Shown here: piece after piece, positions 1 through 64,000 of the stretch
Numbering within the stretch: the stretch's first letter is position 1
Layout of the letters: each line of letters begins with the position of its first letter
Assembly (NCBI GenBank): GCA_965208835.1
Contig: OZ242358.1
Location: forward strand, 4,064,001-4,128,000
DNA: 64,000 bases
Direction of reading: 5' to 3'
Origin: Candidatus Latescibacterota bacterium
GTDB lineage: Bacteria; Latescibacterota; UBA2968; GCA-2709665
Translations under genes and position numbers: made by a program
The notes under the pieces: model-generated
The model's input: only the letters and a program-made list of their open reading frames with translations
Database searches by the model: none
Told to the model about the DNA's origin: nothing

Positions 1-1955
<1,955 letters not shown>

Positions 1956-1983
1956 CGTGCCGATAGCTCCGCGAAATGACTGA

Positions 1984-2012
1984 ATTATAGAAATCCGTCG
2001 GCAACGTGTCAA
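1984..2012 (-). promoter_or_regulatory. Consensus sigma70 promoter for the TPR-eno operon
   Basis: Minus strand reads TTGACA (2012-2007), a 17-nt spacer, then TATAAT (1989-1984): a perfect consensus about 30 nt upstream of ATG 1955. Confidence 0.85.
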
Positions 2013-2044
2013 GCGCCATTTCGCTGAAAGCCCGCGTTTTTTGC

Positions 2045-2073
2045 TTGACGGGTTCCCTGCGCCACCTTATTTA
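2045..2073 (+). promoter_or_regulatory. Possible divergent sigma70 promoter for the Nramp-family gene
   Basis: TTGACG-17 nt-TATTTA followed by an AT-rich stretch upstream of the transporter. Confidence 0.4.
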
Positions 2074-2135
2074 GATGTAGTTATAAAACCGCCAACTGTT
2101 CGCCGTTTCTTTTGATCCCGATACCCGGATTTCAC

Positions 2136-3383
2136 GTGCGTTTCAGACCCGCTCTCATTCTTCCAGGCATCCTGATGGCCGCCACAGGTGTCGGCGCGGG
2201 AGACCTGTTGACGGCCAGCCTGGCCGGCTCGAAGATCGGCGTTGGCCTCGCGTGGGCAGCAGTGATCGGCGCGCTGCTCAAATGGACCCTGAACGAGGGT
2301 ATCGCCCGCTGGCAGATGGCAACCGGAACCACGATGCTGGAAGGCTGGGTCCACCGGCTCGGCGCCTGGGTGCAATGGGTATTCATTGTCTACCTCATCA
2401 TCTGGAGCTTCTCGGTGGGCGGCGCGCTGGTCACCGCCTGCGGCGTGGCGGGCACCGGTCTGCTTCCCATCGGCGATCCGGCCACGTCCAAGATTGCATG
2501 GGGCATCATCCACTCCCTGGTCGGCCTGTCCCTGGTCTGGATCGGCGGGTTCCGCGTGTTTGAAGTTCTGATGTCGGCCTGCATCGGGTTGATGTTCGTT
2601 ACGGTCCTTTTGACGGCCCTGCTGCTCGGACCGGACTGGAACGCTCTCGCCAGAGGCCTGTTCTTTCCCGCCATCCCGACCGGCGGCGTGGGCTGGACCC
2701 TCGGCGTCCTGGGAGGCGTTGGCGGTACGGTTACCCTCCTGTCCTACGGGTACTGGATCCGGGAGACCGGCAGGCAAGGCCGGGCAGGCGTGACATCCTG
2801 CCGTATCGACCTGGCGGTCGGGTACACCGTCACCGCGCTGTTCGGCGTTGCGATGATTATCATCGGTTCGCGGGTCGCGCTGGATGGCAAGGGCGCGTCC
2901 CTCGCGCTCATCCTGTCGAGCCAACTCGAACTGGCGCTCGGGGCGCCGGGCAAATGGGCTTTCCTGCTGGGCTTCTGGGGCGCGGTCTTCTCCAGCCTGC
3001 TCGGCGTGTGGCAGAGCGACCCGTACATGTTCGCGAATTTCCTCGCGCTGCGTAAAGGGGTCTCTCCCGAAGCCTTTCAGAAATCGGACATCCGGCGATC
3101 CACTCCCTACCGCGCGTACCTGGTCGGTCTCGCGATTGTGCCCCTCGTGCTGTTGTGGGGTTCGGTGGCCGAAGTCCAGCTCACTTATGCCGTGCTGGGT
3201 TCGTTCTTCCTGCCCCTGGTGGCGCTCACCTTGCTGCTGATGAATAACAGGACAGACTGGGTTGGACCGGGCTTCAAGAGCCACCCCGTCATCAACGCCA
3301 TCCTCGTTGCCACCCTGCTGTTCTTCGGATATACCGGAGGGAAGAAAATCCTCACCACGCTCGGCCCAATTCTGAGCGGCTGA
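2136..3383 (+). CDS. Nramp/MntH-like divalent metal transporter family membrane protein
   Basis: About 11 hydrophobic segments; PGILMAATGVGAGDL and LKWTLNEGIARWQ motifs typical of Nramp-related (YcsG-like) transporters. Start GTG 2136 or TTG 2112. Confidence 0.8.
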   Translation: MRFRPALILPGILMAATGVGAGDLLTASLAGSKIGVGLAWAAVIGALLKWTLNEGIARWQMATGTTMLEGWVHRLGAWVQWVFIVYLIIWSFSVGGALVTACGVAGTGLLPIGDPATSKIAWGIIHSLVGLSLVWIGGFRVFEVLMSACIGLMFVTVLLTALLLGPDWNALARGLFFPAIPTGGVGWTLGVLGGVGGTVTLLSYGYWIRETGRQGRAGVTSCRIDLAVGYTVTALFGVAMIIIGSRVALDGKGASLALILSSQLELALGAPGKWAFLLGFWGAVFSSLLGVWQSDPYMFANFLALRKGVSPEAFQKSDIRRSTPYRAYLVGLAIVPLVLLWGSVAEVQLTYAVLGSFFLPLVALTLLLMNNRTDWVGPGFKSHPVINAILVATLLFFGYTGGKKILTTLGPILSG

Positions 3384-3427
3384 TCGACTTACATCCCTAC
3401 GAACACCGACATTCGCAGACCCGAAAT

Positions 3428-3466
3428 GGAAATCGCGCGATCAGATGGTCCAGTCGCGCGATTTCC
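3428..3466. terminator. Hairpin between convergent genes, likely bidirectional terminator
   Basis: GGAAATCGCGCGA-13 nt-TCGCGCGATTTCC, a perfect 13-bp stem between the Nramp stop (3383) and the barrel gene stop (3500). Confidence 0.6.
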
Positions 3467-3499
3467 TGTTGGGTATTGTCGGATTCGAACGGTTACTCC

Positions 3500-4162
3500 C
3501 TATTCACCAATGGGAAAGCCGACGCCGACCTGAAGGGTGAGGTTACGGTTCTTGACGTCGTCCTCGCCGGTCTCGTCAATCGACAGAAGCCCCAGCGTGT
3601 AGCGCAAATCCACGGCCAATGTCATCTGTTCGGAAACCGCTATTTCCGCACCGATTCCTCCCGTAATCCCCAAGTCGATACCCTTGGCATCATCTCCGCA
3701 GGACTCCGAGACATTGCGGGTTTCGCCGCCCAGGCTGATCGTGGCAGATGTTTCACACCCGGTCTTGAACGCAAACGACGGGCCGATGAGCAGGTTCGCC
3801 GTAGCCGAACTTCCTGACGGTGTGAGACTCACAGACCCAAGGCCCGACAGCTCAATGTAGTCAATATAAAGATTCCCTTCCAATCCCTGGTGTTCGGCAC
3901 GGTATCCTTTCTGCACGTAGCCTCCATCGAGTCGGAGGCCGAAGTTGTCCTGTACAGGGAAGGTCACTGAAGCACCGATAGAAAGGCCGGTGCGGGCTTT
4001 CAATGCCGATTCGGGCACGCCTTCCGTTGGCACATCACTCAAAGTCGCCCGGCTCAAGCCGCCCCGAATGGCAAGCGTGGTCTGGGCCGGTATGCCGGCG
4101 GGGAGGTTGATGGCTGCCAACGTCAGTGCGCTTATGAGGATATTTCTCCAAAGCTGTTTCAT
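3500..4162 (-). CDS. Outer-membrane beta-barrel protein (porin family / PorT-like, OMP_b-brl_2-like)
   Basis: Signal peptide; alternating beta strands with motifs RGGLSRATL, YVQKG, YIELS, LIGPSF, DLRYTLGL; aromatic near the C-terminus (VGVGFP). Confidence 0.75.
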   Translation of the reverse strand: MKQLWRNILISALTLAAINLPAGIPAQTTLAIRGGLSRATLSDVPTEGVPESALKARTGLSIGASVTFPVQDNFGLRLDGGYVQKGYRAEHQGLEGNLYIDYIELSGLGSVSLTPSGSSATANLLIGPSFAFKTGCETSATISLGGETRNVSESCGDDAKGIDLGITGGIGAEIAVSEQMTLAVDLRYTLGLLSIDETGEDDVKNRNLTLQVGVGFPIGE

Positions 4163-4287
4163 GGATACGACTCCATTTTAAAGATGGTTTCATTGAGACG
4201 GACCCCGGCGGACGATTATTCCCTCCACGTCTGGTGTCGCAATCTCTTTCTTGTGTTCCTCCTTTCTCCAAATACGGATCCTCCGGT

Positions 4288-6771
4288 TCACGCGGTGCTC
4301 GTGCCGAACGCGCCGGCGAAAATCACGAAATCGCTGAACCCGACGGAGCCGTTGCCGTCCAGGTCGAACCGGGCGTCGTATTCGGCATCGCCCTGACCGC
4401 GCCCAAAGGCGGTGGCGAACAGCAGAAAGTCGCCGAAACCGACTTTCCCGTCGCCATCGAAGTCGGCTTGGGCTCTTCCCGTGGCACTAAACGTTACCGG
4501 ATCTGTATTTGAAACCGTTGCCACAACTGTGTTCGTCCCGGGTTGCCTGCCAAGCGTCAGCGTCGTGGCGGCGCGGCCGTCGGCACCTGTCGTGGCGTTG
4601 GCAACGGACAACGCGCCGCCGCCGGCTGCGACCGTGAAAGTGACCGCGGCGTCGGTAAGCGGATTCCCGTATTGATCCCGTACTTCAACCACCAGGTGCT
4701 GCGCCAGGGTGTCGCCGGGCGCGCCGTGCTGGCCGTTGCCGGAGATGATCTCAAGGGCGGCGGGACGGGGCACGGTCCATTCCGTGACGTCCCACAGAAT
4801 GACCGTATTGTCCGGTGCCCCGGAAGCAAGGGTGGTGCCGTCTGGTGAGAACGATACAGAATAGACCAAATTCGCAGCATGCCCTTGCAGTGTGGCTAAG
4901 GTGGCTCTGCTTGCCACGTCCCATAGCCAGACCGTACCCGCCGTTGACGCGGAAGCGAGAGTTTTTCCATCCGGAGAAAACGATAGCGAATAGACCCAAC
5001 CCCCATGCTCAAGGGAAGCGAGAGGAACTCTGCTCGCCACGTCCCACACCCGCACCGTACCATCAAAAGACCCGGAAACTAGGGATTTCCCATTAGGAGA
5101 AAATGAAACGGCGGCAACCAGGTCATTGTGCCTTCCCAATGCGACGATCTGTCGCCTGGACGCCACGTCCCACAACCGAACCGTATTATCAGAAGACGCG
5201 GAAGCGAGCGTCTTGCCATCCGGAGAAAACGATAGCGAAAAGACGCCTCTCTCATGACCTTCCAGGGTTCCAATCGGTTGTCCAGTTTCCACGACCCAAA
5301 GCCGGATGGGCTCATCTCCATATCCCGCGCCGGAAGCGAGCATGGTCCCATCCGGAGAAAACGATACGGTTTCGACATATTCCGTATGCCCCTCCAGGAT
5401 GCCAGTCTGTTCCCCGGTCCTCATGTTCCAGAGTCGTACGGCGCCATCTCCTGCTCCAGCAGCGAGAATGGTACCGTCCCGAGAAAATGATACCGCATAG
5501 ACCGGAATCCCAACTTCAAGGGTTGCGATGGGTGCGTGCGTCTCAACATTCCACAACCGCACCGTACCATCGACTGATCCAGAGGCAAGGTTGGTCCGGT
5601 CCGGAGAAAACGACACCTCCTCGACCCTTTTCGTATGTCCTTCAAGGTAAGCGATGGCCTGCTGCGGGATTTCCGAAAGGAAAAATTCCGTTTCGCCGAC
5701 GTCTCCATAAGTATCCACGGCCAGGACCGCAATCCGGTGCACGGCAGGGTCCGACAGGCTTGAACCCGGTTCGAAAGGGATACCGGCGTCATACTCGAAC
5801 TCGGTTACGACATCTGTTTCGCCCCTCAACCCACGGCATGACTTGAGTCCAGAGCTTCCGGTACCCACGTTGTCCCCTCCTGCTGTAGCAAAGAGGATCA
5901 CCTGGTGAATTCCCTCAGGATCAGTAACATTGAGTTGGACGGTGACACGCTCCGAACCTGCGGGATACCTATTCGAGGAAGTGTGTTCTACGGTGGGCGG
6001 CTTCCCCTCTTCGAACGGTACAGCGGGATTGAAGTAGGGATTGACAGCCAGGAATTCGGCGGCGCACGCAGAGAGGACCCCGCGCTGATCAAATCCATAC
6101 GACATGATGTACCGATTGTCTCTGAAATCGTGATTCAAGCCGAAGGTATGTCCAAGCTCGTGAGCCACCGTGAAGAATCGGACGCTGTGGGGAACCAATA
6201 TATGGCCGTTGTTTTTCGCCCCGGGAGATGTGAATCCTCCAGCAAATCTACCGCGTGCAAGAGGGATTTTATCGATACTAAGGTCAGTGACGATAAGGTA
6301 AATGTTGGCATCAAGATCAAACCTTTGTTCGATTTCAGAGACTGGCCAACCCCCGGTCGCGTAGTGGCTGTCTGTGTGTTGTCCGTCGACGTGATGCACG
6401 AGCGGCTCGCCGCGGGCATCGGTCTCAAAGCGGAAGGTCCTGTTGGCGTAGCCATGCGCCTCCATCTGCTCAGCGTAGAAGGTTCGAACTCGACGAATTA
6501 CAATCTTCATCGAATCCACCACTTCCTGGCGAAACGGCCGGTCGTTCGGCAAGAAGTAGATCATCCTCACGGTGCGCGGTTCGCCGACGTTCAGGCCCGC
6601 CTGGCGCTTGGCCGCTGGCCAAGCGCGAGCCCGCTGCGAGTGCCCGTGATCTTCAATGGCGCAAAAATGGATGCTGTCGGGAAGAACCGGCGACGCATTG
6701 GCAACCTGCATCGGCGTAAGGAGACAACCGATGAATACAAACTGAGCGGAATGAAAAACAAGAGGTTTCAT
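4288..6771 (-). CDS. Secreted metzincin zinc metallopeptidase + WD40 propeller + Ig-like (Big_1) + dockerin-like module (class B)
   Basis: HELGHTFGLNH plus Met-turn YIMSYG; about 7 WD40 repeats (GHxxxVxSVSFSPDGxxLASGSxDxTVRLWD); ISGNGQ...VRDQYGNP Big_1 motif; C-terminal DFDGDGKVGFGDF...DLDGNGSVGFSDF. Start at ATG 6771 gives a signal peptide. Confidence 0.85.
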   Translation of the reverse strand: MKPLVFHSAQFVFIGCLLTPMQVANASPVLPDSIHFCAIEDHGHSQRARAWPAAKRQAGLNVGEPRTVRMIYFLPNDRPFRQEVVDSMKIVIRRVRTFYAEQMEAHGYANRTFRFETDARGEPLVHHVDGQHTDSHYATGGWPVSEIEQRFDLDANIYLIVTDLSIDKIPLARGRFAGGFTSPGAKNNGHILVPHSVRFFTVAHELGHTFGLNHDFRDNRYIMSYGFDQRGVLSACAAEFLAVNPYFNPAVPFEEGKPPTVEHTSSNRYPAGSERVTVQLNVTDPEGIHQVILFATAGGDNVGTGSSGLKSCRGLRGETDVVTEFEYDAGIPFEPGSSLSDPAVHRIAVLAVDTYGDVGETEFFLSEIPQQAIAYLEGHTKRVEEVSFSPDRTNLASGSVDGTVRLWNVETHAPIATLEVGIPVYAVSFSRDGTILAAGAGDGAVRLWNMRTGEQTGILEGHTEYVETVSFSPDGTMLASGAGYGDEPIRLWVVETGQPIGTLEGHERGVFSLSFSPDGKTLASASSDNTVRLWDVASRRQIVALGRHNDLVAAVSFSPNGKSLVSGSFDGTVRVWDVASRVPLASLEHGGWVYSLSFSPDGKTLASASTAGTVWLWDVASRATLATLQGHAANLVYSVSFSPDGTTLASGAPDNTVILWDVTEWTVPRPAALEIISGNGQHGAPGDTLAQHLVVEVRDQYGNPLTDAAVTFTVAAGGGALSVANATTGADGRAATTLTLGRQPGTNTVVATVSNTDPVTFSATGRAQADFDGDGKVGFGDFLLFATAFGRGQGDAEYDARFDLDGNGSVGFSDFVIFAGAFGTSTA

Positions 6772-6949
6772 GGATATTAATCTCGATCCGAGAAAGATCG
6801 GGTGGCCCCGCGAAAGGTTTTGGAGAATCACCACAGCTGCCTGTGGCCCGGCGCCGATCCGTGGCAACGCGCGATCCTGTAGCGCACTTGCCAATTTGCG
6901 GTACCGTCGCTTGACGGTGACTCCATCCCAAACACAGTTCGAATACCGC

Positions 6950-8617
6950 TCACTCTGTTTCCAGATGCCACTTCAATTTTGCGCCGTCAAGGTTTACCTT
7001 CACACCCTTCATTTTCAGTTCATCCAGCTTGACCGGCAAGTTCCCGCGCAGAAGAAAACCCTGATCTTCATACGGGCCGATGAGCGAATCTTCCTTGTTG
7101 TCCAGCTTGATCTTCCGTCCTGCTAATGTCGTAAAGACAATGTCCTTGAACTTGCGGGGCTTGCCAATGTCGGCGGTGGCGTAAGCCTTGCCCAGGATCT
7201 GTGTGGGGTCCAGAGAATAACGACTGGCAACAGCCGACGTCGTCCAACGCTGGCACGACATTTCAAGGGTCACGACCTCATCTCCGCGGTTGGTGCGCCC
7301 CACCACTCGCACCGGTTTGTCGAACACCTCGACCCTGGATCCGGTAAATGCGGCGATGCGATCGTCCAGCAGCGGGTGCGAGCGAAAAGCCCGCATATTC
7401 TTCTCGTCTCCCCCCAGGTAGTCCGTGTAATACCGGAGTTTCCTCAGCACCCGCGTCATTTCTGCAAGCCCCTCATCGCCGTATTGCCGCTCCAGATACA
7501 ACGCCGCCATCGCGTCGGCCTCTTCCTCCATCGATCGCGGATACCCTTCAAACAACACGTCCGTCGCCGCCTTGGCCAGGTCGTATGCGAGCCCTCCGAA
7601 GATTACTGCCTTTTTGATCTTATCCTTTTCTGATTTCTTCCCGGCAAGCACGCCCACTATCGCCCCCACGCCGGCTGCGATGGCCTGTTTCGTTCTCTCT
7701 TTGCGATAGATCCTGTAGCTGTGCCGCCGCTCGACGTGGGCGATTTCGTGTGCGATCACGCCCTCGATTTCCAGATCGCTCTCCGCCGCATCAATCAGAC
7801 CGCGATTAACAAAAATCAATCCCGTGGGAAGGGCGTATGCATTGACCTCATCGTCTTCCATTACCGAGAACCGATACTTGTACCCCTGAAGGGGAACCGG
7901 CCAGTTGTCCAGCACCCGCTGGCCGATCTCGCGCGCGCGCGACTGCAACGCGTCATCCGTCGCCAACTGTCCCATGCTTTGAATCTGCTGCGACGCATAT
8001 AGCGCCAACGTCCTTTCGGTCGCGTAGTCACTTACCAGCGGCATTCGCATGAAACACAGCTTGCACGCCCGCATGCCCGCGCCTTCCGCTTCGGCGTGTG
8101 TGTGAAAAGCCTGTCGTTTGTCTGCGTCGGGCAGATGATTGGACGAAGCCACGTGAAACACGTTACTGCTCGTATTCCCGATCAGGTTCGGCGGAACCTC
8201 GGTCTCCTCGCCAGTGCTGAAACACAGCGCGAATCCCGCGTCAAAGGCCGCCCGATTCAGGGGCGGCGAATGCAAGGGCGCGGAGAACGTCACCAGCCCC
8301 TTTCCCAGCCGTGCACTCCTGAGTTCGATTCTGAGCTCGTCGTCACGCACTTTGACAGACCTGATCATCACTGGTTCGTCCTTTTCAATGCGAAACAGGA
8401 CCGGATACTTCCGGGAATGCTGGAAATAGTAGACATTGCCGCCGTGCTCGTAGTACGTCATTGGATTCTGATGGATGCTCCCCCGGAGAATCAGGTTTCG
8501 GCCCTTTAGTTCCTTCTCTAACTCCTTTCCAAGACGCCCTGAGATCTTGCTTCCAAACACGTCGCCACTCGCGCACAAAATTAAAGCGACACACAGGAAA
8601 CGGATGAAATTGACCAT
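6950..8617 (-). CDS. M48 family zinc metallopeptidase with Ada-type metal-binding-like domain
   Basis: VNAYALPTG, VIAHEIAH, EEEAD and SHP motifs of M48; FH...EAEGAGMRACKLC resembles an Ada Zn-binding domain; signal peptide from ATG 8617 with AGGAG RBS. The upstream ORF extension lies in a MITE. Confidence 0.85.
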   Translation of the reverse strand: MVNFIRFLCVALILCASGDVFGSKISGRLGKELEKELKGRNLILRGSIHQNPMTYYEHGGNVYYFQHSRKYPVLFRIEKDEPVMIRSVKVRDDELRIELRSARLGKGLVTFSAPLHSPPLNRAAFDAGFALCFSTGEETEVPPNLIGNTSSNVFHVASSNHLPDADKRQAFHTHAEAEGAGMRACKLCFMRMPLVSDYATERTLALYASQQIQSMGQLATDDALQSRAREIGQRVLDNWPVPLQGYKYRFSVMEDDEVNAYALPTGLIFVNRGLIDAAESDLEIEGVIAHEIAHVERRHSYRIYRKERTKQAIAAGVGAIVGVLAGKKSEKDKIKKAVIFGGLAYDLAKAATDVLFEGYPRSMEEEADAMAALYLERQYGDEGLAEMTRVLRKLRYYTDYLGGDEKNMRAFRSHPLLDDRIAAFTGSRVEVFDKPVRVVGRTNRGDEVVTLEMSCQRWTTSAVASRYSLDPTQILGKAYATADIGKPRKFKDIVFTTLAGRKIKLDNKEDSLIGPYEDQGFLLRGNLPVKLDELKMKGVKVNLDGAKLKWHLETE

Positions 8618-8659
8618 TGCCGGACTCCTTTCTACGATGTTGTGGAGGGTTAGCAAAGT

Positions 8660-8856
8660 TAACCTTGATTCGTCATTTTTCCGGGACGTTAATTCGAATA
8701 TGTGCGAGTTAATAAAGGCGATTAGACTGCTGATTACCAGGATTGACCAGGACACCGTACGTGAACGGAAAAAATGTCCTTCAAGACGAACACTTCGGCC
8801 CGTTTCGAAAGGTTTCGTCGCAGTGCCGCGTTGCGGCTTTTGCGGAATTGAGGTTA
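8660..8856. mobile_element. MITE family 1, copy 1 (197 bp)
   Basis: Same-length, same-orientation, highly similar copy at 23614-23810; imperfect terminal inverted repeats TAACCTTGATTCG / GGAATTGAGGTTA; no transposase. Confidence 0.8.
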
Positions 8857-9004
8857 GATTTTCACAGTGTGGCTTCTACGTAAGATGGATGCTTGTTTGT
8901 TCGAGGACTCGTGTTATCGGCGACCTCTCCCCCAGCCCATCTCCGGTTCGGTGAGGGGAGATCCGGTGACGTTGGCCCGACAGCGGGCGCCGGGCGAAAA
9001 GAGG

Positions 9005-9982
9005 TCAGTCCAGGACACGGTTCTGGCCGGCCGACGCCTCGTCGAGAAGGGCCCGGTCCTCCGGCGTGATCGACCAGCCTACGGCGCCGGCGTTCTCCTC
9101 CATGTGAGCCACCGTGTCGCCGCCGGTGATCGCGGCCGTCACCTCGGGGTGGGAGAGCACCCAGTTGATCGCCGTCTGCGCCACGGTGCGGCCATGGGCG
9201 CCGGCGATCCTCCGCAGGATTTCGAGGGTCCGCCCCGCCGCCTCGTTGAGATCTTTCTCCAGGGCATCAGCGCGGCCTCTTGCGTAAAGGGTACCTTCGG
9301 GCGGTGGCTGTCCGGGCGTGTACACGCCGGAAAGGAGGCCCACCCCCAGTGGACTGTACGTCATAACCCCGAACCTCTGGTCGCGCTGCGCCGGCCACAT
9401 CTCACGCTCGAGCTCGCGATTGAGAAGGTTGTAGGGGTTCTGGATGCATATCAGGGGATCGAGCCCGAGGCGGTCCTGCGTCCACAACGCCTTGAGTACC
9501 TGCCAGGCCTGGAAGTTGGAAACGCCCACGTAACGCGTCTTGCCTGCGCGCACCACGTCGTCGAGGGCTCGCAGGGTCTCCTCGAGGGGCGTCTCCTCGT
9601 CGTACACGTGCAGGATGTAGACGTCAATGTGATCGGTCTGGAGGCGGGCAAGGGTGCGGTCGATCTCCCGCATGACGTGATAGCGCGACAGGCCGGCGTC
9701 GTTCGGCCCCTCGCCGATGCGGCTGGCGACCTTCGAGGTCACCACAAGGTCGTCGCGGTGCCGCTTGAGAACGCGCGCGAGTAGCTGCTCCGACGTGCCA
9801 CGGGTCTCGTACGCGTCCCCGAGGCCGTAGACGTTGGCGCAGTCGATGAAATTGATCCCAAGCTCGATACCCCGTTCGATGGCGCGTTCCGCCTCGTCGA
9901 CGTTGTCCTGCCCGCGCAGGCCCAATCCGTAGGCCAGGCGCGACACCTTCAGGCCGGAACGGCCGAAATTGACGTATTCCAT
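9005..9982 (-). CDS. Aldo/keto reductase
   Basis: GLKVSRL, FIDCANVYG, VVTSKV, DVYILH, GKTRYVGVSN, QNPYNLLNR, YSPL motifs; GGAGGAG RBS before ATG 9982. Confidence 0.93.
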   Translation of the reverse strand: MEYVNFGRSGLKVSRLAYGLGLRGQDNVDEAERAIERGIELGINFIDCANVYGLGDAYETRGTSEQLLARVLKRHRDDLVVTSKVASRIGEGPNDAGLSRYHVMREIDRTLARLQTDHIDVYILHVYDEETPLEETLRALDDVVRAGKTRYVGVSNFQAWQVLKALWTQDRLGLDPLICIQNPYNLLNRELEREMWPAQRDQRFGVMTYSPLGVGLLSGVYTPGQPPPEGTLYARGRADALEKDLNEAAGRTLEILRRIAGAHGRTVAQTAINWVLSHPEVTAAITGGDTVAHMEENAGAVGWSITPEDRALLDEASAGQNRVLD

Positions 9983-10032
9983 GCGCTCCTCCATGTTTGG
10001 AGAACTCCCGTCAGGTGACGTTGGTTACGATT

Positions 10033-11448
10033 TCAAACCCGGCCCGCCCCAAAAAACCCGATGGCGCCAACTCGGGGGCGCAGGTTTTCCAACGAGCCAA
10101 ACCCATCGACAAATCTGAAAAAGTCAGCGAAATTTACGACGCCGTTGCCGTCCAGGTCGAATTTGGCGTTTGTGCTGCCGTACGCGTCCGCAAAGAGGAA
10201 GAAATCCACGAAGTCGGTCCGTCCGTCGCCGTTGAAATCAGTTGAGGCCGGAGCTTGCACAAGCGGTGTTCCGCTACTTACGGCCGACCACGAACCGGGT
10301 CCCCGGTTGGTGACGGCACGCAACTGCAGGTCGTACCGGGCGCCGCCGGCCAACCCGGCCACCTCGTAAAACAGCGTGCCGGAACCGGTTGTCCGGACGT
10401 ACCGCAATACGGTCCAGTTGGCCTCGGCTTTGTCCGCGGCGTCGCTGCGAATGTAACGAACGTCATAGCCGGTGATAACCAATGTGCCGGTTTCGATCGG
10501 AGGTACGCGCCACGAGATGGTGAGCGAGCCGGTACCGGCTGTCACCGAAAGGATGGCCGGCGCGTCCGTGCGGAGCGTGAGGTCATAGGCATACAGCTTC
10601 TTGTCCACGTCGTCGGCCACCCACATCGTCGTGCCGTTCGACCAGATCCCGACCGGGTGGCTGTTCCCTGCTGCATTCAGCGAATTGACGTCCTGAAAGG
10701 GGTTCCGGCCATAGTACGTCAGATTGTAGGCATAGATCTTCGCGTCGGCGTAGTCCGCCACCCACATCGTCGTTCCGTCGGACCAGATGCCCCGCGGGTG
10801 GTTGTTCCCGGCGGACCCAAGCGCACTGACTTCCCTGCCGAGATCTGCAACCTCGAGCTCCATATCATAGGCATACAACCTGGCATCCGTGTAATCGGCC
10901 ACCCACATTGTCGTGTCGTTCGACCAGATACCCTCAGGGTTGTCGTTTCCAACACGCTCGAGCCCGTTGATGTCCCTGTCTGCGTTACGGGCTCCGGTCG
11001 ACAAATCGTAGGCGTAGACTTTCTCTCCGAACCACGGATCGTCTGCCACCCACATCGTCGCTCCGTCGGACCAGATGCCCTCAGGGTTGCGGTTTCCGGC
11101 GGCCGCCAGCGTATCGAAGTCCTTGTTGGCGGCCCGCGTGCCGGAAACCAGGTCATAAGCATACAGCTTGCCGTCAACTTTGTCGGCCACCCACATTGTC
11201 GTGCCGTCCGACCAGATGCCCTCAGGGTCGTTGTTTCCGGCGGCCGCCAACCCGTCGATATCCTTAGCAGCGTCCCGGGCGCAGCACTCCCCTCCGAAGA
11301 TTTCGTGTATCGAACGCAGCTTCACCTCATCCTGGCCGCCGACCGGCAGGTCGTTGCCCGTTTCCGGATAAATCCGCGACGCTGACAAGACCACAAGAAC
11401 CGAGGCGAAGAGCCCAATACTTGGTTTTCCGCTTCTCACAAATGGCAT
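10033..11448 (-). CDS. Secreted 5x GIWSDG-repeat propeller + fibronectin type III + dockerin-like module (class A)
   Basis: Five PxGIWSDGTTMWVAD...KxYAY repeats; FN3 (SLTISW...YDVRY...YDLQLRAV...GSWS); DFNGDGRTDFVDFF...DLDGNGVVNFADFF. Likely start ATG 11448. Confidence 0.8.
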   Translation of the reverse strand: MPFVRSGKPSIGLFASVLVVLSASRIYPETGNDLPVGGQDEVKLRSIHEIFGGECCARDAAKDIDGLAAAGNNDPEGIWSDGTTMWVADKVDGKLYAYDLVSGTRAANKDFDTLAAAGNRNPEGIWSDGATMWVADDPWFGEKVYAYDLSTGARNADRDINGLERVGNDNPEGIWSNDTTMWVADYTDARLYAYDMELEVADLGREVSALGSAGNNHPRGIWSDGTTMWVADYADAKIYAYNLTYYGRNPFQDVNSLNAAGNSHPVGIWSNGTTMWVADDVDKKLYAYDLTLRTDAPAILSVTAGTGSLTISWRVPPIETGTLVITGYDVRYIRSDAADKAEANWTVLRYVRTTGSGTLFYEVAGLAGGARYDLQLRAVTNRGPGSWSAVSSGTPLVQAPASTDFNGDGRTDFVDFFLFADAYGSTNAKFDLDGNGVVNFADFFRFVDGFGSLENLRPRVGAIGFFGAGRV

Positions 11449-11589
11449 TCTTCGGGTTTCCGACAATACAGACCGCGACCACCTGAACCGGTTTTGGTTC
11501 GCGCGCGAGTTTACCGGTTGCTCGACTGTCGAAGGGATTCGTCGGGCTTCGAACAAGACAGTGTAACTCGACGACGGCGCCAGAATCGC

Positions 11590-14500
11590 CTACGCACCAA
11601 ACGCATCGACGAATCTGAAGAAGTCAGCGAAATCCACGATGCCGTTGCCATCCAGGTCATAGCGTGGGTCCGTACTGCCGTACGCGTCGGCGAAAAGGAA
11701 GAAATCCACGAAGTCCGTCCGGCCATCGCCGTTGAAATCTGTCGCGGCCTGCCCACCGGATACGCCACTTCCGAATATCTCCAGGGGAAGGTCGGCGGAC
11801 TTGACGAAGGCGTATCCGGAATGTTTCGCGGGCAACGCCGGCAGTGTCCCTATATCCACGGTAGCGGCGAAAGTCGTGCCGGGCGTTCGTGTCACGGATA
11901 GCGTATCGCTTTCGAGGCTGCCAGCGGAAAGTGTGATCGTTGTTGCGCCGCCATTGATGCTGCCGTTCGCAACGCGAAGCGGCAGGACGACGTCAAACGG
12001 CGCGCCGGTTGGCGCCACTGCCTTGAACTGTCCTTCTCCGGTTTTCTCCAGGGATACATTGAGCGGTAGGGGATCGACTGCATTGCCGCCAAGGCGGAGT
12101 TCGGTCAGGGACGTCAGTCCTTCAAAGACGCCATCAGGAAGACTGGTTAGCTGATTGCCTGGCAGGTTGAGGCGCGTAAGACCGGTCAATCCGGAAAAAT
12201 CCCCCGGTTTCAACGCTGAGATGCTCTGGTAGCCGAGGCGAAGCTGGGTAATCGCGGCGAGATGCGCTTCGGTCACAATGCTGGAATCGCTGATGACCGG
12301 CACGGCGGCAACAATTCCATTGCGCACCTGTGCCGTACGTTCGCTTAGCGGCACGGCGGGCAGATTGCTGACCCTGGCTTCGGCGGACATCTCCCCCTCG
12401 CCCACGGTGTTCACCGCGCGAACCTCGAATGTGTATTGTGAAGGGTTGTTCAGGCCGATGACCGTGTAACCGGCCTCGTTATCTCCACCGGCGCCGCTGT
12501 CGGGAACAGGCATCCATGGACCGAATGATCCATTTCGGACCTTTTCCCGGTACTCGTGACCCGTAATTTCAATGCCGCCATCGCAAGGCGTGGTCCAATG
12601 CAGCCCAACCTGGTTCCCGTCGTTGATGGCGGTCACGATGGGGGCATCCGGGGCGGTAGGGTGAAGGGTAATTTTCCAGGAGTATTGAAAACCAACAGGC
12701 CAAACCATGTGAGATGTTTCGCGCCAAAGGTACCAACTTGCTCCGTAAGCCGAGCCCTCCCCTGCATCAGCTAACGCTAAACCACCACTCGAGGAAAGCT
12801 GACTAAAGGACATAAGTTTCCTGTCGCATGAAGAGAATCCGGGACTAATCAGGAGCGAAATCTGATGGGTGAGATTGTTACCGATACGCGATATACTGAT
12901 TCCATGGATTGTATATGTAGCGCCTCTATATGAGAACGTCGGGTTTGAAATTGAACCGGCATTGTGATGTCGACTGTAACCGAAACCCGTCGCATTGCCG
13001 TTATTGAAGTCATTCCCCCATGTACCTCCAGTGGAGGTTCCCGACCAGACCCGGGTTACGACAGCCCCGGCAGTGACCGCCAGCGGCAGGTCGGCGGACT
13101 TGACCAGCGCGTATCCGGAATGATTTGGGGGCAACGCCGGCAGTGTGCCTATATCCACGGTAGCGGCGAACGTCGTGCCGGGCGTACGCGTCACAGAAAG
13201 CGTATCGCTTTCGAGGCTGCCAGCGGGAATAGTGATTGTCGTCGCGCCGCCGCTGATGCTGCCGTTCGCAACGCGAAGCGGCAGGACGACGTCAAACGGC
13301 GCGCCGGTTGGCGCCACTGCCTTGAACTGTCCTTCTCCGGTTTTCTCCAGGGATACATTGAGCGGCAGGGGATCGACCGCGTTGCTGCCCAGGGAAAGCC
13401 TGGTCAGCCCGGTCAGTCCTACGAAGATGCTGTCGGGCAGCGCCGTCAGCCGGTTGCCGATCATGCGCAGATCCGTCAGTACGGTCAGTCCGTCAAGGAG
13501 GCCCGACGGCAGCGTCGTCATTCGATTGAGGCCGAAGCGGAGCGTTTGCAGCGACGAAAGCCCCCAGAAAATGTCCTCTGGCAGGCTGGTGAGTTGGTTG
13601 CCCCACAGTCGGAGTTCCTCCAGACTTGTGAGCCCATCGAAGTCTCCGGATTTCAATGATGAAATGCCTGTATCGTTGAGGTAAAGTGCGGTTATGCCAT
13701 CAAGGTGCGTCGCCGTGATTTGCGCAAAGCTCGAAACATTGGGGTCGTTCAATCGGACAACGCCGAGAATCGCATCTCGCACCTGCGACGTGCGCTGGCC
13801 GACCGGAGCAATGGACGCCGTCCACTCAGACACGTCCCAGAATTTGATCTGCCTGCTATTCGGCCTCGCATCATTGCCGATGAGCATTCTTCCGTCTGGA
13901 GAAAACGTCATGCGCCGCACGCCACCCGGCCCACCTGAAATGGACGCCAGGAGTTCGCTCTTCGAAATGTCCCATAGTTCAATCAGACCGAAAGCCGTCA
14001 CTGCGAGAGTGGCGCCATCCGGCGAAATCACCGGATAGGCACGATTGTAATCTCGCATATCGTTCACCGCGCCGGTCTGTACTCCTGTTGCCAGATCCCA
14101 GAGCTTCACTGCCCATGAAACGGGTGATGCGACGAGTGTCCCGTCCTTTGAAATCGCTACGGCTCCTTTTGCTCCAGTCTCTATGGTCCGAATCAGGGCT
14201 CTTGTGGACACGTTCCAAAGCCTGACAGTGCCGGTAACGGAAACGGAAGCAAGGTTCCCGTCGCGCACAAAGGCGATCTTGCCTACTCTTTCCGTGTGTC
14301 CTTCAAGGGTAGCGCCATTTGTCCAGGTCGCGACGTTCCACAACTTTACCGTACGGTCGAATGATCCGGAAGCGAGCATCGAACCATCCGAGGAAAAATC
14401 CAGAGACGCCACCTGATCAGCGTGTCCTGCCAGCGTCGCGACCTCTGTTTCACTGGTCACGTTCCACACTTTGATCGTGCCTTCCTTCGATCCCGCGGCG

Positions 14501-15894
14501 AGCAGTGTACCGTCGGGTGAGAAGGCTACCGCCGGGATCGTGTTGGCCGAATGGTGAAAGGTGGTTATCGTCTCCCTTTTCGTAGCATCAAGCAACTCCA
14601 CTCGCCCTGATTCGCCTATTGCCAGAAACGCGCCAACAGGGGAAAACGCGAAGTCGCCAATATCGTAGAAATTCGGCCTTTCGAGTGTGGCGATGTGTTG
14701 TGGCGAGTGTCCCGCCTCGAGCGTAAATGACTTAGGACTCACCGTGCTGGTTCGATTCCCGGCTGTATCGACTGCCACGACATAGATCGGATGCAGGATC
14801 GTATTGGAGAGCGTCGTATGCGCCTCCGGTGCGGTGCCCACGTTGTCGGATGGAAGCCTTCCGTCGAAATTGAATTCGACGACGGTATCCGTTTCGCCGG
14901 ACAACTCGTGGCACGCTTTCACTTCGGGTGTGCCGCCCAGGAATGGATTTTGGGGGCGGACGAACAGAATCACCTGTTGGAGTCCGTCATCATCGCGGAC
15001 TCTCAGTTGAACGGGCGTACTTTGCGAACGGAACGGATATTCGGTTGACGAAACAAGCTCAACGGCAGGCGGCGATGCGTTTTCGAGCGGGACGTCGGCG
15101 TTGAAGTACGGATGAACGGACAGGAATCCCGCGGCGCAAGCGGACAGTCTGGCAGACGACCGGTCCGCGCGCCCATACGACATTATGTACTTATCATCGC
15201 GAAAGTCGTGGTGCAGACCGAATGCGTGCCCCAGTTCATGGGCGCCGGCAAACCAGTCCCAATCGCCGTATATCACCGCCCATCCGCTGTCCTTCACACC
15301 TGTTCCGCGTCCGTGGGCTGAACTCGCGCTGACGTCCATGACAATCAGTATGATATTGGACGAGTTGTCGAACGCTCGTCCAATCTCGCCTTCCGTATAT
15401 CCTCGGCTGCTGTAACGGCTGTCGCCGTAGTCCCCATCCACGCGATGAACGACCGGATCGCCCTGATCATCGGATTCGATCTGGAAAGTCGTGTATCTGT
15501 GCCCGTGGGTTTCCATCTGCTCGGCGTAGAATGTCTGAAGATCAAGTATCCCCGCCTTCATGGAATCCACGACTTCGGCGCGATACGGCCGGTCGTTCGG
15601 CAAAAAGTAGAATAGGCGAACGGTCCGCGGTTCTCCCACGTTCAGGTCGGACGCCCACTTACCCGCGGGATGGGGCGCGTCGCGCTGCAACTGTTCCGGG
15701 TCGACAGGCAGGCAGAAATGCACGCTGTCGCCAGGTTCGGATGATGCATGGCCGTCTGACGGCGGTGGGAGAAGGACAGACAGAACTGCCAGTATTGCGG
15801 TATGCAAGTTTGTCTTCACGTCAGGAGCCCCTGTCTGTGACGTTCGCTCCAGGGTGAATCCACGCGCCGAAGGCGCATTTCTCGATGCAGTCAT
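11590..15894 (-). CDS. Large secreted mosaic: metzincin peptidase + WD40 + LRR + repeated beta domain + FN3 + LRR + dockerin (class A)
   Basis: HELGHAFGLHH/YIMSYG; WD40 repeats; typical LRRs (LxxLxLxxNxLTSLPxxxFxGL); FN3 (YTFEVRAVN); C-terminal dockerin. Start is either ATG 15894 (ATGA overlap with the upstream stop) or GTG 15819. Confidence 0.85.
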   Translation of the reverse strand: MTASRNAPSARGFTLERTSQTGAPDVKTNLHTAILAVLSVLLPPPSDGHASSEPGDSVHFCLPVDPEQLQRDAPHPAGKWASDLNVGEPRTVRLFYFLPNDRPYRAEVVDSMKAGILDLQTFYAEQMETHGHRYTTFQIESDDQGDPVVHRVDGDYGDSRYSSRGYTEGEIGRAFDNSSNIILIVMDVSASSAHGRGTGVKDSGWAVIYGDWDWFAGAHELGHAFGLHHDFRDDKYIMSYGRADRSSARLSACAAGFLSVHPYFNADVPLENASPPAVELVSSTEYPFRSQSTPVQLRVRDDDGLQQVILFVRPQNPFLGGTPEVKACHELSGETDTVVEFNFDGRLPSDNVGTAPEAHTTLSNTILHPIYVVAVDTAGNRTSTVSPKSFTLEAGHSPQHIATLERPNFYDIGDFAFSPVGAFLAIGESGRVELLDATKRETITTFHHSANTIPAVAFSPDGTLLAAGSKEGTIKVWNVTSETEVATLAGHADQVASLDFSSDGSMLASGSFDRTVKLWNVATWTNGATLEGHTERVGKIAFVRDGNLASVSVTGTVRLWNVSTRALIRTIETGAKGAVAISKDGTLVASPVSWAVKLWDLATGVQTGAVNDMRDYNRAYPVISPDGATLAVTAFGLIELWDISKSELLASISGGPGGVRRMTFSPDGRMLIGNDARPNSRQIKFWDVSEWTASIAPVGQRTSQVRDAILGVVRLNDPNVSSFAQITATHLDGITALYLNDTGISSLKSGDFDGLTSLEELRLWGNQLTSLPEDIFWGLSSLQTLRFGLNRMTTLPSGLLDGLTVLTDLRMIGNRLTALPDSIFVGLTGLTRLSLGSNAVDPLPLNVSLEKTGEGQFKAVAPTGAPFDVVLPLRVANGSISGGATTITIPAGSLESDTLSVTRTPGTTFAATVDIGTLPALPPNHSGYALVKSADLPLAVTAGAVVTRVWSGTSTGGTWGNDFNNGNATGFGYSRHHNAGSISNPTFSYRGATYTIHGISISRIGNNLTHQISLLISPGFSSCDRKLMSFSQLSSSGGLALADAGEGSAYGASWYLWRETSHMVWPVGFQYSWKITLHPTAPDAPIVTAINDGNQVGLHWTTPCDGGIEITGHEYREKVRNGSFGPWMPVPDSGAGGDNEAGYTVIGLNNPSQYTFEVRAVNTVGEGEMSAEARVSNLPAVPLSERTAQVRNGIVAAVPVISDSSIVTEAHLAAITQLRLGYQSISALKPGDFSGLTGLTRLNLPGNQLTSLPDGVFEGLTSLTELRLGGNAVDPLPLNVSLEKTGEGQFKAVAPTGAPFDVVLPLRVANGSINGGATTITLSAGSLESDTLSVTRTPGTTFAATVDIGTLPALPAKHSGYAFVKSADLPLEIFGSGVSGGQAATDFNGDGRTDFVDFFLFADAYGSTDPRYDLDGNGIVDFADFFRFVDAFGA
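11781..13395. repeat. Intragenic direct repeat, about 310 bp, offset 1299 bp
   Basis: 11781-12095 matches 13080-13394 (NAVDPLPLNVSLEKTGEGQFKAVAPTGAPFDVVLPLRVANGSI...KSADLPL), with an identical core of roughly 110 bp. Confidence 0.9.
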
Positions 15895-18800
15895 TCATGT
15901 CTACCCACGACGTCGACGATGCGTCCATTCTCATCAACAACGTAGATCGGTCCCTCCGCAATGCAATCCCCCCAGTGCATCAGATGCTCCGCGACGGGCT
16001 TGGCGCTTGCGGGGGTGGGAAGCCTGTATTCATCGGCCTGGCCGATATCGACCTGGTAGCCGTGGTCGGCCAGCGACTGGATTGAAATCTTGCTTAAGGA
16101 AAGGGACCCCACGAGGTCCGGTCTGACGCTCGCTGTCATCAGTTCGTCGCCAAACACCGACCCCCGCCAATGGCTGCTATCGCTCTCTACAGGTACCTTT
16201 GGGCCGATGTAGTTCCGCCCTCCCGCATCGTCAAAGGCTCGAATCGCCCTTGGGCCGGTGAAGTACACATCACTCTCACCGCGAACAAGGTCCAGTGACT
16301 CCCATAACGTCCCAAATCCGAGCACGTGCCCCATCTCATGAAGGATTACGTCAGAAAGAATGGTCTCAGACATCCATTCCAGGTCGTCCCTGTCGATTGC
16401 TATCACTCCGATTTTCGTAACGAGCGTCCCCTGATCTCGATTTCTTTTGACAATGCGCGTTCCGCCTCTTCCGAGCGTGCCCTCGGCGCCGTCAATTTCA
16501 ACGATGCCAACGAAAATCCGCAGGTCATCTACAGTATCGTCGACGAATATTCGTGCGTCCAGAAGGTCGTCCCACCGGTCGATCGGATTATCCGAAAAGT
16601 CGCTGTCCGGAATGTCTCCGGTAATGATGGACATCCATCGTGCGGCAGCCTTGTGGAATAATGCCTTCTTGGACGCGTTGAATCCGTCCCCTGAAGAGTC
16701 TTCGATGAAGACGAGCTCGATTCGGAAAGGAGACGGCGCGCCGCCTACGCCCACCCCCGAGGGGTCGATCAGCCCGTCCGCGCCCGTGACGAGGTCTTCC
16801 ACGCCGGACCCGTCGAGATTGGCCCGCTGAATCTTGTCCGTACCGGCGTCTGCCCAGTATATCTTTCCCCCGCCCACGTCCAATGCCAGTCCGTTCGGCT
16901 TATCCAGGCCGCTGGTCACCAGGTCTTCAATACCTGACCCGTCCAGGTTCGCCCGCTGAATCTTGTCCGTGCGCCGGTCGGTCCAGTACATCTTCCCGTT
17001 GGCCAGGTCCAGACCCAGCCCGGTCGGACTGCCGAGACCACTCGCAATCAGGTCTTGGACTCCCGACCCGTCCAGGTTAGACCGCTGAATCTTCCGGGAT
17101 CCAGGGCTCGTCCAGTACAGCTTACCGCCATCCAGGTCCAGTTCCAGTTCGCCAGGGAAGACAATCCCGCCGGTGATCAGATCCGCAACGCCGGAACCAT
17201 CCAGGTTGGCGCGCTGAATCCTGCTGGTCTGCCGGTCCGTCCAGTACATCCTGCCGCCAACCGCGTCGAGAGCAAGGCCGTAGGGTATTCCCAGGCCGGT
17301 GACAAGATCTTCCACATTAGAACCATCGAGATTTGCCCGTTGAATCCTCGAAGCGCCAGCGTCCGTCCAGTACATCTTCCCTCCGGCCATGTCCAGGACC
17401 AGGCCGTCCGGGCCGTCCAGTCCGCCGCCTACGACCAGGTCTTCAATCCCCGAGCCGTCGAGGTTGGCGCGTTGGATTCTGTCCGTGCCCCAGTCCGTCC
17501 AGTACAGCTTCGACGCTCCACCGGCAGGTGGTGTCACCACCGCGACCGTTATGCTCACGGCAGCGGAGCAGTTGTTTCCGGTATCTGATTCATCTGTTAC
17601 CGCATCTACGCAGGCCCCGTAGTAGTACGCTCCAGCGCTTGATGGCGCTGACAATCGAATCCACGCATTCTCGGTGCCGGCGGCTGGGAGGCCCGTTACC
17701 GCACCTGTGCCGAGTTCGATATCACTCCTGGAAATCGTCGCGTCCCGCGAGCGGTAGTATCGCAGTGTGGTCGAGCCCGCAGGTCCGTCGCCCCGGTTCC
17801 GCACGGTCACATTGAGTGTGAAGGACTGCCCGGGCGTCAGGGCGTTGTCGCTGACCGTGAGCGCGGCGAGTACAAGATCCGGGGGGCTCCCACCGCCTGA
17901 GGTCGGGACCACCTTACCGAAATTCCGCGCAAAGATCAGAAAATCGGAAAATCCGATCTCGCCGTCACCGTCCAGGTCGAAACGCGCGTCAAAACCCGCG
18001 TCGCCCTGCTGCGCCCCGAATCTTGACGCAAACTGTAGAAAATCGGAAAAGCCTACCGTCCCGTCGCCGTCAAAGTCGGGAGAAGGCGTCGAATTAAATA
18101 TGATCACCCTGTTCGTCGTGAATACGTCGCTGGCCGTGGTGCTCTCGGCAAGTGTGACCATGTCGATGCCGATTGAAAACTCACGACCCGTCACATCAGA
18201 AATTGTCTCGAACTCGGCACGCGCCAGAAAACCGGAGGGCGGCAGCGTCACGGGCGTACTGCTTGCGAAGTTGGTCCCCACTGACCCCTCTGGAAGGGAA
18301 AGGGGAAAAGAGCTGTTCTCGGCCTTTACGTATTCCAGAAGCGAAGCATCGAAGTCGAATTTGAGGACCATCCCGATCAGCGAAGTGTTCAGATCCGCAG
18401 CGAAAACCTCGATGGCGATGGTTTGTCCCCTTCCTGAAACGGCGCCTGACGTGACGCCATCGTCGATCCGGTCGCCGTCCCCGCCGTCGGATATGAGGTC
18501 AAGTGACAGAACATCGCTGCCGTCGGCACCGGAAGGCACGGCATTGAACATGATCACATCTGAGGTTGTAAGCACGTCGCTCGACGTTGTGCTTTCGGCA
18601 AGCGTGATCATGTCAATGCCGATTGAAAACGTCCGGTCTGTCACGTCTGCGGCGGTCTCGAACTCGACGCGCGCGAGAAAGCCGGAAGGCGTCAACGAAA
18701 TTGGTGTTCCAGACGCGAAGTTGGCACCGACGGAACCCTCAGGTAATGTCAGGGGAAACGCGCTGTTTTCGGCCTTTACGAAGGAAAGAAGCGAAGCATC

Positions 18801-19052
18801 GAAGTCGAATTTAAGCACAACGCCGATCAGCGACGTATTCACGCCCGTGGCGAACACCTCGACGGCGATGGTCTGTCCGTCTCCGGAAAACGTACCGGTG
18901 ACGACGCCGTCGTCCGTCCGGTTGCCCGCGCCGCCATCGGCAATCAGATCAAGGGAGAGTACCGCATTCGCATTGGGTCCGGCATTGGCCTGAACGGCAA
19001 CTGCCATTGACACAATCGCCACGAAAGCCAACAGAGCCCGGCTTGAAGACAT
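15891..19052 (-). CDS. Putative adaptor scaffoldin: 2x cohesin-like + dockerin (class B) + CARDB + YWTD propeller + leishmanolysin-like (M8) metallopeptidase
   Basis: Two ~150-aa repeats with IAVEVFA...LKFDFDASLLxF...FLARxEF; DFDGDGTVGFSDF...DLDGDGEIGFSDF; PDLV...TVRNRG...ESDTGNN CARDB; six YWTD-type repeats; HEMGHVLG...SHW...ELM M8 signature. Confidence 0.75.
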   Translation of the reverse strand: MSSSRALLAFVAIVSMAVAVQANAGPNANAVLSLDLIADGGAGNRTDDGVVTGTFSGDGQTIAVEVFATGVNTSLIGVVLKFDFDASLLSFVKAENSAFPLTLPEGSVGANFASGTPISLTPSGFLARVEFETAADVTDRTFSIGIDMITLAESTTSSDVLTTSDVIMFNAVPSGADGSDVLSLDLISDGGDGDRIDDGVTSGAVSGRGQTIAIEVFAADLNTSLIGMVLKFDFDASLLEYVKAENSSFPLSLPEGSVGTNFASSTPVTLPPSGFLARAEFETISDVTGREFSIGIDMVTLAESTTASDVFTTNRVIIFNSTPSPDFDGDGTVGFSDFLQFASRFGAQQGDAGFDARFDLDGDGEIGFSDFLIFARNFGKVVPTSGGGSPPDLVLAALTVSDNALTPGQSFTLNVTVRNRGDGPAGSTTLRYYRSRDATISRSDIELGTGAVTGLPAAGTENAWIRLSAPSSAGAYYYGACVDAVTDESDTGNNCSAAVSITVAVVTPPAGGASKLYWTDWGTDRIQRANLDGSGIEDLVVGGGLDGPDGLVLDMAGGKMYWTDAGASRIQRANLDGSNVEDLVTGLGIPYGLALDAVGGRMYWTDRQTSRIQRANLDGSGVADLITGGIVFPGELELDLDGGKLYWTSPGSRKIQRSNLDGSGVQDLIASGLGSPTGLGLDLANGKMYWTDRRTDKIQRANLDGSGIEDLVTSGLDKPNGLALDVGGGKIYWADAGTDKIQRANLDGSGVEDLVTGADGLIDPSGVGVGGAPSPFRIELVFIEDSSGDGFNASKKALFHKAAARWMSIITGDIPDSDFSDNPIDRWDDLLDARIFVDDTVDDLRIFVGIVEIDGAEGTLGRGGTRIVKRNRDQGTLVTKIGVIAIDRDDLEWMSETILSDVILHEMGHVLGFGTLWESLDLVRGESDVYFTGPRAIRAFDDAGGRNYIGPKVPVESDSSHWRGSVFGDELMTASVRPDLVGSLSLSKISIQSLADHGYQVDIGQADEYRLPTPASAKPVAEHLMHWGDCIAEGPIYVVDENGRIVDVVGRHE

Positions 19053-19073
19053 GAACGATACTCCTGTCCGGCT

Positions 19074-21095
19074 TTACGAGCCGAATGCATCCACAAACTT
19101 GAAGAAGTCAGCGAAATCGACGACGCCGTTGCCGTCCAGGTCATAGCGTGGGTCCGTACTGCCGTACGCATCGGCAAAAAGGAAGAAATCGACAAAGTCC
19201 GTCCGTCCGTCACCATTGAAGTCAGTGGGCGCTCCCGGCGGAGACGTCCCCGTCGAACGGCCGCCGGTCTGCAACTCGTAGGCGTAGAGCCTATCGTCTA
19301 TGTAGTCGGCCACCCACATGGTCGTCCCGTCCGACCAGATGCCTCTCGGCTCACTGTTTCCGGCGTCATCCAGTGTTTCAATGTCCTTGACCGGGTCATG
19401 AGCCTTTGAGGTCGTATCGTAGGCATAGAGCTTTTCATCGAACCAGTCCGCGACCCACATCGCAGTCCCATTGGACCAGATGCCCAGCGGACTCGCGTTT
19501 CCGGCGCTTCGGAGCGCGCCGAACTCACGTGCGGAATCCCTGGCTCTTGTGATCAAATCGTAGGCGTATAATTTCCTGTCGGAATTGTCCGCGACCCACA
19601 TCGTATTGCCATCAGACCAGATGCCCCAGGGATCGTCGTTGCCAGCCCGATCCAGGGTATCAAAGTCCCTGGAGGGATCGCGTACACGGGAGGCCATAAC
19701 GTACGCATACAGTTTCCTGTCATGGGTGTCCGCCACCCACATGGTTGTTCCATCTGACCAGATGCCGGCAGGTGAGTCGTTTCCTGCCGGATCCAGCGTG
19801 TCAAAATCCCTGGAAGCGTCGCGAGCCCGGGAGGTCATGTCATAGGCGTATAGTTTCTCGTCATGCTGGTCCGCCACCCACATGGTCGTACCGTCGGACC
19901 AGATGCCCGCAGGGGACGTGTTTCGGGCCGGGCCCAGAGTGGCGAAATCGTTCGCAGGGTCCCGTGCGAATCGAACGCCAATCGATGTGAGTTCCCACTT
20001 GCGCACGTCTCCGTCCTCGGCGCCGGTGACCAGAATACCGCCGTCGGGGCTGAAGGACACGCTATGTACGGGTGATTCGTGTCCAAGCATCGCCTTGACC
20101 TTCCATGTACGTGGGTCCCACACCCGAGCGACACCGTCGGCGCTTCCACTGGCGAAGAGGCTGTCGCCCGTTGCGAATGCCACGCTGAGAACGGGCGATT
20201 TGTGATCCAGCGTGCCAAGGAGTTCTCCATCCTCGGAGTTCCACACCCGCACCGAACCGTCCGTGCTCCCGCTCGCAATCACACTGCCGTCGAAACTGAA
20301 TGCCAGGCTCATGATCGTCCCGGTATGCCCGGTCAAGGTGTGCTGGTGAGCGCCGGTTCTGCCGTCCCATAACCGGATGGTCCCGTCCGCGCTCCCGCTG
20401 GCAAGCACCTCGCCGTCGAGACGGAACGCAAGACTCGACACGCTGTCCGTATGGCCTTCAAGGGTCCTCGTGTGCGCGCCCGTCTCCGCGTTCCACAGTC
20501 GGATAGTCCCGTCCGCGCTCCCGCTGGCCAGAAGGTGGTGATCCAGTGGACTGAAGACCGTGCTCAGAACGGCGCCTGTATGCCCGCTCAGGCTCGTCTT
20601 GAGTTCCCCGGTACTCGGGATCCACAGATGCAGCAGTCCGTCCTCGGTACCACTTGCCAGCACGCAGCCGTCCACGGCGCAATACGCCAGGCTCAGTACC
20701 GCAGATACGTGTCGCAGCGTAAGCGTTATCCCCCCGGTGAGAATGTCCCACAGGAGAACGTCGTAGTCGCAGCCGCCGCTTGCCAGTATCGCCCCATAGG
20801 GGTCGAAGGCAGTGGTCAACACACAACCCGTGTGCCCCACGAACGTCAGTGCAAGCCTGACGGTGAGGTCGACCACCCCGACCGCGACTTCGACAACGCC
20901 AACCGCGAGGTCCACGACCGCGACAGTGACGTCTATGACGGTCGTTGCGACAGTGGCGATGGTCTCGACAACGTCGCCGATCACACCGAAGAGATCGTCG
21001 AAGAAACCGTAGCCCGTACCGGGTATCGCGCATACTACGAGAAGTACCGTTAGATACAATACCACGAATTTCCAATTGAGCAACCTTCGCTTCAT
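19074..21095 (-). CDS. Secreted WD40 + 5x GIWSDG-repeat + dockerin (class A) protein with Val-rich N-terminal segment
   Basis: Signal peptide; about 7 WD40 repeats; five 47-aa GIWSDG repeats; terminal TDFNGDGRTDFVDFFLFADAYGSTDPRYDLDGNGVVDFADFFKFVDAFGS. Confidence 0.85.
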   Translation of the reverse strand: MKRRLLNWKFVVLYLTVLLVVCAIPGTGYGFFDDLFGVIGDVVETIATVATTVIDVTVAVVDLAVGVVEVAVGVVDLTVRLALTFVGHTGCVLTTAFDPYGAILASGGCDYDVLLWDILTGGITLTLRHVSAVLSLAYCAVDGCVLASGTEDGLLHLWIPSTGELKTSLSGHTGAVLSTVFSPLDHHLLASGSADGTIRLWNAETGAHTRTLEGHTDSVSSLAFRLDGEVLASGSADGTIRLWDGRTGAHQHTLTGHTGTIMSLAFSFDGSVIASGSTDGSVRVWNSEDGELLGTLDHKSPVLSVAFATGDSLFASGSADGVARVWDPRTWKVKAMLGHESPVHSVSFSPDGGILVTGAEDGDVRKWELTSIGVRFARDPANDFATLGPARNTSPAGIWSDGTTMWVADQHDEKLYAYDMTSRARDASRDFDTLDPAGNDSPAGIWSDGTTMWVADTHDRKLYAYVMASRVRDPSRDFDTLDRAGNDDPWGIWSDGNTMWVADNSDRKLYAYDLITRARDSAREFGALRSAGNASPLGIWSNGTAMWVADWFDEKLYAYDTTSKAHDPVKDIETLDDAGNSEPRGIWSDGTTMWVADYIDDRLYAYELQTGGRSTGTSPPGAPTDFNGDGRTDFVDFFLFADAYGSTDPRYDLDGNGVVDFADFFKFVDAFGS

Positions 21096-21138
21096 TGCGA
21101 ACGCCCCATTATTCTATGCCGTGTTCGTATACGTTCAT

Positions 21139-22200
21139 TTACCTGCCGCCAATTCTCGCGCCAAGCCCGACCAGAAGCGAGAAGTCATTGACTTCGTCGT
21201 CGAACCATCTCCTGTACTGAGCTTCCGCGCGCACAAGGAACGCGGCGCCCGCGCGAAGCTGGTAACCCACGCCCCCGCCGGCGGAAAAGTCGGCCTCAGC
21301 CTCCCGCTCGTCCACGTCGAGAACCAGAACCGCGCCGTTGCACAGCAGATACGGCCCGGATCCCGCGTTGTCGTGCAGAGAAAACAATGCGCGCCCGCCG
21401 AGATTGAGGGACGTGGTACGTATCGTGCTGCCGGAACTCCGCCCGATGTTGATTTCCGGCCCGACGGACAGATTGGCGCTCGGAAACCAGGAGACGTAAA
21501 TCGATGGATTGCCCAGAACGCCGGACGTCGGGGAACCCGGCGCCGCCATCATGACGATGCTGTCGTCGTCGGAGGAGATACGCGAAATTCCGAATCGCGT
21601 TCCGACTTCGTACAACGGCCCAGCGATATTCGGTACTTCACCGCCACTGCCCGTTCGCGCGCCCAGGCCGAGAAGAAGGGAAAAGTTATCGACGCCGTCG
21701 TCAAACCATCGCCGATATCGTCCCTCCGCACGCAGAACGAAAGCCGGCCCGAGATGCCATCGATATCCCAGACCCCCGCCTGCCGCGAAGTCAGTCACTG
21801 AGGGGCGTTCACGAAGATCGAAATGCCTAACGGCACCGTGACACAACATATAGAGACCGGACCCTGGAGATCCCAGCGGAAAGAACGTGCCTCGACCCCC
21901 AAAGTAGAGCGATGTAATTCCAAATACGTCTCCCGCGGTCCGCCCGGCACTGAACTCCGACCCGACCGACACGTTTACAACGGGAAACCACGAGACGTAG
22001 AGCGAAGGGATACCCGGGATGCCCAACGTCGGTGAACTCGGCAGACCGATTATGGTGGCCCCATCGCCATCCGAGGAGTGATGGGTGAGTCCGAATAGCG
22101 TACCAATCTCGAAACTGCGAACCGATTCCATTTCCTCTGCAGAACCGGATCCGGCCAGTACCAACAGAACCACGCACCCTAATGCGACAGGACGCAGCAT
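21139..22200 (-). CDS. Tandem double outer-membrane beta-barrel-like protein
   Basis: Signal peptide then two homologous ~160-aa halves (ExGTxFG...PSxYVSWFP...DFxAGGGxGY...RAExxYRRWFDDxVxxFSLLxGLGAR) with amphipathic strand pattern; GGAGG RBS. Confidence 0.7.
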   Translation of the reverse strand: MLRPVALGCVVLLVLAGSGSAEEMESVRSFEIGTLFGLTHHSSDGDGATIIGLPSSPTLGIPGIPSLYVSWFPVVNVSVGSEFSAGRTAGDVFGITSLYFGGRGTFFPLGSPGSGLYMLCHGAVRHFDLRERPSVTDFAAGGGLGYRWHLGPAFVLRAEGRYRRWFDDGVDNFSLLLGLGARTGSGGEVPNIAGPLYEVGTRFGISRISSDDDSIVMMAAPGSPTSGVLGNPSIYVSWFPSANLSVGPEINIGRSSGSTIRTTSLNLGGRALFSLHDNAGSGPYLLCNGAVLVLDVDEREAEADFSAGGGVGYQLRAGAAFLVRAEAQYRRWFDDEVNDFSLLVGLGARIGGR

Positions 22201-22259
22201 AGATTCCTCCGGTGGGCGATTTCGAGGTCGTTCAGGCGCCGAAGGTCCGGCTTGTACAT

Positions 22260-23606
22260 CTACGAACCGAACGCGTCGACAAACCTGAAGAAGTCCGCGA
22301 AATCCACCCTGCCATTGCCATCGAGATCAAACCGTGCGTCGGTGCTGCCGAACGCATCGGCGAAGAGGAAGAAGTCAATAAAGTCGGTCCGTCCATCACC
22401 ATTGAAATCGGTTGTAGCCGGAGCTTGCACCATGGTCGTTACGGCATGCGCCACCGACCATGGGCCTTCGCCGGAGCCGCTGACCGTACGCACCTGAACG
22501 TCGTACCGCCGGCCGCCGGCAAGGCCGGTCGTTCTGTAGCTCAGTGCCCCTGACCCGGTTGTCCAGACGTCTTCGACCACGGTCCAATTCGCGTCAGCCT
22601 TGTCGGGGGCGTCGCTGCGGATATAACGCAGATCGTAGGCGGTGACGACCGAGCCGCCGGTGCTCGATGGCGCCGACCACGTTATGGTGAAAGCGCCGCG
22701 GCCGGCCGTCAATGAAAGTATGGCTGGCGCCGTCGTGGCGGGAGCTCGGGAAGGCATGTCGTAGGCATAAATCTTGTGGTCGAAGTCGTCCGCCACCCAC
22801 ATCGTCGTACCGTCCGACCAGATGCCGGTCGGGCTGTCGTTTCCGGCATCGTCCAGTGTATCGATGTCTTTGCCGGGATCCCGAACCCCCGACTTCAGGC
22901 TGTAGGCGTAGATCCTGGCGTCGAAGCTGTCCGCCACCCACATCGTCGTGCCGTCCGACCAGATTCCCGTCGGATCGTCGTTTCCAGCCTCATCCAGTGT
23001 ATTAATGTCCTTTCCGGAAACACGGGCCCCGGTTGCCATCGCGTAAGCATAGATTTTCTCGTCAGACATATCCGCCACCCACATCGTCGTCCCATCCGAC
23101 CAGATCCCTTCCGGGTTGTCGTTCCCTGCAGATTCCAGCGTATTGATGTCCTTGTCGAGGTCACGAGCCCGGGTGGCCAGCGTGTACGCAAAGATCTTCT
23201 CTCCGAACCAGGGATCGTCCGCCACCCACATCGTCGTACCGTCGGACCAGATGCCCTCCGGCTCACCGTTTCCGGCGTCGTCCAGCGTATCGAAGTCTTT
23301 GGTGGGATCCCGATCACCGGAAGCCAAGACGTACGCGTAAATCTTCTCGTCGCCCCCGAACTGGTCGTCCGCCACCCACATCGTCGTACCGTCGGACCAG
23401 ATGCCCTCCGGTTCGTCGTTTCCGGCGGCGCCCAGTGTATTGATGTCTTTGGCGGAGTCCCGGTCACAACACGCGGCCAGGGTCACATTCTGCGACTCGC
23501 CCGTGCCTCCGTCCTCGCCGCCGCTGCCCGTACGCGAATAACCGACGATTGCCGGCACCAACACGAGAATCCATACGATATGCCGTCGTTGGCAGACAAT
23601 GTGCAT
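22260..23606 (-). CDS. Secreted 5x GIWSDG-repeat propeller + FN3 + dockerin (class A); paralogue of 10033-11448
   Basis: Same architecture and shared motifs (CCxRDxAKDI, DPWFGEK, YIRSDAxDKAxANWTV); terminal dockerin. Confidence 0.85.
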   Translation of the reverse strand: MHIVCQRRHIVWILVLVPAIVGYSRTGSGGEDGGTGESQNVTLAACCDRDSAKDINTLGAAGNDEPEGIWSDGTTMWVADDQFGGDEKIYAYVLASGDRDPTKDFDTLDDAGNGEPEGIWSDGTTMWVADDPWFGEKIFAYTLATRARDLDKDINTLESAGNDNPEGIWSDGTTMWVADMSDEKIYAYAMATGARVSGKDINTLDEAGNDDPTGIWSDGTTMWVADSFDARIYAYSLKSGVRDPGKDIDTLDDAGNDSPTGIWSDGTTMWVADDFDHKIYAYDMPSRAPATTAPAILSLTAGRGAFTITWSAPSSTGGSVVTAYDLRYIRSDAPDKADANWTVVEDVWTTGSGALSYRTTGLAGGRRYDVQVRTVSGSGEGPWSVAHAVTTMVQAPATTDFNGDGRTDFIDFFLFADAFGSTDARFDLDGNGRVDFADFFRFVDAFGS

Positions 23607-23613
23607 CAACGCT

Positions 23614-23810
23614 TAACCTTGATTCGTAAGTCTTCGGGGAGGTTAATTCGAATATGTGCTTGTAAATAAAGGCGATTAGACGGCGGATTACCAGGATAAA
23701 CCAGGTCGCTGGACGTGAAGCGAAAAAACGCCCTTCATGACGACCATTTCGGCCTGTTTCGAAGGGTTTCGTCGCGGTGCCGCGTTGCGGCTTTTGCGGA
23801 ATTGAGGTTA
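23614..23810. mobile_element. MITE family 1, copy 2 (197 bp)
   Basis: Matches 8660-8856; reads TTAA-CCTT...GAGG-TTAA, compatible with a TTAA or TA target duplication. Confidence 0.8.
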
Positions 23811-23854
23811 ATACCACTAAGCATGATCTGTTTCCTGATCCCTTTCACCGGCGC

Positions 23855-26650
23855 TCACGATCCGAACGCATCGACGAATTTGAAGAAGTCGGCGAAATCC
23901 ACCGTGCCGTTGCCATCCAGATCGAACTTTGCGTTCGTGCTGCCGTATGCGTCGGCAAACAGGAAGAAATCGACGAAATCGGTCCTGCCGTCGCCGTTGA
24001 AATCGGTGGTCGATCCGGTCGTTCCGCCAGTTGTCGGGGACGCATCAGGTCGCTGCCGCCCGAACTCCTGCCACGTGTCCATACCGTCGCCGTCGAAGTC
24101 CGCACGCAGCGCAGGATACTGCTGCGCAGTCCCGAAGTCCCAGGGTTCGTCGCCACCTGTGGCCGTGTCGCTGTCTCCGTCCGCGTTGTCCAGGTCCAGG
24201 TTCCATGCGGCGTAGATGCCGGTGTATCCGCTTGGCGTCTGAAGTTCCCCAGTCGTCTTTCCCTCCCCCGCAGTGCTCGACACCCGACCGGAGGTTGTGG
24301 TATTCCAATAGCTGTTGCTGACGCCGCTGCCCTGGTTCCGTCCCACGAGGCCACCGACGTCGCTACCCGAACTCGTCACCCATCCCGTCGCATAGCCGGC
24401 TCGGATATAACCCCACTGGTTATACCCCACCAACCCGCCCGCGGAATCATCGCCGGTCACGGCGCCCGTCGCGTAACTCGCCCCGATGCTGACGTCGTTC
24501 TGCCCCACAAGTCCGCCGACGTTTGTCTTTCCGGTCACCGCCCCTGTCGCGTAGCAGACCGCGATCTTGCCGCCGTTGTGAAGACCGACCAACCCGCCGA
24601 CGTGTGACTGGTTGCCGGTACCCGTCACCGCCCCTGACGCGTAGCTGGCGCGAATGCTGCCGTAGTTGTACCCCGCCAGCCCCCCGACACGGCTGCGGAA
24701 GCTCGAACCCGGGCCCGTCACCGTCGCCTCGGTGTAGCTGGCAGCGATGCTGCTTCCTCTGTCGCTCGAGCCGCCGTTCCGGCCGACCAGTCCCCCGACC
24801 TCGCTGCTTCCGGCGCCAGTGCTAGTTACCGACCCCGTCACGTGGCTCCCGGTGATGATGCCGGCGTTCTTCCCCGCCAGCCCGCCGACGATGACTCCCC
24901 GACTCGAGCCGCTCACATCGACATCCACAACTCCCAGGTTTCTTACACGCCCGCCGTTGCCGACAACCCCGAAAAGTCCGATCCGACTGGACGAGCGATC
25001 AATGTACAAACGGGAGATCGTGTGATCATTGCCCTCGAACGTGGCGATGAATTCGTTACCGGTACCGGGACTTCCGATGGGGTCCCAGCCTTCACCGCTG
25101 TGCCAGTACTCGTCGAGATTATCCACGTCGCCATCGCCGTCGGTGTCGAAGTCCAGGTCGCCCTTCAACTCGTACCCCGTACAGACGGGTACGTCCGGAG
25201 TGGCTGGATGCTCATCATGGTCGACCAGCGCGCATCCCATGCTCGCCACGGCATCAGGGAAGGCCGTGGTATAGGCTTGCCGGTTTGTCCCACTGTCCAC
25301 CGCACCGTCGCCGTCCAGATCCCATCGTATGGCGTTCAACTGCGCGAGGGTTCTGATCTCGATCAGGCCGTCGCCATCGCTGTCGTAGGAAACTGTAGAG
25401 ACCGGAATCGAGGACGGCGAGGAGGCGACCGTCCGCTGCGGGTCGACATCGTCCGCATCAATGTCTCCATCACCGTCGAAGTCCCTGCGCAACACGGGGT
25501 ACTCTGAGGCTGTCCCGAAATCCCATGGATCGTCGTCGGTGTTATCGCCGTCCAAATCCAGGTTCCAGTTTGCGTAGATCCCCGTATAGCCGGTTGGCGC
25601 ACACAGTTCCATAGTCGTCTTGCCGACCCCTCCACCGCTCGAGGCTTGCCGGGAGGTTTCAATATTCCAATAGCTGGCGACGATGCTGCCTGAGCTGCCC
25701 GCCTCCAGCCCGCCGACCGTAAAGTTGACGCCCGAGCCCGTCACGGCACCCGTCGCATAGCTGGCGACGATGCTGCCTGAGCTGCCCGCCACCAGCCCAC
25801 CGACGGCAAACCCATTCCCCGAGCCCGTCACGGCACCCGTCGCATAGCTGGCAACAATCCTGCCAAATCTGTAGTTGCTCCCCACCAGCCCGCCGACCGC
25901 AGAGATCCCGCCCGAGCCCGTCACGACACCCGTCGCATAGCTGGCAACAATCCTTCCTCGTCCGTGGTTGCCCCCCACAAGCCCGCCGACGCCTCCGTTA
26001 CCAGAGTTCGCCACCTCACCCGTCGCATAGCTGTCGATGATGATGCCTCGATTGACACCCACCAGCCCGCCGACCCAATTGCTTTGGCCCGAGCCCGTCA
26101 CGGCAACGTCGCGAACCGCCACATTCCGCACCTGCCCGCCGGTGCTGACGCTCCCGAACAAGCCGATGTTACGCGTGGTGCGATTGATGTACAGGTTAGA
26201 GATAGCATGCCCATTGCCCTCAAAGGTGGTTGCGAATTCCGAGATTGGCGCCCAGCCGGCACCGCTGTTCCAGTAATCGTCGGTCCAATTCACGGCGCCG
26301 TCTCCATCCGTGTCAAAGTCCAGATCCACCGCCAGCTCATAACCGCTGCAGTCATAGTCATCGGCATCGTCGGCCGTGGTGGGACAGCCCATGTCCGTCG
26401 CGGCGTTGGGAAAGGCGGCGGCGTAAACGGCGGCGTTGGCACTATTGTCCACCGCACCGTCGCCGTCCAGGTCCCAGCGCACTGCGTTCAACTGCGCCAG
26501 GGTGCTGATCTCGATCTGGCCGTCGCCGTCGCTGTCGTAGGAAACCGCGGCCTCAACCGCCTCGGGCGCTACAGACAGAAGGACGGCGTAGAAGGCCAGC
26601 CAACATGGAACAGGCACGCGGAGTTTGAGATTCACCGTTGGCGACTCCAT
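23855..26650 (-). CDS. Secreted GLUG-repeat (beta-helix adhesin-like) protein with Ca-binding DxDxDG motifs, duplicated, + dockerin (class A)
   Basis: Many VGGLVGxNxGxIxxSYATGxVTG repeats; two copies of YDSDGDGxIEIxTLAQLNAxRWDLDGDG and of GYTGIYAxWNLDLD...PWDFGT; AGGAG RBS before ATG 26650. Confidence 0.85.
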   Translation of the reverse strand: MESPTVNLKLRVPVPCWLAFYAVLLSVAPEAVEAAVSYDSDGDGQIEISTLAQLNAVRWDLDGDGAVDNSANAAVYAAAFPNAATDMGCPTTADDADDYDCSGYELAVDLDFDTDGDGAVNWTDDYWNSGAGWAPISEFATTFEGNGHAISNLYINRTTRNIGLFGSVSTGGQVRNVAVRDVAVTGSGQSNWVGGLVGVNRGIIIDSYATGEVANSGNGGVGGLVGGNHGRGRIVASYATGVVTGSGGISAVGGLVGSNYRFGRIVASYATGAVTGSGNGFAVGGLVAGSSGSIVASYATGAVTGSGVNFTVGGLEAGSSGSIVASYWNIETSRQASSGGGVGKTTMELCAPTGYTGIYANWNLDLDGDNTDDDPWDFGTASEYPVLRRDFDGDGDIDADDVDPQRTVASSPSSIPVSTVSYDSDGDGLIEIRTLAQLNAIRWDLDGDGAVDSGTNRQAYTTAFPDAVASMGCALVDHDEHPATPDVPVCTGYELKGDLDFDTDGDGDVDNLDEYWHSGEGWDPIGSPGTGNEFIATFEGNDHTISRLYIDRSSSRIGLFGVVGNGGRVRNLGVVDVDVSGSSRGVIVGGLAGKNAGIITGSHVTGSVTSTGAGSSEVGGLVGRNGGSSDRGSSIAASYTEATVTGPGSSFRSRVGGLAGYNYGSIRASYASGAVTGTGNQSHVGGLVGLHNGGKIAVCYATGAVTGKTNVGGLVGQNDVSIGASYATGAVTGDDSAGGLVGYNQWGYIRAGYATGWVTSSGSDVGGLVGRNQGSGVSNSYWNTTTSGRVSSTAGEGKTTGELQTPSGYTGIYAAWNLDLDNADGDSDTATGGDEPWDFGTAQQYPALRADFDGDGMDTWQEFGRQRPDASPTTGGTTGSTTDFNGDGRTDFVDFFLFADAYGSTNAKFDLDGNGTVDFADFFKFVDAFGS

Positions 26651-26739
26651 AAAAACTCCTCGTCCCAGGTACAAATCGAAATATGGTCGGGATTATTCTT
26701 CATCTGCAAATCGCTTGATTTCCCAATCGTTGCTGGCGA

Positions 26740-29616
26740 CTACGATCCAAACGCATCGACGAACTTGAAGAAGTCCGCGAAATCCACGGTCCCGTTGCCA
26801 TCCAGGTCGAACTTTGCGTTCGTGCTGCCGTAAGCGTCCGCAAACAGGAAGAAATCGACGAAATCCGTCCTGCCGTCGCCGTTGAAATCCGTCGCCGCTT
26901 GCGTCTGCCCCTCACCGCAGTAGGGCAGACCGACCTGGTCCAGGTCGTTGTTCGCAACGTCCTCCAGGCCCGCCGGGATGCAGCCTTTCAACTGGTTGCC
27001 TGAGAGATACAGGTGCGTCAGGTTGGTGAGGCTATCGAGTTCCGCGGGTATGGAGCCGGTCAACCGGTTGTTGGCGAGACTCAGCGTGGTCAAGCGTGTC
27101 AGGTTGCCAAGCTCCGCCGGTATGGAGCCGGTCAACTGATTGCTGTGCAGATTCAGTTTGGTCAGCCTGGACAGGTTGCCCAGTTCAGACGGGATCGCGC
27201 CGCTCAACCGGTTGCGGTAGAATTCCAGATGAACCAGGTTTGATAGATTGCCCACTTCGGAAGGAATTGCTCCGCTTAACTGGTTGGAATAGAGATACAG
27301 CGACACAAGGAAGTTGAGGTTGCCAATTTCCGCGGGGATTGGACCGCTCAACCGGTTCAATTCGAGATTTAGCTCAATGACCCGGCCGGTGCCGGTTGTA
27401 CTGACACCCTTCCACTCTTCAATGGGCGTGGCACTGAGCCAGTTCGTCTTGTCACGCCAGTTGGGGCCGCTGGTGGCATTGTACAGCGCAGCCAGGGCGA
27501 CGCTGTCCGGGTTGGCCGGCGTGGAAGCCGGCGAAGATGCCCCCGTCCACTCCGAGGCGTCCCACAGTTCGATCCCGTTCAGCCCGACCGAAGCAAGCAG
27601 GGATCCGTCGGGAGAAAACACCCCGTTGATCCCGAAGCCACTTCCGTCCTCCAGGTGGTCCGGATGCCCAAGCCTGGCGACTTTCTCCGTCGTCGCCGCG
27701 TCCCACACGAGGACCTCCCCCAGTCCCGCGCCGGTGGCGAGCACCGACCCGTCCGAGGAAAACGACGGCTTTCCATGCCCCTGAAGGGTTGCGGTCGTGT
27801 CCCGCGCCGCCACGTCCCAAAGCACCATGGGTCCGTCGGTACTCGAAGCGAGAACGGTCCCGTCTGGCGAGAACGCCACGTCCAGGACCCGTCCGGTCTT
27901 GCCCTCAAGTGTCGCGATATTGGTACGTGTCGCCGTGTTCCACAGCTTGACCGTGCCGTCCCTTGAACCGGACGCGAGTGTACCATCGGATGAAAACGCT
28001 ACAGAGAAGACGTGACTCGTGTGCCCCGTGAGGGTGGCGATCAGCGTCCGGCTGGATACGTCCCAGAGCTTGATCGTCCTGTCGCCCGAGCCTGAAGCGA
28101 GGGTGTCGCCGCCGGGCGAGAACGCAAGCGAATGGACCCCCGTGGGGCCCCCCGTATGCCCCGGCAGCGTGGCGATCAGGGTCTGGTCCGCCACGTTCCA
28201 CAGCTTGATATTGGCCTCGTCGGTCCGGGTGGAACCGGAAGCGAGCGTGGCGCCGTCGGGCGAGAACGCAAGCGAAGAACCGCCACCGCTGAGTGACGCG
28301 GTATGGACTCGCGACGTCATATTCCATAGTTGGATCCCCGCCGACGAATTCACAGCGAGGACCGATCCGTCAGGAGAAAACTTCGCGCCATAGATCTCCG
28401 GTGAATATTTCCCCGTAAATCTGAATAACGTGGCGAGGTGGTGTTCCGACGCTTCCGCAAAGACGAAATGCGTATCGTGCAGTGGTCCGGTATTCGCATT
28501 TCCCTCTGTATCGACCGCGAGGACCGACACGTACTGCGCGGGGGAGGCGGAAAGACTTGAAACGCCTTCAGAGGGAATGATGCCGTCGTAGTCGAACGTG
28601 GCGACAGCCTGATTCTGACCGGTGAAAACCCGGCACGATTTCACTTCCTGCGATCCCGCGGCCGCGTGGGGCGATTTCGTCTTGAGGAAGAACACAACCT
28701 GGTGAAGTCCTCTGCTGCCGGAAGCCGTAACCCTGAACTGAACGGAGAAGCTCGTTGCCCCGGCCGGATATCTCAGCGGCGAGATCAGCTCTACGCCCGG
28801 CGAGTTGAATGCCCCCAGGTCGTATCCACCCTGATATCCCTTGATCGGGATTGCCGGATTGAAATAGGGATGTACAGACAGCAGGCCGGCGCTGCACGCC
28901 GCAAGCCGGTTCCATCCCGGGCCATACGACATGATGTTGGCGCCATCGTTGAAATCGTGCTGCAAGCCGAAGGCATGGCCGAGTTCGTGGGCCGCCGTTT
29001 CATCGATGAAGCTGGCGGGCAGCAGCGCGTAACCGCGGTTATCCGCCCACCGGGCGCCAAAGCCCGCCACGTTGCCCCAGCCCAGGTTGTTGTACGTGCT
29101 GTGGTCAACAACGATGAAGAAGATGTTCTGGCTCGTGTCGAACGTCGATCCCAGGTCCCTGAAGACGTTTCCAATGCCGACCATGCGATACGAGGAGAGA
29201 TAGCTGGCATCGGAGTTTGGCGCGTCGAAACGGCGTACGATCGGATCGCCCTGCGCGTCGGTCTCATACTCAAAGGTCATGGCGCCTTTGCCGTTCGACT
29301 GCATCTGGTTGAGGAAGAAGGTCCTGATCCGGGGAATCCGCGCCTTCATCGAATCGACCACGTCCGGGTTGAACGTCCTGTCGTTCGGCAGGAAATAGAT
29401 AAGGCGCAACTGGCGTGTCTGGCCGGAATCCGACACCGCCGCCCGCTTGAAGGCCGGACCGAACGCCAGTTCATGCCCTAAGTGCTCATGATCCCGCGCC
29501 TGGCAGGAATGCGTCCAACCGAATTCGGGAGAAGAGGCGTATGCGAACGGCGACAACAACAGGACAGCCATACAGGTGGGAAAGACGGCAGAAACGATGG
29601 GGATTTTATCGGACAT
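26740..29616 (-). CDS. Secreted metzincin peptidase + WD40 + plant-type LRR + dockerin (class A)
   Basis: HELGHAFGLQH/NIMSYG; WD40 repeats; LRR N-cap DSVALAALYNATSGPNW and LxxNxLSGxIP repeats; GGAGG RBS; terminal dockerin. Confidence 0.85.
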   Translation of the reverse strand: MSDKIPIVSAVFPTCMAVLLLSPFAYASSPEFGWTHSCQARDHEHLGHELAFGPAFKRAAVSDSGQTRQLRLIYFLPNDRTFNPDVVDSMKARIPRIRTFFLNQMQSNGKGAMTFEYETDAQGDPIVRRFDAPNSDASYLSSYRMVGIGNVFRDLGSTFDTSQNIFFIVVDHSTYNNLGWGNVAGFGARWADNRGYALLPASFIDETAAHELGHAFGLQHDFNDGANIMSYGPGWNRLAACSAGLLSVHPYFNPAIPIKGYQGGYDLGAFNSPGVELISPLRYPAGATSFSVQFRVTASGSRGLHQVVFFLKTKSPHAAAGSQEVKSCRVFTGQNQAVATFDYDGIIPSEGVSSLSASPAQYVSVLAVDTEGNANTGPLHDTHFVFAEASEHHLATLFRFTGKYSPEIYGAKFSPDGSVLAVNSSAGIQLWNMTSRVHTASLSGGGSSLAFSPDGATLASGSTRTDEANIKLWNVADQTLIATLPGHTGGPTGVHSLAFSPGGDTLASGSGDRTIKLWDVSSRTLIATLTGHTSHVFSVAFSSDGTLASGSRDGTVKLWNTATRTNIATLEGKTGRVLDVAFSPDGTVLASSTDGPMVLWDVAARDTTATLQGHGKPSFSSDGSVLATGAGLGEVLVWDAATTEKVARLGHPDHLEDGSGFGINGVFSPDGSLLASVGLNGIELWDASEWTGASSPASTPANPDSVALAALYNATSGPNWRDKTNWLSATPIEEWKGVSTTGTGRVIELNLELNRLSGPIPAEIGNLNFLVSLYLYSNQLSGAIPSEVGNLSNLVHLEFYRNRLSGAIPSELGNLSRLTKLNLHSNQLTGSIPAELGNLTRLTTLSLANNRLTGSIPAELDSLTNLTHLYLSGNQLKGCIPAGLEDVANNDLDQVGLPYCGEGQTQAATDFNGDGRTDFVDFFLFADAYGSTNAKFDLDGNGTVDFADFFKFVDAFGS

Positions 29617-29680
29617 TCGTACCTCCAGGTATCACATAGAGCGCCCGACAGTTTACGTGACCACGCACCATTGGACAGGA

Positions 29681-29724
29681 ACCCTGAGCCGCTCCCTGAG
29701 CCTGTCGAAGGGTCGGCGAAGGGT
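29681..29724. repeat. Nested REP-like palindrome (CCCTGAGCCTGTCGAAGGG inside ACCCTGAGCCG...CGGCGAAGGGT)
   Basis: Two nested copies of a CCCTGAGC...CGAAGGG hairpin unit with GA/GA mismatches, intergenic. Confidence 0.55.
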
Positions 29725-29844
29725 GAAAAAAGCGGCGAAACTGTCGCAAAATGCGACAGTTTCGGCAGGATAATTCCGAACATCAGCTCAATCCTGCGGG
29801 AACCAAATAGAACTATGCTGTGGAGAAAAATGCGCGAAGGTCGT

Positions 29845-30276
29845 TTACTGGATTGGATTTGCGGTGAGAAACATGGAATTCGCCAGGGACGTGAAGAAAT
29901 TCTGGTAGATTACGGGTTCCCTGACCGGACCGCGGTAGTACGCATTCATACGCACCAGCACCTGCGTTGTGCGCCTGCTACGTACGGTTACCGTTAATCG
30001 AATTGGATATTTGTCGATTCTTCTGGCTGTGATCGTCCCGAGCGCCTCGTCCGCCTTTTTGATGACAAAACCGAAATCCTGAAGTGTGGCGATGATGGCT
30101 CTCAACGTCCTGTTCTCATCCGTGGTATCGAACGCACGGGTCTGCATGCTTCGGATTTTCAGTGGACTTTCGGCCAACTCCAACTTCAATGGTTTTTTTT
30201 CTTTCGACATACAGACGCCGCCTGAAAGCCCGAAGAACGTGAGAATCAGCGTTGCGATGATGCTGGGACTCTTCAT
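29845..30276 (-). CDS. Uncharacterised exported protein/lipoprotein, paralogue 4 (QTRAFDT family)
   Basis: Shares RSMQTRAFDTTD...LQDxGF...TVTVR...YQNFF with its neighbours; lipobox atypical (LSGGVC). Confidence 0.75.
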   Translation of the reverse strand: MKSPSIIATLILTFFGLSGGVCMSKEKKPLKLELAESPLKIRSMQTRAFDTTDENRTLRAIIATLQDFGFVIKKADEALGTITARRIDKYPIRLTVTVRSRRTTQVLVRMNAYYRGPVREPVIYQNFFTSLANSMFLTANPIQ

Positions 30277-30332
30277 AATTCTGTACCCACGGTATTTACG
30301 GCAATATCGTTATGAATGACGATCAGGGCCGT

Positions 30333-30758
30333 TCAATCGACCTCGTGAGCGGTCAGAAACATTGATTTTTCCAGGAACCTGAAAAACTTCTGGTAAATTG
30401 AAGGATCTTCGACTCCCTTGCGATTGTATTCCAGATTGGCGCGCACCTCGACCTGGGTTTCGCCCCTTGGACGTACGGTTACCGTCATTTGCGCCCAATC
30501 GTTCCTTCTTGTCGCGCTGATAACGCCGAGCACTTTATTGGCTTCGTCTATGAGAAAGTCGAAATCCTGAAGTGTGGATATTACACTCCTGAGTGCCTTT
30601 TTTTCGTCCGTGGTGTCAAATGCGCGGGTCTGCATGCTCCGCAGGTTGATTTGACTGGTGTCCATCTTCATCAATTGCCCTTTGGAAGTTGCGCATCCGG
30701 ACAAACCGACTGAAATCGCGGTGACAATTGCGGTGAACGCTATCCTGGAAAATCCCAT
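30333..30758 (-). CDS. Uncharacterised lipoprotein, paralogue 3
   Basis: Lipobox LSGC from ATG 30758; same conserved core; ends AHEVD like paralogue 2. Confidence 0.8.
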   Translation of the reverse strand: MGFSRIAFTAIVTAISVGLSGCATSKGQLMKMDTSQINLRSMQTRAFDTTDEKKALRSVISTLQDFDFLIDEANKVLGVISATRRNDWAQMTVTVRPRGETQVEVRANLEYNRKGVEDPSIYQKFFRFLEKSMFLTAHEVD

Positions 30759-30826
30759 ATTGCTGTTTACCTGGTGAATCACCGCTTGTATGGAAGCGAC
30801 GAGGTTAAGGCAGAAATAGCATCCAC

Positions 30827-31276
30827 TCAATCAACTTCATGAGCGGACAGGTAGATTGATTTTTCCAAAACGTTGAAGAAATTCTGATATACGAGCGGGT
30901 TTTTTACCGCTTTATCGTCGAACTGCGCGTTCGCTCGCACCAACAACTGGGTTTCGCCCCTCGGGCGGACCGTTACGGTGATCAGGAGCGGAAGTTTCTT
31001 CTTGGAAAACAGCTTATACTTTATGTCCGTTGTTCGGGCGCTGACCGTTCCGATCACTTCATTCGCCTCATTCACGATATAGCCCAGGTCCTGAAGTGTG
31101 GAAATCACAGTTCTGAGCATGCCTTCTTTATCGGTCGTGTCGAATGCACGGGTCTGCATGCTTCGCATCTCGACCTGGCTTTCGTCCATCTTCAACAGAT
31201 GCTCTTTCGATGACGCGCACGCGGAATAAACGAACAATGCGCCAATCGCGACCGCCAATTTCCCGGTTGCTGTCAT
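30827..31276 (-). CDS. Uncharacterised lipoprotein, paralogue 2
   Basis: Lipobox VYSAC; conserved core; ATGA overlap with the upstream gene. Confidence 0.8.
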   Translation of the reverse strand: MTATGKLAVAIGALFVYSACASSKEHLLKMDESQVEMRSMQTRAFDTTDKEGMLRTVISTLQDLGYIVNEANEVIGTVSARTTDIKYKLFSKKKLPLLITVTVRPRGETQLLVRANAQFDDKAVKNPLVYQNFFNVLEKSIYLSAHEVD

Positions 31277-31884
31277 ATTTCCTGCCCTTCCAACAGAATT
31301 GACTTTGAGAGTAGATCGAAGAACCTCTGGTACATCTCCGGTTCATCCAGGCTTTGGAGCCGTGCCACTTCGTCATCTGTATTCCAGACAATCCGCTGAA
31401 ACGTCACTCTTACGTAGTGTATGCTGTCGTTATCCTCCGACGGCCGACGGATTACGATGGACGCCCACAGCTTCTGATAGTCGTCGACGGCGGGTACGTG
31501 AAAGATCTGGTCAAAGACATCTCCGTCTTTCGCAGCAGCCGCAGCCATCACGCCGAGCAGGAACGTCGTCGCGCCAATCAGCACCTGCTCCGCGCGCTGC
31601 GCTGCGTCAGGATCCGCATCTCTGTCTTTTGCGCCAACGATAAGTCCGAGACTGGTCTCGCTCTCATCGATGATGAAACCCAGGTCCTGAATCACGCCGG
31701 TCGACGCGGACAAGAGATCGGCTTCCGAAATCCCTTCGTATTTTCTTGTCTGTAAAGCCCGGTTTTGCAATGACTCCGGAGTTAGTCTAAGGACATGCGA
31801 GGGCAGGCCGCCCCTGGCACAGCCTGTCAACACCAGAGCCGCCATGACCAGTGGCAATACTGGATGTATCCTTGCCCGGATCAT
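31273..31884 (-). CDS. Uncharacterised lipoprotein, paralogue 1 (with hydrophobic insertion)
   Basis: Lipobox LTGC; QTRKYE...IQDLGFII...YQRFFDLLSKSI; internal insertion VLIGATTFLLGVMAAAAA. Confidence 0.75.
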   Translation of the reverse strand: MIRARIHPVLPLVMAALVLTGCARGGLPSHVLRLTPESLQNRALQTRKYEGISEADLLSASTGVIQDLGFIIDESETSLGLIVGAKDRDADPDAAQRAEQVLIGATTFLLGVMAAAAAKDGDVFDQIFHVPAVDDYQKLWASIVIRRPSEDNDSIHYVRVTFQRIVWNTDDEVARLQSLDEPEMYQRFFDLLSKSILLEGQEI

Positions 31885-31946
31885 CCTGGGACCTCCTCTG
31901 TTTGGGCGGTCTCGCAACCAGCGCTTCGATACAGGGTTTGTACATT

Positions 31947-32384
31947 TCAGAACCGCGATGCGTGATAGGCGAAGTCTCTCACCTTCTTGTCCTCGTCGAA
32001 TTTAATGATTACGGTGAGCGTCCTCTGCGACGTCGATTCGGCTCCGGAGTCTCCGGCCAACTTGGCGCCCCTGAAAGCGAAATCGACCAACCCGACAAGA
32101 ATCAGAGATGGAATACCAGCCTTGCTGGACGAGTATGCCTTTTCCGTGGAGATCTTGTCATATATCCACACTTCCCGCCGCTCTTCGTCGGTCGAGACGA
32201 CATTCGGCGATCCGAGAGCCTGAGCGACCTCAGCGCCGCTCATGCCCACTCTGATTTCCTTCTGGACCACTCCCACGGTCATCCGGTCGCCCTCGTCATC
32301 CCGCACAGACGATCGGTGGTGCTGTGCCACCATGCAGCCCGACAGAGTCAGTACGGCAATTGCCGATACGAAGTAAGCCTTCAT
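31947..32384 (-). CDS. SmpA/OmlA (BamE-like) domain lipoprotein
   Basis: Lipobox LSGC; IRVGMSGAEVAQALGSP...EVWIY...LTVIIKFDEDKKV fits the SmpA/OmlA fold pattern; GGAGG RBS. Confidence 0.7.
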   Translation of the reverse strand: MKAYFVSAIAVLTLSGCMVAQHHRSSVRDDEGDRMTVGVVQKEIRVGMSGAEVAQALGSPNVVSTDEERREVWIYDKISTEKAYSSSKAGIPSLILVGLVDFAFRGAKLAGDSGAESTSQRTLTVIIKFDEDKKVRDFAYHASRF

Positions 32385-32564
32385 TTTCGATTCCTCCTTC
32401 TTGAATGCATTCCGATTTCACGCACGTCGAGTCACGTGCATGCTGAACCCGGTCACGTACGTATAAGTACGTTTTGCGACGGTCTTTCCCTCTGCGGATG
32501 CGGTTATAAGCCGCCGATACGCAGCCAGTGACGAGAGGCAATATTCACCAATGCACGATTCAGC

Positions 32565-35500
32565 CTATCCCGAAGTCCCGAAGGCATCCACAAACTCAAA
32601 GAAATCTGCAAAGTTCACGATGCCGTTGTCGTCAAGGTCGTATTTCGCGTCCGTGGTGCCGAAGGCGTCCACGAAGTCGAAGAAGTCCGCGAAGTTCACG
32701 ATGCCGTCGCCGTTGAAGTCCGCCGTCTTCTGTCCCTGGGTCTGAGTGCAGTCCGGCAAATTGAGCTTGTCCAGATCATTTTGGGAAACGTCCCTCAATG
32801 ATGGCGGGACGCAACCTGTCAGCGAGTTCCCCGAGAGATACAGCAGGCCCAATCTGGCCAGTCCGCTCAATGTCGAGGGAATGGACCCGGTCAGCCTGTT
32901 GTCGTCCAGGCGCACTTCCTGCAGCAGACTCAGATTTCCCAGATCCGCGGGGATCGTACCGGTAAACCTGTTGCCAAATATGAGCAGCTGCCACAGTTCG
33001 GTCAGGTTGCCCAACTCAGTCGGGATTGCGCCGGTCAACTGGTTCTCGTAGAGGTTCAGTATCTGCAAGCGGCGCAGGGTACCAACCCACGACGGGAAAT
33101 TGCCGGTCAACCCATTGATCTGAAGGGCAAACTTTCGAAGGTTGGTCAGGTTTTTCAGCTCCGCGGGGATGGTACCGGTCAAACGGTTGCTCGGAAGAAC
33201 CAAATGGGTCAGGCCGGTCATCGTACCCAGCGCCGCGGGGATGGTCCCTGTCAACTGGTTGTAGCCGAATTGCAACGCGTTCAGGCCGGTCAGGCGGCTC
33301 AACCCGGCCGGAATGGTTCCGTTCAGGCTCTTGTTCCAGAGTCTCAAGTTCGTTACGCGCTGCGGCGTGCCGCTTATCGTAACGCCGTCCCACGTCGCGA
33401 TCGCGGTATTCTCCGACCAGTTCAGCGACGCTGTCCCTCTCAGGGGATCCCTCGCCTCCAGCAGCACATTGCAGTCGGAGACCAGCCACGGGTTGGCGGC
33501 AGGATTCGGCACGGCGCTTCCGGTCGCGCACGGCCCCTGCGGCGCCGGCGGCGTGGGAGCGGCGGCGACCGCGAGGGCCAGACCGAATGGATTGTCCAGG
33601 CCATCGGATCCGGTCACAAGGTCTTCCACGTTTGAACCGTCCAGATCGGCGCGCTGGATCCTGTCATTGTCCAGGTCCGTCCAGTACATCTTGCCCGCGG
33701 CCAGGTCCAAGTCCACCTCGACTGGTTTGGCCAGACCGCGGGTGATGACGTCTTCGATATTGGAGCCGTCAAGGTCGGCTCGCTGAATCACGCCTGTTTC
33801 GCGATCCGTGAAGTACATCTTGCCGTGTACCACGTCCAGCGCCAGACCGCTGGGACTCCCGAAACCGCTGGTGATCAGGTCTTCCACGTTAGAGCCGTCC
33901 AGGTCCGCACGCTGGATCTTGTCGGCCGACGAGTCCGTCCAGTACATCTTGCCGCCGGACACGTCCAGAACCAGGCCGGCCGGGCTGTTCAACCCCCCGG
34001 CGACCACCAGGTTCTCAACGTTGGAGCCGTCCAGGTCCGCACGCCGGATCCTGTCCGTACCCCAGTCGGTCCAGTACATCTTGCCGCCGGACACGTCCAG
34101 CGCCAGCCAGACCGGCGTGTCCAAACCGCTGGTGATCAGGTCTTCGACGTTCGAGCCGTCAAGGTCAGCACGCCGGATCTTCTGCGTGCCCGAATCGGTC
34201 CAGTACATCTTCCCGGCAGACAGGTCCACTGCCAACCCGACCGGGGTATTCAGACCGCTGGTGACCACGTCTTCCACGTTCGAGCCGTCCAGGTCCGCAC
34301 GCTGGATCTTCTGCGTGCCCCAGTCCGTCCAATAAAGCTCCGGATTCGCCTGCGGTTCGTTCACGTCGGTCAGGTTGATCGTCACGTCTATCGTGGCACT
34401 GCCGCCCTGGCCGTCGGACACCCGCACCGTCACGTCGTAGCGGTTCTTCACCTCGTAGTCGTAGATGACGCCCGTTTTGGTCTGCAACTGGCCGCTGGTT
34501 GAGACGAGGACGAAACTCGCGGCATCCGTACCCTCCAGGCTGTAGGAGAGTGTTCCACCGTCGCCATCCGTCGCACGAATCGGGCCGCCGACGTTCTGTC
34601 CCGCTGGCGTATTCTCTGCGAAGCTGCGCGTTGTGCTGGCGCCTTCGCTAAACGTCGGTACGTGATTCGTCCCTCCGCCTACCTCCGCGGTAACCGGCAA
34701 CTGCGCCGTCAGCGACGCCCCACTGTAATTCGCGATTGCCCCGGCGCCCACCGTGAACGTCAGCGTGCCGTCGGTGTCAATGTCGCCGTTAAAGGTCAGC
34801 GTGACTGTCACCTTCGTGTCGCTCACGCGCTGGACACCGAACGCGCCCACGCTCACGCCGGTAATGCCCGATACTGTCACACCACCCCGAACGTCGAAAA
34901 TGGAACTTGCGTACGCGCCGCCCGTAAGTGTCAATGTGACGACGCTGCCGTTCAGCGTCGCCTCGGTCAATGGAGACGGCGTCGACGCCGTCACCGATTC
35001 CATCCCCGCGCTCACCGGCAGTGTCGCGATGAGTGCGAGACCGCTGTAGTTCGCGATCGCGTCCGCGCCCACGGTGAACGTCAACGTGCCGTCCGCGTCG
35101 ATATCGCCATTGAAGTCCAGTTCAACCGTCACCTTCGTGTCGCTCACACGCTGGATACCGAACGTGCCAACGCTCACGCCCGTAATCCCCGATACGGACA
35201 CACCGCGCCGGACGTCGAAGATAGAACTCGCGTAGGAACGACCCGAAAGCGTGAGTGTCACAACGCTCCCGTTCAACGTCGCCTCCGTCAAGGACTGCGC
35301 CACTGTCGCAACAACGGTTTCCTCCAGGGCAACTACATCTACCTGGTCCGTAAGCGCGGGTCCGCTGTAGTTCGCGAGTGCCCCCGCGCCCACGGTGAAT
35401 GTCAACGTGCCGTCCGCGTCGATGTCGCCATTGAAGTCCAGTTCAACCGTCACTTTCGTGTCGCTCACACGCTGCACCCCGAAAGTGCCTACGCTCACGC

Positions 35501-37040
35501 CGGTAATTCCCGACACCGACACCCCGTCGCGGACGTCGAAGGTAGAACTCGCGTATCTCGCCCCGGTAAGCGTCAACGTCACCACGCTCCCGTCCAGCGT
35601 TGCCTCCGTCAATGGCGAAACCGTTGTGGCGGTAACCGATTCCATCGCCGCGGCCACTGAAAGTTGTGCCGAGAGCGCGGGCCCGTTATAATTCGCGAGT
35701 GCCCCCGCGCCCACGGTGAACGTCAGCGTACCGTCGCTGTCGATGTCGCCGTTGAACGTCAGCTCAACCGTTACCACCGTATCACTCTTCCGCTGCACGC
35801 CGAACGTGCCCACACTCACACCCGCAATACCCGACACGGACACCGCATCTCGGACGTCGAAGATGGAACTCGTGTATTTTCCTCCGGTGAGCGTCAACGT
35901 TACCAGACTCCCGTTCAGCGTCGCTTCGGTTAACGGTGATGCCGTTGTTGCCGTCAACGTCTCCATGGCAGCACTTACCGGCAACTGCGCGGTCAGTGCG
36001 GACCCGGTGTAATTCGCGATCGCGTCCGCGCCCACCGAGAACGTCAACGTGCCGTCGCTGTCTATGTCGCCGTTGAACGTCAGCTCAACCGTTACCACCG
36101 TATCACTCTTCCGCTGCACGCCGAACGTTCCAACGCTCACCCCGGCAATGCCCGATACTGACACGCCGTCACGAACGTCGAAGATCGAGCTCTCATATAG
36201 GCCACCAGTCAGCGTAAGCGTCACCACGCTCCCATTCAGCGACGATTCGGTCAACGGCGACGTCGTCGTCGCCGTCACCGATTCCATCCCCGCGCTCACG
36301 GTCAACTCTGCGGTCAACGCGGCGCCGTTGTAGGACTCGATCGCGTCGGCGCCCACTGTAAACGTCAGCGTACCGTCGCTGTCGATGTCGCCGTTGAAAT
36401 CCAACTCAACCGTCACCGTGGAATCGCTCACGCGTTGCACGCCGAACGTGCCCACGCTAACGCCCGCAATTCCGGACACCGAAACGCCGTCACGAACGTC
36501 GAAGATCGAACTCTCGAAATCTCGTCCGGAAAGCGTCAACGTCACCACGCTCCCGTCCAGCGTCGCTTCGGTCAACGGCGACACTGTCGATGCCTCCACC
36601 GTTTCTTCCACCGACGGGATAGACAAATCTCTCGTTAGCGCGGCGCCGTTGTAAGACGCGATGGCTCCCGCGCCAACCGTGAACGTGAGCGTTCCTTCTT
36701 CGTCGAAGTCTCCGTTGAAGTCCAGTTCTATCGTCAATTTGGTATCGCTTGCACGCGTTATCCCGAACGTCCCCACGCTAACGCCTGCAATCCCCGATAC
36801 CGTTACCGCCCGACGGATGGAGAAGATAGACCGCTCGAAAGTACGCCCGGCAAGCGTCACGGTAACCTCGCTGCCATCCAGCGTCGCCTCGGTCAACGGA
36901 CTTGACGTCGACACGGTGATCGACTCCTGAACCGCAGGAACGGGAACCTGGGCGTTTCCCGAAACCGGCAGGGCGAATGCCGCCACAACGACTCCCAACG
37001 TCATCACGGCGGATCGCCAATTCCAAACTCTCCGTTCCAT
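32565..37040 (-). CDS. Giant secreted adhesin-like protein: 7x 107-aa beta repeats + cadherin + YWTD propeller + plant-type LRR + dockerin
   Basis: Seven PLTEATLxGSxVTLTL...TFTVGA repeats; cadherin motifs (ENT, ATDGD, DYE, DVNE); six YWTD-type repeats; LRRs; DFNGDGIVNFADFF twice. Confidence 0.85.
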   Translation of the reverse strand: MERRVWNWRSAVMTLGVVVAAFALPVSGNAQVPVPAVQESITVSTSSPLTEATLDGSEVTVTLAGRTFERSIFSIRRAVTVSGIAGVSVGTFGITRASDTKLTIELDFNGDFDEEGTLTFTVGAGAIASYNGAALTRDLSIPSVEETVEASTVSPLTEATLDGSVVTLTLSGRDFESSIFDVRDGVSVSGIAGVSVGTFGVQRVSDSTVTVELDFNGDIDSDGTLTFTVGADAIESYNGAALTAELTVSAGMESVTATTTSPLTESSLNGSVVTLTLTGGLYESSIFDVRDGVSVSGIAGVSVGTFGVQRKSDTVVTVELTFNGDIDSDGTLTFSVGADAIANYTGSALTAQLPVSAAMETLTATTASPLTEATLNGSLVTLTLTGGKYTSSIFDVRDAVSVSGIAGVSVGTFGVQRKSDTVVTVELTFNGDIDSDGTLTFTVGAGALANYNGPALSAQLSVAAAMESVTATTVSPLTEATLDGSVVTLTLTGARYASSTFDVRDGVSVSGITGVSVGTFGVQRVSDTKVTVELDFNGDIDADGTLTFTVGAGALANYSGPALTDQVDVVALEETVVATVAQSLTEATLNGSVVTLTLSGRSYASSIFDVRRGVSVSGITGVSVGTFGIQRVSDTKVTVELDFNGDIDADGTLTFTVGADAIANYSGLALIATLPVSAGMESVTASTPSPLTEATLNGSVVTLTLTGGAYASSIFDVRGGVTVSGITGVSVGAFGVQRVSDTKVTVTLTFNGDIDTDGTLTFTVGAGAIANYSGASLTAQLPVTAEVGGGTNHVPTFSEGASTTRSFAENTPAGQNVGGPIRATDGDGGTLSYSLEGTDAASFVLVSTSGQLQTKTGVIYDYEVKNRYDVTVRVSDGQGGSATIDVTINLTDVNEPQANPELYWTDWGTQKIQRADLDGSNVEDVVTSGLNTPVGLAVDLSAGKMYWTDSGTQKIRRADLDGSNVEDLITSGLDTPVWLALDVSGGKMYWTDWGTDRIRRADLDGSNVENLVVAGGLNSPAGLVLDVSGGKMYWTDSSADKIQRADLDGSNVEDLITSGFGSPSGLALDVVHGKMYFTDRETGVIQRADLDGSNIEDVITRGLAKPVEVDLDLAAGKMYWTDLDNDRIQRADLDGSNVEDLVTGSDGLDNPFGLALAVAAAPTPPAPQGPCATGSAVPNPAANPWLVSDCNVLLEARDPLRGTASLNWSENTAIATWDGVTISGTPQRVTNLRLWNKSLNGTIPAGLSRLTGLNALQFGYNQLTGTIPAALGTMTGLTHLVLPSNRLTGTIPAELKNLTNLRKFALQINGLTGNFPSWVGTLRRLQILNLYENQLTGAIPTELGNLTELWQLLIFGNRFTGTIPADLGNLSLLQEVRLDDNRLTGSIPSTLSGLARLGLLYLSGNSLTGCVPPSLRDVSQNDLDKLNLPDCTQTQGQKTADFNGDGIVNFADFFDFVDAFGTTDAKYDLDDNGIVNFADFFEFVDAFGTSG
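34690..36930. repeat. Tandem coding repeat, 7 x 321 bp
   Basis: Antisense shadow ORFs recur at about 321-bp spacing (e.g. 35395, 35716); protein repeats are highly similar. Confidence 0.9.
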
Positions 37041-37053
37041 AAGTCAGCATCCC

Positions 37054-40000
37054 CTATTCAAAAGTGCCTCGCGTGACACGTCCTCCCTCGATGCTGCATC
37101 CGCCGGCAGAAACACAGGTGTATCTGGTTCCGTCCTGCAGCTCGATCAGGCCGCCGTTCTGGAAGCTGAGTACCGCGCGCCCCCCGCTGATTGTAAGGCT
37201 CGCATTCCGAATGAGCCTGGGCACGAAGAAGCCGGTGGGGAAGTTCGGAAGCACGTCACCGACGCCCCAGGTTCCGCCGCCGTTACCGCCTGCGGCGCCT
37301 ACGGCCAGTCCGGATGGGTCGACCAGCCCGTTGGCGCTCGTCAGGAGGTCTTCGACGTTGGACCCGTCCAGATCCGCGCGCTGCACCCTGTCGGCATCCA
37401 CGTCCGTCCAGTACATCTTGCCGCCCGAAACATCAAGGTCCAGCCCGTTGGGAGTCGTCAGACCGGTGGCAACCAAATCTTCAACACCGGAACCGTCCAG
37501 ATTTGAGCGCTGGATCTTGCGGTTTCCGCGGTCCGTCCAGTACATCTTGCCGCCCGACAGATCCAGGGCAATGCCGGTTGGGCTACTCAGTCCACTGGTC
37601 ACGAGGTCTTCCAGATTGGAGCCGTTCAGGTCCGCACGCTGGATCTTGTCCGACCCGGGATTCGTCCAGTACATCTTTCCATTGGCCACGTCGAGTGCGA
37701 TTTCACCAGGAAATGCCAGGCCGGCCAGCGTGAGGAGGTCTTCAACGTTGGAACCGTCCGGGTCCGCGCGCTGGATCTTTCCGTTCTGCCGGTCCGTCCA
37801 GTATATCTTGCCGCCGGACACGTCAAGCGCCAGACCGTACGGCACGCTCAGGCCGCTTGTGATGACGTTCTCCACGTTCGAGCCGTCCAGATCCGCACGC
37901 TGGATCTTTGCCGTACCCGCGTCCGTCCAGTAAATCTTGCCGCCCGATATATCCACGGCCAATCCGTCCGGGCCGTTCAGGCCCGCGCTGCTGACCAGGT
38001 CTTCGACGTTGGATCCGTCCAGATCCGCGCGCTGGATCTTGTCAGTACCCCAATCCGACCAGTACAGTTTCGACGTACCCGTGGCGGGGGGCGTCGTCGC
38101 CGCAACAGTAATGCTTACCGCGGCGGAGCAGTTGTTTCCTGTGTCGGATTCACCGGATACCGCATCCACACAGGCGCCGTAGTAGTAGGTGCCGGAATTC
38201 GAAGGCGCCGTCAGGTCAATCGCCAAAGCCAGATCAATCGATCCGGGATTCCCTCCCGACGCCGCAAGGCCGTTCACCGCGTCCGTTCCAACTTCCGTGT
38301 CGGACGTTGAGATGCTCGCGTCGACCGACATATAGTAGCGCAACGTCGTAGCCGCCGACATCTGATCGCCCTGGTTGCGAACTGACGCGCCCAGCCTGAA
38401 GGTGTCGCCGGCAGCCGGGCTGCTGTTGCTGACGAAAGGCGAAACGACAACCAGGTCGGCACCGCCTCCACCCCCGCCGCCGGAACCGCCACCCCCGCCG
38501 CCGGACGCCGTCGCCAGGGCCAGACCCGACGGGTCCACCAGCCCGTTGGCTCCGGTTACCAGGTCTTCCACGTTGGAGCCGTCCAGGTTGGCGCGTTGAA
38601 CCTTATTCGTGCCGGTGTCGGCCCAGTACATTTTCCCTCCGGACACGTCGAGAGCCAGGCCATTCGGTCGATCCAGACCGCTGGTGACAAGGTCTTCGAC
38701 ATTGGCCCCACTGAGGTCCGAACGCTGGATCTTGTCCGAACGCCTGTCCGTCCAGTACATCTTGCCCCCGGAAACATCGAGTGCGATCCCGGTCGGACTG
38801 TCTACGCCCCTGGTGACGAGGTCTTCGACTCCTGATCCATCCAGGTTGGACCGCTGAATCCTGTTCGCGCCCGGATTGGTCCAGTACATCTTGCCGCCAG
38901 ACACGTCCAGGGCCAGACCGCCGGGAAACGTCAGACCGCTGGTGATCAGGTCTTCCGCGTTGGCGCCGTTGAGGTCGGCACGTTGTATCTTGTTCGTCTG
39001 CCGGTTCGTCCAGTACATCTTGCCGCCAGACACGTCCAGGGCCAGACCGTACGGTATTCCCAGGCCCGTTACCAGGTCTTCCACGTTCCCGCCATTGAGA
39101 TCAGCACGCTGGATCTTGTTGGCGCCCGCATCCGTCCAGTACATCTTGCCGCCTGCCATATCCAGCGCCAAACCGTCCGGCCCGTCCAGTCCGCCGCCGG
39201 AGACCAGGTCTTCCACCCCCGAGCCGTCCAGGTTGGCGCGCTGGATCTTGTCGGTTCCCCAGTCCGTCCAGTAGAGTTTGGAAGCTCCAGGGGTGGGCGG
39301 TGGTGGCGCCGCAGCAACCGTCAGGGCAACGGCGGGCGAACAGTTGTTCCCCGTATTGGACTCGCCGGAAACCGCGTCGACACACGCGCCGTAGTAGTAG
39401 GTTCCCGAACTGGAAGGCGCCGTCAGGTTGATCGACTCCGCGCTAACGCCGCCGGCAGAGAGTCCGCTCACCGCGTCAGTGCCTGCTTGCGTGTCGCTGG
39501 TGTTCACTGTCGCGTCGGTCGAACGGTAGTAGCGCAAGGTCGTCGCGGCAGACGTTCCGTTACCCTGGTTCCGGACTGTCGCGCCAAGCGTAAAGGTCGC
39601 CCCGTGCGATACGCGACTGCTGCTCAGAGAAGGGGACTGAACGACCAGATCCGGGTTGCCGCTACCACCACCCCCACCGCCCGGCGATGGCGGTGGACCT
39701 CCAAAGCCTTGCGCGAAGATCAGAAAATCCGTAAAGTCAACCGAACCATCGGAATTCAGGTCCTGCGCGGCATTGTACCTCCCGTCGCCCTGCCGCGACC
39801 CGAACGCGCCCGCAAAAATCAGAAAGTCCGAAAATCCGACGAAATCATCGCCGTCGAAGTCGGGAGAGGGCGCCGAGTTAAACGTAACCTCACTGCTTGT
39901 CCTGAGTTCGTCGCTCGAGGTGGGACTTTCCGCGAGGGTAACCGACTCGATGCCTATGGCGAATTCCCGGCCGGTTACGTCCGCAACGGTCGTAAACTCC

Positions 40001-40386
40001 GCACGCGCCAGAAACCCGGAAGCCGCCAGTGTGACGGGGCTTGACGCCGCCAGGTGGGTGCCGATGGAGCCCTCCGGAAGCGACAGTGGGAACGCGCTGT
40101 TTTCTGCCTCTTCATACGACAGCAACGAAGCGTCGAAGTCGAATTTCAGGATCATTCCGGCCAGGGACGTCCGCACGCCGGTCGCGAATACCTCAACGGC
40201 GATGGTTGTGCCCCGACCGGAAACTGTTCCCGACGTGACCCCGTCATCCGTCCGGTTTCCGGCGCCTACACCAGGAATCAGATCAAGCGACAGGACGGCA
40301 TTGGCATTGGCGCCGGCGAAAGCCTGTCCGGAAACGACGACGACCGCGAGGGCGGCAATCAACAACAGAATCCGTTTGGGAAGCAT
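37054..40386 (-). CDS. Putative adaptor scaffoldin: cohesin-like + dockerin (class B) + 2x (CARDB + YWTD propeller) + unknown C-terminal domain
   Basis: N-terminal domain closely paralogous to the repeats in 15891-19052; DFDGDDFVGFSDF...DLNSDGSVDFTDF; Gly/Pro linkers; two sets of six YWTD-type repeats. Confidence 0.78.
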   Translation of the reverse strand: MLPKRILLLIAALAVVVVSGQAFAGANANAVLSLDLIPGVGAGNRTDDGVTSGTVSGRGTTIAVEVFATGVRTSLAGMILKFDFDASLLSYEEAENSAFPLSLPEGSIGTHLAASSPVTLAASGFLARAEFTTVADVTGREFAIGIESVTLAESPTSSDELRTSSEVTFNSAPSPDFDGDDFVGFSDFLIFAGAFGSRQGDGRYNAAQDLNSDGSVDFTDFLIFAQGFGGPPPSPGGGGGGSGNPDLVVQSPSLSSSRVSHGATFTLGATVRNQGNGTSAATTLRYYRSTDATVNTSDTQAGTDAVSGLSAGGVSAESINLTAPSSSGTYYYGACVDAVSGESNTGNNCSPAVALTVAAAPPPPTPGASKLYWTDWGTDKIQRANLDGSGVEDLVSGGGLDGPDGLALDMAGGKMYWTDAGANKIQRADLNGGNVEDLVTGLGIPYGLALDVSGGKMYWTNRQTNKIQRADLNGANAEDLITSGLTFPGGLALDVSGGKMYWTNPGANRIQRSNLDGSGVEDLVTRGVDSPTGIALDVSGGKMYWTDRRSDKIQRSDLSGANVEDLVTSGLDRPNGLALDVSGGKMYWADTGTNKVQRANLDGSNVEDLVTGANGLVDPSGLALATASGGGGGGSGGGGGGGADLVVVSPFVSNSSPAAGDTFRLGASVRNQGDQMSAATTLRYYMSVDASISTSDTEVGTDAVNGLAASGGNPGSIDLALAIDLTAPSNSGTYYYGACVDAVSGESDTGNNCSAAVSITVAATTPPATGTSKLYWSDWGTDKIQRADLDGSNVEDLVSSAGLNGPDGLAVDISGGKIYWTDAGTAKIQRADLDGSNVENVITSGLSVPYGLALDVSGGKIYWTDRQNGKIQRADPDGSNVEDLLTLAGLAFPGEIALDVANGKMYWTNPGSDKIQRADLNGSNLEDLVTSGLSSPTGIALDLSGGKMYWTDRGNRKIQRSNLDGSGVEDLVATGLTTPNGLDLDVSGGKMYWTDVDADRVQRADLDGSNVEDLLTSANGLVDPSGLAVGAAGGNGGGTWGVGDVLPNFPTGFFVPRLIRNASLTISGGRAVLSFQNGGLIELQDGTRYTCVSAGGCSIEGGRVTRGTFE

Positions 40387-40532
40387 CGGGGAACACTCCT
40401 TTGTTTCGACGTCGATTTCATTCCGGCAACTCGACCGGGGTTGAGATTCGAATCTTGGCTCGCGACGTCGCGATTGAATCTCCTGCGCGTACGATGTCGA
40501 CTGGATTCAGAATCGTGGAATTGTAGTCAGGC

Positions 40533-41342
40533 TTACTTCAACAACAGCATCCTCCTGGTTGCTGAGAAACTGCCCGCTTGTATCCGATACAGATAGATGC
40601 CGCTGGCCACGCGCCGGCCCAGCGCGTCCGTCCCGTCCCACGTCGCAGTAAAAGACCCGGCGTTTCTGCGTTCGTTCACCAGGACGCGCACCTCCTGGCC
40701 GATCAGATTGTATATCGCCAGCCGAACCATTGCCGCCTCCGGCAACTGGTAGCCGATCGCGGTGGAGGGGTTGAATGGGTTGGGCATATTCTGCTCCAGA
40801 TTGAACCGATCCGGCAGCGGCTTCAGATCGCCGATTTCGGCGTGATGCAGCATGTCGACGGCGCCATCCATGCCCACCAGAACGCTTTCCGATACCTGAA
40901 AGTCGGACGACAACGGCGTTGCGCTCGTCCTGAACACAAGCTCGACGAGCTTCCCGCCGCCACTGGCGCCTCGGCCGTCGATCTTCACCGCGCCAATATC
41001 CACCTGCCCCGGCGTCCGGTTCGAAGACAAGAACAGGGTCTCCTGACCGGAACCGGATTTCAGCAGGTTGCCGTCGAGTTCCGTGGCACTAACGAACTCA
41101 TACTTCAAGGGATCGTATTGCAGCGAAAACCCGTATCCCTTCAGATCACTGGTCTGCGCCACCGACACGAGCATTTTCAGAACGCCGCTTTCCGCGTCCG
41201 GGTCGTTCACGCGCTCCAACTTGAGCGTAGCGCCGGAGTTCCGACCTCCGGTAATGGTCAGCCCGCGGGTCATGTCACCGGCGAATACCTGGCCGATCAA
41301 CACAAACGCCGCGCAAACGGATGTAGAAACGAGATTCCACAT
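40533..41342 (-). CDS. Cohesin-like domain + FlgD-Ig / T9SS type A-like C-terminal sorting domain (putative anchoring scaffoldin)
   Basis: DLKGYGFSLQYDPLKYEFV...SGGGKLVELVF cohesin-like pattern; LEQNMPNPFNPSTAIGYQLP...IYNLIGQEVRVL...WDGTD..GRRVASGIYLYRI...MLLLK CTD; GGAGG RBS; first gene of the array. Confidence 0.8.
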   Translation of the reverse strand: MWNLVSTSVCAAFVLIGQVFAGDMTRGLTITGGRNSGATLKLERVNDPDAESGVLKMLVSVAQTSDLKGYGFSLQYDPLKYEFVSATELDGNLLKSGSGQETLFLSSNRTPGQVDIGAVKIDGRGASGGGKLVELVFRTSATPLSSDFQVSESVLVGMDGAVDMLHHAEIGDLKPLPDRFNLEQNMPNPFNPSTAIGYQLPEAAMVRLAIYNLIGQEVRVLVNERRNAGSFTATWDGTDALGRRVASGIYLYRIQAGSFSATRRMLLLK

Positions 41343-42607
41343 AACTGCCTCCTCTTTGCCGTCACCCGATCGGTGACGAGGTGAATAATGCCGTCAGCAC
41401 TGGGGCGTGCACCGGCACACACATCGCTCCTTGTCGACCAACGAATACCGACGCTGATGTGGCGACAATCCCAACAGCGGAAATTGTCAGTCGTTTTATC
41501 GAATGCACTGTCACTTCACAACAGTAGCAATTCTGTTCGGAAACTGGAACGGACAAATCGCACGGTTGAACGGAACGTTCGAAATTAGCCGGTACGTGAC
41601 CTCGGCCAGCGGCCGTGACATGACGCCTCGCAGCCTTGAGAGAAAGACAGCGGTACACCTCGCGAATGCGTTCAGTTGCACACAAATCCGCTGTCGGAGG
41701 GATTTCGCCGATGAGAGAAGGAAGGCACGATATGGAGCCGTGGAAGGGCTGGCCGGGCATTTAGCCGCACCGGCAGAAAGAAAGAGGAAGGAAGGTAGGA
41801 TCGAAAGTTCTATCGTGAGACGCTTTGCCCGATTCTTGTCGGCCGCGTGTCGCGCCCATTGAAACGTTGAGGGCTCCGGGGCAATGGCCGCCATCGCGGC
41901 CAGCCTCGTCACCGCCAGCTTGAGTACCATGTCCACTCCCTCCCTTTAGCCTTCGGCAACTCAGTTCATTGCCACGGACATTTGCAAGTCGCGGTTTCTG
42001 TATGCCCTGGCATTCCAAAACTGTTAACGGGTTGGAAAGGATTCACCAAATCCGTCTTCAATTTCCGGTTCAGGCGACGTTTCATGATGATGGCGGCAGA
42101 AGCCGACTGAGAACTTTCAGTCAAGAAACAAAGTGGTATAGACCTGGTACACTGACTCCTTTCATTCGAATTTTCCCGGCGGAATAGAGACGCGATAGAC
42201 TTGACCTGTACCGCGCGACGGGAAAATCGCGTTAGGTTGTTGCGATAATAGACCCAGAATGGAGAACCGTGCCGGACGGCCGCGTCGCCGGATCGCAAAT
42301 ACCGATCTCCCGTTTCGAGTCATCTCAAGTCAAGGGTGAAAACAGCCAACTGTTAAAATTAGGAAGTCGCGCTCACGTGGCATCTGCCCGGGATTCCGAA
42401 ATTCGCGCGCCAGCCCATTCGGCACTATTACCTGAATCATCCTGGCTATATCGCACATAATATAACACTTTATTACGTGACATGTTCGTGATATTTGCCT
42501 TTAATAAGTGATTCCTTTGTTATATATTGCCCGAGATGACGTAGCAGAGGTAATTCACAAAAACGGATAATACCTGCGAATAAAAAATCCGAGATCCAAC
42601 TTTGAAG

Positions 42608-43333
42608 TCAAGACCTAAGGTTTGTCCGGACGTCCTGGACTTGTCCCAGTTTCCAATTTCTACGGTATTTCGTCGGGCTGTTTCCATATTTCTCTTTAAA
42701 TACCTTGCTGAACGTCGACAATGATCCGAAGCCGCACAGATAAGCGATTTCGGAAATCGAAGCCGTAGTGTTTTTTAGTGCTACTTCGGCTTTCGCCAGG
42801 CGAACGTTCCGCAGACTCCTCGTGAATGATTCTCCAAGGTGCATTCTGAACAAGGCGTATCCATAGGACTTGGAGAACCTGAAATAACGCACGACGTCTT
42901 CGAATTTCAGGTTGGGATTGCTGTGGTTGTCTTCGAGAAACGACTCCAACCGGCTCTTCCACAAGTCCTGCAGAGGCATATATTTCCTGATGTTTGCCAG
43001 GAATATATCTCTGTCAATCGGCTTGTCAAATACGCTCATGGTGAAAGGCCTGTGCACCTTCTCTCCCGGTTCAAGGGTTCCCAGGCTTGTAACCAGCAGC
43101 ACTGACGTCTGAATCTCTTCTGCCTTCACGCCCTCCAGAAGCGTGATCCCCTCCTGATCCTCTACACATACCTCGACCACGGCCAGGTCGATCTTTTCTC
43201 TTCTCAGTATTTCAAGGCCCTTCGGTCCATTTTCCGCGGTGACGATTTCATAAGGTTCGTCTTTCAGGAATCCTGCAAGTTCCGACGTTACTTCCGGGTC
43301 TCGGTCCACGATCAAGATTTTCCGCTTATCCAT
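42608..43333 (-). CDS. Atypical response regulator (REC + AraC HTH)
   Basis: REC fold KILIVD...DLAVVE...LVT...FDKP; AraC C-terminus ISEIAYLCGFGSLSTFSKVFKEKYGNSPTKYR. Confidence 0.9.
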   Translation of the reverse strand: MDKRKILIVDRDPEVTSELAGFLKDEPYEIVTAENGPKGLEILRREKIDLAVVEVCVEDQEGITLLEGVKAEEIQTSVLLVTSLGTLEPGEKVHRPFTMSVFDKPIDRDIFLANIRKYMPLQDLWKSRLESFLEDNHSNPNLKFEDVVRYFRFSKSYGYALFRMHLGESFTRSLRNVRLAKAEVALKNTTASISEIAYLCGFGSLSTFSKVFKEKYGNSPTKYRRNWKLGQVQDVRTNLRS

Positions 43334-43509
43334 TGCGTTAGATCCCCCTCAACAATCAGAGTTGCCCGTATTCACGGCACACAGACATACGACGCACAAG
43401 CCTGGGGGAATCTCCGACATACGGCTTACCGGAGCAGGTCATTGCGGTGCACACTAAGAATATCTGCGACGGAAATACGATGTCAAGAACGCAAGTTTGT
43501 TCTGGAGTA

Positions 43510-44208
43510 CTAAATTTGTCCCAGTTTCCAATTTCTGCGATATGTGGTCGGGTTTCTCCCGACTTTCGCCTTGAATACTTTGCTGAACGTCGATAGAGAC
43601 GCAAAGCCGCACAGATAGGCAATTTCCGAAACCGAAGCTGAAGTATTCTTCAGCGCGTCTTCAGCCTTTGCCAGTCGGACTCTCCGAAGTCGGACACTGA
43701 ATGATTCACCCAGATGTTGCTTGAACATTCGATAACCGTACGTCCGGGAGAATCTGAAATGACGTTCCACGTCCTCGAATTTCAACTCCGGATTGCTGTA
43801 GTTGTGTTCCAGAAACGAATCCACACGGTGCTCCCACGTGTCCTGCATTGGCAGGCATTTCCTTATACCCGCCAGGAACGAGTCTCTCTCTATTGGCTTG
43901 TCAAATACACTCACGGCATAGGCCCCGTTCGATCTCCTCGTCGAATCCAACTTTCCAATCCTCGTCACGAGCAACATCACCGTTCCAATCTCCTCTGCCT
44001 GCACCCCTTTCAGGATTGTTGTGCCGGCCATGTCCCGCGCACACGCCTCGACGACGGCGAGGTCGATCTTTCGGTTTCTGACAATTTCGAGACCTTTCAG
44101 TCCGTTTTCGGCGGTCACGATCTCATAGGGTTCGTCCTTAAGGAAACCCGCGAGTGTCGACGCTTCAGCGGACTCACGACCGACGATCAATATTCTCAGC
44201 TTGTTCAT
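43510..44208 (-). CDS. Atypical response regulator (REC + AraC HTH), tandem paralogue
   Basis: Starts MNKLRILIV at ATG 44208 (GGAG RBS); closely similar to 42608-43333. Confidence 0.88.
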   Translation of the reverse strand: MNKLRILIVGRESAEASTLAGFLKDEPYEIVTAENGLKGLEIVRNRKIDLAVVEACARDMAGTTILKGVQAEEIGTVMLLVTRIGKLDSTRRSNGAYAVSVFDKPIERDSFLAGIRKCLPMQDTWEHRVDSFLEHNYSNPELKFEDVERHFRFSRTYGYRMFKQHLGESFSVRLRRVRLAKAEDALKNTSASVSEIAYLCGFASLSTFSKVFKAKVGRNPTTYRRNWKLGQI

Positions 44209-45028
44209 GGCTTCACTCCATGGTAGGAATACGGGTTGCCTGTAACCACGACGCAAAGACGCGCCTGGCACGCACAATTCGGAGTATCCGGATTGCGGCG
44301 ATCTACAGCCGGCCGTTACATCGCACGCTCTGATCGCACGCGCCGAAAACAGGAATGAAAACAGGTTGGAAAGAAGATGCCTCGGGAGAGGATGTGGCCT
44401 GATCGCCTGCAGAACTACCCGGAGAGGGAGCGAACCGACGGATCTGCGAGTGAAGCGATCGCGAGGAAATGGAAAACACCGGGCCCGGCACACTGGCGGT
44501 GTTGAGCGCGAAGGCGGGAAATTTGGGAGAAAATGCCATAATCAATTGTGCGAACCGTTCAGTGAATTGGGTGATGTCTGGTGTCGTGCCGTTCGCGAGG
44601 ATTCGTCTCGAAAACTCGCAGATTCATCATCCAATTTACATAATTATTTGTTTTTACTTCACTTAAAATCAGTTCGCTTTATCGATCCTGGCGTTTTCCT
44701 CTCGAATGGTCACAAAATGCGCTGGTTAGGATAACTTCCTGAAGGCATCCGGGGCAAGCCGTGCCACTCAACCCCGGACATCCCGATTTCCGTCAACTAT
44801 TGCGCTTCACACGCTCTTGCCCGGCCAGAGGTTCCAAAAAAATTTCGTGCTGGATGATAAGTGTTTAAATAATCGAAACTTATAAAGTTCCAATGTTTGC
44901 GCAACTTTCATTAACTGTCTGAATCGCCGTTGTCGCGACGGATGCATCCTCGATACAATGCGCAAAAAAAAAACCGTAACGGCAGCCAGGATTCGCAGGC
45001 CGCCCCACGGACAAATTCGCACCCTTAA

Positions 45029-45188
45029 CAGCCCTTTGAAAAAGCCCATCCGGGCTACGGCCGGCCCTTACGGTCGGAATACCGCGTTGCGTGCCCTCGC
45101 CGAATCGCTGGATGGGACTCGGTTGCGCGCCTTGTCTTCGACCACAATGCCTCGGCATCTCCTGCAGAGCGACTTTATCAACGGACTG
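45029..45188. mobile_element. MITE family 2, copy 1
   Basis: TIRs CAGCCCTTTGAAAAAG / CTTTATCAACGGACTG; inverted homologous copy at 56698-56843. Confidence 0.75.
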
Positions 45189-45252
45189 TCAACGAGTCTT
45201 TCGATTCTCAGGATCCCGCTGACCGATCGATGACCTTACCTTTCGACACGCC

Positions 45253-48200
45253 TCAACGGTATACGATCAACCGCTCTTTCACGCGGACCCGTTTACGGCC
45301 GTCATCCGCGGTAACGGTGTAGAGGTATACGCCGTTGGCCAGCAGGTGGCCGTCTGCGTCTCGAACGTCCCATCGAACCTGATTGTACCCCGCCCGCCCG
45401 GGTGCGTCTTCCAGAATCCGGATCAGTCTTCCGGAAACTGTAAAGATGCGGATCACGACCTCCGCAGGTCGAGACAGAATGTACGTAAACTCCGTCGCGT
45501 CCGCGGTCGGGTTGGGGACGTTCAGCACCCTCTCTATTGCGAGTTCCGACGATACCTGAAATGCCATGGACTTCTCTGCGGGGCCATTGCCCAGCTGGTC
45601 TGTCCCTGAAACGGAGAGCGTGTAGCGGCCGTCATCCAACCGAGGAGACCAGGTGAATCCCAAAGACGTCCGGTCTTCTTTCCGATCCGACACCCGGTCT
45701 GAGGTCAACACATCGGAGAGTTCATCATCGAGTCCTTTTAGCACAATTCGCACTGACCGGGCGTCTATGCCGCTCGAATCACGGAACACGGCCGAGAACT
45801 TCGGCGTCGACGGCAAATAGTCGTCCACCCTGACCTCGCCCGCCGCGTCCAGCGCGATCAGGTCCAATTCGGGCCCCGTCCGATCGTCGCTGGGATGGAC
45901 TTCAACAGTCTCGTCAGCTGTGGTCTCTCTCACGTAGTAGCTCCGACGGCCGGAGAGATCCTCAAGTCGGGCTGTTACGACGTTCGTTCCGGCAAATCTG
46001 GCGGTATTCCAAACGAGGGATACCGAGGTCGTTTCACCGACAGGCGTTTCTTCGGGAACCGGCGCGCGCCCAATCAATCGTCCGCTTTCAGGTGCACCGC
46101 TGTAAAAGGCCACCACAGCACCCGGAACCAGATTCAGGGGGCCCATGTTCCGGGCCTGAACCGTCAGCCGCACGGGTTCCAGTTCATCAACTTCGAGGGG
46201 CGCTGCATTCAGCCCTGACAAAACAAGATCGGACTGCGGCCGGTATCGAATCTGCCATCCGGTTAATCCGGCGGAGGGTCTCAATTCCTCTCCGAACAGC
46301 CGGACACGGACACGGATACGGTCTACTTTGAGATCGCCCAGGTTTATCCCACCTTCGGCGGCGACGCCGGTCCATTCGGCAAGGGGTGCGAATCCACCCT
46401 TCGGAGACGCGCCGAGTATATCCATTTCCGCTCGCCCGCCCGCCGCCGCCCGAACGTCGAGTGTCAATGCGTGCCAGGCACCGGCCGGACCGATCGGCTC
46501 CGACAACAGAGTCCCGTACGGCGGCAGCGATTTCCCCGCGTAACGGTAAATCGTCGGACCATTCAGCTGGCCCATCCATACCTTGTTGTTGATCCAATCG
46601 TACTGCCCGGTCAGGATATCGGTCTCGGCCTGGTCACTATCGTATTCCTCGACAAATTCCCCGTTCCGTGCGTCAACCACTCGAACCCTGTGGGTCAGCC
46701 CAGTACCGAATTCGACCAGATAGAGGTACTTTCCGTCCGCGATCACGCCGTCTGTAACCAGATACGCAAACCCGGTCTCGGTCGGCGCGACCGTGAATTC
46801 CCGCTCCAGCCGCCAATCGTTCGACGGATCGAACACCCGCACCGACCATCCTGAGCGCTGTACGCCGTCCACCGCTGCCGCCAGGTTGTATATATAGGTG
46901 CCGTCCGAAGTGATCAACGAGTGACCATCGAACACCAACCCGGTTCGGAACTCCATCAACCCGTCCGGCACCTGTACGCGATCCACAACCCCCGTTGACG
47001 GTGAAATCCGCGCCAGTTCGCGTCCCCGCCGATTGTCAGCATAAATAAACCCGTCACCGTGAAATGTTGCCGAAACCCCGAGGACGGGGGTTTCCGCAAG
47101 GACGCCGTAATTCTGTCCGGCGCGCGTGCCCCGGAATCCGGTGCCAATCCGCTCGAATATATCAGTCCCAGGATAGACCGCCGTAGGAGAATAGAACCTG
47201 TTCACGTAAAGGTAGGCGCCGTCCGTACACAACACGCCCGTGCCCCTGACGCCCTCGGCGGCGAACGCCTCTTCCCGGGTGGCCGCGTTCAAACGCAATG
47301 GCGGGGGATCGACTACCCTGGAAACCGCGCTGTCAGCCAGCCGAACGTCGGTTCCTTCGGCCGACCGAAAAGCCCTGACTGCGTCCTGGCGCCACACAAC
47401 CTCCCGCTCGGGCGCGGCGGGCTGTGCGGTGAACTCCATCACGGCGGACCAAGCCCCGAATTCGTCGGCCTCTCGCACCCGAATCCGCCAGAAGTATGTT
47501 CCCGGAGCCAGTTCAGCCGCCTTCCACAACACGAGCCCCTCGCGCCCCGCGACGGGTCCGGAGCGAATCACGCCCGGCCCGTCGAACGACGGCGAGCCAC
47601 TCACCTCGAACTCTCCGTACGTTTCCTGAGCGACTGTACCCACACGCACGGCCAACTGCACTGCAGAAGCTGGTACGACCTGACTCTGCCTTGGCATCGT
47701 GGGCACGGCCGCCAGACCGCCGGCTACGTACAGCTCGACCTCCACGTGGTTATTGGCTTCATCCAGCTCCGGAATCTCATCGTCAGGATCCGCCGTCAGC
47801 GCCAGCAGGTGTCTTCCGGACCGGCCGGCCAACCGCCACATCACCGCTGTGCTGTCGGACTGGCCAAAGGCGGGGAACACGCCCGCAAATAGCGTATCGA
47901 CCACTCCGCGGTCCAGATTGCGGTCCACCAGAAGAACCGCGGGGCCAGTACGTGGCGTGATACCGGCGTTTTCTAACCGGATTGCGATCCGGACCGAGTC
48001 TTCCACAGTCAACTGAGTCATCCTCTCGACTTTCAGGCTACCGGAATCCAGAGCAAAGTCGGGGTTCGGCAAAATGGCAAGCTCCTGTGCGGGGTCCCCA
48101 ATCAACTGTATACCAAGGGTAAGCGTTCTAAGCTCGGGGAAACGCGTGTCCAGCGCCGCTTTTGCCACGGCCAGACCGGCGCCGAATTCGCGGACGCCGT

Positions 48201-51033
48201 CTCTCAAGAACGCGGCAAACAGGCGGTCGTTCAGAAAGTCGTTGGTTATGACAGCCGCGAGTGCTGACGCCGAGATATACGCGATCGCGCCGCCGTCCGC
48301 CTTCCCGGTCATTTCCTCCGCCAGGCACGTGAATCTGGGATCCGAAAAACGACCATTCAGGCAGGACAATGCCACGACGATCGGCAAACGGTCCGCATTG
48401 ACGATCTGACGCATATAGTTATAGCTTCTTCGTTGCGAACTTCCTCTCAGGAACCGCGCCATTCCCGAGACGCTTCCGTGCCCCAGGAAATTCACCAGCA
48501 GCCGCCCCTCGTTGATTTGCCGGATGACTTTACCCGTGTCCTCATTGGGTTCAGGTCCGATATCCTCATCGTTGTAAACCTTGAAAGATTCCAATCCCAG
48601 CGGCTCGGCGTAGTTCGCCGACAACCGGTCGCTGGGGGACGTGAAGATGGACAACGGATTGTAGTTTGCCATAAACAGCGCCCTGTCCCGCCACCGGTCA
48701 TTCGGCGCGTGGTCATAGGCTACGATTTTACGGACCAGGGCCGCCGCCCCCCGTCGAGTAGCCACCGGAAGTCGGCCCACGAATACATCCTGGAACAGAT
48801 CGTCCTCTGAACCCGCGACCGCGCCGAAAAAGTGGTCCGTATATGTCAGCCCCCTTCTTACGGACTGGAAAGGAAGCGAGGGAACAACGGACATGGCCAC
48901 GTGCCGCTCCACGACGGATTCTTCAAAGTTGCGCCGGTAATCGAAACTATCCGGGCCGAATAGCAGAAGATAGGTTGGCCGCAACGTCCAGTTTTCGAAG
49001 GCGTATCGCATGAATCGACGGATTGCCCGCGGCTCGAACTGCCCAAAGGAGAACGCGTCGTAGATATCCATAACGTCCACGACCTGAACCTGCAGTCCTC
49101 GTCCTCGCCTGTGATCCGCCAGGCGCTCCGCCGCTTCGCGAAACCGCGGATGGACAACAATTGCGTAGTCTGCACCCTCCTGCCCGAACGCCGGCACCCT
49201 GGCCGCCTCTCCGGCGGGCGCCCTTGGGATAGCTTCTGAATCCATCGCGACAAACCGCCCGGATACGGCCGGCAGTTCGAATCTGGCCTGAAATCCCCCA
49301 TCCCGTGGCGTCACCTGAACGTGCTGGATCCTTCGTGCTCCGGCGAGGTCGTAAACGGACACGTCGGCCGTCCGAAAACCCGAAATGGAGAAATCCCGGC
49401 CTTCTTCGGTTTCATCAGGTTCGAACTCCAGCTTGCCTTCTACGCACTCGAACCTGCGGGTATAGGTGACTTCCACCCAGTTGAGCAGAACGTGTTCGAT
49501 GTAGTCGGCCGGAAAATCCGCGGCTCCCGGCGTCGCGAGCGTCACCCGGATCGTATCGCCTAGTTCCGACGCCGGCACCGCCCCTTCGGCGACAAACGCG
49601 CGCTTCCCGTCCCACCGGTCGTCGGCCAGAACCGTTCCGCCGGGAAGCCGAACGACCGTGCGATGATCGGGTTCGAACAATCGTCTGAAGGTCAATCCGT
49701 GCATGCCAACCCTGATGTGGGCCGTCGTTGCCGGGGTACGGTCCAACCCGGGCAATGCCACGGGCACGGTCACGGGATACTCGCTCACGTTTTGAAGACC
49801 GGTACCAGGCCTGCCCGGCGAGCCGGTTCGCCCCCAGAACCAGTGGTCTCGATTCTCGTCAGGAGCGCCTCCGAGCGGATCGTAAAGCGAATCGACCTCG
49901 GCATGCACCCTATGCGTGAACAGAGTGGCCGGTTGGTATTCGCTCCCGGGCGACCCGTCCACCTCCTCAAAACGCAGGCCGGGTCTGCCGTCAAGCGTGA
50001 GCCAGTATACCTGTTCGCGTCCCAGTTCATGTTCGAAATTCCGATCCGGCGCACGTCTGTACTCCCCGTAGAATATCGCCTCCCCTCCCTCTCCGGGCAC
50101 ACCGTCTCCATCGTTCCGAACGTCTACGGGTATCTCCTGACCGTTGAGAAAGACCTTCAGTCGTTCCAGGTCTCCCGTCTGCAGGGCAATGCCCGCATCG
50201 GCGAACCAGTCCGCGTCCAGCCGATAAAGCCCGTTATCCTTTATCCGGATCTTGTAGTATTCGGCCGCCGGATCCAGGTTTTCCGAGATCCGTGGCTTTC
50301 GAAGCCCGTCGTCCTGTTCGGCCCGTCCCCTCCAGGGCCGCGCCTGATCCGCATTCAACAATGAGGTCTCGTAGAATTCCTCGAACCCACCGCCGGAGCC
50401 TTCGGCAGAAGGCGAAACCCCAATGGAACCCTCGTCACGTACGAACCGTACGCGCACCCGAAGCTTGCGGGCGATGCGAAGCTGCTGCCGTGCCGGGTTG
50501 TACTGTATCGGCCTTAAGGATATTCCGGCAACCCGCTGGTCCCGCATGACGCCGATGCGAGAAACCACGGCCTGCTCCTCAGGATAGAGGCCATCGGTGG
50601 CGTAAAAATCCACATCCGGCTCGTAAACCTCGACTTCCGTCTCGAACTCCCCCCGACCAGTCGACCGGGACCGCGGCGCCGGCATAAGCAGCACCCCCGA
50701 AATCTCTTCGAACTCCACTCCCACAACCGTAACCGCGATTCGCGCCCCGAAAGGCACACCCAACAACGTCCCTCGCACGGGCACCGCCGGAAGCCCTGGT
50801 TCGGGCAACCACATTCCACCGGGCAATTGAACCTGAGTGTAGGCAACACCGTCAAGATGGACGGTTCGAAGCTGATAGTCCGAACCGTCGACCTCGATCT
50901 CGACTGCGTCCGCTTCCGTCCGTACCAGTCGCGGCTCGCCTCCGTAGGTCCCGGGCGTTACGTGAGGGATCAGGAGCATCAGAGCGAAAAACGCACACGC
51001 TTGTAAGAAACGCGCTGACATGATCGTTACCAT
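45253..51033 (-). CDS. Peptidase C25 (gingipain / PorU-like) with propeptide, CARDB domains, propeller-like region and FlgD-Ig CTD
   Basis: Propeptide EPGLPAVP...PIQYNP; YKIRIKDNGLYRL; DIYDAFSFG; YLLLFG; VGRLP; catalytic NFLGHGS and ALSCLNG; LIGDP; NVPNP...WDVRD..G..LANGVYLY CTD. Start 51033 or 51021. Confidence 0.88.
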   Translation of the reverse strand: MVTIMSARFLQACAFFALMLLIPHVTPGTYGGEPRLVRTEADAVEIEVDGSDYQLRTVHLDGVAYTQVQLPGGMWLPEPGLPAVPVRGTLLGVPFGARIAVTVVGVEFEEISGVLLMPAPRSRSTGRGEFETEVEVYEPDVDFYATDGLYPEEQAVVSRIGVMRDQRVAGISLRPIQYNPARQQLRIARKLRVRVRFVRDEGSIGVSPSAEGSGGGFEEFYETSLLNADQARPWRGRAEQDDGLRKPRISENLDPAAEYYKIRIKDNGLYRLDADWFADAGIALQTGDLERLKVFLNGQEIPVDVRNDGDGVPGEGGEAIFYGEYRRAPDRNFEHELGREQVYWLTLDGRPGLRFEEVDGSPGSEYQPATLFTHRVHAEVDSLYDPLGGAPDENRDHWFWGRTGSPGRPGTGLQNVSEYPVTVPVALPGLDRTPATTAHIRVGMHGLTFRRLFEPDHRTVVRLPGGTVLADDRWDGKRAFVAEGAVPASELGDTIRVTLATPGAADFPADYIEHVLLNWVEVTYTRRFECVEGKLEFEPDETEEGRDFSISGFRTADVSVYDLAGARRIQHVQVTPRDGGFQARFELPAVSGRFVAMDSEAIPRAPAGEAARVPAFGQEGADYAIVVHPRFREAAERLADHRRGRGLQVQVVDVMDIYDAFSFGQFEPRAIRRFMRYAFENWTLRPTYLLLFGPDSFDYRRNFEESVVERHVAMSVVPSLPFQSVRRGLTYTDHFFGAVAGSEDDLFQDVFVGRLPVATRRGAAALVRKIVAYDHAPNDRWRDRALFMANYNPLSIFTSPSDRLSANYAEPLGLESFKVYNDEDIGPEPNEDTGKVIRQINEGRLLVNFLGHGSVSGMARFLRGSSQRRSYNYMRQIVNADRLPIVVALSCLNGRFSDPRFTCLAEEMTGKADGGAIAYISASALAAVITNDFLNDRLFAAFLRDGVREFGAGLAVAKAALDTRFPELRTLTLGIQLIGDPAQELAILPNPDFALDSGSLKVERMTQLTVEDSVRIAIRLENAGITPRTGPAVLLVDRNLDRGVVDTLFAGVFPAFGQSDSTAVMWRLAGRSGRHLLALTADPDDEIPELDEANNHVEVELYVAGGLAAVPTMPRQSQVVPASAVQLAVRVGTVAQETYGEFEVSGSPSFDGPGVIRSGPVAGREGLVLWKAAELAPGTYFWRIRVREADEFGAWSAVMEFTAQPAAPEREVVWRQDAVRAFRSAEGTDVRLADSAVSRVVDPPPLRLNAATREEAFAAEGVRGTGVLCTDGAYLYVNRFYSPTAVYPGTDIFERIGTGFRGTRAGQNYGVLAETPVLGVSATFHGDGFIYADNRRGRELARISPSTGVVDRVQVPDGLMEFRTGLVFDGHSLITSDGTYIYNLAAAVDGVQRSGWSVRVFDPSNDWRLEREFTVAPTETGFAYLVTDGVIADGKYLYLVEFGTGLTHRVRVVDARNGEFVEEYDSDQAETDILTGQYDWINNKVWMGQLNGPTIYRYAGKSLPPYGTLLSEPIGPAGAWHALTLDVRAAAGGRAEMDILGASPKGGFAPLAEWTGVAAEGGINLGDLKVDRIRVRVRLFGEELRPSAGLTGWQIRYRPQSDLVLSGLNAAPLEVDELEPVRLTVQARNMGPLNLVPGAVVAFYSGAPESGRLIGRAPVPEETPVGETTSVSLVWNTARFAGTNVVTARLEDLSGRRSYYVRETTADETVEVHPSDDRTGPELDLIALDAAGEVRVDDYLPSTPKFSAVFRDSSGIDARSVRIVLKGLDDELSDVLTSDRVSDRKEDRTSLGFTWSPRLDDGRYTLSVSGTDQLGNGPAEKSMAFQVSSELAIERVLNVPNPTADATEFTYILSRPAEVVIRIFTVSGRLIRILEDAPGRAGYNQVRWDVRDADGHLLANGVYLYTVTADDGRKRVRVKERLIVYR

Positions 51034-52724
51034 CGTTCGTTTCGGAGTTGTAATCTGCCGGTCCCGCCCGTGTCAAATATCACCACGCGGTCGTGGGTGC
51101 CCGTTTTGAGTACAAACTCGGCCTGTGTTGGGCCGTGAAACCGGGATTCGCCCCACTTCTTTCGTATGACCCCGGGGCCCAACCGCTTGCCGTTCGACCC
51201 ATACAGCAATCCGGCGTCCGCCTGTCCATGCGCCGAGAAATAGCCCCCGTTCCTGATTTCGATCCGCCAGTGCGCCGGACCCAGCCGCGTCACTTCGGTC
51301 TCAAATCCGCCGGGATCCGTAAGCCAGCAATGGTTCACGGCAACCACCGGGGTTTCCGATCCGCCGCGGACCGCCAACGCGTTGTGCAACCCGAATGCGT
51401 ACAGCGGTATCTCTCCGAGGCTACCCGACGGACTCAGAGCCGAAGGTACGTTCAGAACGTAGAGTGTTCCTCGGCTTTGCTGCGTAAGCGGCGCCAGGTT
51501 ATCCAGAACGCTCTCACTCAGGACAGAAGCTTCCCGCCAGAACCACCCCTCACGGGCAAGCACCAGGCCGTAATAGCCGATCAACGTTGCCAGAAGCAGG
51601 TTCCTGCAGCGCAGGACGGCCCGCCGGTCCGACTGCCAGGAAGCCCATACGTTCGCAATCGCAATGCAGAAAAACACGGAAGGCAGGTAGAGATACCACC
51701 GGTGAACCCTTCCCAGGACCGGCGCCAGGCTGGCCAGGGTCAGCCCGCCAAGGTACAACGTGTCCCGAAGCGCCTTGCGCGGCCGTCCGGACAACCAGAA
51801 CACGACGGCCGTCGCCGCCAGCAGGACAGCGCCGAAAAGCGGGAAGTCGGTCATCCCCATTTTCGCACCTGACTTGAGCAGGTCCAGGCCAAGCCCGGGC
51901 AGTGTCAGGTTTCGGTCAGGAATCCCGGAAAGTATCCCGCCCAGGACGATCCAACGCACAGACAGGTAGATTCCCATGGCAACGGCACAGCACACAAGCG
52001 CCCTGCGCGCGTTCAAGGAACGTACCGTCCTGTCGTAACAGAACAGGATCAACAGTACAACGGGCAGGGACAGTGCCATTTCCTTGGAAAAAAGAGCCAG
52101 CAGGGAACACAGGCCCGCACCCGCCAGCCGCCCCGGAGACTGGCGTTCCCGGTCGGCCAGAAACAGAAGCAGGGCGGAGAGGTAGAACAGCGCACAGACG
52201 GAGTCGGTGCGGCCCACAATCCAGAAAACCGTATCCGCATGGACGGGTAACACTAAGAAAAGAAAGAGCGCCGTCCAGGCGGCCAGGGCCCCGTTCAGCA
52301 GCCGCCGTGCCAGCAGATAGACAAGAACTCCGCAAAAGCAGTGGATCAATACGTTTACAATGTGATATGGAAGCGGATCGTAATCCGCAAACAGAAAGGT
52401 GCCGTAAAGCGTCAGGGTGACAACCGGACGATAATATCCACCGGCGCCGGCGAGCCCCGTCCAGCTGGTGGTGAGGATCGATTGTATCCCCTCCTCGCAC
52501 AGACGGAGGTGCCCCCAGTCGTCGTCCAGCAGTGACACGCCCGAAGACAGCCAGACGATCAAAGCCGCGATCAACCCGAACGACAGACAACCTGCGCAGA
52601 TCCATCCGATGGAACCGTGGTCCCGCAAGGCGCGACTCCCAAATAAAAAAACCGGCGTACGGCCAGCCCCGTCCGTTCCGACACTCGGGTTCGGACGGTC
52701 TAACGCCAGTTGACGACTTCTCAT
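51027..52724 (-). CDS. Integral membrane GT-C superfamily glycosyltransferase (TMTC/PMT-like)
   Basis: DD motif, YYRPV, YHIVNVLIH, PVHADTVFWIVGR, ALFSKE, RWYLYLP. Start uncertain; the listed ORF start at 52892 lies within a MITE. Confidence 0.7.
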   Translation of the reverse strand: MRSRQLALDRPNPSVGTDGAGRTPVFLFGSRALRDHGSIGWICAGCLSFGLIAALIVWLSSGVSLLDDDWGHLRLCEEGIQSILTTSWTGLAGAGGYYRPVVTLTLYGTFLFADYDPLPYHIVNVLIHCFCGVLVYLLARRLLNGALAAWTALFLFLVLPVHADTVFWIVGRTDSVCALFYLSALLLFLADRERQSPGRLAGAGLCSLLALFSKEMALSLPVVLLILFCYDRTVRSLNARRALVCCAVAMGIYLSVRWIVLGGILSGIPDRNLTLPGLGLDLLKSGAKMGMTDFPLFGAVLLAATAVVFWLSGRPRKALRDTLYLGGLTLASLAPVLGRVHRWYLYLPSVFFCIAIANVWASWQSDRRAVLRCRNLLLATLIGYYGLVLAREGWFWREASVLSESVLDNLAPLTQQSRGTLYVLNVPSALSPSGSLGEIPLYAFGLHNALAVRGGSETPVVAVNHCWLTDPGGFETEVTRLGPAHWRIEIRNGGYFSAHGQADAGLLYGSNGKRLGPGVIRKKWGESRFHGPTQAEFVLKTGTHDRVVIFDTGGTGRLQLRNERW

Positions 52725-52805
52725 ATGTCGGATCGCGTCTCGCGAGCCGGAGGGGTGACTCCGGGCGCTACCGCAACCCTGGCGCGTGAACGCCGGGGAA
52801 GATGC

Positions 52806-52970
52806 AGTGTTCTGTCCCGGAAATAGGTTGCCTAAATTCGACCGTTGGGTCGCCCGGCTCGCAAGGCGCCTGAGCGCGGGCGACCTGCGCAAGGTCGGCG
52901 AGCGAAGACAACGCCGCGAGACGGGATGAATCGGGGGTCGAATGGTGAGGTATTTTCGGGATAGGACACT
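52806..52970. mobile_element. MITE family 3, copy 1 (165 bp)
   Basis: TIRs AGTGTTCTGTCCCGGAAATA / TATTTTCGGGATAGGACACT; direct copy at 55285-55449. Confidence 0.8.
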
Positions 52971-53943
52971 ATGATTCGAAATAATTGATGATGCGCCGAA
53001 GGGTGTTGTCTAGGCTCATTTTCGGCTCGTAGTCCACGAACGATCTGATTTTGGAAAGATCCGGCACCCGATAGTTGAGGTCTTCGTACGATCCCTTTGC
53101 GAATGCCTTGTCGTAAGGCACGAATTCGACAGGGGCATCGCTTTCCGTCAGTGACTTGACTTTTTGTGCCAGATTGACAATGCTGGTTTCGTTGGTCTCG
53201 ACATTCCCGCCCAGATTGAAAATTTCACCCGGCGTGTCGGGATGTTCGGCCAGCGCAACCAGGCCGTCCAGAGCGTCTTCGATATCGGTAAAGCAGCGCC
53301 GCTGTTCCCCGTCGCCGTAAACGGTAATGGGGTGGCCAAGGAGCGCCTGCTTGACCATTCTCGGTACGACCATCCCGTAGTCCCCGGTCTGTCTGGGGCC
53401 AATAACGTTGAAGAACCGAACAATGAGCATCGGCAGTTTCTTTTCACGCCAATAGGACAGGCCCAGCATCTCGTCCACTGCCTTTGTCGTGGAGTAGATC
53501 CAGCGGTCGACAGTAATGGGACCGAGCAGCCGATCGTCGTTTTCCTGGAAAGAAACCTTGCCGTTCTTTTTCCCGTACACCTCGGACGTTGACGCGAGCA
53601 TGACGCGCTTCTTGTCTTTATTGGCGAGTTCCAGGACAATTTCGGTTCCGCGGATATTGGTTGTCAGGGAATGCAGCGGATTGTCAATGATGTAATTCAC
53701 ACCCACCGCGGCGGCCAGATGATAGATCGTATCGCACCACTCCACCAGCGGACGCAGCGTCTCCGACTCGAGTATCGTGCCAACCTTTATGTTGAACCGC
53801 GCGTTGGACTCCAGGTGGTGAATATTGTTGTAATCTCCGGTGGAAAGATCGTCCAGTACGGCAACCTCGTCGCCACGTCTCAAATGCCGTTCGGCCAAAT
53901 GTGATCCAATAAACCCCGCCCCGCCGGTAATCAGCACCTTCAT
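52969..53943 (-). CDS. NAD-dependent nucleotide-sugar epimerase/dehydratase (extended SDR)
   Basis: ITGGAGFIGSHL, HLAAAVGV, ASTSEVYG, YSTTK, RFFNVIGPRQ. Confidence 0.93.
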   Translation of the reverse strand: MKVLITGGAGFIGSHLAERHLRRGDEVAVLDDLSTGDYNNIHHLESNARFNIKVGTILESETLRPLVEWCDTIYHLAAAVGVNYIIDNPLHSLTTNIRGTEIVLELANKDKKRVMLASTSEVYGKKNGKVSFQENDDRLLGPITVDRWIYSTTKAVDEMLGLSYWREKKLPMLIVRFFNVIGPRQTGDYGMVVPRMVKQALLGHPITVYGDGEQRRCFTDIEDALDGLVALAEHPDTPGEIFNLGGNVETNETSIVNLAQKVKSLTESDAPVEFVPYDKAFAKGSYEDLNYRVPDLSKIRSFVDYEPKMSLDNTLRRIINYFES

Positions 53944-55163
53944 GCGTACTTCCCTTCCCAGCAGTCACCCGGAGAACCGCCTCCGGCCCGCTTGTTTTCG
54001 GATAACTTATAATAGAGGTGGCTGAAATCTTGCGCCAATCGCGCTAACCCGTATGATTCAACGACCTTACGCCGCTCTTCGTCGGCAATTCCCCGCCGTT
54101 CCCGTAACGCTCGCAGTATCCCGCCGGTGAGCGCATCGGGGTCACCGGGCGCGACCATCAGGCCAATCCGTTCGCTACGAAGCAGATCGGGCACACCGCC
54201 CACCCTGGAGGCAACCACGTAACATCCGGAGGCCACCGACTCCAGCAACGCTACCGGCAATCCCTCGTGATGTGAAGACAGCACCGAAAGATCAAGGGAA
54301 CCATATATTCGCGCCATGTCGTTGCGAAAACCCGTAAACCGTACCCTGCCATTGAGCATTCGCGTACGCGCAATGGACTCGAGTTCTGCCCGCAGTTCCC
54401 CGTCGCCAATCACGACGAAACGGACATCCGGCACGACCCCGGCAACCTGTTCGGCGGCAGCCAGGAAGATGTCGACGCCCTTGATAGGCACAAGCCGCGC
54501 CACAATTCCGACAAGCCTTGTCGAAGCGCCGAAACCCAGTTCCTCGCGGAAACCCGCGTCGCATCGCCGGTGGTTCAGAAACGGCTCAAGATCCACGCCC
54601 AATGGAACGGTGCGAATGCGGGCAGGCGCCGCGATACGATCCGCCAGAAGTTCATCGCGTTGCAGTTCCGAGACGGCAACCAGGACATCGGTGCGACGGG
54701 CGAGCAGCCTCTCGACAAGCACGATCAGTCTGGTCTTCCAGGCCGAAAAATAGCCTCTGAAGACCAGGCCGTGAAACGTATGCAGCGTTACCGGTACTCC
54801 TGCCAGCCATGCCGCGATTCGACCGACAACGCCTGCCTTCGACTTGTGAGTGTGGACAATCGCCGGGCGAACACGTCTCAACAAACGATACAGCGCGACG
54901 AGCACCATGAAATCGCGAATCGGAACAATCGCACGGCTGAACCCCCGAACCTCCAGAGGTTGAATTCCGGAACGACGGATAACGTCTTCCATTTCGGCTT
55001 CGCCGGGCGCCACCTGGCCCTTGACCACAATGGAACGATATCCCCGTGTTTCCAGCGCCCGGGAAAGAAAGAGCAGATAGGGCGTAGGCCCGCCAACGTT
55101 AAGACGATCGATAATTTGAACCAGTTGAATCGGCGAACGCGCGCGGGATGGATCCGCTGGCAA
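53940..55163 (-). CDS. Glycosyltransferase family 4
   Basis: IDRLNVGG, HTHKSKAG, VARLVPIKG, EGLPVALLE, VGGVPD; start approximate. Confidence 0.9.
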   Translation of the reverse strand: MPADPSRARSPIQLVQIIDRLNVGGPTPYLLFLSRALETRGYRSIVVKGQVAPGEAEMEDVIRRSGIQPLEVRGFSRAIVPIRDFMVLVALYRLLRRVRPAIVHTHKSKAGVVGRIAAWLAGVPVTLHTFHGLVFRGYFSAWKTRLIVLVERLLARRTDVLVAVSELQRDELLADRIAAPARIRTVPLGVDLEPFLNHRRCDAGFREELGFGASTRLVGIVARLVPIKGVDIFLAAAEQVAGVVPDVRFVVIGDGELRAELESIARTRMLNGRVRFTGFRNDMARIYGSLDLSVLSSHHEGLPVALLESVASGCYVVASRVGGVPDLLRSERIGLMVAPGDPDALTGGILRALRERRGIADEERRKVVESYGLARLAQDFSHLYYKLSENKRAGGGSPGDCWEGKYA

Positions 55164-55284
55164 GCCGACTCCACAGATGGAACCACCACGATCGGATTGG
55201 ATAAACGGGCTCCGACGCCGGAATCAGCGATTCAAATATACACACCCTGTGATAAACCGGCAATGTAAAAGTTAATTTGCAATT

Positions 55285-55449
55285 ATTGTTCTGTCCCGGA
55301 AATAAGTTGCCAAAATTCGGCCGTCGAGTCGCCCGTCTCGCAAGGCGCCAGAGCGGAGGCGACCTGCGTAAGGTCGGCGAGCGAAGGCAACGCCGCGAGA
55401 CGGGATGAATCGGCGGCCGAATGGTGAGATATTTTCGGGACAGGACATT
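55285..55449. mobile_element. MITE family 3, copy 2 (165 bp)
   Basis: Same length and orientation as 52806-52970. Confidence 0.8.
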
Positions 55450-55543
55450 GATAAGTGAATCGAATAAATGCGGGCGGGCGCCTGAGGCGCGCGCCGCGTT
55501 CGTTCGGCAGGCTCGCAATCGAAACAGGAGCGCCGATGTCCGC

Positions 55544-56632
55544 TCATGCCTGCGCCGGGGCTGCCGAATTCAGGATCCGCAACAGTCTCCTGCTGCTCCG
55601 ATTCAGGGAATAACGCGCTTCCATTCTTGCCCGTCCGGCCTTACCCAACCGATGCCGAAGCGCCCGATCCTGAATCAGCCGTTCGAGGCAGGACACCCAT
55701 TCGTCGTGGGTGCCTGCACAGAAACCATTGACGCCGTCTTCCACGATTTCGCGGTTAATGCCCACCGGGCTGCTCACGGCCGGAATACCCAACGAGAGGT
55801 ATTGCAACAGCTTGTACCCCCCCTTTCCCCGGGTCCACGGATCGTCGGGCAGAGGCATCAGACCGATATCAATGCCGCGCAGGTCCTGAACCTCGGTTTC
55901 CAGAGACCAGGGGCGCCATTCCATTGGCACGGCATTCGTGTGAAAACCGCCTTCGCCGATCAGGCAGAGCCGGAGATTGTGGTGCCGGACGCCCAACTCG
56001 GCCAGAGGCCCACGGATGAGTTCCAGATACGGGGCGGACGTATAGCTCCCAATCCAGCCGAGAACCACGCCTTCGCACTCCTCGACCGCTCTGCCGGGTG
56101 AATACCGCTCCGTGTCAATCGGTCCGGTGATGATCGATACCCTGGGGCAATATCGTTCAGCATACGCGGCCGTGTAGGTGTTTTCGACGAGAGCCCTGGA
56201 CGCGGCGCGAAGCATTCTTGCCAACCCCCGCGAGTGGTGCCACGTTCGGAGCCGCGCCATCCAGTCTTCACCGGGTGCCTCGGTGGTAAAAATCGCGTCG
56301 TCGAAATCGAAGATGACCTTCCTTGAAAACCGACGCAACAGCCAGGCAATGGGTGCACTGAAAAAAACCCGCTGTACAAACACGACGTGGTACCGGGGTG
56401 CAGACCGGAGGGTGCGCAACCCGGCCAGGAGCGAACACCACCACACCCAGGCATAGTGGACCAGGCGCCCGAATCCTCTCTTCGAGTATGTCCAGGTGGA
56501 TATCCGATCGGGCAAAACAATCGACACGTCGGCTTGTACGCCATTGGCCTTAAGGAAGGGGAGATAATCGAATACACGTGTACGGCTGGCGGCAAACCGG
56601 GGCCCGGTGAGCGCGACAAAAAAAACTCTCAA
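55544..56632 (-). CDS. Glycosyltransferase family 4
   Basis: ASRTRV, FDFDDAI, GWIGS, DIGLMPL...GKGGYKLLQY..GIP; TTG start with GGAG RBS. Confidence 0.9.
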   Translation of the reverse strand: MRVFFVALTGPRFAASRTRVFDYLPFLKANGVQADVSIVLPDRISTWTYSKRGFGRLVHYAWVWWCSLLAGLRTLRSAPRYHVVFVQRVFFSAPIAWLLRRFSRKVIFDFDDAIFTTEAPGEDWMARLRTWHHSRGLARMLRAASRALVENTYTAAYAERYCPRVSIITGPIDTERYSPGRAVEECEGVVLGWIGSYTSAPYLELIRGPLAELGVRHHNLRLCLIGEGGFHTNAVPMEWRPWSLETEVQDLRGIDIGLMPLPDDPWTRGKGGYKLLQYLSLGIPAVSSPVGINREIVEDGVNGFCAGTHDEWVSCLERLIQDRALRHRLGKAGRARMEARYSLNRSSRRLLRILNSAAPAQA

Positions 56633-56697
56633 GGCGGGAGGACTCCTTCAATATAAACACAGGATTTCAGGGAATCAATGGAAAACAGCGCGATTGG

Positions 56698-56843
56698 CAG
56701 TCCGTTGATAAAGCCGCTCTGCAGGCGAGGCCGAAGACAAGGCGCGCCACCGAGTCCCATCCTGCGATTCGGCGAGGGCGCGCAACGCAGTATTTCGACC
56801 GCAAGGGCCGGCCGCAGCCCGGATGGGCTCTTTCAACGGGCTG
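56698..56843. mobile_element. MITE family 2, copy 2 (inverted, shorter)
   Basis: Reverse-complement homologue of 45029-45188 with a small internal deletion. Confidence 0.75.
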
Positions 56844-56860
56844 TCAGGGGTAACCCGCAG

Positions 56861-57703
56861 TCAGGTTGCAAGCCACGATTCGGGTGAATGCCGATCGAGA
56901 AGATCGAACAACCTGCGGTTTTCTTCCTGATAGAGTCCGTGCAAATGTCGAAGGACCGGCTTGCTGGGAAGATAATCGCTCTCCGGCAGGAGGCGCCCGA
57001 GGACATTTGTCAACGGAGACAGGAACGGGAAATAATAGCGGGCTATCAGGTGTAATTTGCAACCGTTGAATCGATTGACCTTCTGCGCCATTCCCGAAAA
57101 CCGGAAAGCGTCGTCGATATCCAGAAAAGCACAGACCTTCTTCAAGCCCTCGTTCGGCCGTTGCACGATATCCTCTTCAAAGAAGAGTACCAGTATTTGA
57201 TCCCGTCTGAAGAGTTTCAGATAAGAGCTGAGCAATGTGAAGAACCGCCCCACCTCGAAAACTCCGAAACTGTCGAGCAGGGCGGATTTTTCGCCTGTTA
57301 GCAAATCGTCCATTCGATGCAGTGGAGAAATCCGGCCGGTCCTTATCAGATGCTTTACCGCTGAGACCGCCCGATCCACTGGATTCTTGAGGGTAACGAT
57401 CAGTTTCACGTCGGGCAGATGTCCGTGGATATGCCGGTGCACATCCGGCATGTGGCCTTCGCCTCCCCTTCCGTCGGCCCAGAAGTAATCCGGCGTTTTT
57501 TCACCCACACGTCTTCTGTCTTCCGCCCCTTCGAAATGACTGATATACCAGTCCATCCCCTTTTCGTAATTTCCGGCCTTGTCGAAGAAATGTATCTCCT
57601 GATCGGGCATGTACACATCGGGGTGCTGCCGCAGCATGGCGGCCAGCCACGTCGTGCCGCATTTCTGGGCGCCGATAATCAGGAAATCCGGCAATCGAGC
57701 CAT
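56861..57703 (-). CDS. PAPS-dependent sulfotransferase (heparan-sulfate ST-like family)
   Basis: 5'-PSB loop PDFLIIGAQKCGTTWL, EIHFFD, GEKTPDY, 3'-PB NPVDRAVS. Confidence 0.9.
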   Translation of the reverse strand: MARLPDFLIIGAQKCGTTWLAAMLRQHPDVYMPDQEIHFFDKAGNYEKGMDWYISHFEGAEDRRRVGEKTPDYFWADGRGGEGHMPDVHRHIHGHLPDVKLIVTLKNPVDRAVSAVKHLIRTGRISPLHRMDDLLTGEKSALLDSFGVFEVGRFFTLLSSYLKLFRRDQILVLFFEEDIVQRPNEGLKKVCAFLDIDDAFRFSGMAQKVNRFNGCKLHLIARYYFPFLSPLTNVLGRLLPESDYLPSKPVLRHLHGLYQEENRRLFDLLDRHSPESWLAT

Positions 57704-57727
57704 ATCCACATCCTTCCGGCCAGCTTA

Positions 57728-57945
57728 GAAGCTGTCTTAAAACCCCCGGCGGTCTTCGCGCGGCTGCAAAAGCCTCGGTCTGCGTTGGCCAAATCCACCC
57801 GTCCTACGAGATCGAGGCTGCGCTTGCTCGCCTCTCATAGGCGAATTTGCCCGTCGGCGCTGCGCGCCCCTCGCGCCCCTCGTGCCTCTGAACCGACACA
57901 TTTTCGCGCGCGCTAGGGACTCGCCGGGAATTTTAAAACAACCTC
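57728..57945. mobile_element. MITE family 4 (218 bp, IS5/IS1031-like ends)
   Basis: TIRs GAAGCTGTCTTAAAA / TTTTAAAACAACCTC flanked on both sides by TTA (target duplication). Confidence 0.7.
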
Positions 57946-57985
57946 TTAGAAAGCCCGTCCGGTCCGCGCCTGCAGATCGATTTTT

Positions 57986-59440
57986 CTAACGCCGGATCAA
58001 TCCGGCCAGACGAATTGCCTCAGCGGCGGTCTCTTTCGATAAAAAACGGAAGGCGAGCGGATAGGCAATCGCACCCGCAACAGCGCAGGACGCAATCAAC
58101 GCGAAATCGGGCAGTACGCCAATCACCAGCCACTTGTATCCGGCCACCACCCCTGCCATCAGTGCACTGCTCAACGCGGCGGGATACAATGCCTTGAGGT
58201 ACTCTCCAAATGCAATCCTGGCCAGCCGGTTCACGATGCCCTGCGAGGCCGCGGTCAGGACCAACACACCGAGGCTTGCAGCCGCCGCTGCTCCCGTTAT
58301 CCCCCCGGAGATGCCCAACCAAAGGGCCGCAAGCATAAAGATGGCGCCGGCGACATTCCAGATCAGCGCCAGCCCGGTACGGCCCACGGCGGAAAAGACC
58401 AACCCGGCGGGAGAAGCGATAGCACGAAGCGCTCCGGCCGGACTGAGCAACTGAAGGACAACCGCCGCGGGGGCCATCTTCGGCTCAAACAGCAAGACGA
58501 CGCCTGGATGCGCCAAAAGGAAAAATCCCGCCATAACAGGGAACACAAGCACGGCGACGTATTTCACCGTGGAGAGATAGGCCCGGCCGAGCCGGGCGAC
58601 ATCGTCCTGGAGAGCGGAGAAAGCCGGAAACGTCACCTTTGCTACGGCCTGAACCACGCGGGTCTGTGGAAATGCGATGAGGCGGTACGCCAGTCCGTAG
58701 TAGCCCAGCGCTTCAATCCCAAGGAATCTGCCGATTAGAAGATAGTCCAGGTTCTGCTGGACATAACCCACCATCCTTGAACCCGTCCACTTGCCTCCGA
58801 ACCCGAGCAATACACGGGCGTCCGCAACGCTGATGGAGCGGACAGGGTTGATGGGGCAGAAAAACCAGGGCCCCAAACCCAGAACGGCGTGGCGGACCAC
58901 AAAAGCCCAGACCAGACTCCACACCTCGAATCCCGATAGCGACAGCGACGCCATCGTAATTCCGCTCGAAAACGCCGCACAGACATCCAGGATTGCCAAC
59001 TGTCCGAAACGAAACGTGCGCTCCATCCGGGCCCGGGGAACGGTTCCAATCCCGGTGAATACGAGCACCGAGGCCATTGTCGGGAGAACGGCCGATACCT
59101 GTGGGCCGTCAAAAAAAAGCCCGCCCCAGAAGCGGGCGGTCAGATAGAGGAGGGCGGCCAGCGAACAGGAGATGAACAGTCCCATCCAGAATGCCGCGGC
59201 CAGATGCGCTTCCCGCGCATCCCGCTTCTGAATGAGAGCTCTCCCGAGACCCATTTCCGAGGCCAGTATGCCCAACCCCACAATTGTGGCTGCGGCGACC
59301 TCCGTACCGAAAGCCCGGGACGGTTCGCTCAGATGCCGCACCACCAACCCCAGCGCGCCCACCTGAATCAGATAGCCGGCGCCCTGCGCCAGGCCGGTCC
59401 ACGAGAAACCCCGGACAGTTGTGCGACGCAGGTCGGTCAT
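57986..59440 (-). CDS. wzx: Wzx-type polysaccharide flippase (PST family)
   Basis: RGFSW...EMGLGRALIQK...DYLLIGRFLG.EALGYY.LAY...FPAFS; 12+ TM segments; AGGAG RBS before ATG 59440. Confidence 0.85.
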   Translation of the reverse strand: MTDLRRTTVRGFSWTGLAQGAGYLIQVGALGLVVRHLSEPSRAFGTEVAAATIVGLGILASEMGLGRALIQKRDAREAHLAAAFWMGLFISCSLAALLYLTARFWGGLFFDGPQVSAVLPTMASVLVFTGIGTVPRARMERTFRFGQLAILDVCAAFSSGITMASLSLSGFEVWSLVWAFVVRHAVLGLGPWFFCPINPVRSISVADARVLLGFGGKWTGSRMVGYVQQNLDYLLIGRFLGIEALGYYGLAYRLIAFPQTRVVQAVAKVTFPAFSALQDDVARLGRAYLSTVKYVAVLVFPVMAGFFLLAHPGVVLLFEPKMAPAAVVLQLLSPAGALRAIASPAGLVFSAVGRTGLALIWNVAGAIFMLAALWLGISGGITGAAAAASLGVLVLTAASQGIVNRLARIAFGEYLKALYPAALSSALMAGVVAGYKWLVIGVLPDFALIASCAVAGAIAYPLAFRFLSKETAAEAIRLAGLIRR

Positions 59441-59477
59441 CCGGCCTCTCCTGCAAAGCAACGCCTCCAACAGTCTG

Positions 59478-60494
59478 CTATGCGGTCTCCACGCGGGCCA
59501 ACCGTACGCCGGTCCAAACCGCCGCGGCGATCACACAAGCAAGAATTGTTACGACAATCACGGGCGACACCACAGCCGCAACGATTCCGGACAGGGCCAG
59601 AAGCCCGCCCGCGAGATGAATTCTCCGAACCGCGCCCCTGACGGAATATCCCATCCGGACCAGCCGCTGCGCGACGTGATCACGGCTCGCCTTCATCACG
59701 GGCAAGCCCTTCCTCTTTCTCACGATACACAGGAACACGGCTTCGAAACAGGGCACCCCCAGCACCATAATCGTACAGATTTCACCCTGCACGCCCGGCA
59801 TCGCCCTGGAAATCTCCACCGACATTGCGCCAAGCACAAATCCTGCAAAAAGACTGCCGGCGTCGCCCATATAGACTCGTGCGGGATGGGCGTTGTAAAC
59901 CAGAAAACCCAAAAACCCTCCCGCCAGGCTGGCGCCGAGAATCACAACCGTCGCCGCACCGCCGACCAGACCCAGACCCGCCAGGCCAATAGCGGCTATT
60001 GCGCCGGCGCCCGCGGAAAGACCGTCCATCATATCGAGCACGTTAAACGCGTTGCACATCCAGACCAGCCAGACGCCGGTCAGTACGGCGTCGACGACCG
60101 TACTGCCCGTTGTGTCGAATCGAAGTCCGCTCCCGACCGCAATAACCACCGTGAAGATCTGAAAGCCAAGCTTTTGAAAGGGCGAAAGCGGCCATTTGTC
60201 GTCGACGAATCCGATGGCGCCCATTCCCAGGGCGCCGATCCACAGACCCACCGGAAACGACAGCGGCGCAAAGGGAAGCAGCAATAGGGTGGCGATCGCG
60301 ATGGCCACGCCGCCGATCGGAGGAACCGACTCCGCACCGTTTCCGCCGCCGCAATTCGACCACGAGGCGCGTAGGGCGGCGGCACGAAGAAGCGGTGTCA
60401 ACAACAGAGCGCTTCCGAAACCAAATGCGAGGAAAAGAGCGGATGACAACACGGCGTACTTTCTACTTGAGAGCGGGGTCAGTGCCGGAGTCAC
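59478..60494 (-). CDS. MraY/WecA-family polyprenyl-phosphate HexNAc-1-phosphate transferase
   Basis: GGVAI, GFVDD, NAFNVLDMMDGL, NAHPARVYMGDAGS. Confidence 0.88.
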   Translation of the reverse strand: MTPALTPLSSRKYAVLSSALFLAFGFGSALLLTPLLRAAALRASWSNCGGGNGAESVPPIGGVAIAIATLLLLPFAPLSFPVGLWIGALGMGAIGFVDDKWPLSPFQKLGFQIFTVVIAVGSGLRFDTTGSTVVDAVLTGVWLVWMCNAFNVLDMMDGLSAGAGAIAAIGLAGLGLVGGAATVVILGASLAGGFLGFLVYNAHPARVYMGDAGSLFAGFVLGAMSVEISRAMPGVQGEICTIMVLGVPCFEAVFLCIVRKRKGLPVMKASRDHVAQRLVRMGYSVRGAVRRIHLAGGLLALSGIVAAVVSPVIVVTILACVIAAAVWTGVRLARVETA

Positions 60495-60495
60495 G

Positions 60496-61611
60496 TCAAC
60501 CGGGTTGAAAGCTCCGAACAGCGTCGATAACCTGCGCCACGTCTTTGTCGGTCATGGACGGATAGAGCGGAAGCGTCACCAGATCACGCCACACCGACTC
60601 GGTTACCGGCAGTGCGCAACGATAGGGTTCGTGGATCGGATAGAGATGGTTCGGATAATAATGTACGCTGGAATCGACATCCCGCCCGTGCAGATGGGCC
60701 ACAAGATTGTCTCTGTCCGCCGCGCGAGGCACGTAGGCATGGAAGGCGCTGCGCGCGTATGGCGCAATCAAGGGCGTTTGAAGCCACGCCAGATCGGAAA
60801 ACGCCCTGTTGTATTGCAAGACGATTTCGCGTCGCTGGGCGTTTGCCGACTCGAGCCTCGCCAGCTGGACCAGACCGATTGCCGCATTCAGATCGTTCAT
60901 ATAGAACTTGTGACCCACTTCAGTCACTTCGTACAACCAGCGCTTCTGCTGCGGCCCCGCGGTAAATCGGTCCCAGGTACCCTGCGGGATGCCCATCCAG
61001 CTGAGCCGTTTGAGTCGCTCGGCCAACTGCGCATCGCTGGTGGTCAGCATACCACCATCGCAGGTCGTCAGGTTCTTCTGCGCCTGGAAGCTGAAACACC
61101 CGATCGTGCCCAATCCGCCAACCATCCGGCCCTTGTACCTGGCGCCGCAGGCGTGGGCGGCATCCTCCACAATCGGAATGTCCCGGGACGCGGCGATCTC
61201 CAGAATCGGGTCCACGTCGCACGGATGGCCACTGTGATGAACAACCATTATTGCAGCCGTCTTATCCGAAATCCGCCGTGCCACGCAATCCGGGTCCAGG
61301 TTCAAAGTATCCGGATCGATGTCGCAAAAGACGGGAGTAGCCCCGTTCTGCAGAATGGCATGGTTGGTAGCGACAAAGGTCATGGATGTGGTAATGACCT
61401 CGCGGCCCTCCACGCCCAGCACCTTGAGCGCCAGCAGCAATGCCGACGAACACGAATTCACGCTGACTGCGAATGACGTCCCGATATACTCGGCAAACCG
61501 TTTTTCGAAGGCTGCGGCCTTCGTGCCTGCCCCCACCCAGCCGGACAGCATCACCTCCCGAACCGCCGCTACTTCCTCTTCGTCGAAACAGGCCCGCCAG
61601 ATGGGAATCAT
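60496..61611 (-). CDS. DegT/DnrJ/EryC1/StrS PLP-dependent sugar aminotransferase
   Basis: TFVATNH, EDAAHACG, FSFQAQKNLTTCDGG, LPLYP; GAAGGAG RBS before ATG 61611. Confidence 0.92.
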   Translation of the reverse strand: MIPIWRACFDEEEVAAVREVMLSGWVGAGTKAAAFEKRFAEYIGTSFAVSVNSCSSALLLALKVLGVEGREVITTSMTFVATNHAILQNGATPVFCDIDPDTLNLDPDCVARRISDKTAAIMVVHHSGHPCDVDPILEIAASRDIPIVEDAAHACGARYKGRMVGGLGTIGCFSFQAQKNLTTCDGGMLTTSDAQLAERLKRLSWMGIPQGTWDRFTAGPQQKRWLYEVTEVGHKFYMNDLNAAIGLVQLARLESANAQRREIVLQYNRAFSDLAWLQTPLIAPYARSAFHAYVPRAADRDNLVAHLHGRDVDSSVHYYPNHLYPIHEPYRCALPVTESVWRDLVTLPLYPSMTDKDVAQVIDAVRSFQPG

Positions 61612-62570
61612 GAAATCTCCTTCGAACCCGCGCATCCCAACCTGGATCCGAAGCCGCCGCGACCATCATTGCCCCGGGTCAGGACCCGTCTGTACGCCTT
61701 GAGCCTCGCCCCGGCCTCCTTCCGGAATCCGGGCAACAAAAACAGACCTCCCCAGAGCAGCGTTCTCAAAACCATCTCCGGAAACGTCAGTAAAGCCAAC
61801 AGCCGGCCTGCATGATCTCCCAGGTGTTTTTTCATCACATAGAGATGACTCGCCACGCCCTCCACCAGCATCCGCTCCAGCACCTTCTTCGAACTCTCAC
61901 CACCCGCATGGAATGCGTAAGCCTCCGGCAGATAGGCCACGGACCACCCGGCCCTACCAAGCCTGAGGCAGAGGTCTACGTCTTCATAATACATAAAAAT
62001 AGCGTCGTCCATGCCGCCAACTGCACCGAAAGCGCTGCGACGCATAAGGAAACAGGCACCTGTCACCCAGCCGACCGAAGCCGGCCCACGCGAGACCCGG
62101 CAGCCGAATTTAAGAAATGGAAATACAAGATGCAACAGGAATTTACGGCAGATTTCGCCAGTCAGTCGAGGCGCCCTTCCGCAAGAAAGCTGCGCTCGGC
62201 CTTTCCGATCAACGAGTCGTGGTCCGACAACGCCGACACGGTCATTGGCTTCAAGATAGTCCAGCAGGCGTTCAACCGCATCCGGCGCCACGGTCACATC
62301 CGGATTCAGAACGAGAACATATGGAGCGGCGGATATTTCCACCCCCCGGTTGACGCCACGCCCGAACCCGAAGTTCCCTCCCATCTCAACCAGCCTCACG
62401 CCATCGGCAAAGGTGTCCAGCGCGTCAGGACTTCCATCCGACGATGCGTTGTCCACCACAACCACGTCCAGCTGCAGACGCCCCTCTATTCCCTTGAGGC
62501 ACGCGACGCATCGGAGGAGGTCGTCACCCGCGTTCCAGTTTACGATCACCGCCGTCACCGCCGGTTTCAT
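61608..62570 (-). CDS. Glycosyltransferase family 2 (rhamnosyltransferase-like)
   Basis: VIVNWN, VVDNASSDG, NFGFGRGVN, LNPD, WVTGAC, FMYYEDVDLC. Confidence 0.92.
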   Translation of the reverse strand: MKPAVTAVIVNWNAGDDLLRCVACLKGIEGRLQLDVVVVDNASSDGSPDALDTFADGVRLVEMGGNFGFGRGVNRGVEISAAPYVLVLNPDVTVAPDAVERLLDYLEANDRVGVVGPRLVDRKGRAQLSCGRAPRLTGEICRKFLLHLVFPFLKFGCRVSRGPASVGWVTGACFLMRRSAFGAVGGMDDAIFMYYEDVDLCLRLGRAGWSVAYLPEAYAFHAGGESSKKVLERMLVEGVASHLYVMKKHLGDHAGRLLALLTFPEMVLRTLLWGGLFLLPGFRKEAGARLKAYRRVLTRGNDGRGGFGSRLGCAGSKEIS

Positions 62571-63969
62571 CCGCCTCTCCATCCAAACGGGCCAGAATGC
62601 CGAGAAAACACGCATGCCAGAAAATCAGCCGGTTCCCCATCATCGTATTGTCGGTCATAATATACACCAGCAGCGCCGCGTAGACCGCAAGAAACGCGAC
62701 GCAGAATCCTTTCAGCTGCGAATCGTCGGTACGGCGAAACAGGCCGTAGGCAATTCGCAGACCCCTGACAAACATCCAAAGGAAGGCGATTACGCCCAGA
62801 AATCCCATACGCATCATGATCGTGAGATAGGTATTGTCTACGCCTCCGGAGGTAAAGACGTAGGGACGGGAGTACTCGTCGACCCTCAGATAGGAAATCG
62901 TGGTTCCGTGTCCTCCACCCAGTACCGGCCTCTGCCAGATCTTCTCCAGGGCCAGAGCGTAGGCCAGCAGACGCCCCTGAATCTCCAGGTCGCCCTCAGC
63001 TACGGTGCGCCGCAACCGATGAGCCGCCATATCCTCGACGCCCGCGCCGGTGAACTGCTGGAAATAGTAGCCCAGGCCCAGCAGTAAAACGGGAATAAGC
63101 ATCAATATCAGAAGCCGTCGTCCTCTATGCCTCCCGCGGTCCAGCAGGACCAGACCGCCCACGCAGAAGAGTCCGAACAACAGACTTCCCCACATCGCGC
63201 GTCCCATCGTGACCACCAGCGCAAGACCGATGGGAACCAGAAGAAATCCGCCCAACATGCGCCGAACCGGCGACGTTTCGTACAGGAAGGCCGCCGCAAG
63301 GACCAGAACACCCATCGGCAGCAGCAGCCCCTCACGCCTGGCCACCCTGTGGAAGGCTCCGGCATACGAGAGATCGACCGTGCGTACGAATTCGATCAGG
63401 TACTCTACCCCCACGACGGCCGCTGAGATTACCAGCACGGCCAGAAACATCCCGCGCCTGCGGAGATCGAAAAACCCTGTTACGACGAAAAACAACACGT
63501 AGTAGAGCGGATACCGTACGTCCCTCATCACCTGCCGAACGTCCTGCCCGTAAAACAGACCCAGCCCGATCGATGCCATTACCAGACCAAGAAAAACCAG
63601 CATCGGACGGTCCAGCCGGGTGCGACGCCAGCCCAGCCTGCGTTCCTGCAACCAGGTGACAAACGCCACTCCCCACACCACCAGAAACAGCGCCTCGCAG
63701 AAGTGCAGGTTTCCGGGCAGCATCAGATGGTCTTCGTAAAACTCGGACGATATCACTGAGGCGATAAAGCACAGATACAAGAGCGCCGAGGTTACAGACG
63801 TAAAGAGGGCAATACCGGAAACCACGATCAGGCTCACCGTGATTACCGGAATGACCTCGCCGAAACGCCAGACGGGCAGCGATATCAGCGCGAGTTGCGC
63901 GAGGCATACGGCCGGGATCAGCCACCGTTCGTGCATCCCCGCGGTCAATCCGCCCGTTTCCGTCGCCAT
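62524..63969 (-). CDS. O-antigen ligase / Wzy polymerase family membrane protein
   Basis: About 12 TM segments; TMGRAMW, RPVLGGGHG, DNTYL...GFLG motifs typical of Wzy_C/WaaL. Confidence 0.8.
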   Translation of the reverse strand: MATETGGLTAGMHERWLIPAVCLAQLALISLPVWRFGEVIPVITVSLIVVSGIALFTSVTSALLYLCFIASVISSEFYEDHLMLPGNLHFCEALFLVVWGVAFVTWLQERRLGWRRTRLDRPMLVFLGLVMASIGLGLFYGQDVRQVMRDVRYPLYYVLFFVVTGFFDLRRRGMFLAVLVISAAVVGVEYLIEFVRTVDLSYAGAFHRVARREGLLLPMGVLVLAAAFLYETSPVRRMLGGFLLVPIGLALVVTMGRAMWGSLLFGLFCVGGLVLLDRGRHRGRRLLILMLIPVLLLGLGYYFQQFTGAGVEDMAAHRLRRTVAEGDLEIQGRLLAYALALEKIWQRPVLGGGHGTTISYLRVDEYSRPYVFTSGGVDNTYLTIMMRMGFLGVIAFLWMFVRGLRIAYGLFRRTDDSQLKGFCVAFLAVYAALLVYIMTDNTMMGNRLIFWHACFLGILARLDGEADETGGDGGDRKLERG

Positions 63970-64000
63970 CGGTCCCCTTCCCGCTCAGAAGCTTTTTGAA

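Follow-up and report, generated by a model that had tools for sequence, protein, structure and literature searches.

A genome-wide, non-cellulolytic cohesin-dockerin display system, with the assembly proposed here, is probably present in a diderm Latescibacterota bacterium, and the 64-kb window (the whole stretch of DNA analyzed) appears to be one island of it. The original prediction placed the system at coordinates 4288–41342 and suggested counting dockerins genome-wide; that count yields 86 dockerin ORFs, accompanied by about 12 cohesin modules and 24 T9SS tails, so that the system in fact extends over the genome. Dockerin cargo genome-wide consists mostly of LRR, WD40, FN3/Ig and propeller proteins and peptidases.

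Dockerin modules in the window and the genome

The dockerin and cohesin genes of the array lie on the minus strand throughout the window, with intergenic gaps of -4 to 249 nt within the blocks 41342–32565 and 29616–4288. As predicted, ten co-oriented genes carry a duplicated Ca-loop/helix module. Also embedded in the array, but without a dockerin, are an M48 gene (6950), an aldo-keto reductase gene (9005) and a gene with an internal duplication (21139..22200, minus strand) and a weak outer-membrane beta-barrel match (OMP_b-brl, 23.6 bits, below 28.7).

We defined a dockerin as two ~22-residue segments, each with a 12-residue Ca-loop (D-x-[DN]-x-[DN]-G-...-D) followed by a helix, and with no entering helix (F-hand). 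The window modules consist of two such tandem segments. Nine of the ten genes have both loops by the strict loop pattern; the first loop of g37054 is a degenerate one with D in place of G at loop position 6, although the module still aligns over its full length and helices 162–171 and 195–204 follow the loops in its AF2 model. An HMM built from the ten window copies and searched against the 58,158 six-frame ORFs of the genome finds each copy at a domain E of 1e-19 to 1e-26, far beyond chance, and the identification of these tails as dockerin-type F-hand pairs is upheld.

There are two dockerin subtypes, a short-linker 'FF' form (DocA) and a long-linker form (DocB). In the window DocA is found on seven cargo proteins and DocB on g37054, g15891 and g4288. 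The Pfam Dockerin_1 (PF00404) search proposed originally succeeds in part: only the three long-linker modules pass the 22.9-bit cut-off (23.4–25.7 bits), and the seven short-linker copies fall under curated cut-offs (21–27 bits against 29 for NCBIfam dockerin_GC; Pfam reports only that of g22260, at 16.8 bits). The FF modules nonetheless belong to the same genome-wide HMM family as the other window dockerins, and the DocA profile matches both repeats of the solved dockerin 2y3n_B. Genome-wide, Dockerin_1 exceeds the cut-off at 37 of 44 places with E <= 0.01, two of these only with neighbouring in-frame matches. Of the 86 ORFs, 42 have the module at the C-terminus, 30 at the N-terminus and 14 in the interior. 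Such variable placement is in keeping with a portable binding module rather than with a sorting signal at the terminus.

Candidate anchor and adaptors, and two predicted cohesin types

The first gene of the array, g40533 (40533..41342, minus strand, 269 aa), encodes a signal peptide, a predicted CohB-type cohesin (40803–41279) and a T9SS type A sorting domain (about 40536–40790). Its anchor-type character, as originally described, is thereby retained, and the tail, described then as a FlgD-Ig domain, is instead the T9SS sorting domain (TIGR04183, 29.7 bits against 23; FlgD_ig also scores 39.5 against 27). Signal peptides were called by eye from printed N-termini without a predictor, and the hydrophobic segment of g40533 ends in VFA. 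The protein thus has both features used to define T9SS type A cargo, a Sec signal peptide and a ~80-residue C-terminal sorting domain over cut-off. It has 256 homologues, named at NCBI 'T9SS type A sorting domain-containing protein', some with precomputed PF00963.

Two further proteins are candidate adaptors, with the Coh-Doc and Coh-Coh-Doc module orders that had been described. In g37054 (37054..40386, minus strand, 1110 aa) a signal peptide is followed by CohA (39871–40317), DocB (39697–39873; Dockerin_1 25.7 bits against 22.9) and then CARDB and a YWTD propeller (Ldl_recept_b), twice. In g15891 (15891..19052, minus strand, 1053 aa) HMMs place two CohA copies (18537–18983 and 18087–18536) ahead of DocB (17913–18089; Dockerin_1 23.4 bits against 22.9), CARDB, a YWTD propeller and a leishmanolysin-like C-terminal HEMGH domain, for which the excised C-terminus scores 23.1 bits with Peptidase_M8 (cut-off 21; HExxH at 905).

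A cohesin was taken to be a nine-stranded flattened beta jelly-roll of about 140–150 residues, and the models of g37054 and g40533 are both predicted to have this fold. The g40533 model (pLDDT 77.7; 80–94 in the cohesin and tail regions) has cohesins, many of them type II, as its top Foldseek matches (probability 1.0, TM 0.57–0.70 on the target), and all nine PDB sequence hits of the CohB family profile are cohesins. The AF2 model of g37054 residues 24–232 (pLDDT 94.8, pTM 0.80) contains ten strands and then two helices, and cohesins lead in both Foldseek and VIA-align (2vo8, Z 12.2, rmsd 2.7, 124 aligned; 2jh2, Z 12.0; the next 11.9); most of its top 50 PDB matches are cohesins, the best at Z 10–12. 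The original description of these beta domains as cohesin-like is therefore borne out by the models, which match cohesins first. Both CohA copies of g15891 are related to the folded g37054 module (69 and 68% identity), and each scores 1e-77 with our own cohesin HMM.

The PF00963 check gave a divided outcome: g40533 lies below the 24.1-bit cut-off (20.4–22 bits) and its paralogue L005 exceeds it (29.6), but CohA has no match to Pfam Cohesin. CohA likewise has no PDB sequence match and no significant alignment in a CohA–CohB profile comparison, so its cohesin status hangs on the predicted fold. Judged by that fold, CohA is a new, Pfam-invisible cohesin subfamily with three clades.

The invisibility of CohA to Pfam could also be read as a sign that nothing docks here at all, the loops being EF-hand-type Ca-binding stabilisers and the beta domains generic Ig-like spacers. 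The DocA profile does match calmodulin loops as strongly as a dockerin (E about 3e-5), and the CohA model gives Z 9–10 with beta-sandwiches of Gram-positive pilins and adhesins too. We nevertheless consider this highly improbable: the module is a loop-helix pair lacking an entering helix, its loop spacing is fixed at 27 or 33 residues in 73 of the 86 genome copies, it occurs at either end of otherwise unrelated proteins, and it is almost never found with a T9SS tail, which sits on cohesins instead, while cohesins rank first for both folds. Seven of the 24 T9SS-tail ORFs carry or adjoin a cohesin, and two of the 24 also have a dockerin-like stretch.

Cargo proteins and zinc proteases

The cargo genes are all on the minus strand and were annotated with Pfam together with the dockerin HMM or loop pattern. 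Closest to the adaptor gene g37054 is g32565 (32565..37040, 1491 aa), with cadherin-like, YWTD propeller and LRR regions and a C-terminal DocA of variant ii (32568–32732) whose two halves are nearly identical. Others are g23855 (23855..26674, 939 aa; GLUG repeats, DocA at 23858–24016), g19074 (19074..21095, 673 aa; WD40 propeller, DocA at 19077–19235), g22260 (22260..23609, 449 aa; an N-terminal part without a domain call, FN3, DocA at 22263–22421) and g10033 (10033..11556, 507 aa; a part without a domain call, FN3, DocA at 10072–10251).

The remaining three had been described as WD40 cargo, and WD40 is indeed present, but an N-terminal metzincin domain had been missed in each. These are g26740 (26740..29616, 958 aa; metzincin, WD40, LRR, DocA at 26743–26901, 92 bits with the dockerin HMM), g11590 (11590..15894, 1434 aa; metzincin, WD40, LRR, DocA at 11593–11751) and g4288 (4288..6894, 868 aa; metzincin, WD40, DocB at 4291–4479, Dockerin_1 23.4 bits against 22.9), the last probably starting at the Met at residue 42 and not at the listed TTG. 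A metzincin was recognized by an HExxHxxGxxH zinc site followed by a Met-turn, and all three proteins have HELGHxFGLxHD, a complete HExxHxxGxxHD motif, and then IMSY. The zinc sites are HELGHAFGLQHD in g26740, HELGHAFGLHHD in g11590 and HELGHTFGLNHD in g4288. Reprolysin_5 exceeds its cut-off of 27 in two of the three (30.9 bits in g11590 and 29.8 in g4288, which also scores 34.6 against 27 with Metallopep) and lies just under it in g26740 (26.2). Zinc metalloprotease domains are present on four dockerin proteins of the window.

Pfam detects no CAZyme domain in any of the ten dockerin genes of the window, as the original prediction held; genome-wide its generalization is imperfect, with four of 87 dockerin ORFs CAZyme-like (one GH5 and three heparinase II/III-like). 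No CBM is seen by Pfam on the cohesin proteins of the genome, and these counts do not match a cellulosome sensu stricto, in which most cargo would be dockerin-bearing glycoside hydrolases and the scaffoldin would have a CBM.

Sequencing runs with near-identical DNA come from at least four studies and are labelled as sponge metagenome. This finding fits the host-interaction reading offered originally, and the bacterium is probably sponge-associated.

Proposed assembly and known systems

With plugs on exported proteins and sockets on outer-membrane anchors, a protein coat is probably snapped onto the cell surface. All of the proteins would cross the inner membrane by Sec, and the small anchor g40533 would then exit via T9SS, with its tail removed and its cohesin fixed to anionic LPS; tail removal and anionic LPS attachment by T9SS are established for Bacteroidota cargo. 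The DocB modules of both adaptors and of g4288 would plug into the g40533 cohesin, the rigid CohA-DocB unit being placed as an X-module-dockerin dyad is when docked to a type II anchoring cohesin. The adaptor CohA domains would in turn act as sockets for the FF DocA modules of the seven cargo proteins, with tandem-cohesin g15891 serving DocA variant i and g37054 serving variant ii. The resulting complex at the surface would be Ca-dependent and would bind and cleave proteins of a host or of prey, and would not degrade cellulose.

Parts of the T9SS machinery are recognizable. SprA is present (SprA_N, 99.7 bits, over cut-off), a PorV-like protein scores 104 bits, below the curated cut-off of 250, and a GldM search of the genome has no match, although the control likewise matched nowhere. 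Upstream of the array is a PorU-like C25 peptidase (45253..51033, minus strand, 1926 aa; Peptidase_C25 233.6 bits) with a propeptide and a T9SS tail (Por_Secre_tail 31.9 against 23; NCBIfam T9SS_sortase 312.6, below 420), and it is a possible sortase for the attachment of proteins with such tails. Two response-regulator/AraC-type regulators (42608..44493, minus strand) lie between this gene and the anchor gene, and it is only a guess that they are part of the display system. No secretin/GspD was found in this 97.8% complete, single-contig genome, which leaves the 84 tail-less dockerin proteins without a known route to the surface.

We infer the three-tier order of anchor, adaptor and cargo from conserved gene order and from cohesin clades that track the dockerin type of their neighbours. 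Synteny in related MAGs, suggested at the outset as a check, is in keeping with this order: a trio of CohB-tail gene, CohA-DocB gene and FF-dockerin gene is kept in 12 related loci, and an equivalent of g32565 follows the adaptor gene in 12 related loci. The neighbours of the CohA-CohA-DocB gene in eight related loci include 33 FF-dockerin genes, no long-linker genes and two unclassified ones. The CohA clades are well delimited, with support of 99/93 for the tandem form with FF neighbours, 92/88 for the trio, and 94/94 for a third flanked mostly by long-linker cargo. In the gene order of related Latescibacterota MAGs, dockerin subtypes and CohA clades, as read from these sequences, thus go together, which supports the hierarchy without proving it; relatives share labels by descent, so the match of clade and context is not independent evidence. 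A rule that CohA binds only DocA cannot be general, because one CohA clade sits among long-linker dockerins. Within two families, 43 of 48 genomes have CohA, against none of 102 genomes from other families of the phylum; dockerins are found in 89 of 101 genomes.

The Coh-Doc fusion is a linker-free, conserved unit, and its role could therefore be that of an X-module-dockerin dyad and not of an adaptor. CohA would then be the rigid partner of its own dockerin, g37054 and g15891 would be cargo, and all dockerins, DocA included, would bind CohB-type anchors in two tiers. In most of the 150 best representatives a dockerin does follow CohA at once without a linker, and the junction in g37054 is modelled with a pLDDT of about 92 (pTM 0.80). 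The genome also encodes five small proteins that combine a CohB-type cohesin with a T9SS tail (one split) and two giant cohesin-and-tail proteins, which could supply several specificities, and all the cargo around one CohA clade is of the long-linker kind. We regard this arrangement as unlikely, however, since CohA has the predicted size (about 148 aa) and topology of a full cohesin and reaches Z 12 to cohesins, an X-module role leaves unexplained why CohA is duplicated or triplicated ahead of a single dockerin in some proteins (two per protein at most in this genome), and FF-dockerin genes always surround the tandem form.

It is less probable still that CohA takes the long-linker dockerins of other Coh-Doc proteins, giving a head-to-tail chain, as a polymer or surface matrix, with the anchor at its end. 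DocB is present on every CohA protein, relatives often have several adjacent Coh-Doc genes (L055, L057–L060, L077), and one CohA clade has long-linker neighbours only, but such polymers would leave the very conserved FF dockerins without partners and the strict linkage of FF dockerins to the tandem CohA gene unexplained.

The proposed anchor-adaptor-cargo order resembles the type I/type II hierarchy of clostridial cellulosomes, exemplified by Acetivibrio thermocellus CipA with SdbA/OlpB and the A. cellulolyticus ScaA-ScaB adaptor, and 2b59, 3kcp, 3l8q and 4u3s are among the structure matches of the cohesin models. Predicted cohesin jelly-roll sockets, duplicated F-hand dockerins, two dockerin classes and a beta domain fused to the anchoring dockerin as in X-Doc are common to both. 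The Latescibacterota host, in contrast, is diderm, uses a T9SS sorting domain in place of SLH or sortase, has no CBM and no long multi-cohesin scaffoldin, carries repeat proteins and proteases as cargo, and has a CohA that Pfam does not recognize. In Ruminococcus flavefaciens ScaC is an adaptor with one cohesin and one dockerin, and ScaE has one cohesin and a cell-wall anchor; 5lxv and 4uyq are among the structure matches of the CohA model. The system proposed here is similar in having a monovalent Coh-Doc adaptor, which would extend the range of cargo, and a monovalent anchoring cohesin, although the Latescibacterota Coh-Doc is linker-free and fused to large CARDB/YWTD/protease bodies, and anchoring is proposed to be via T9SS and LPS and not sortase. 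The structures nearest to CohA (Z 11.9–12.2) are the Clostridium perfringens NagJ/GH84C and NanJ/GH33 pairs (2jh2, 2w1n, 2vo8, 2ozn), also nearest to the CohB profile by sequence. These too are non-cellulosomal and join secreted enzymes acting on host glycans, not cellulose, but they come from a Gram-positive with few modules in its genome, and glycosidases are linked to each other without a cell-surface anchor.

A similar, cellulosome-like T9SS-cohesin complex has been predicted, in silico only, in the Cloacimonadota 'Ca. Stygibacter' (PMC8542988). In this FCB-group diderm a cohesin protein is attached to the surface through a conserved T9SS-type domain at its C-terminus, and dockerins are carried by enzymes that are not cellulolytic, S8 and C25 peptidases among them. 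Tandem cohesins and CBM2/CBM3 are combined there in one scaffoldin of 3,755 aa, and the cargo consists of enzymes (GH18, GH57) (PMC8542988). The anchors proposed in Latescibacterota are small and monovalent, Coh-Doc proteins would be the adaptors, and most cargo is of the WD40/LRR type. Poribacteria sponge symbionts have WD40/LRR/FG-GAP/ASPIC proteins with a TIGR04183 tail (Kamke et al. 2014, PMC3909097). They share with the Latescibacterota lineage the exported WD40, LRR, FN3, cadherin, VCBS/FG-GAP and ASPIC repertoire, an occurrence in sponge metagenomes and a connection to a sorting domain of T9SS type. Their tail is on the repeat proteins themselves, whereas in Latescibacterota the repeat proteins carry dockerins and the cohesins carry the tail; the words dockerin and cohesin are absent from the Poribacteria paper (PMC3909097). 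If the assembly proposed here is correct, parts of the cellulosome plug-and-socket type would serve a non-cellulolytic surface coat of repeat proteins and zinc proteases.

Dockerin modules and cargo of the array

The array is a run of minus-strand genes extending from 41342 down to 4288, and its source is a single contig of 5.18 Mb (97.8% complete), of which the window spans 4064001-4128000. The original prediction of a duplicated calcium-loop module in ten of these genes, each named here by its start in the window, was borne out: a strict pattern recovers both loops in nine, and the dockerin of 37054 has a degenerate first loop yet aligns over the whole module. A hidden Markov model of the ten copies finds each of them with a domain E value of 1e-19 to 1e-26 among 58,158 six-frame genome ORFs, which excludes chance. 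Two classes of module are present. Seven (10033, 11590, 19074, 22260, 23855, 26740 and 32565) have 27 residues from loop to loop and a DFFxF helix, and constitute the short-linker 'FF' class, DocA; the other three (4288, 15891 and 37054) have 33 residues from loop to loop and constitute the long-linker class, DocB. All three DocB modules pass the Pfam Dockerin_1 cut-off and DocA scores fall below the curated dockerin cut-offs; the DocA profile aligns with the solved dockerin 2y3n_B over both its repeats, although calmodulin loops match about equally well.

The expectation that the cargo would be free of CAZymes also held, as none of the ten window dockerin genes carries a CAZyme domain. The modules present are WD40, LRR, YWTD (Ldl_recept_b), FN3, cadherin-like, GLUG and CARDB, together with an N-terminal metzincin domain (HELGHxFGLxHD and a Met-turn) in 4288, 11590 and 26740, and a leishmanolysin-like HEMGH domain at the C-terminal end of 15891.

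Several minus-strand genes within the array are without a dockerin, including an M48 peptidase (6950), an aldo-keto reductase (9005) and, midway through the cargo block, a 353-residue OMP-like protein (21139-22200) with only a weak match to outer membrane beta-barrels. The product of this last gene has two similar halves, each with the terminal motif '...RAEGRYRRWFDD...FSLLLGLGAR'. Two further minus-strand ORFs (30333-30830 and 31273-31917), both small, begin with a lipobox-like N-terminus and match no family; they occupy a stretch with a GC content of 0.515 as opposed to about 0.60, and sit between the cargo block and the anchor-adaptor trio. A strong terminator-like hairpin at 29764-29736 (minus strand) divides the two gene blocks. 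Scans of 29400-45300 for sigma-70 promoters and terminators gave no signal above that of shuffled sequences, and a sigma-54 -24/-12 consensus pattern has three matches in the window (1.5 expected) and none upstream of the array.

Cohesin modules and their relatives

The cohesin-like modules of the putative adaptors, CohA, occur once at the N-terminus of 37054 and twice in 15891, and share 68-69% mutual identity. They have no Pfam matches, the CohA profile has no relevant match among PDB sequences, and only 185 relatives are found at E <= 0.001 among 1.84 billion representative proteins. Residues 24-232 of 37054, modelled with AF2 from an alignment of 56 rows, are predicted to form ten strands followed by two helices (pLDDT 94.8, pTM 0.80), and Foldseek matches the model to cohesins with a probability of 1.0. 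The top VIA-align matches are non-cellulosomal cohesins of Clostridium perfringens (2vo8, Z 12.2; 2jh2, 12.0; 2w1n, 11.9), followed by ruminococcal and Acetivibrio cohesins at Z of about 10, with Gram-positive pilin sandwiches at Z 9-10. The modelled fold thus argues that CohA is a cohesin subfamily.

CohB, the cohesin-type module of the putative anchor 40533, scores 20-22 bits against the Pfam Cohesin cut-off of 24.1, which paralogues and homologues of 40533 do pass. All nine PDB sequence matches of the 40533 family profile are cohesins, and the AF2 model of 40533 (pLDDT 77.7) has its matches among cohesins, including many of the type II anchoring kind. At its C-terminal end 40533 carries a T9SS type A sorting domain (TIGR04183, 29.7 bits against a cut-off of 23). 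The domain assignments are well supported. Comparison of the CohA and CohB profiles by hhalign, with shallow alignments, is not significant (probability 0.3), and a prediction of the complex between CohA of 37054 and DocA of 32565, run without controls, has a score of 0.02 for a mark of 0.32, which speaks neither for nor against binding.

The CohA profile found 56 loci, every one of them in a MAG titled Candidatus Latescibacterota, 'Gemmatimonadota' or uncultured bacterium. Of 48 sampled genomes from two families, 43 carry CohA; of 102 genomes from the phylum's other families, none does. Pfam dockerins are found in 89 of 101 sampled genomes, with counts of 1-39 (median about 18) in the two CohA families and 0-11 (median 2) in the next family. 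DocA is strongly conserved across related MAGs and has two variants, of which variant ii is tied to the trio. In most of the 150 best representatives CohA is directly followed by a dockerin, sometimes as Coh-Coh-Doc or Coh-Coh-Coh-Doc. The gene order of the trio, in which a tailed CohB gene, a CohA-DocB gene and an FF-dockerin gene follow one another (here 40533, 37054 and 32565), is found again in 12 related loci. At eight related loci, the dockerin genes around the counterpart of the Coh-Coh-Doc gene 15891 are 33 of the FF type, none of the long-linker type and two that are unclassified.

A tree of 80 CohA modules contains a tandem/FF clade (support 99/93), a trio clade (92/88) and a third clade (94/94) whose neighbours are mostly long-linker cargo. 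Cohesin clade therefore appears to co-vary with the type of neighbouring dockerin, which is the best available indication of cognate pairs, and falls short of proof because related sequences share labels by descent.

Genome-wide distribution of dockerins, cohesins and sorting tails

The cohesin-dockerin system is genome-wide. The dockerin model identifies 86 ORFs at a domain E value below 1e-4, with the module located C-terminally in 42, N-terminally in 30 and internally in 14; the N-terminal and internal copies rule out a reading of the dockerin as a C-terminal sorting signal. Pfam was run on 81 ORFs outside the window in two batches, of 38 and 43 ORFs (E <= 1e-6 and 1e-8), and in the resulting tally of 87 dockerin ORFs, window included, the classes overlap since some proteins have several domain types. 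LRRs are present in 20 and WD40 repeats in 14, followed by peptidase domains in seven (M60, S8, M10, three metzincins and one M8-like), FGE-sulfatase domains in five and CAZyme-like domains in four (one GH5 and three heparinase II/III-like). A further 22 have no Pfam family at these thresholds, and the remainder include FN3/Ig, FG-GAP/ASPIC, NHL and CARDB proteins.

Four of the FGE-sulfatase (SUMF1-like) genes are in tandem (L039, genome 5132529-5137085) and the fifth lies elsewhere (L023), and each product has an N-terminal short-linker dockerin directly after the signal peptide. The three heparinase II/III-like proteins (at loci L006 and L018) carry dockerins too. The tagging of both groups hints at action on sulfated glycans.

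A second island (L003, genome 458692-476298) contains an M60 peptidase-WD40-dockerin gene, a CohA-DocB-LRR adaptor and three large WD40-dockerin genes; it follows the same logic as the window, but every dockerin is of the long-linker class. Two short ORFs (genome 1255656-1255982, L009:5204-5530; and 4423500-4423910, L030:16094-16504) each encode the second half of an FF-type dockerin without the first, and are probably relics of cargo genes located outside the window.

Cohesins are few: CohA accounts for five modules spread over four proteins, CohB for five small proteins that end in a T9SS tail, and two further cohesin proteins are giants. Paralogues of 40533 lie at genome 10883, 628252 and 2828077. 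One small anchor gene is split by a stop codon, such that a CohB-type ORF of 171 residues (L015:15405-15917) is separated by 4 nt from a tail-only ORF of 117 residues (genome 2405136-2405486); pseudogenization, an assembly error or read-through could each account for the stop codon. Two LRR-dockerin genes flank this split anchor. The giants, of 1625 and 1557 residues (L037:1-4875 and L037:10396-15066; genome 4916887-4931952), are the only ORFs that combine a C-terminal dockerin-like stretch, a Pfam-positive cohesin and a T9SS tail. The genome has only 24 ORFs with a T9SS tail, seven of which carry or adjoin a cohesin, so cohesins hold a large share of the tails; as only the two giants among the 24 also have a dockerin-like stretch, dockerins and tails are almost mutually exclusive.

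Secretion, display and habitat

SprA is present in the genome, and a PorU-like C25 protease with its own T9SS tail is encoded directly upstream of the array. PorV-like ORFs are present below the curated cut-off; the best of them (104 + 52 bits against 250) maps to genome 4051946-4052890, about 12 kb ahead of the window. No GldM match (TIGR03517) was found in the genome, but the control matched nothing either. Directly upstream of the PorU-like gene is an O-antigen/LPS-type cluster (51027-63969, minus strand) encoding a PMT_2/ArnT-like transferase, an epimerase, two GT1 proteins, a sulfotransferase, a flippase, a WecA-like GT4, a DegT aminotransferase, a GT2 and a Wzy_C O-antigen ligase. A-LPS in Porphyromonas requires a DegT-type enzyme, and the cluster could make an anionic glycan that serves as the attachment point of T9SS cargo.

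Neither GspD nor a secretin domain was found in the genome (97.8% complete), which leaves the outer-membrane route of the 84 tail-less dockerin proteins unexplained and is the main weakness of a simple display model. The disparity between 86 putative Sec-exported dockerin proteins and only 24 T9SS tails, with no secretin detected, leaves room for piggyback secretion, which we consider unlikely. Dockerin cargo would bind cohesin in the periplasm, cross the T9SS translocon as a folded complex and then be displayed covalently on LPS; the T9SS-tailed cohesins would act as carriers as well as anchors, with the attachment chemistry supplied by the neighbouring PorU-like protease and O-antigen/sulfotransferase genes. 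If true, this would be a new means of widening the T9SS substrate range, and would explain host delivery of eukaryote-like proteins by sponge symbionts.

Near-identical DNA (28-53% of sampled words) is present in runs labelled as sponge metagenomes from at least four studies, leaving aside the best-matching runs, possibly the source itself; no RNA runs are among the matches listed. For Cloacimonadota, PMC8542988 infers a scaffoldin that combines cohesins and a T9SS-type C-terminal domain, together with dockerin-tagged enzymes (GH18, GH57, S8 and C25), and PMC7081726 credits Farag et al. 2017 with 'cellulosome-affiliated enzymes' in Latescibacteria. In sponge-symbiont Poribacteria, Kamke et al. 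2014 (PMC3909097) describe TIGR04183 tails on WD40 and other repeat proteins; the words dockerin and cohesin are absent from that paper, and cellulosom-, dockerin, cohesin and scaffoldin are all absent from the text of Youssef et al. 2015 (PMC4454575). Our full-text searches listed no paper that describes dockerin-tagged WD40/LRR repertoires or the Coh-Doc unit. The window contributes a census of the whole genome, two classes of dockerin, a CohA subfamily that carries a fused dockerin, an anchor-adaptor-cargo gene order that is conserved, cargo with metzincin domains and the lack of a recognised route across the outer membrane.

The feature is real; from it we infer the hierarchy of anchor, adaptor and cargo and its function. 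The system is not a cellulosome, yet would be cellulosome-like in its way of working.

Non-cellulosomal cohesins and dockerins have long been catalogued, and to our knowledge almost none has an assigned function; where the 'eukaryote-like' repeat proteins of sponge symbionts are located and what they do is likewise a long-standing question. The two topics meet in this lineage: dockerins are borne by several zinc proteases and by most of the WD40, LRR, FN3 and propeller proteins, and the presumed cognate cohesins sit on T9SS-sorted anchor proteins. The tail-less cargo, with no known outer-membrane route, poses a secretion puzzle. The Gram-negative organism also offers a compact set of putative orthogonal dockerin-cohesin pairs. 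Display through cohesin anchors gives a testable model of about a dozen cohesins and three dockerin classes that, if true, would explain how repeat proteins and proteases are displayed together on a diderm surface.

Follow-up and report, generated by a model that had tools for sequence, protein, structure and literature searches.

The window analysed here, by which we mean the whole 64-kb stretch of DNA, lies within a 5.18-Mb single-contig genome and carries on its minus strand a cluster of genes for proteins with cohesin or dockerin modules. Profile and synteny comparisons were made across 41 related genomes, comprising family f1 (22 genomes) and its sister family f2 (19 genomes). The features are as follows.

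45253..51033, minus strand: PorU-like C25 peptidase, 1926 aa, with its own predicted T9SS sorting domain; ∼4 kb upstream of the anchor gene
40533..41342, minus strand: anchor, 269 aa; signal-peptide-like N-terminus, one cohesin at aa 22–178 (40809–41279), predicted T9SS type A C-terminal sorting domain (CTD) at aa 187–266
37054..40386, minus strand: mono-cohesin adaptor, 1110 aa; signal peptide, predicted adaptor-type cohesin (39871–40314), class B dockerin (39700–39861), the rest of the protein being a Gly/Pro linker, two CARDB domains and YWTD (LDL-receptor class B) propellers
32565..37040, minus strand: giant cargo, 1491 aa; ∼107-aa repeats, cadherin-like domain, YWTD propellers, LRR and a C-terminal variant class A dockerin (∼32568–32726)
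26740..29616, minus strand: class A cargo, 958 aa; WD40 propeller and LRR, class A dockerin (26743–26895)
23855..26674, minus strand: class A cargo, 939 aa; GLUG motifs and calcium-loop repeats, class A dockerin (23858–24010)
22260..23609, minus strand: class A cargo, 449 aa; fn3, class A dockerin (22263–22415; Pfam Dockerin_1 E 0.0077)
19074..21095, minus strand: class A cargo, 673 aa; WD40 propeller, class A dockerin (19077–19229)
15891..19052, minus strand: di-cohesin adaptor, 1053 aa; signal peptide, two predicted adaptor-type cohesins (18531–18980 and 18087–18530), class B dockerin (17916–18077), the rest being CARDB, a YWTD propeller and a weak leishmanolysin-like stretch
11590..15894, minus strand: class A cargo, 1434 aa; WD40 propeller and LRR, class A dockerin (11593–11745)
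10033..11556, minus strand: class A cargo, 507 aa; fn3, class A dockerin (10093–10245), then a 19-residue tail
4288..6894, minus strand: WD40 propeller protein, 868 aa; C-terminal class B (long-linker) dockerin (∼4291–4464)

The mono-cohesin adaptor gene lies directly downstream of the anchor gene, and the giant cargo gene starts 13 bp downstream of it in turn. The di-cohesin adaptor gene is placed among the class A cargo genes and shares a 4-bp overlap with the next gene. The bodies recognised by Pfam in the cluster are WD40, LRR, Ldl_recept_b, fn3, GLUG, CARDB and cadherin; no glycoside hydrolase or CBM family was found among the Pfam matches of 15 proteins, which included all the cluster proteins (for four of them, among the best 25 families).

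Two dockerin classes can be distinguished at this locus, much as a sequence-only reading of the window had described them. Class A follows the pattern TDFNGDGRTDF[VI]DFFLFADA[YF]GST...DLDGNG.V[DN]FADFF[KR]FVD[AG]FG and is C-terminal in ORFs 10033, 11590, 19074, 22260, 23855 and 26740, ending 19 residues short of the C-terminus in the first of these. The variant expected in ORF 32565 is indeed present, and is 62–71% identical to class A. Both repeats of all seven modules have D1, N/D3, D/N5, D/N9 and D12, so that class A, with a loop-helix of ∼22 residues doubled and Asp/Asn at positions 1, 3, 5, 9 and 12, fits the dockerin pattern. Class B occurs as described in ORFs 4288, 15891 and 37054. The module is C-terminal in ORF 4288, but it is internal in ORF 15891 (aa 326–379) and ORF 37054 (aa 176–229), so the coordinates previously attached to these two were those of the ORF ends, not of the modules. 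The longer linker ascribed to class B was confirmed, with 33 residues between the calcium loops as against 27 in class A, a difference of six. In this long-linker class the commonest residue at position 9 is Gly (30/55 and 34/55 in the two repeats).

The residue pairs at positions 10 and 11 were also read correctly within the window, being FV, FI or FA in class A and FS, FG or FT in class B. They nevertheless fail as a discriminator of the classes, since class A shares FA with 15 long-linker and 5 other short-linker repeats. The residues that do separate class A lie further along the helices, which are acidic in this class: Phe14 is present in both repeats of 7/7 modules and in 0/70 other modules with standard spacing, and Asp18 in both repeats of 7/7 and in at most 1/70 of the others. 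The recognition sites named for dockerins in the consulted portion of PMC8063739 adjoin positions 14 and 18.

Dockerin_1 (PF00404) matched all seven class A modules at E ≤ 1, the best at 2.9e-5, with the first module at 20.1 bits against a cut-off of 22.9. The class B modules of ORF 15891 (18.9 bits) and ORF 37054 (19.5 bits, E 0.0011) also fell below this cut-off, which related long-linker modules elsewhere in the genome exceeded (27.0 and 24.0 bits). Given the sub-threshold score of the first class A module, the similar scores that EF-hand and FG-GAP models give to class A, and the preponderance of single calmodulin loops among its PDB profile matches, class A might be thought a calcium-binding tail with a role other than cohesin binding, in stability, sorting or recognition of a host or matrix ligand. 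We consider this highly unlikely. The duplicated 22-residue loop-helix is the dockerin pattern in both repeats, every module is matched by Dockerin_1 at E ≤ 1, the sole PDB match covering two repeats is a cellulosomal dockerin (2y3n_B, E 1.2e-4), and class A modules are strictly linked to cohesin genes.

The four cohesins proposed from sequence are all supported by predicted fold; ORF 15891 has two of them, and ORFs 40533 and 37054 have one each. The anchor cohesin scores 20.4–22.2 bits in Pfam Cohesin (PF00963), for which the cut-off is 24.1; a paralogue 59% identical to it (genome 628504–628827) exceeds this with 31.5 bits. When an anchor-family profile was compared with PDB sequences the top nine matches were all cohesins (E 0.003–1), and the AF2 model (pLDDT 83.3) has cohesins, mostly type II, as its top Foldseek matches (prob 1.00, E ∼1e-7). 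For the three adaptor cohesins no Pfam family was matched at E ≤ 10, an adaptor-domain profile found no cohesin among PDB sequences, and hhalign of the adaptor domain against the anchor family gave a probability of 0.9%. Distant members of the adaptor family do score in Pfam Cohesin, P0246 exceeding the cut-off with 38.1 bits and P0130 and P0209 reaching 23.2 and 20.5 bits. The AF2 model of ORF 37054 aa 25–235 (pLDDT 93.9) has 10 strands, then two helices at the places expected for a dockerin, and its top Foldseek matches in the PDB are almost all cohesins (3kcp, 4fl4, 6kgc, 2vo8, 2vn5, 5m2s and others), with prob 1.00, E 2e-6 to 4e-4 and target-normalised TM up to 0.66. The adaptor-type domains are predicted to have the cohesin beta-sandwich fold, an assignment based on these models and on the distant family members, not on sequence matches of their own. 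In fold, the anchor cohesin comes closest to the type II cohesins of anchoring scaffoldins, and the adaptor cohesin to those of type I or III. By eye, the adaptor cohesin and class A are both acidic, and net charge complementarity is uninformative.

Across the whole genome we counted 80 dockerin modules, 55 of them of the long-linker class, and for 51 of these 55 no cohesin is recognised in the same protein. Class B is the default dockerin of the genome, and the suggestion that it marks adaptors was not borne out. The genome-wide association between dockerin class and presence of a cohesin in the same protein is not significant (Fisher one-sided p = 0.22), which comes near to the random class membership that tells against the suggestion. 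What stands of the proposed split between adaptors and cargo is that adaptors never carry class A and that class A is found on cargo; class B is equally an ordinary cargo plug, and ORF 4288 is ordinary cargo of this genome-wide type. The ORF 15891 dockerin is 75–76% identical to five cargo dockerins and 73% identical to the nearest adaptor dockerin, so adaptor dockerins are not a distinct subgroup.

All seven class A modules of the genome lie within ∼27 kb, with only two half-module remnants elsewhere, and this clustering is beyond chance. Compared in pairs they average 84% identity, and the core six 89%, as against 54% in the long-linker class, whilst the third codon positions of the core six are 47–78% identical and the upstream bodies are mostly unrelated. 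Gene conversion was considered as the source of this uniformity and rejected in view of the third-position identities, one pair (23855/26740) being at 78%. The combination of strong conservation as protein, diverged third positions and unrelated bodies suggests that class A has been selected for a shared surface. A simpler account would be that the classes reflect module ancestry only, one lineage having been shuffled onto neighbouring genes, and that both bind the same cohesins with similar affinity. Other dockerin groups in the genome are also locally homogeneous (four N-terminal modules at 5132–5137 kb and three at 922–936 kb), and cross-reactivity of cohesin–dockerin pairs inside one species is common. 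We nevertheless think this account improbable, as class A is 82–98% identical as protein with diverged synonymous sites, has class-specific helix residues at 14 and 18 adjoining the recognition sites, and has persisted across genera.

The comparison with related genomes brings out the relation between class A and the adaptors. In 10 class A clusters from 9 genomes, 17/17 adaptors with a complete dockerin have the long-linker type and none has class A, and 48/49 class A modules in the clusters compared are on proteins without a cohesin; within clusters, the assignment of class A to cargo and class B to adaptors is upheld. The gene order anchor, mono-cohesin adaptor, variant class A protein, class A cargo, di-cohesin adaptor, class A cargo is kept in G000, G002, G008, G009 and G014, and altered forms of it are seen in G016, G029 and G030. 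The variant class A gene comes directly after the mono-cohesin adaptor gene in G000, G002, G007, G008, G009 (two clusters) and G014, and after an adaptor gene in G016; orthologous di-cohesin adaptors are found inside the class A clusters of G002, G004, G008, G009 and G014. The pairing of an anchor gene with a following adaptor gene is widely conserved among relatives, and 21 of the 28 assessable pairs have FF-type dockerin genes in their cluster.

Class A (at least 80% identity) is present in 15/41 genomes, and all 15 also have adaptor cohesins. Anchor-type cohesins are present in 41/41, including 26 without class A, and six genomes have anchor cohesins (3–11 matches) and dockerins (19–35 matches) but neither adaptor cohesins nor class A, which indicates that generic dockerins are partners of anchor-type cohesins. 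In family f1 the class A count follows the adaptor-cohesin count (Spearman 0.83) and not the anchor count (0.18), related genomes not being independent samples in this or the other counts. In family f2, adaptor cohesins are found in 19/19 genomes and class A in 2/19, the adaptors often being alone or in tandem arrays with no nearby cargo. As f2 adaptors are mostly without class A, class A cannot be a general ligand of adaptor cohesins. Two further adaptors of G000, at genome positions 462698 and 1250453, are in clusters whose cargo has long-linker dockerins. An ORF in G030, in which an anchor-type cohesin is fused to a class A dockerin, was considered as a natural test of the wiring and rejected as a recombinant or pseudogene: the ORF repeats the adjacent anchor gene almost exactly, then passes into the dockerin at a GDG motif common to both, and its cohesin is truncated.

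Synteny and co-occurrence cannot tell the adaptor from the anchor cohesins of one cluster, because the two are inherited as one block. The wiring could therefore be argued to run the other way, class A cargo docking on the anchor-type cohesin (ORF 40533 and its orthologues) and the adaptor cohesins taking long-linker dockerins, from generic cargo or from other adaptors. Synteny with class A is as strong for the anchor gene as for the adaptors, and the other adaptors of G000 and those of family f2 are accompanied by long-linker dockerins only. Moreover, the ORF 37054 cohesin shares 75% identity with its counterpart in the 462698 adaptor, whose neighbours all have long-linker dockerins, and 68–69% with the ORF 15891 cohesins of its own cluster. 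This inverted arrangement nonetheless seems unlikely given the genomes with anchor-type cohesins and no class A, and the indifference of the class A count to the anchor count; each adaptor would, in addition, bear the dockerin class bound by its own cohesin.

The structure of the adaptors raises a related possibility. Their cassette consists of a divergent cohesin, ∼5 residues and then the class B dockerin, with the cohesin and not an X module preceding the dockerin, and is kept as one unit in 628 database proteins. If it were self-complementary in trans, adaptors would polymerise head to tail on the anchor, and class A would be a later, single-genus addition that takes the free socket. This would suit the inheritance of the cassette as a unit, the tandem adaptor genes of f2, as many as four in a row and without further dockerin cargo in the vicinity (G034), and the runs of two or three adaptors after the anchor in G002, G004, G005, G006 and G016. 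To our knowledge, however, the scaffoldins described so far avoid plugs that bind their own sockets, and the ∼5-residue linker is uninformative on binding in trans; we regard such chains as doubtful. The absence of class A from adaptors is what would be expected if proteins avoid a plug fitting their own socket. A three-chain complex prediction, with the adaptor cohesin, the anchor cohesin and a class A dockerin as partner, gave an uncontrolled score of 0.02, below the mark, which weighs neither for nor against binding.

Profile matches indicate how the anchor may be held at the surface. ORF 40533 is predicted to have a T9SS type A C-terminal sorting domain (TIGR04183, 29.7 bits, cut-off 23), in a genome with the translocon component SprA (SprA_N, 99.7 bits). 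ORF 45253 matches Pfam Peptidase_C25 (E 5.6e-69) and TIGR04183 (31.9 bits, cut-off 23) and falls below the cut-offs of NF033707 (PorU; 312.6 bits versus 420) and NF052324 (213 versus 450). This protein may be the sortase by which CTD proteins are attached. Among the 24 T9SS-tagged proteins of the genome, seven are cohesin carriers, whilst none of the 78 dockerin proteins has a T9SS tag, their N-termini being signal-peptide-like; no secretin was detected in the single-contig genome. With untagged cargo, no secretin and cohesin-carrying T9SS proteins, dockerin cargo could be co-exported. Cohesin–dockerin pairs would then serve export as well, the cargo binding CTD-bearing cohesins in the periplasm, directly or via adaptors, and riding the T9SS translocon as a folded complex, and the division into classes A and B would set which cargo leaves on which carrier. 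We regard such a role in export as quite unlikely.

Taken together, the pattern of sequence and synteny for class A, adaptors and anchors favours ordered assembly. Our preferred reading, which we hold tentatively and as somewhat short of an even chance, is that the cluster encodes a non-cellulosomal, hierarchical cohesin–dockerin display system tied to the T9SS, which probably serves to present non-enzymatic repeat proteins at the cell surface. The T9SS would export the anchor, which would then be attached to the outer membrane, possibly through the PorU-like protein encoded nearby. The generic class B dockerin of each adaptor would dock on an anchor-type cohesin, and class A cargo would dock on the adaptor-type cohesins, giving an ordered and partly orthogonal assembly. 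With class A on adaptor cohesins and adaptors on anchors, class A would be the private plug of the cluster and class B would have no adaptor-specific meaning.

Ordered assembly by pairs that do not cross-react is a textbook principle of cellulosomes, and the type of a cohesin does not fix its role in them, B. cellulosolvens having reversed the types (both points from the part of PMC8063739 consulted). Compared with the cellulosomes of C. thermocellum (type I/type II), A. cellulolyticus (ScaA–ScaB–ScaC) and R. flavefaciens (ScaA/ScaB/ScaC), the present system shares the cohesin and dockerin folds, the use of proteins with both modules as adaptors, and the presence of several dockerin classes in one organism. 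It differs in belonging to a diderm-type lineage with predicted T9SS anchoring in place of SLH or sortase, in its WD40, LRR, YWTD, fn3 and GLUG cargo, with no glycoside hydrolase or CBM among the Pfam matches listed, and in its large, cargo-like adaptors with an N-terminal cohesin–dockerin cassette whose cohesins are invisible to Pfam. Judged by its predicted domains, the system is one that resembles a cellulosome scaffold and is not a cellulosome, since the cargo appears non-enzymatic and no glycoside hydrolases were seen in it.

A closer parallel is the cellulosome-like system inferred for the Cloacimonadota 'Ca. Stygibacter', which, in the sections of PMC8542988 consulted, has a scaffoldin in which a T9SS CTD accompanies tandem cohesins. 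That system likewise combines a T9SS CTD on cohesin proteins with secreted dockerin proteins outside the Firmicutes, but its cargo consists of hydrolases and peptidases and its scaffoldin is a single giant that bears CBMs (PMC8542988, same sections). Here, in contrast, there are single-cohesin anchors, a separate adaptor tier, non-enzymatic cargo and a dockerin class private to the cluster. Non-cellulosomal cohesin- and dockerin-like modules were reportedly noted across the three domains of life by Peer et al. in 2009, and the present modules are akin to those in occurring on proteins unrelated to polysaccharide breakdown. Our literature search found no paper on cohesin–dockerin systems in Gemmatimonadota or Latescibacteria and, among the matches listed, none tying dockerins to sponge symbionts.

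If this wiring is correct, it would amount to a three-tier plug-and-socket system outside the Firmicutes, anchored by the T9SS, that displays eukaryote-like binding proteins (WD40, LRR, LDL-receptor YWTD, fn3 and cadherin) in place of enzymes and uses a private dockerin class nearly unchanged across genera. It would raise the question of the route by which untagged cargo crosses the outer membrane, and would offer new orthogonal cohesin–dockerin pairs for protein engineering. For the organisms themselves, it would mean that the assembly logic of the cellulosome extends to surface adhesion or host interaction in an uncultured lineage.

Translation and alignment bore out the modules described by the sequence-only reading: seven C-terminal class A dockerins (short linker, FF-type), in ORFs 10033, 11590, 19074, 22260, 23855 and 26740 with a variant in ORF 32565, and three long-linker class B dockerins, in ORFs 4288, 15891 and 37054. 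Spacing between the calcium loops is 27 residues for class A versus 33 for class B. Only ORF 4288 has its class B module at the C-terminus; in the two adaptors the module is internal and directly follows N-terminal domains of ∼148 aa, two in ORF 15891 and one in ORF 37054. The anchor, ORF 40533, combines an N-terminus resembling a signal peptide with a borderline Pfam cohesin and a sorting domain of the T9SS. All these genes lie on the minus strand of a single-contig genome of 5.18 Mb (GC ∼60%; window at 4064001–4128000), and their close homologues come from sources named "Gemmatimonadota bacterium" or "Candidatus Latescibacteria bacterium". The di-cohesin adaptor gene (ORF 15891) shares 4 bp (window 15891–15894) with the next class A gene, and 13 bp separate the mono-cohesin adaptor gene from that of the class A variant, which suggests co-translation or operon structure.

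The three adaptor domains match no Pfam family, even at E ≤ 10, and neither a PDB sequence profile search nor hhalign against the anchor family gave a cohesin link. An AF2 model of ORF 37054 residues 25–235, from a 32-row alignment, was confident (pLDDT 93.9), and its Foldseek neighbours were nearly all cohesin modules (probability 1.00, E 2e-6 to 4e-4), the best being type I or III. The anchor domain model (pLDDT 83.3) matched cohesins too, chiefly type II of anchoring scaffoldins. A type II-like anchor and a type I- or III-like adaptor would parallel the tiers of cellulosomes; the parallel is suggestive only, because the types are reversed in B. cellulosolvens, according to an excerpt of PMC8063739. 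With 186 representative clusters (E ≤ 0.001; 1.84 billion proteins searched), the adaptor-domain family is a small one. Of its distant members, P0246 matches Pfam Cohesin with 38.1 bits while P0130 and P0209 are borderline, and some relatives have two to five copies together with a sorting domain of the T9SS.

A search of the genome's six-frame ORFs with an HMM of the ten modules in the window returned 80 near-full-length dockerin modules: 55 long-linker (20 N-terminal, 11 internal, 24 C-terminal), 22 short-linker and 3 atypical. Class A, with its Phe-Phe helices, is limited to the seven window genes, apart from two remnants at loci L002 and L008, which are decayed class A genes. One of these adjoins an adaptor gene at genome 1250453.

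Dockerin and cohesin features outside the window (genome coordinates)
1255656–1255982, plus strand: class A half-module ending an otherwise featureless ORF
4423500–4423910, plus strand: class A half-module ending an otherwise featureless ORF
2404743–2405210, plus strand: anchor-type cohesin paralogue with an in-frame TAG (locus L006)
4916887–4921761 and 4927282–4931952, minus strand: two giant proteins of ∼1600 aa each (locus L007)

Adaptor-type cohesins occur in four proteins (ORFs 15891 and 37054, and those at genome 462698 and 1250453), each time followed by a long-linker dockerin; two further weak cohesin-plus-dockerin cassettes have Pfam Cohesin E-values of 0.0065 and 0.012. Anchor-type cohesins comprise five paralogues and two distant copies in the giant proteins. 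The paralogue with the TAG, flanked by two proteins with internal long-linker dockerins, is likely a pseudogene. In the giant proteins an atypical dockerin-like module stands immediately before a cohesin that passes the Pfam cut-off, and there is a T9SS sorting domain as well; many relatives keep this union of plug, socket and export tag.

The proposal that class B marks adaptors did not hold up genome-wide: 51 long-linker modules sit on proteins without a recognised cohesin, and dockerin class is not significantly associated with cohesin presence (4/0 against 51/25, one-sided Fisher p = 0.22; p = 0.067 for the window alone). Nor do adaptor dockerins form a distinct subgroup among long-linker modules. 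Positions 10/11, suggested as the class discriminators, overlap in their residues between classes; Phe14 and Asp18 separate them. Class A itself is strikingly uniform, with a mean pairwise identity of 84% (89% for the core six, which leave out the ORF 32565 variant) against 54% in the long-linker class. Since third codon positions of the core six are only 47–78% identical and the 60 residues upstream are unrelated except in two pairs, we rejected recent conversion as the cause, and the pattern bears the mark of selection acting on a common surface.

Among 41 genomes compared, class A (≥80% identity) is present in 12 of 15 of the same genus (the genome under study among them), in one from a different genus within the family and, as one copy each, in two of the sister family. 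Anchor cohesins are found in all 41 and adaptor cohesins in 35, including all 15 with class A; the other six have anchors and dockerins but lack both adaptors and class A. Across ten class A clusters, the long-linker type is found on every one of the 17 adaptors whose dockerin is complete, and all 49 class A modules are C-terminal, 48 of them on cohesin-free proteins. The exception is a 180-aa ORF (locus L018, 2136–2675, minus strand), an anchor-gene duplicate fused to a class A dockerin: ∼137 residues copy the neighbouring anchor gene before switching at a shared GDG motif. We take it to be a recombinant or pseudogene.

These distributions are most economically described by ordered assembly, in which anchor-type cohesins would take generic long-linker dockerins, those of the adaptors included, and the adaptor cohesins of this cluster would take class A as a private plug. 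Three points, that anchors alone serve genomes lacking adaptors and class A, that class A occurs only where there are adaptors, and that adaptors and class A show a pattern of self-avoidance, together place it ahead of its rivals: inverse wiring (class A on anchors), head-to-tail adaptor chains, a lack of orthogonality, and a role of class A other than cohesin binding. Within the family, class A counts follow adaptor-cohesin counts (rho 0.83) rather than anchor counts (0.18), figures that overstate independence, given the kinship of the genomes and the clustering of the genes into a single block. In the sister family, tandem adaptor arrays with no cargo nearby are frequent, and adaptor cohesins occur in 19/19 genomes and class A in 2/19. 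Contig ends truncate two of the 30 anchor–adaptor pairs; in 21 of the 28 assessable ones the cluster includes a gene for an FF-type dockerin, most often immediately behind the adaptor, and in seven it does not. Because the genes are inherited as a block, sister-family adaptors lack class A and the binding is predicted, we hold ordered assembly tentatively, at slightly under an even chance.

Other genes in and around the cluster (window coordinates, all minus strand)
45253–51033: PorU-like C25 peptidase, 1926 aa, carrying a propeptide and a T9SS sorting domain of its own
42608–43333 and 43510–44493: two paralogues with similar AraC-type C-termini, separating the PorU-like gene from that of the anchor
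32565–37040, aa ∼100–760: at least six tandem repeats of ∼107 aa within the giant protein that bears the class A variant
30333–30830 and 31273–31917: small ORFs that resemble each other in their C-terminal motifs and have N-termini like those of signal peptides or lipoproteins
21139–22200: outer-membrane beta-barrel-like ORF among class A cargo genes (Pfam OMP_b-brl E 6.5e-5, below cut-off)
6950–8755: M48 metalloprotease, BepA/LoiP-like, far below equivalog cut-offs
3500–4162: outer-membrane beta-barrel-like ORF, judged by eye only

The first AraC-type paralogue scanned as a response-regulator receiver with an AraC-type HTH, and the pair are possible regulators of the cluster. The small ORFs lie inside it, flanked by class A genes; the M48 gene separates the class A genes from the WD40 gene with the class B dockerin; and each ORF 32565 repeat ends in a calcium-loop-like motif, FNGDIDxDGTLTF. 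The PorU-like gene precedes that of the anchor by ∼4 kb, and its product scores 312.6 bits, below the 420 PorU equivalog cut-off. SprA is present in the genome, and seven of its 24 T9SS sorting domains above cut-off are on cohesin-bearing ORFs. The T9SS exports folded proteins and requires a C-terminal domain, as outlined in part of PMC9251779. Of the 80 dockerin ORFs, 78 are untagged (the other two also bear cohesins), and no secretin (PF00263) was detected in this single-contig genome, rated 97.8% complete, as an outer-membrane route for this cargo.

Our literature search found no paper on such a cohesin–dockerin system in this lineage; for Cloacimonadota, a portion of PMC8542988 infers scaffoldins that bear T9SS tags. 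The assembly logic is that of multi-tier cellulosomes. What sets this cluster apart is its non-enzymatic repeat-protein cargo, its anchors of one cohesin each alongside a distinct tier of adaptors, adaptor cohesins invisible to Pfam, and a dockerin class private to the cluster.
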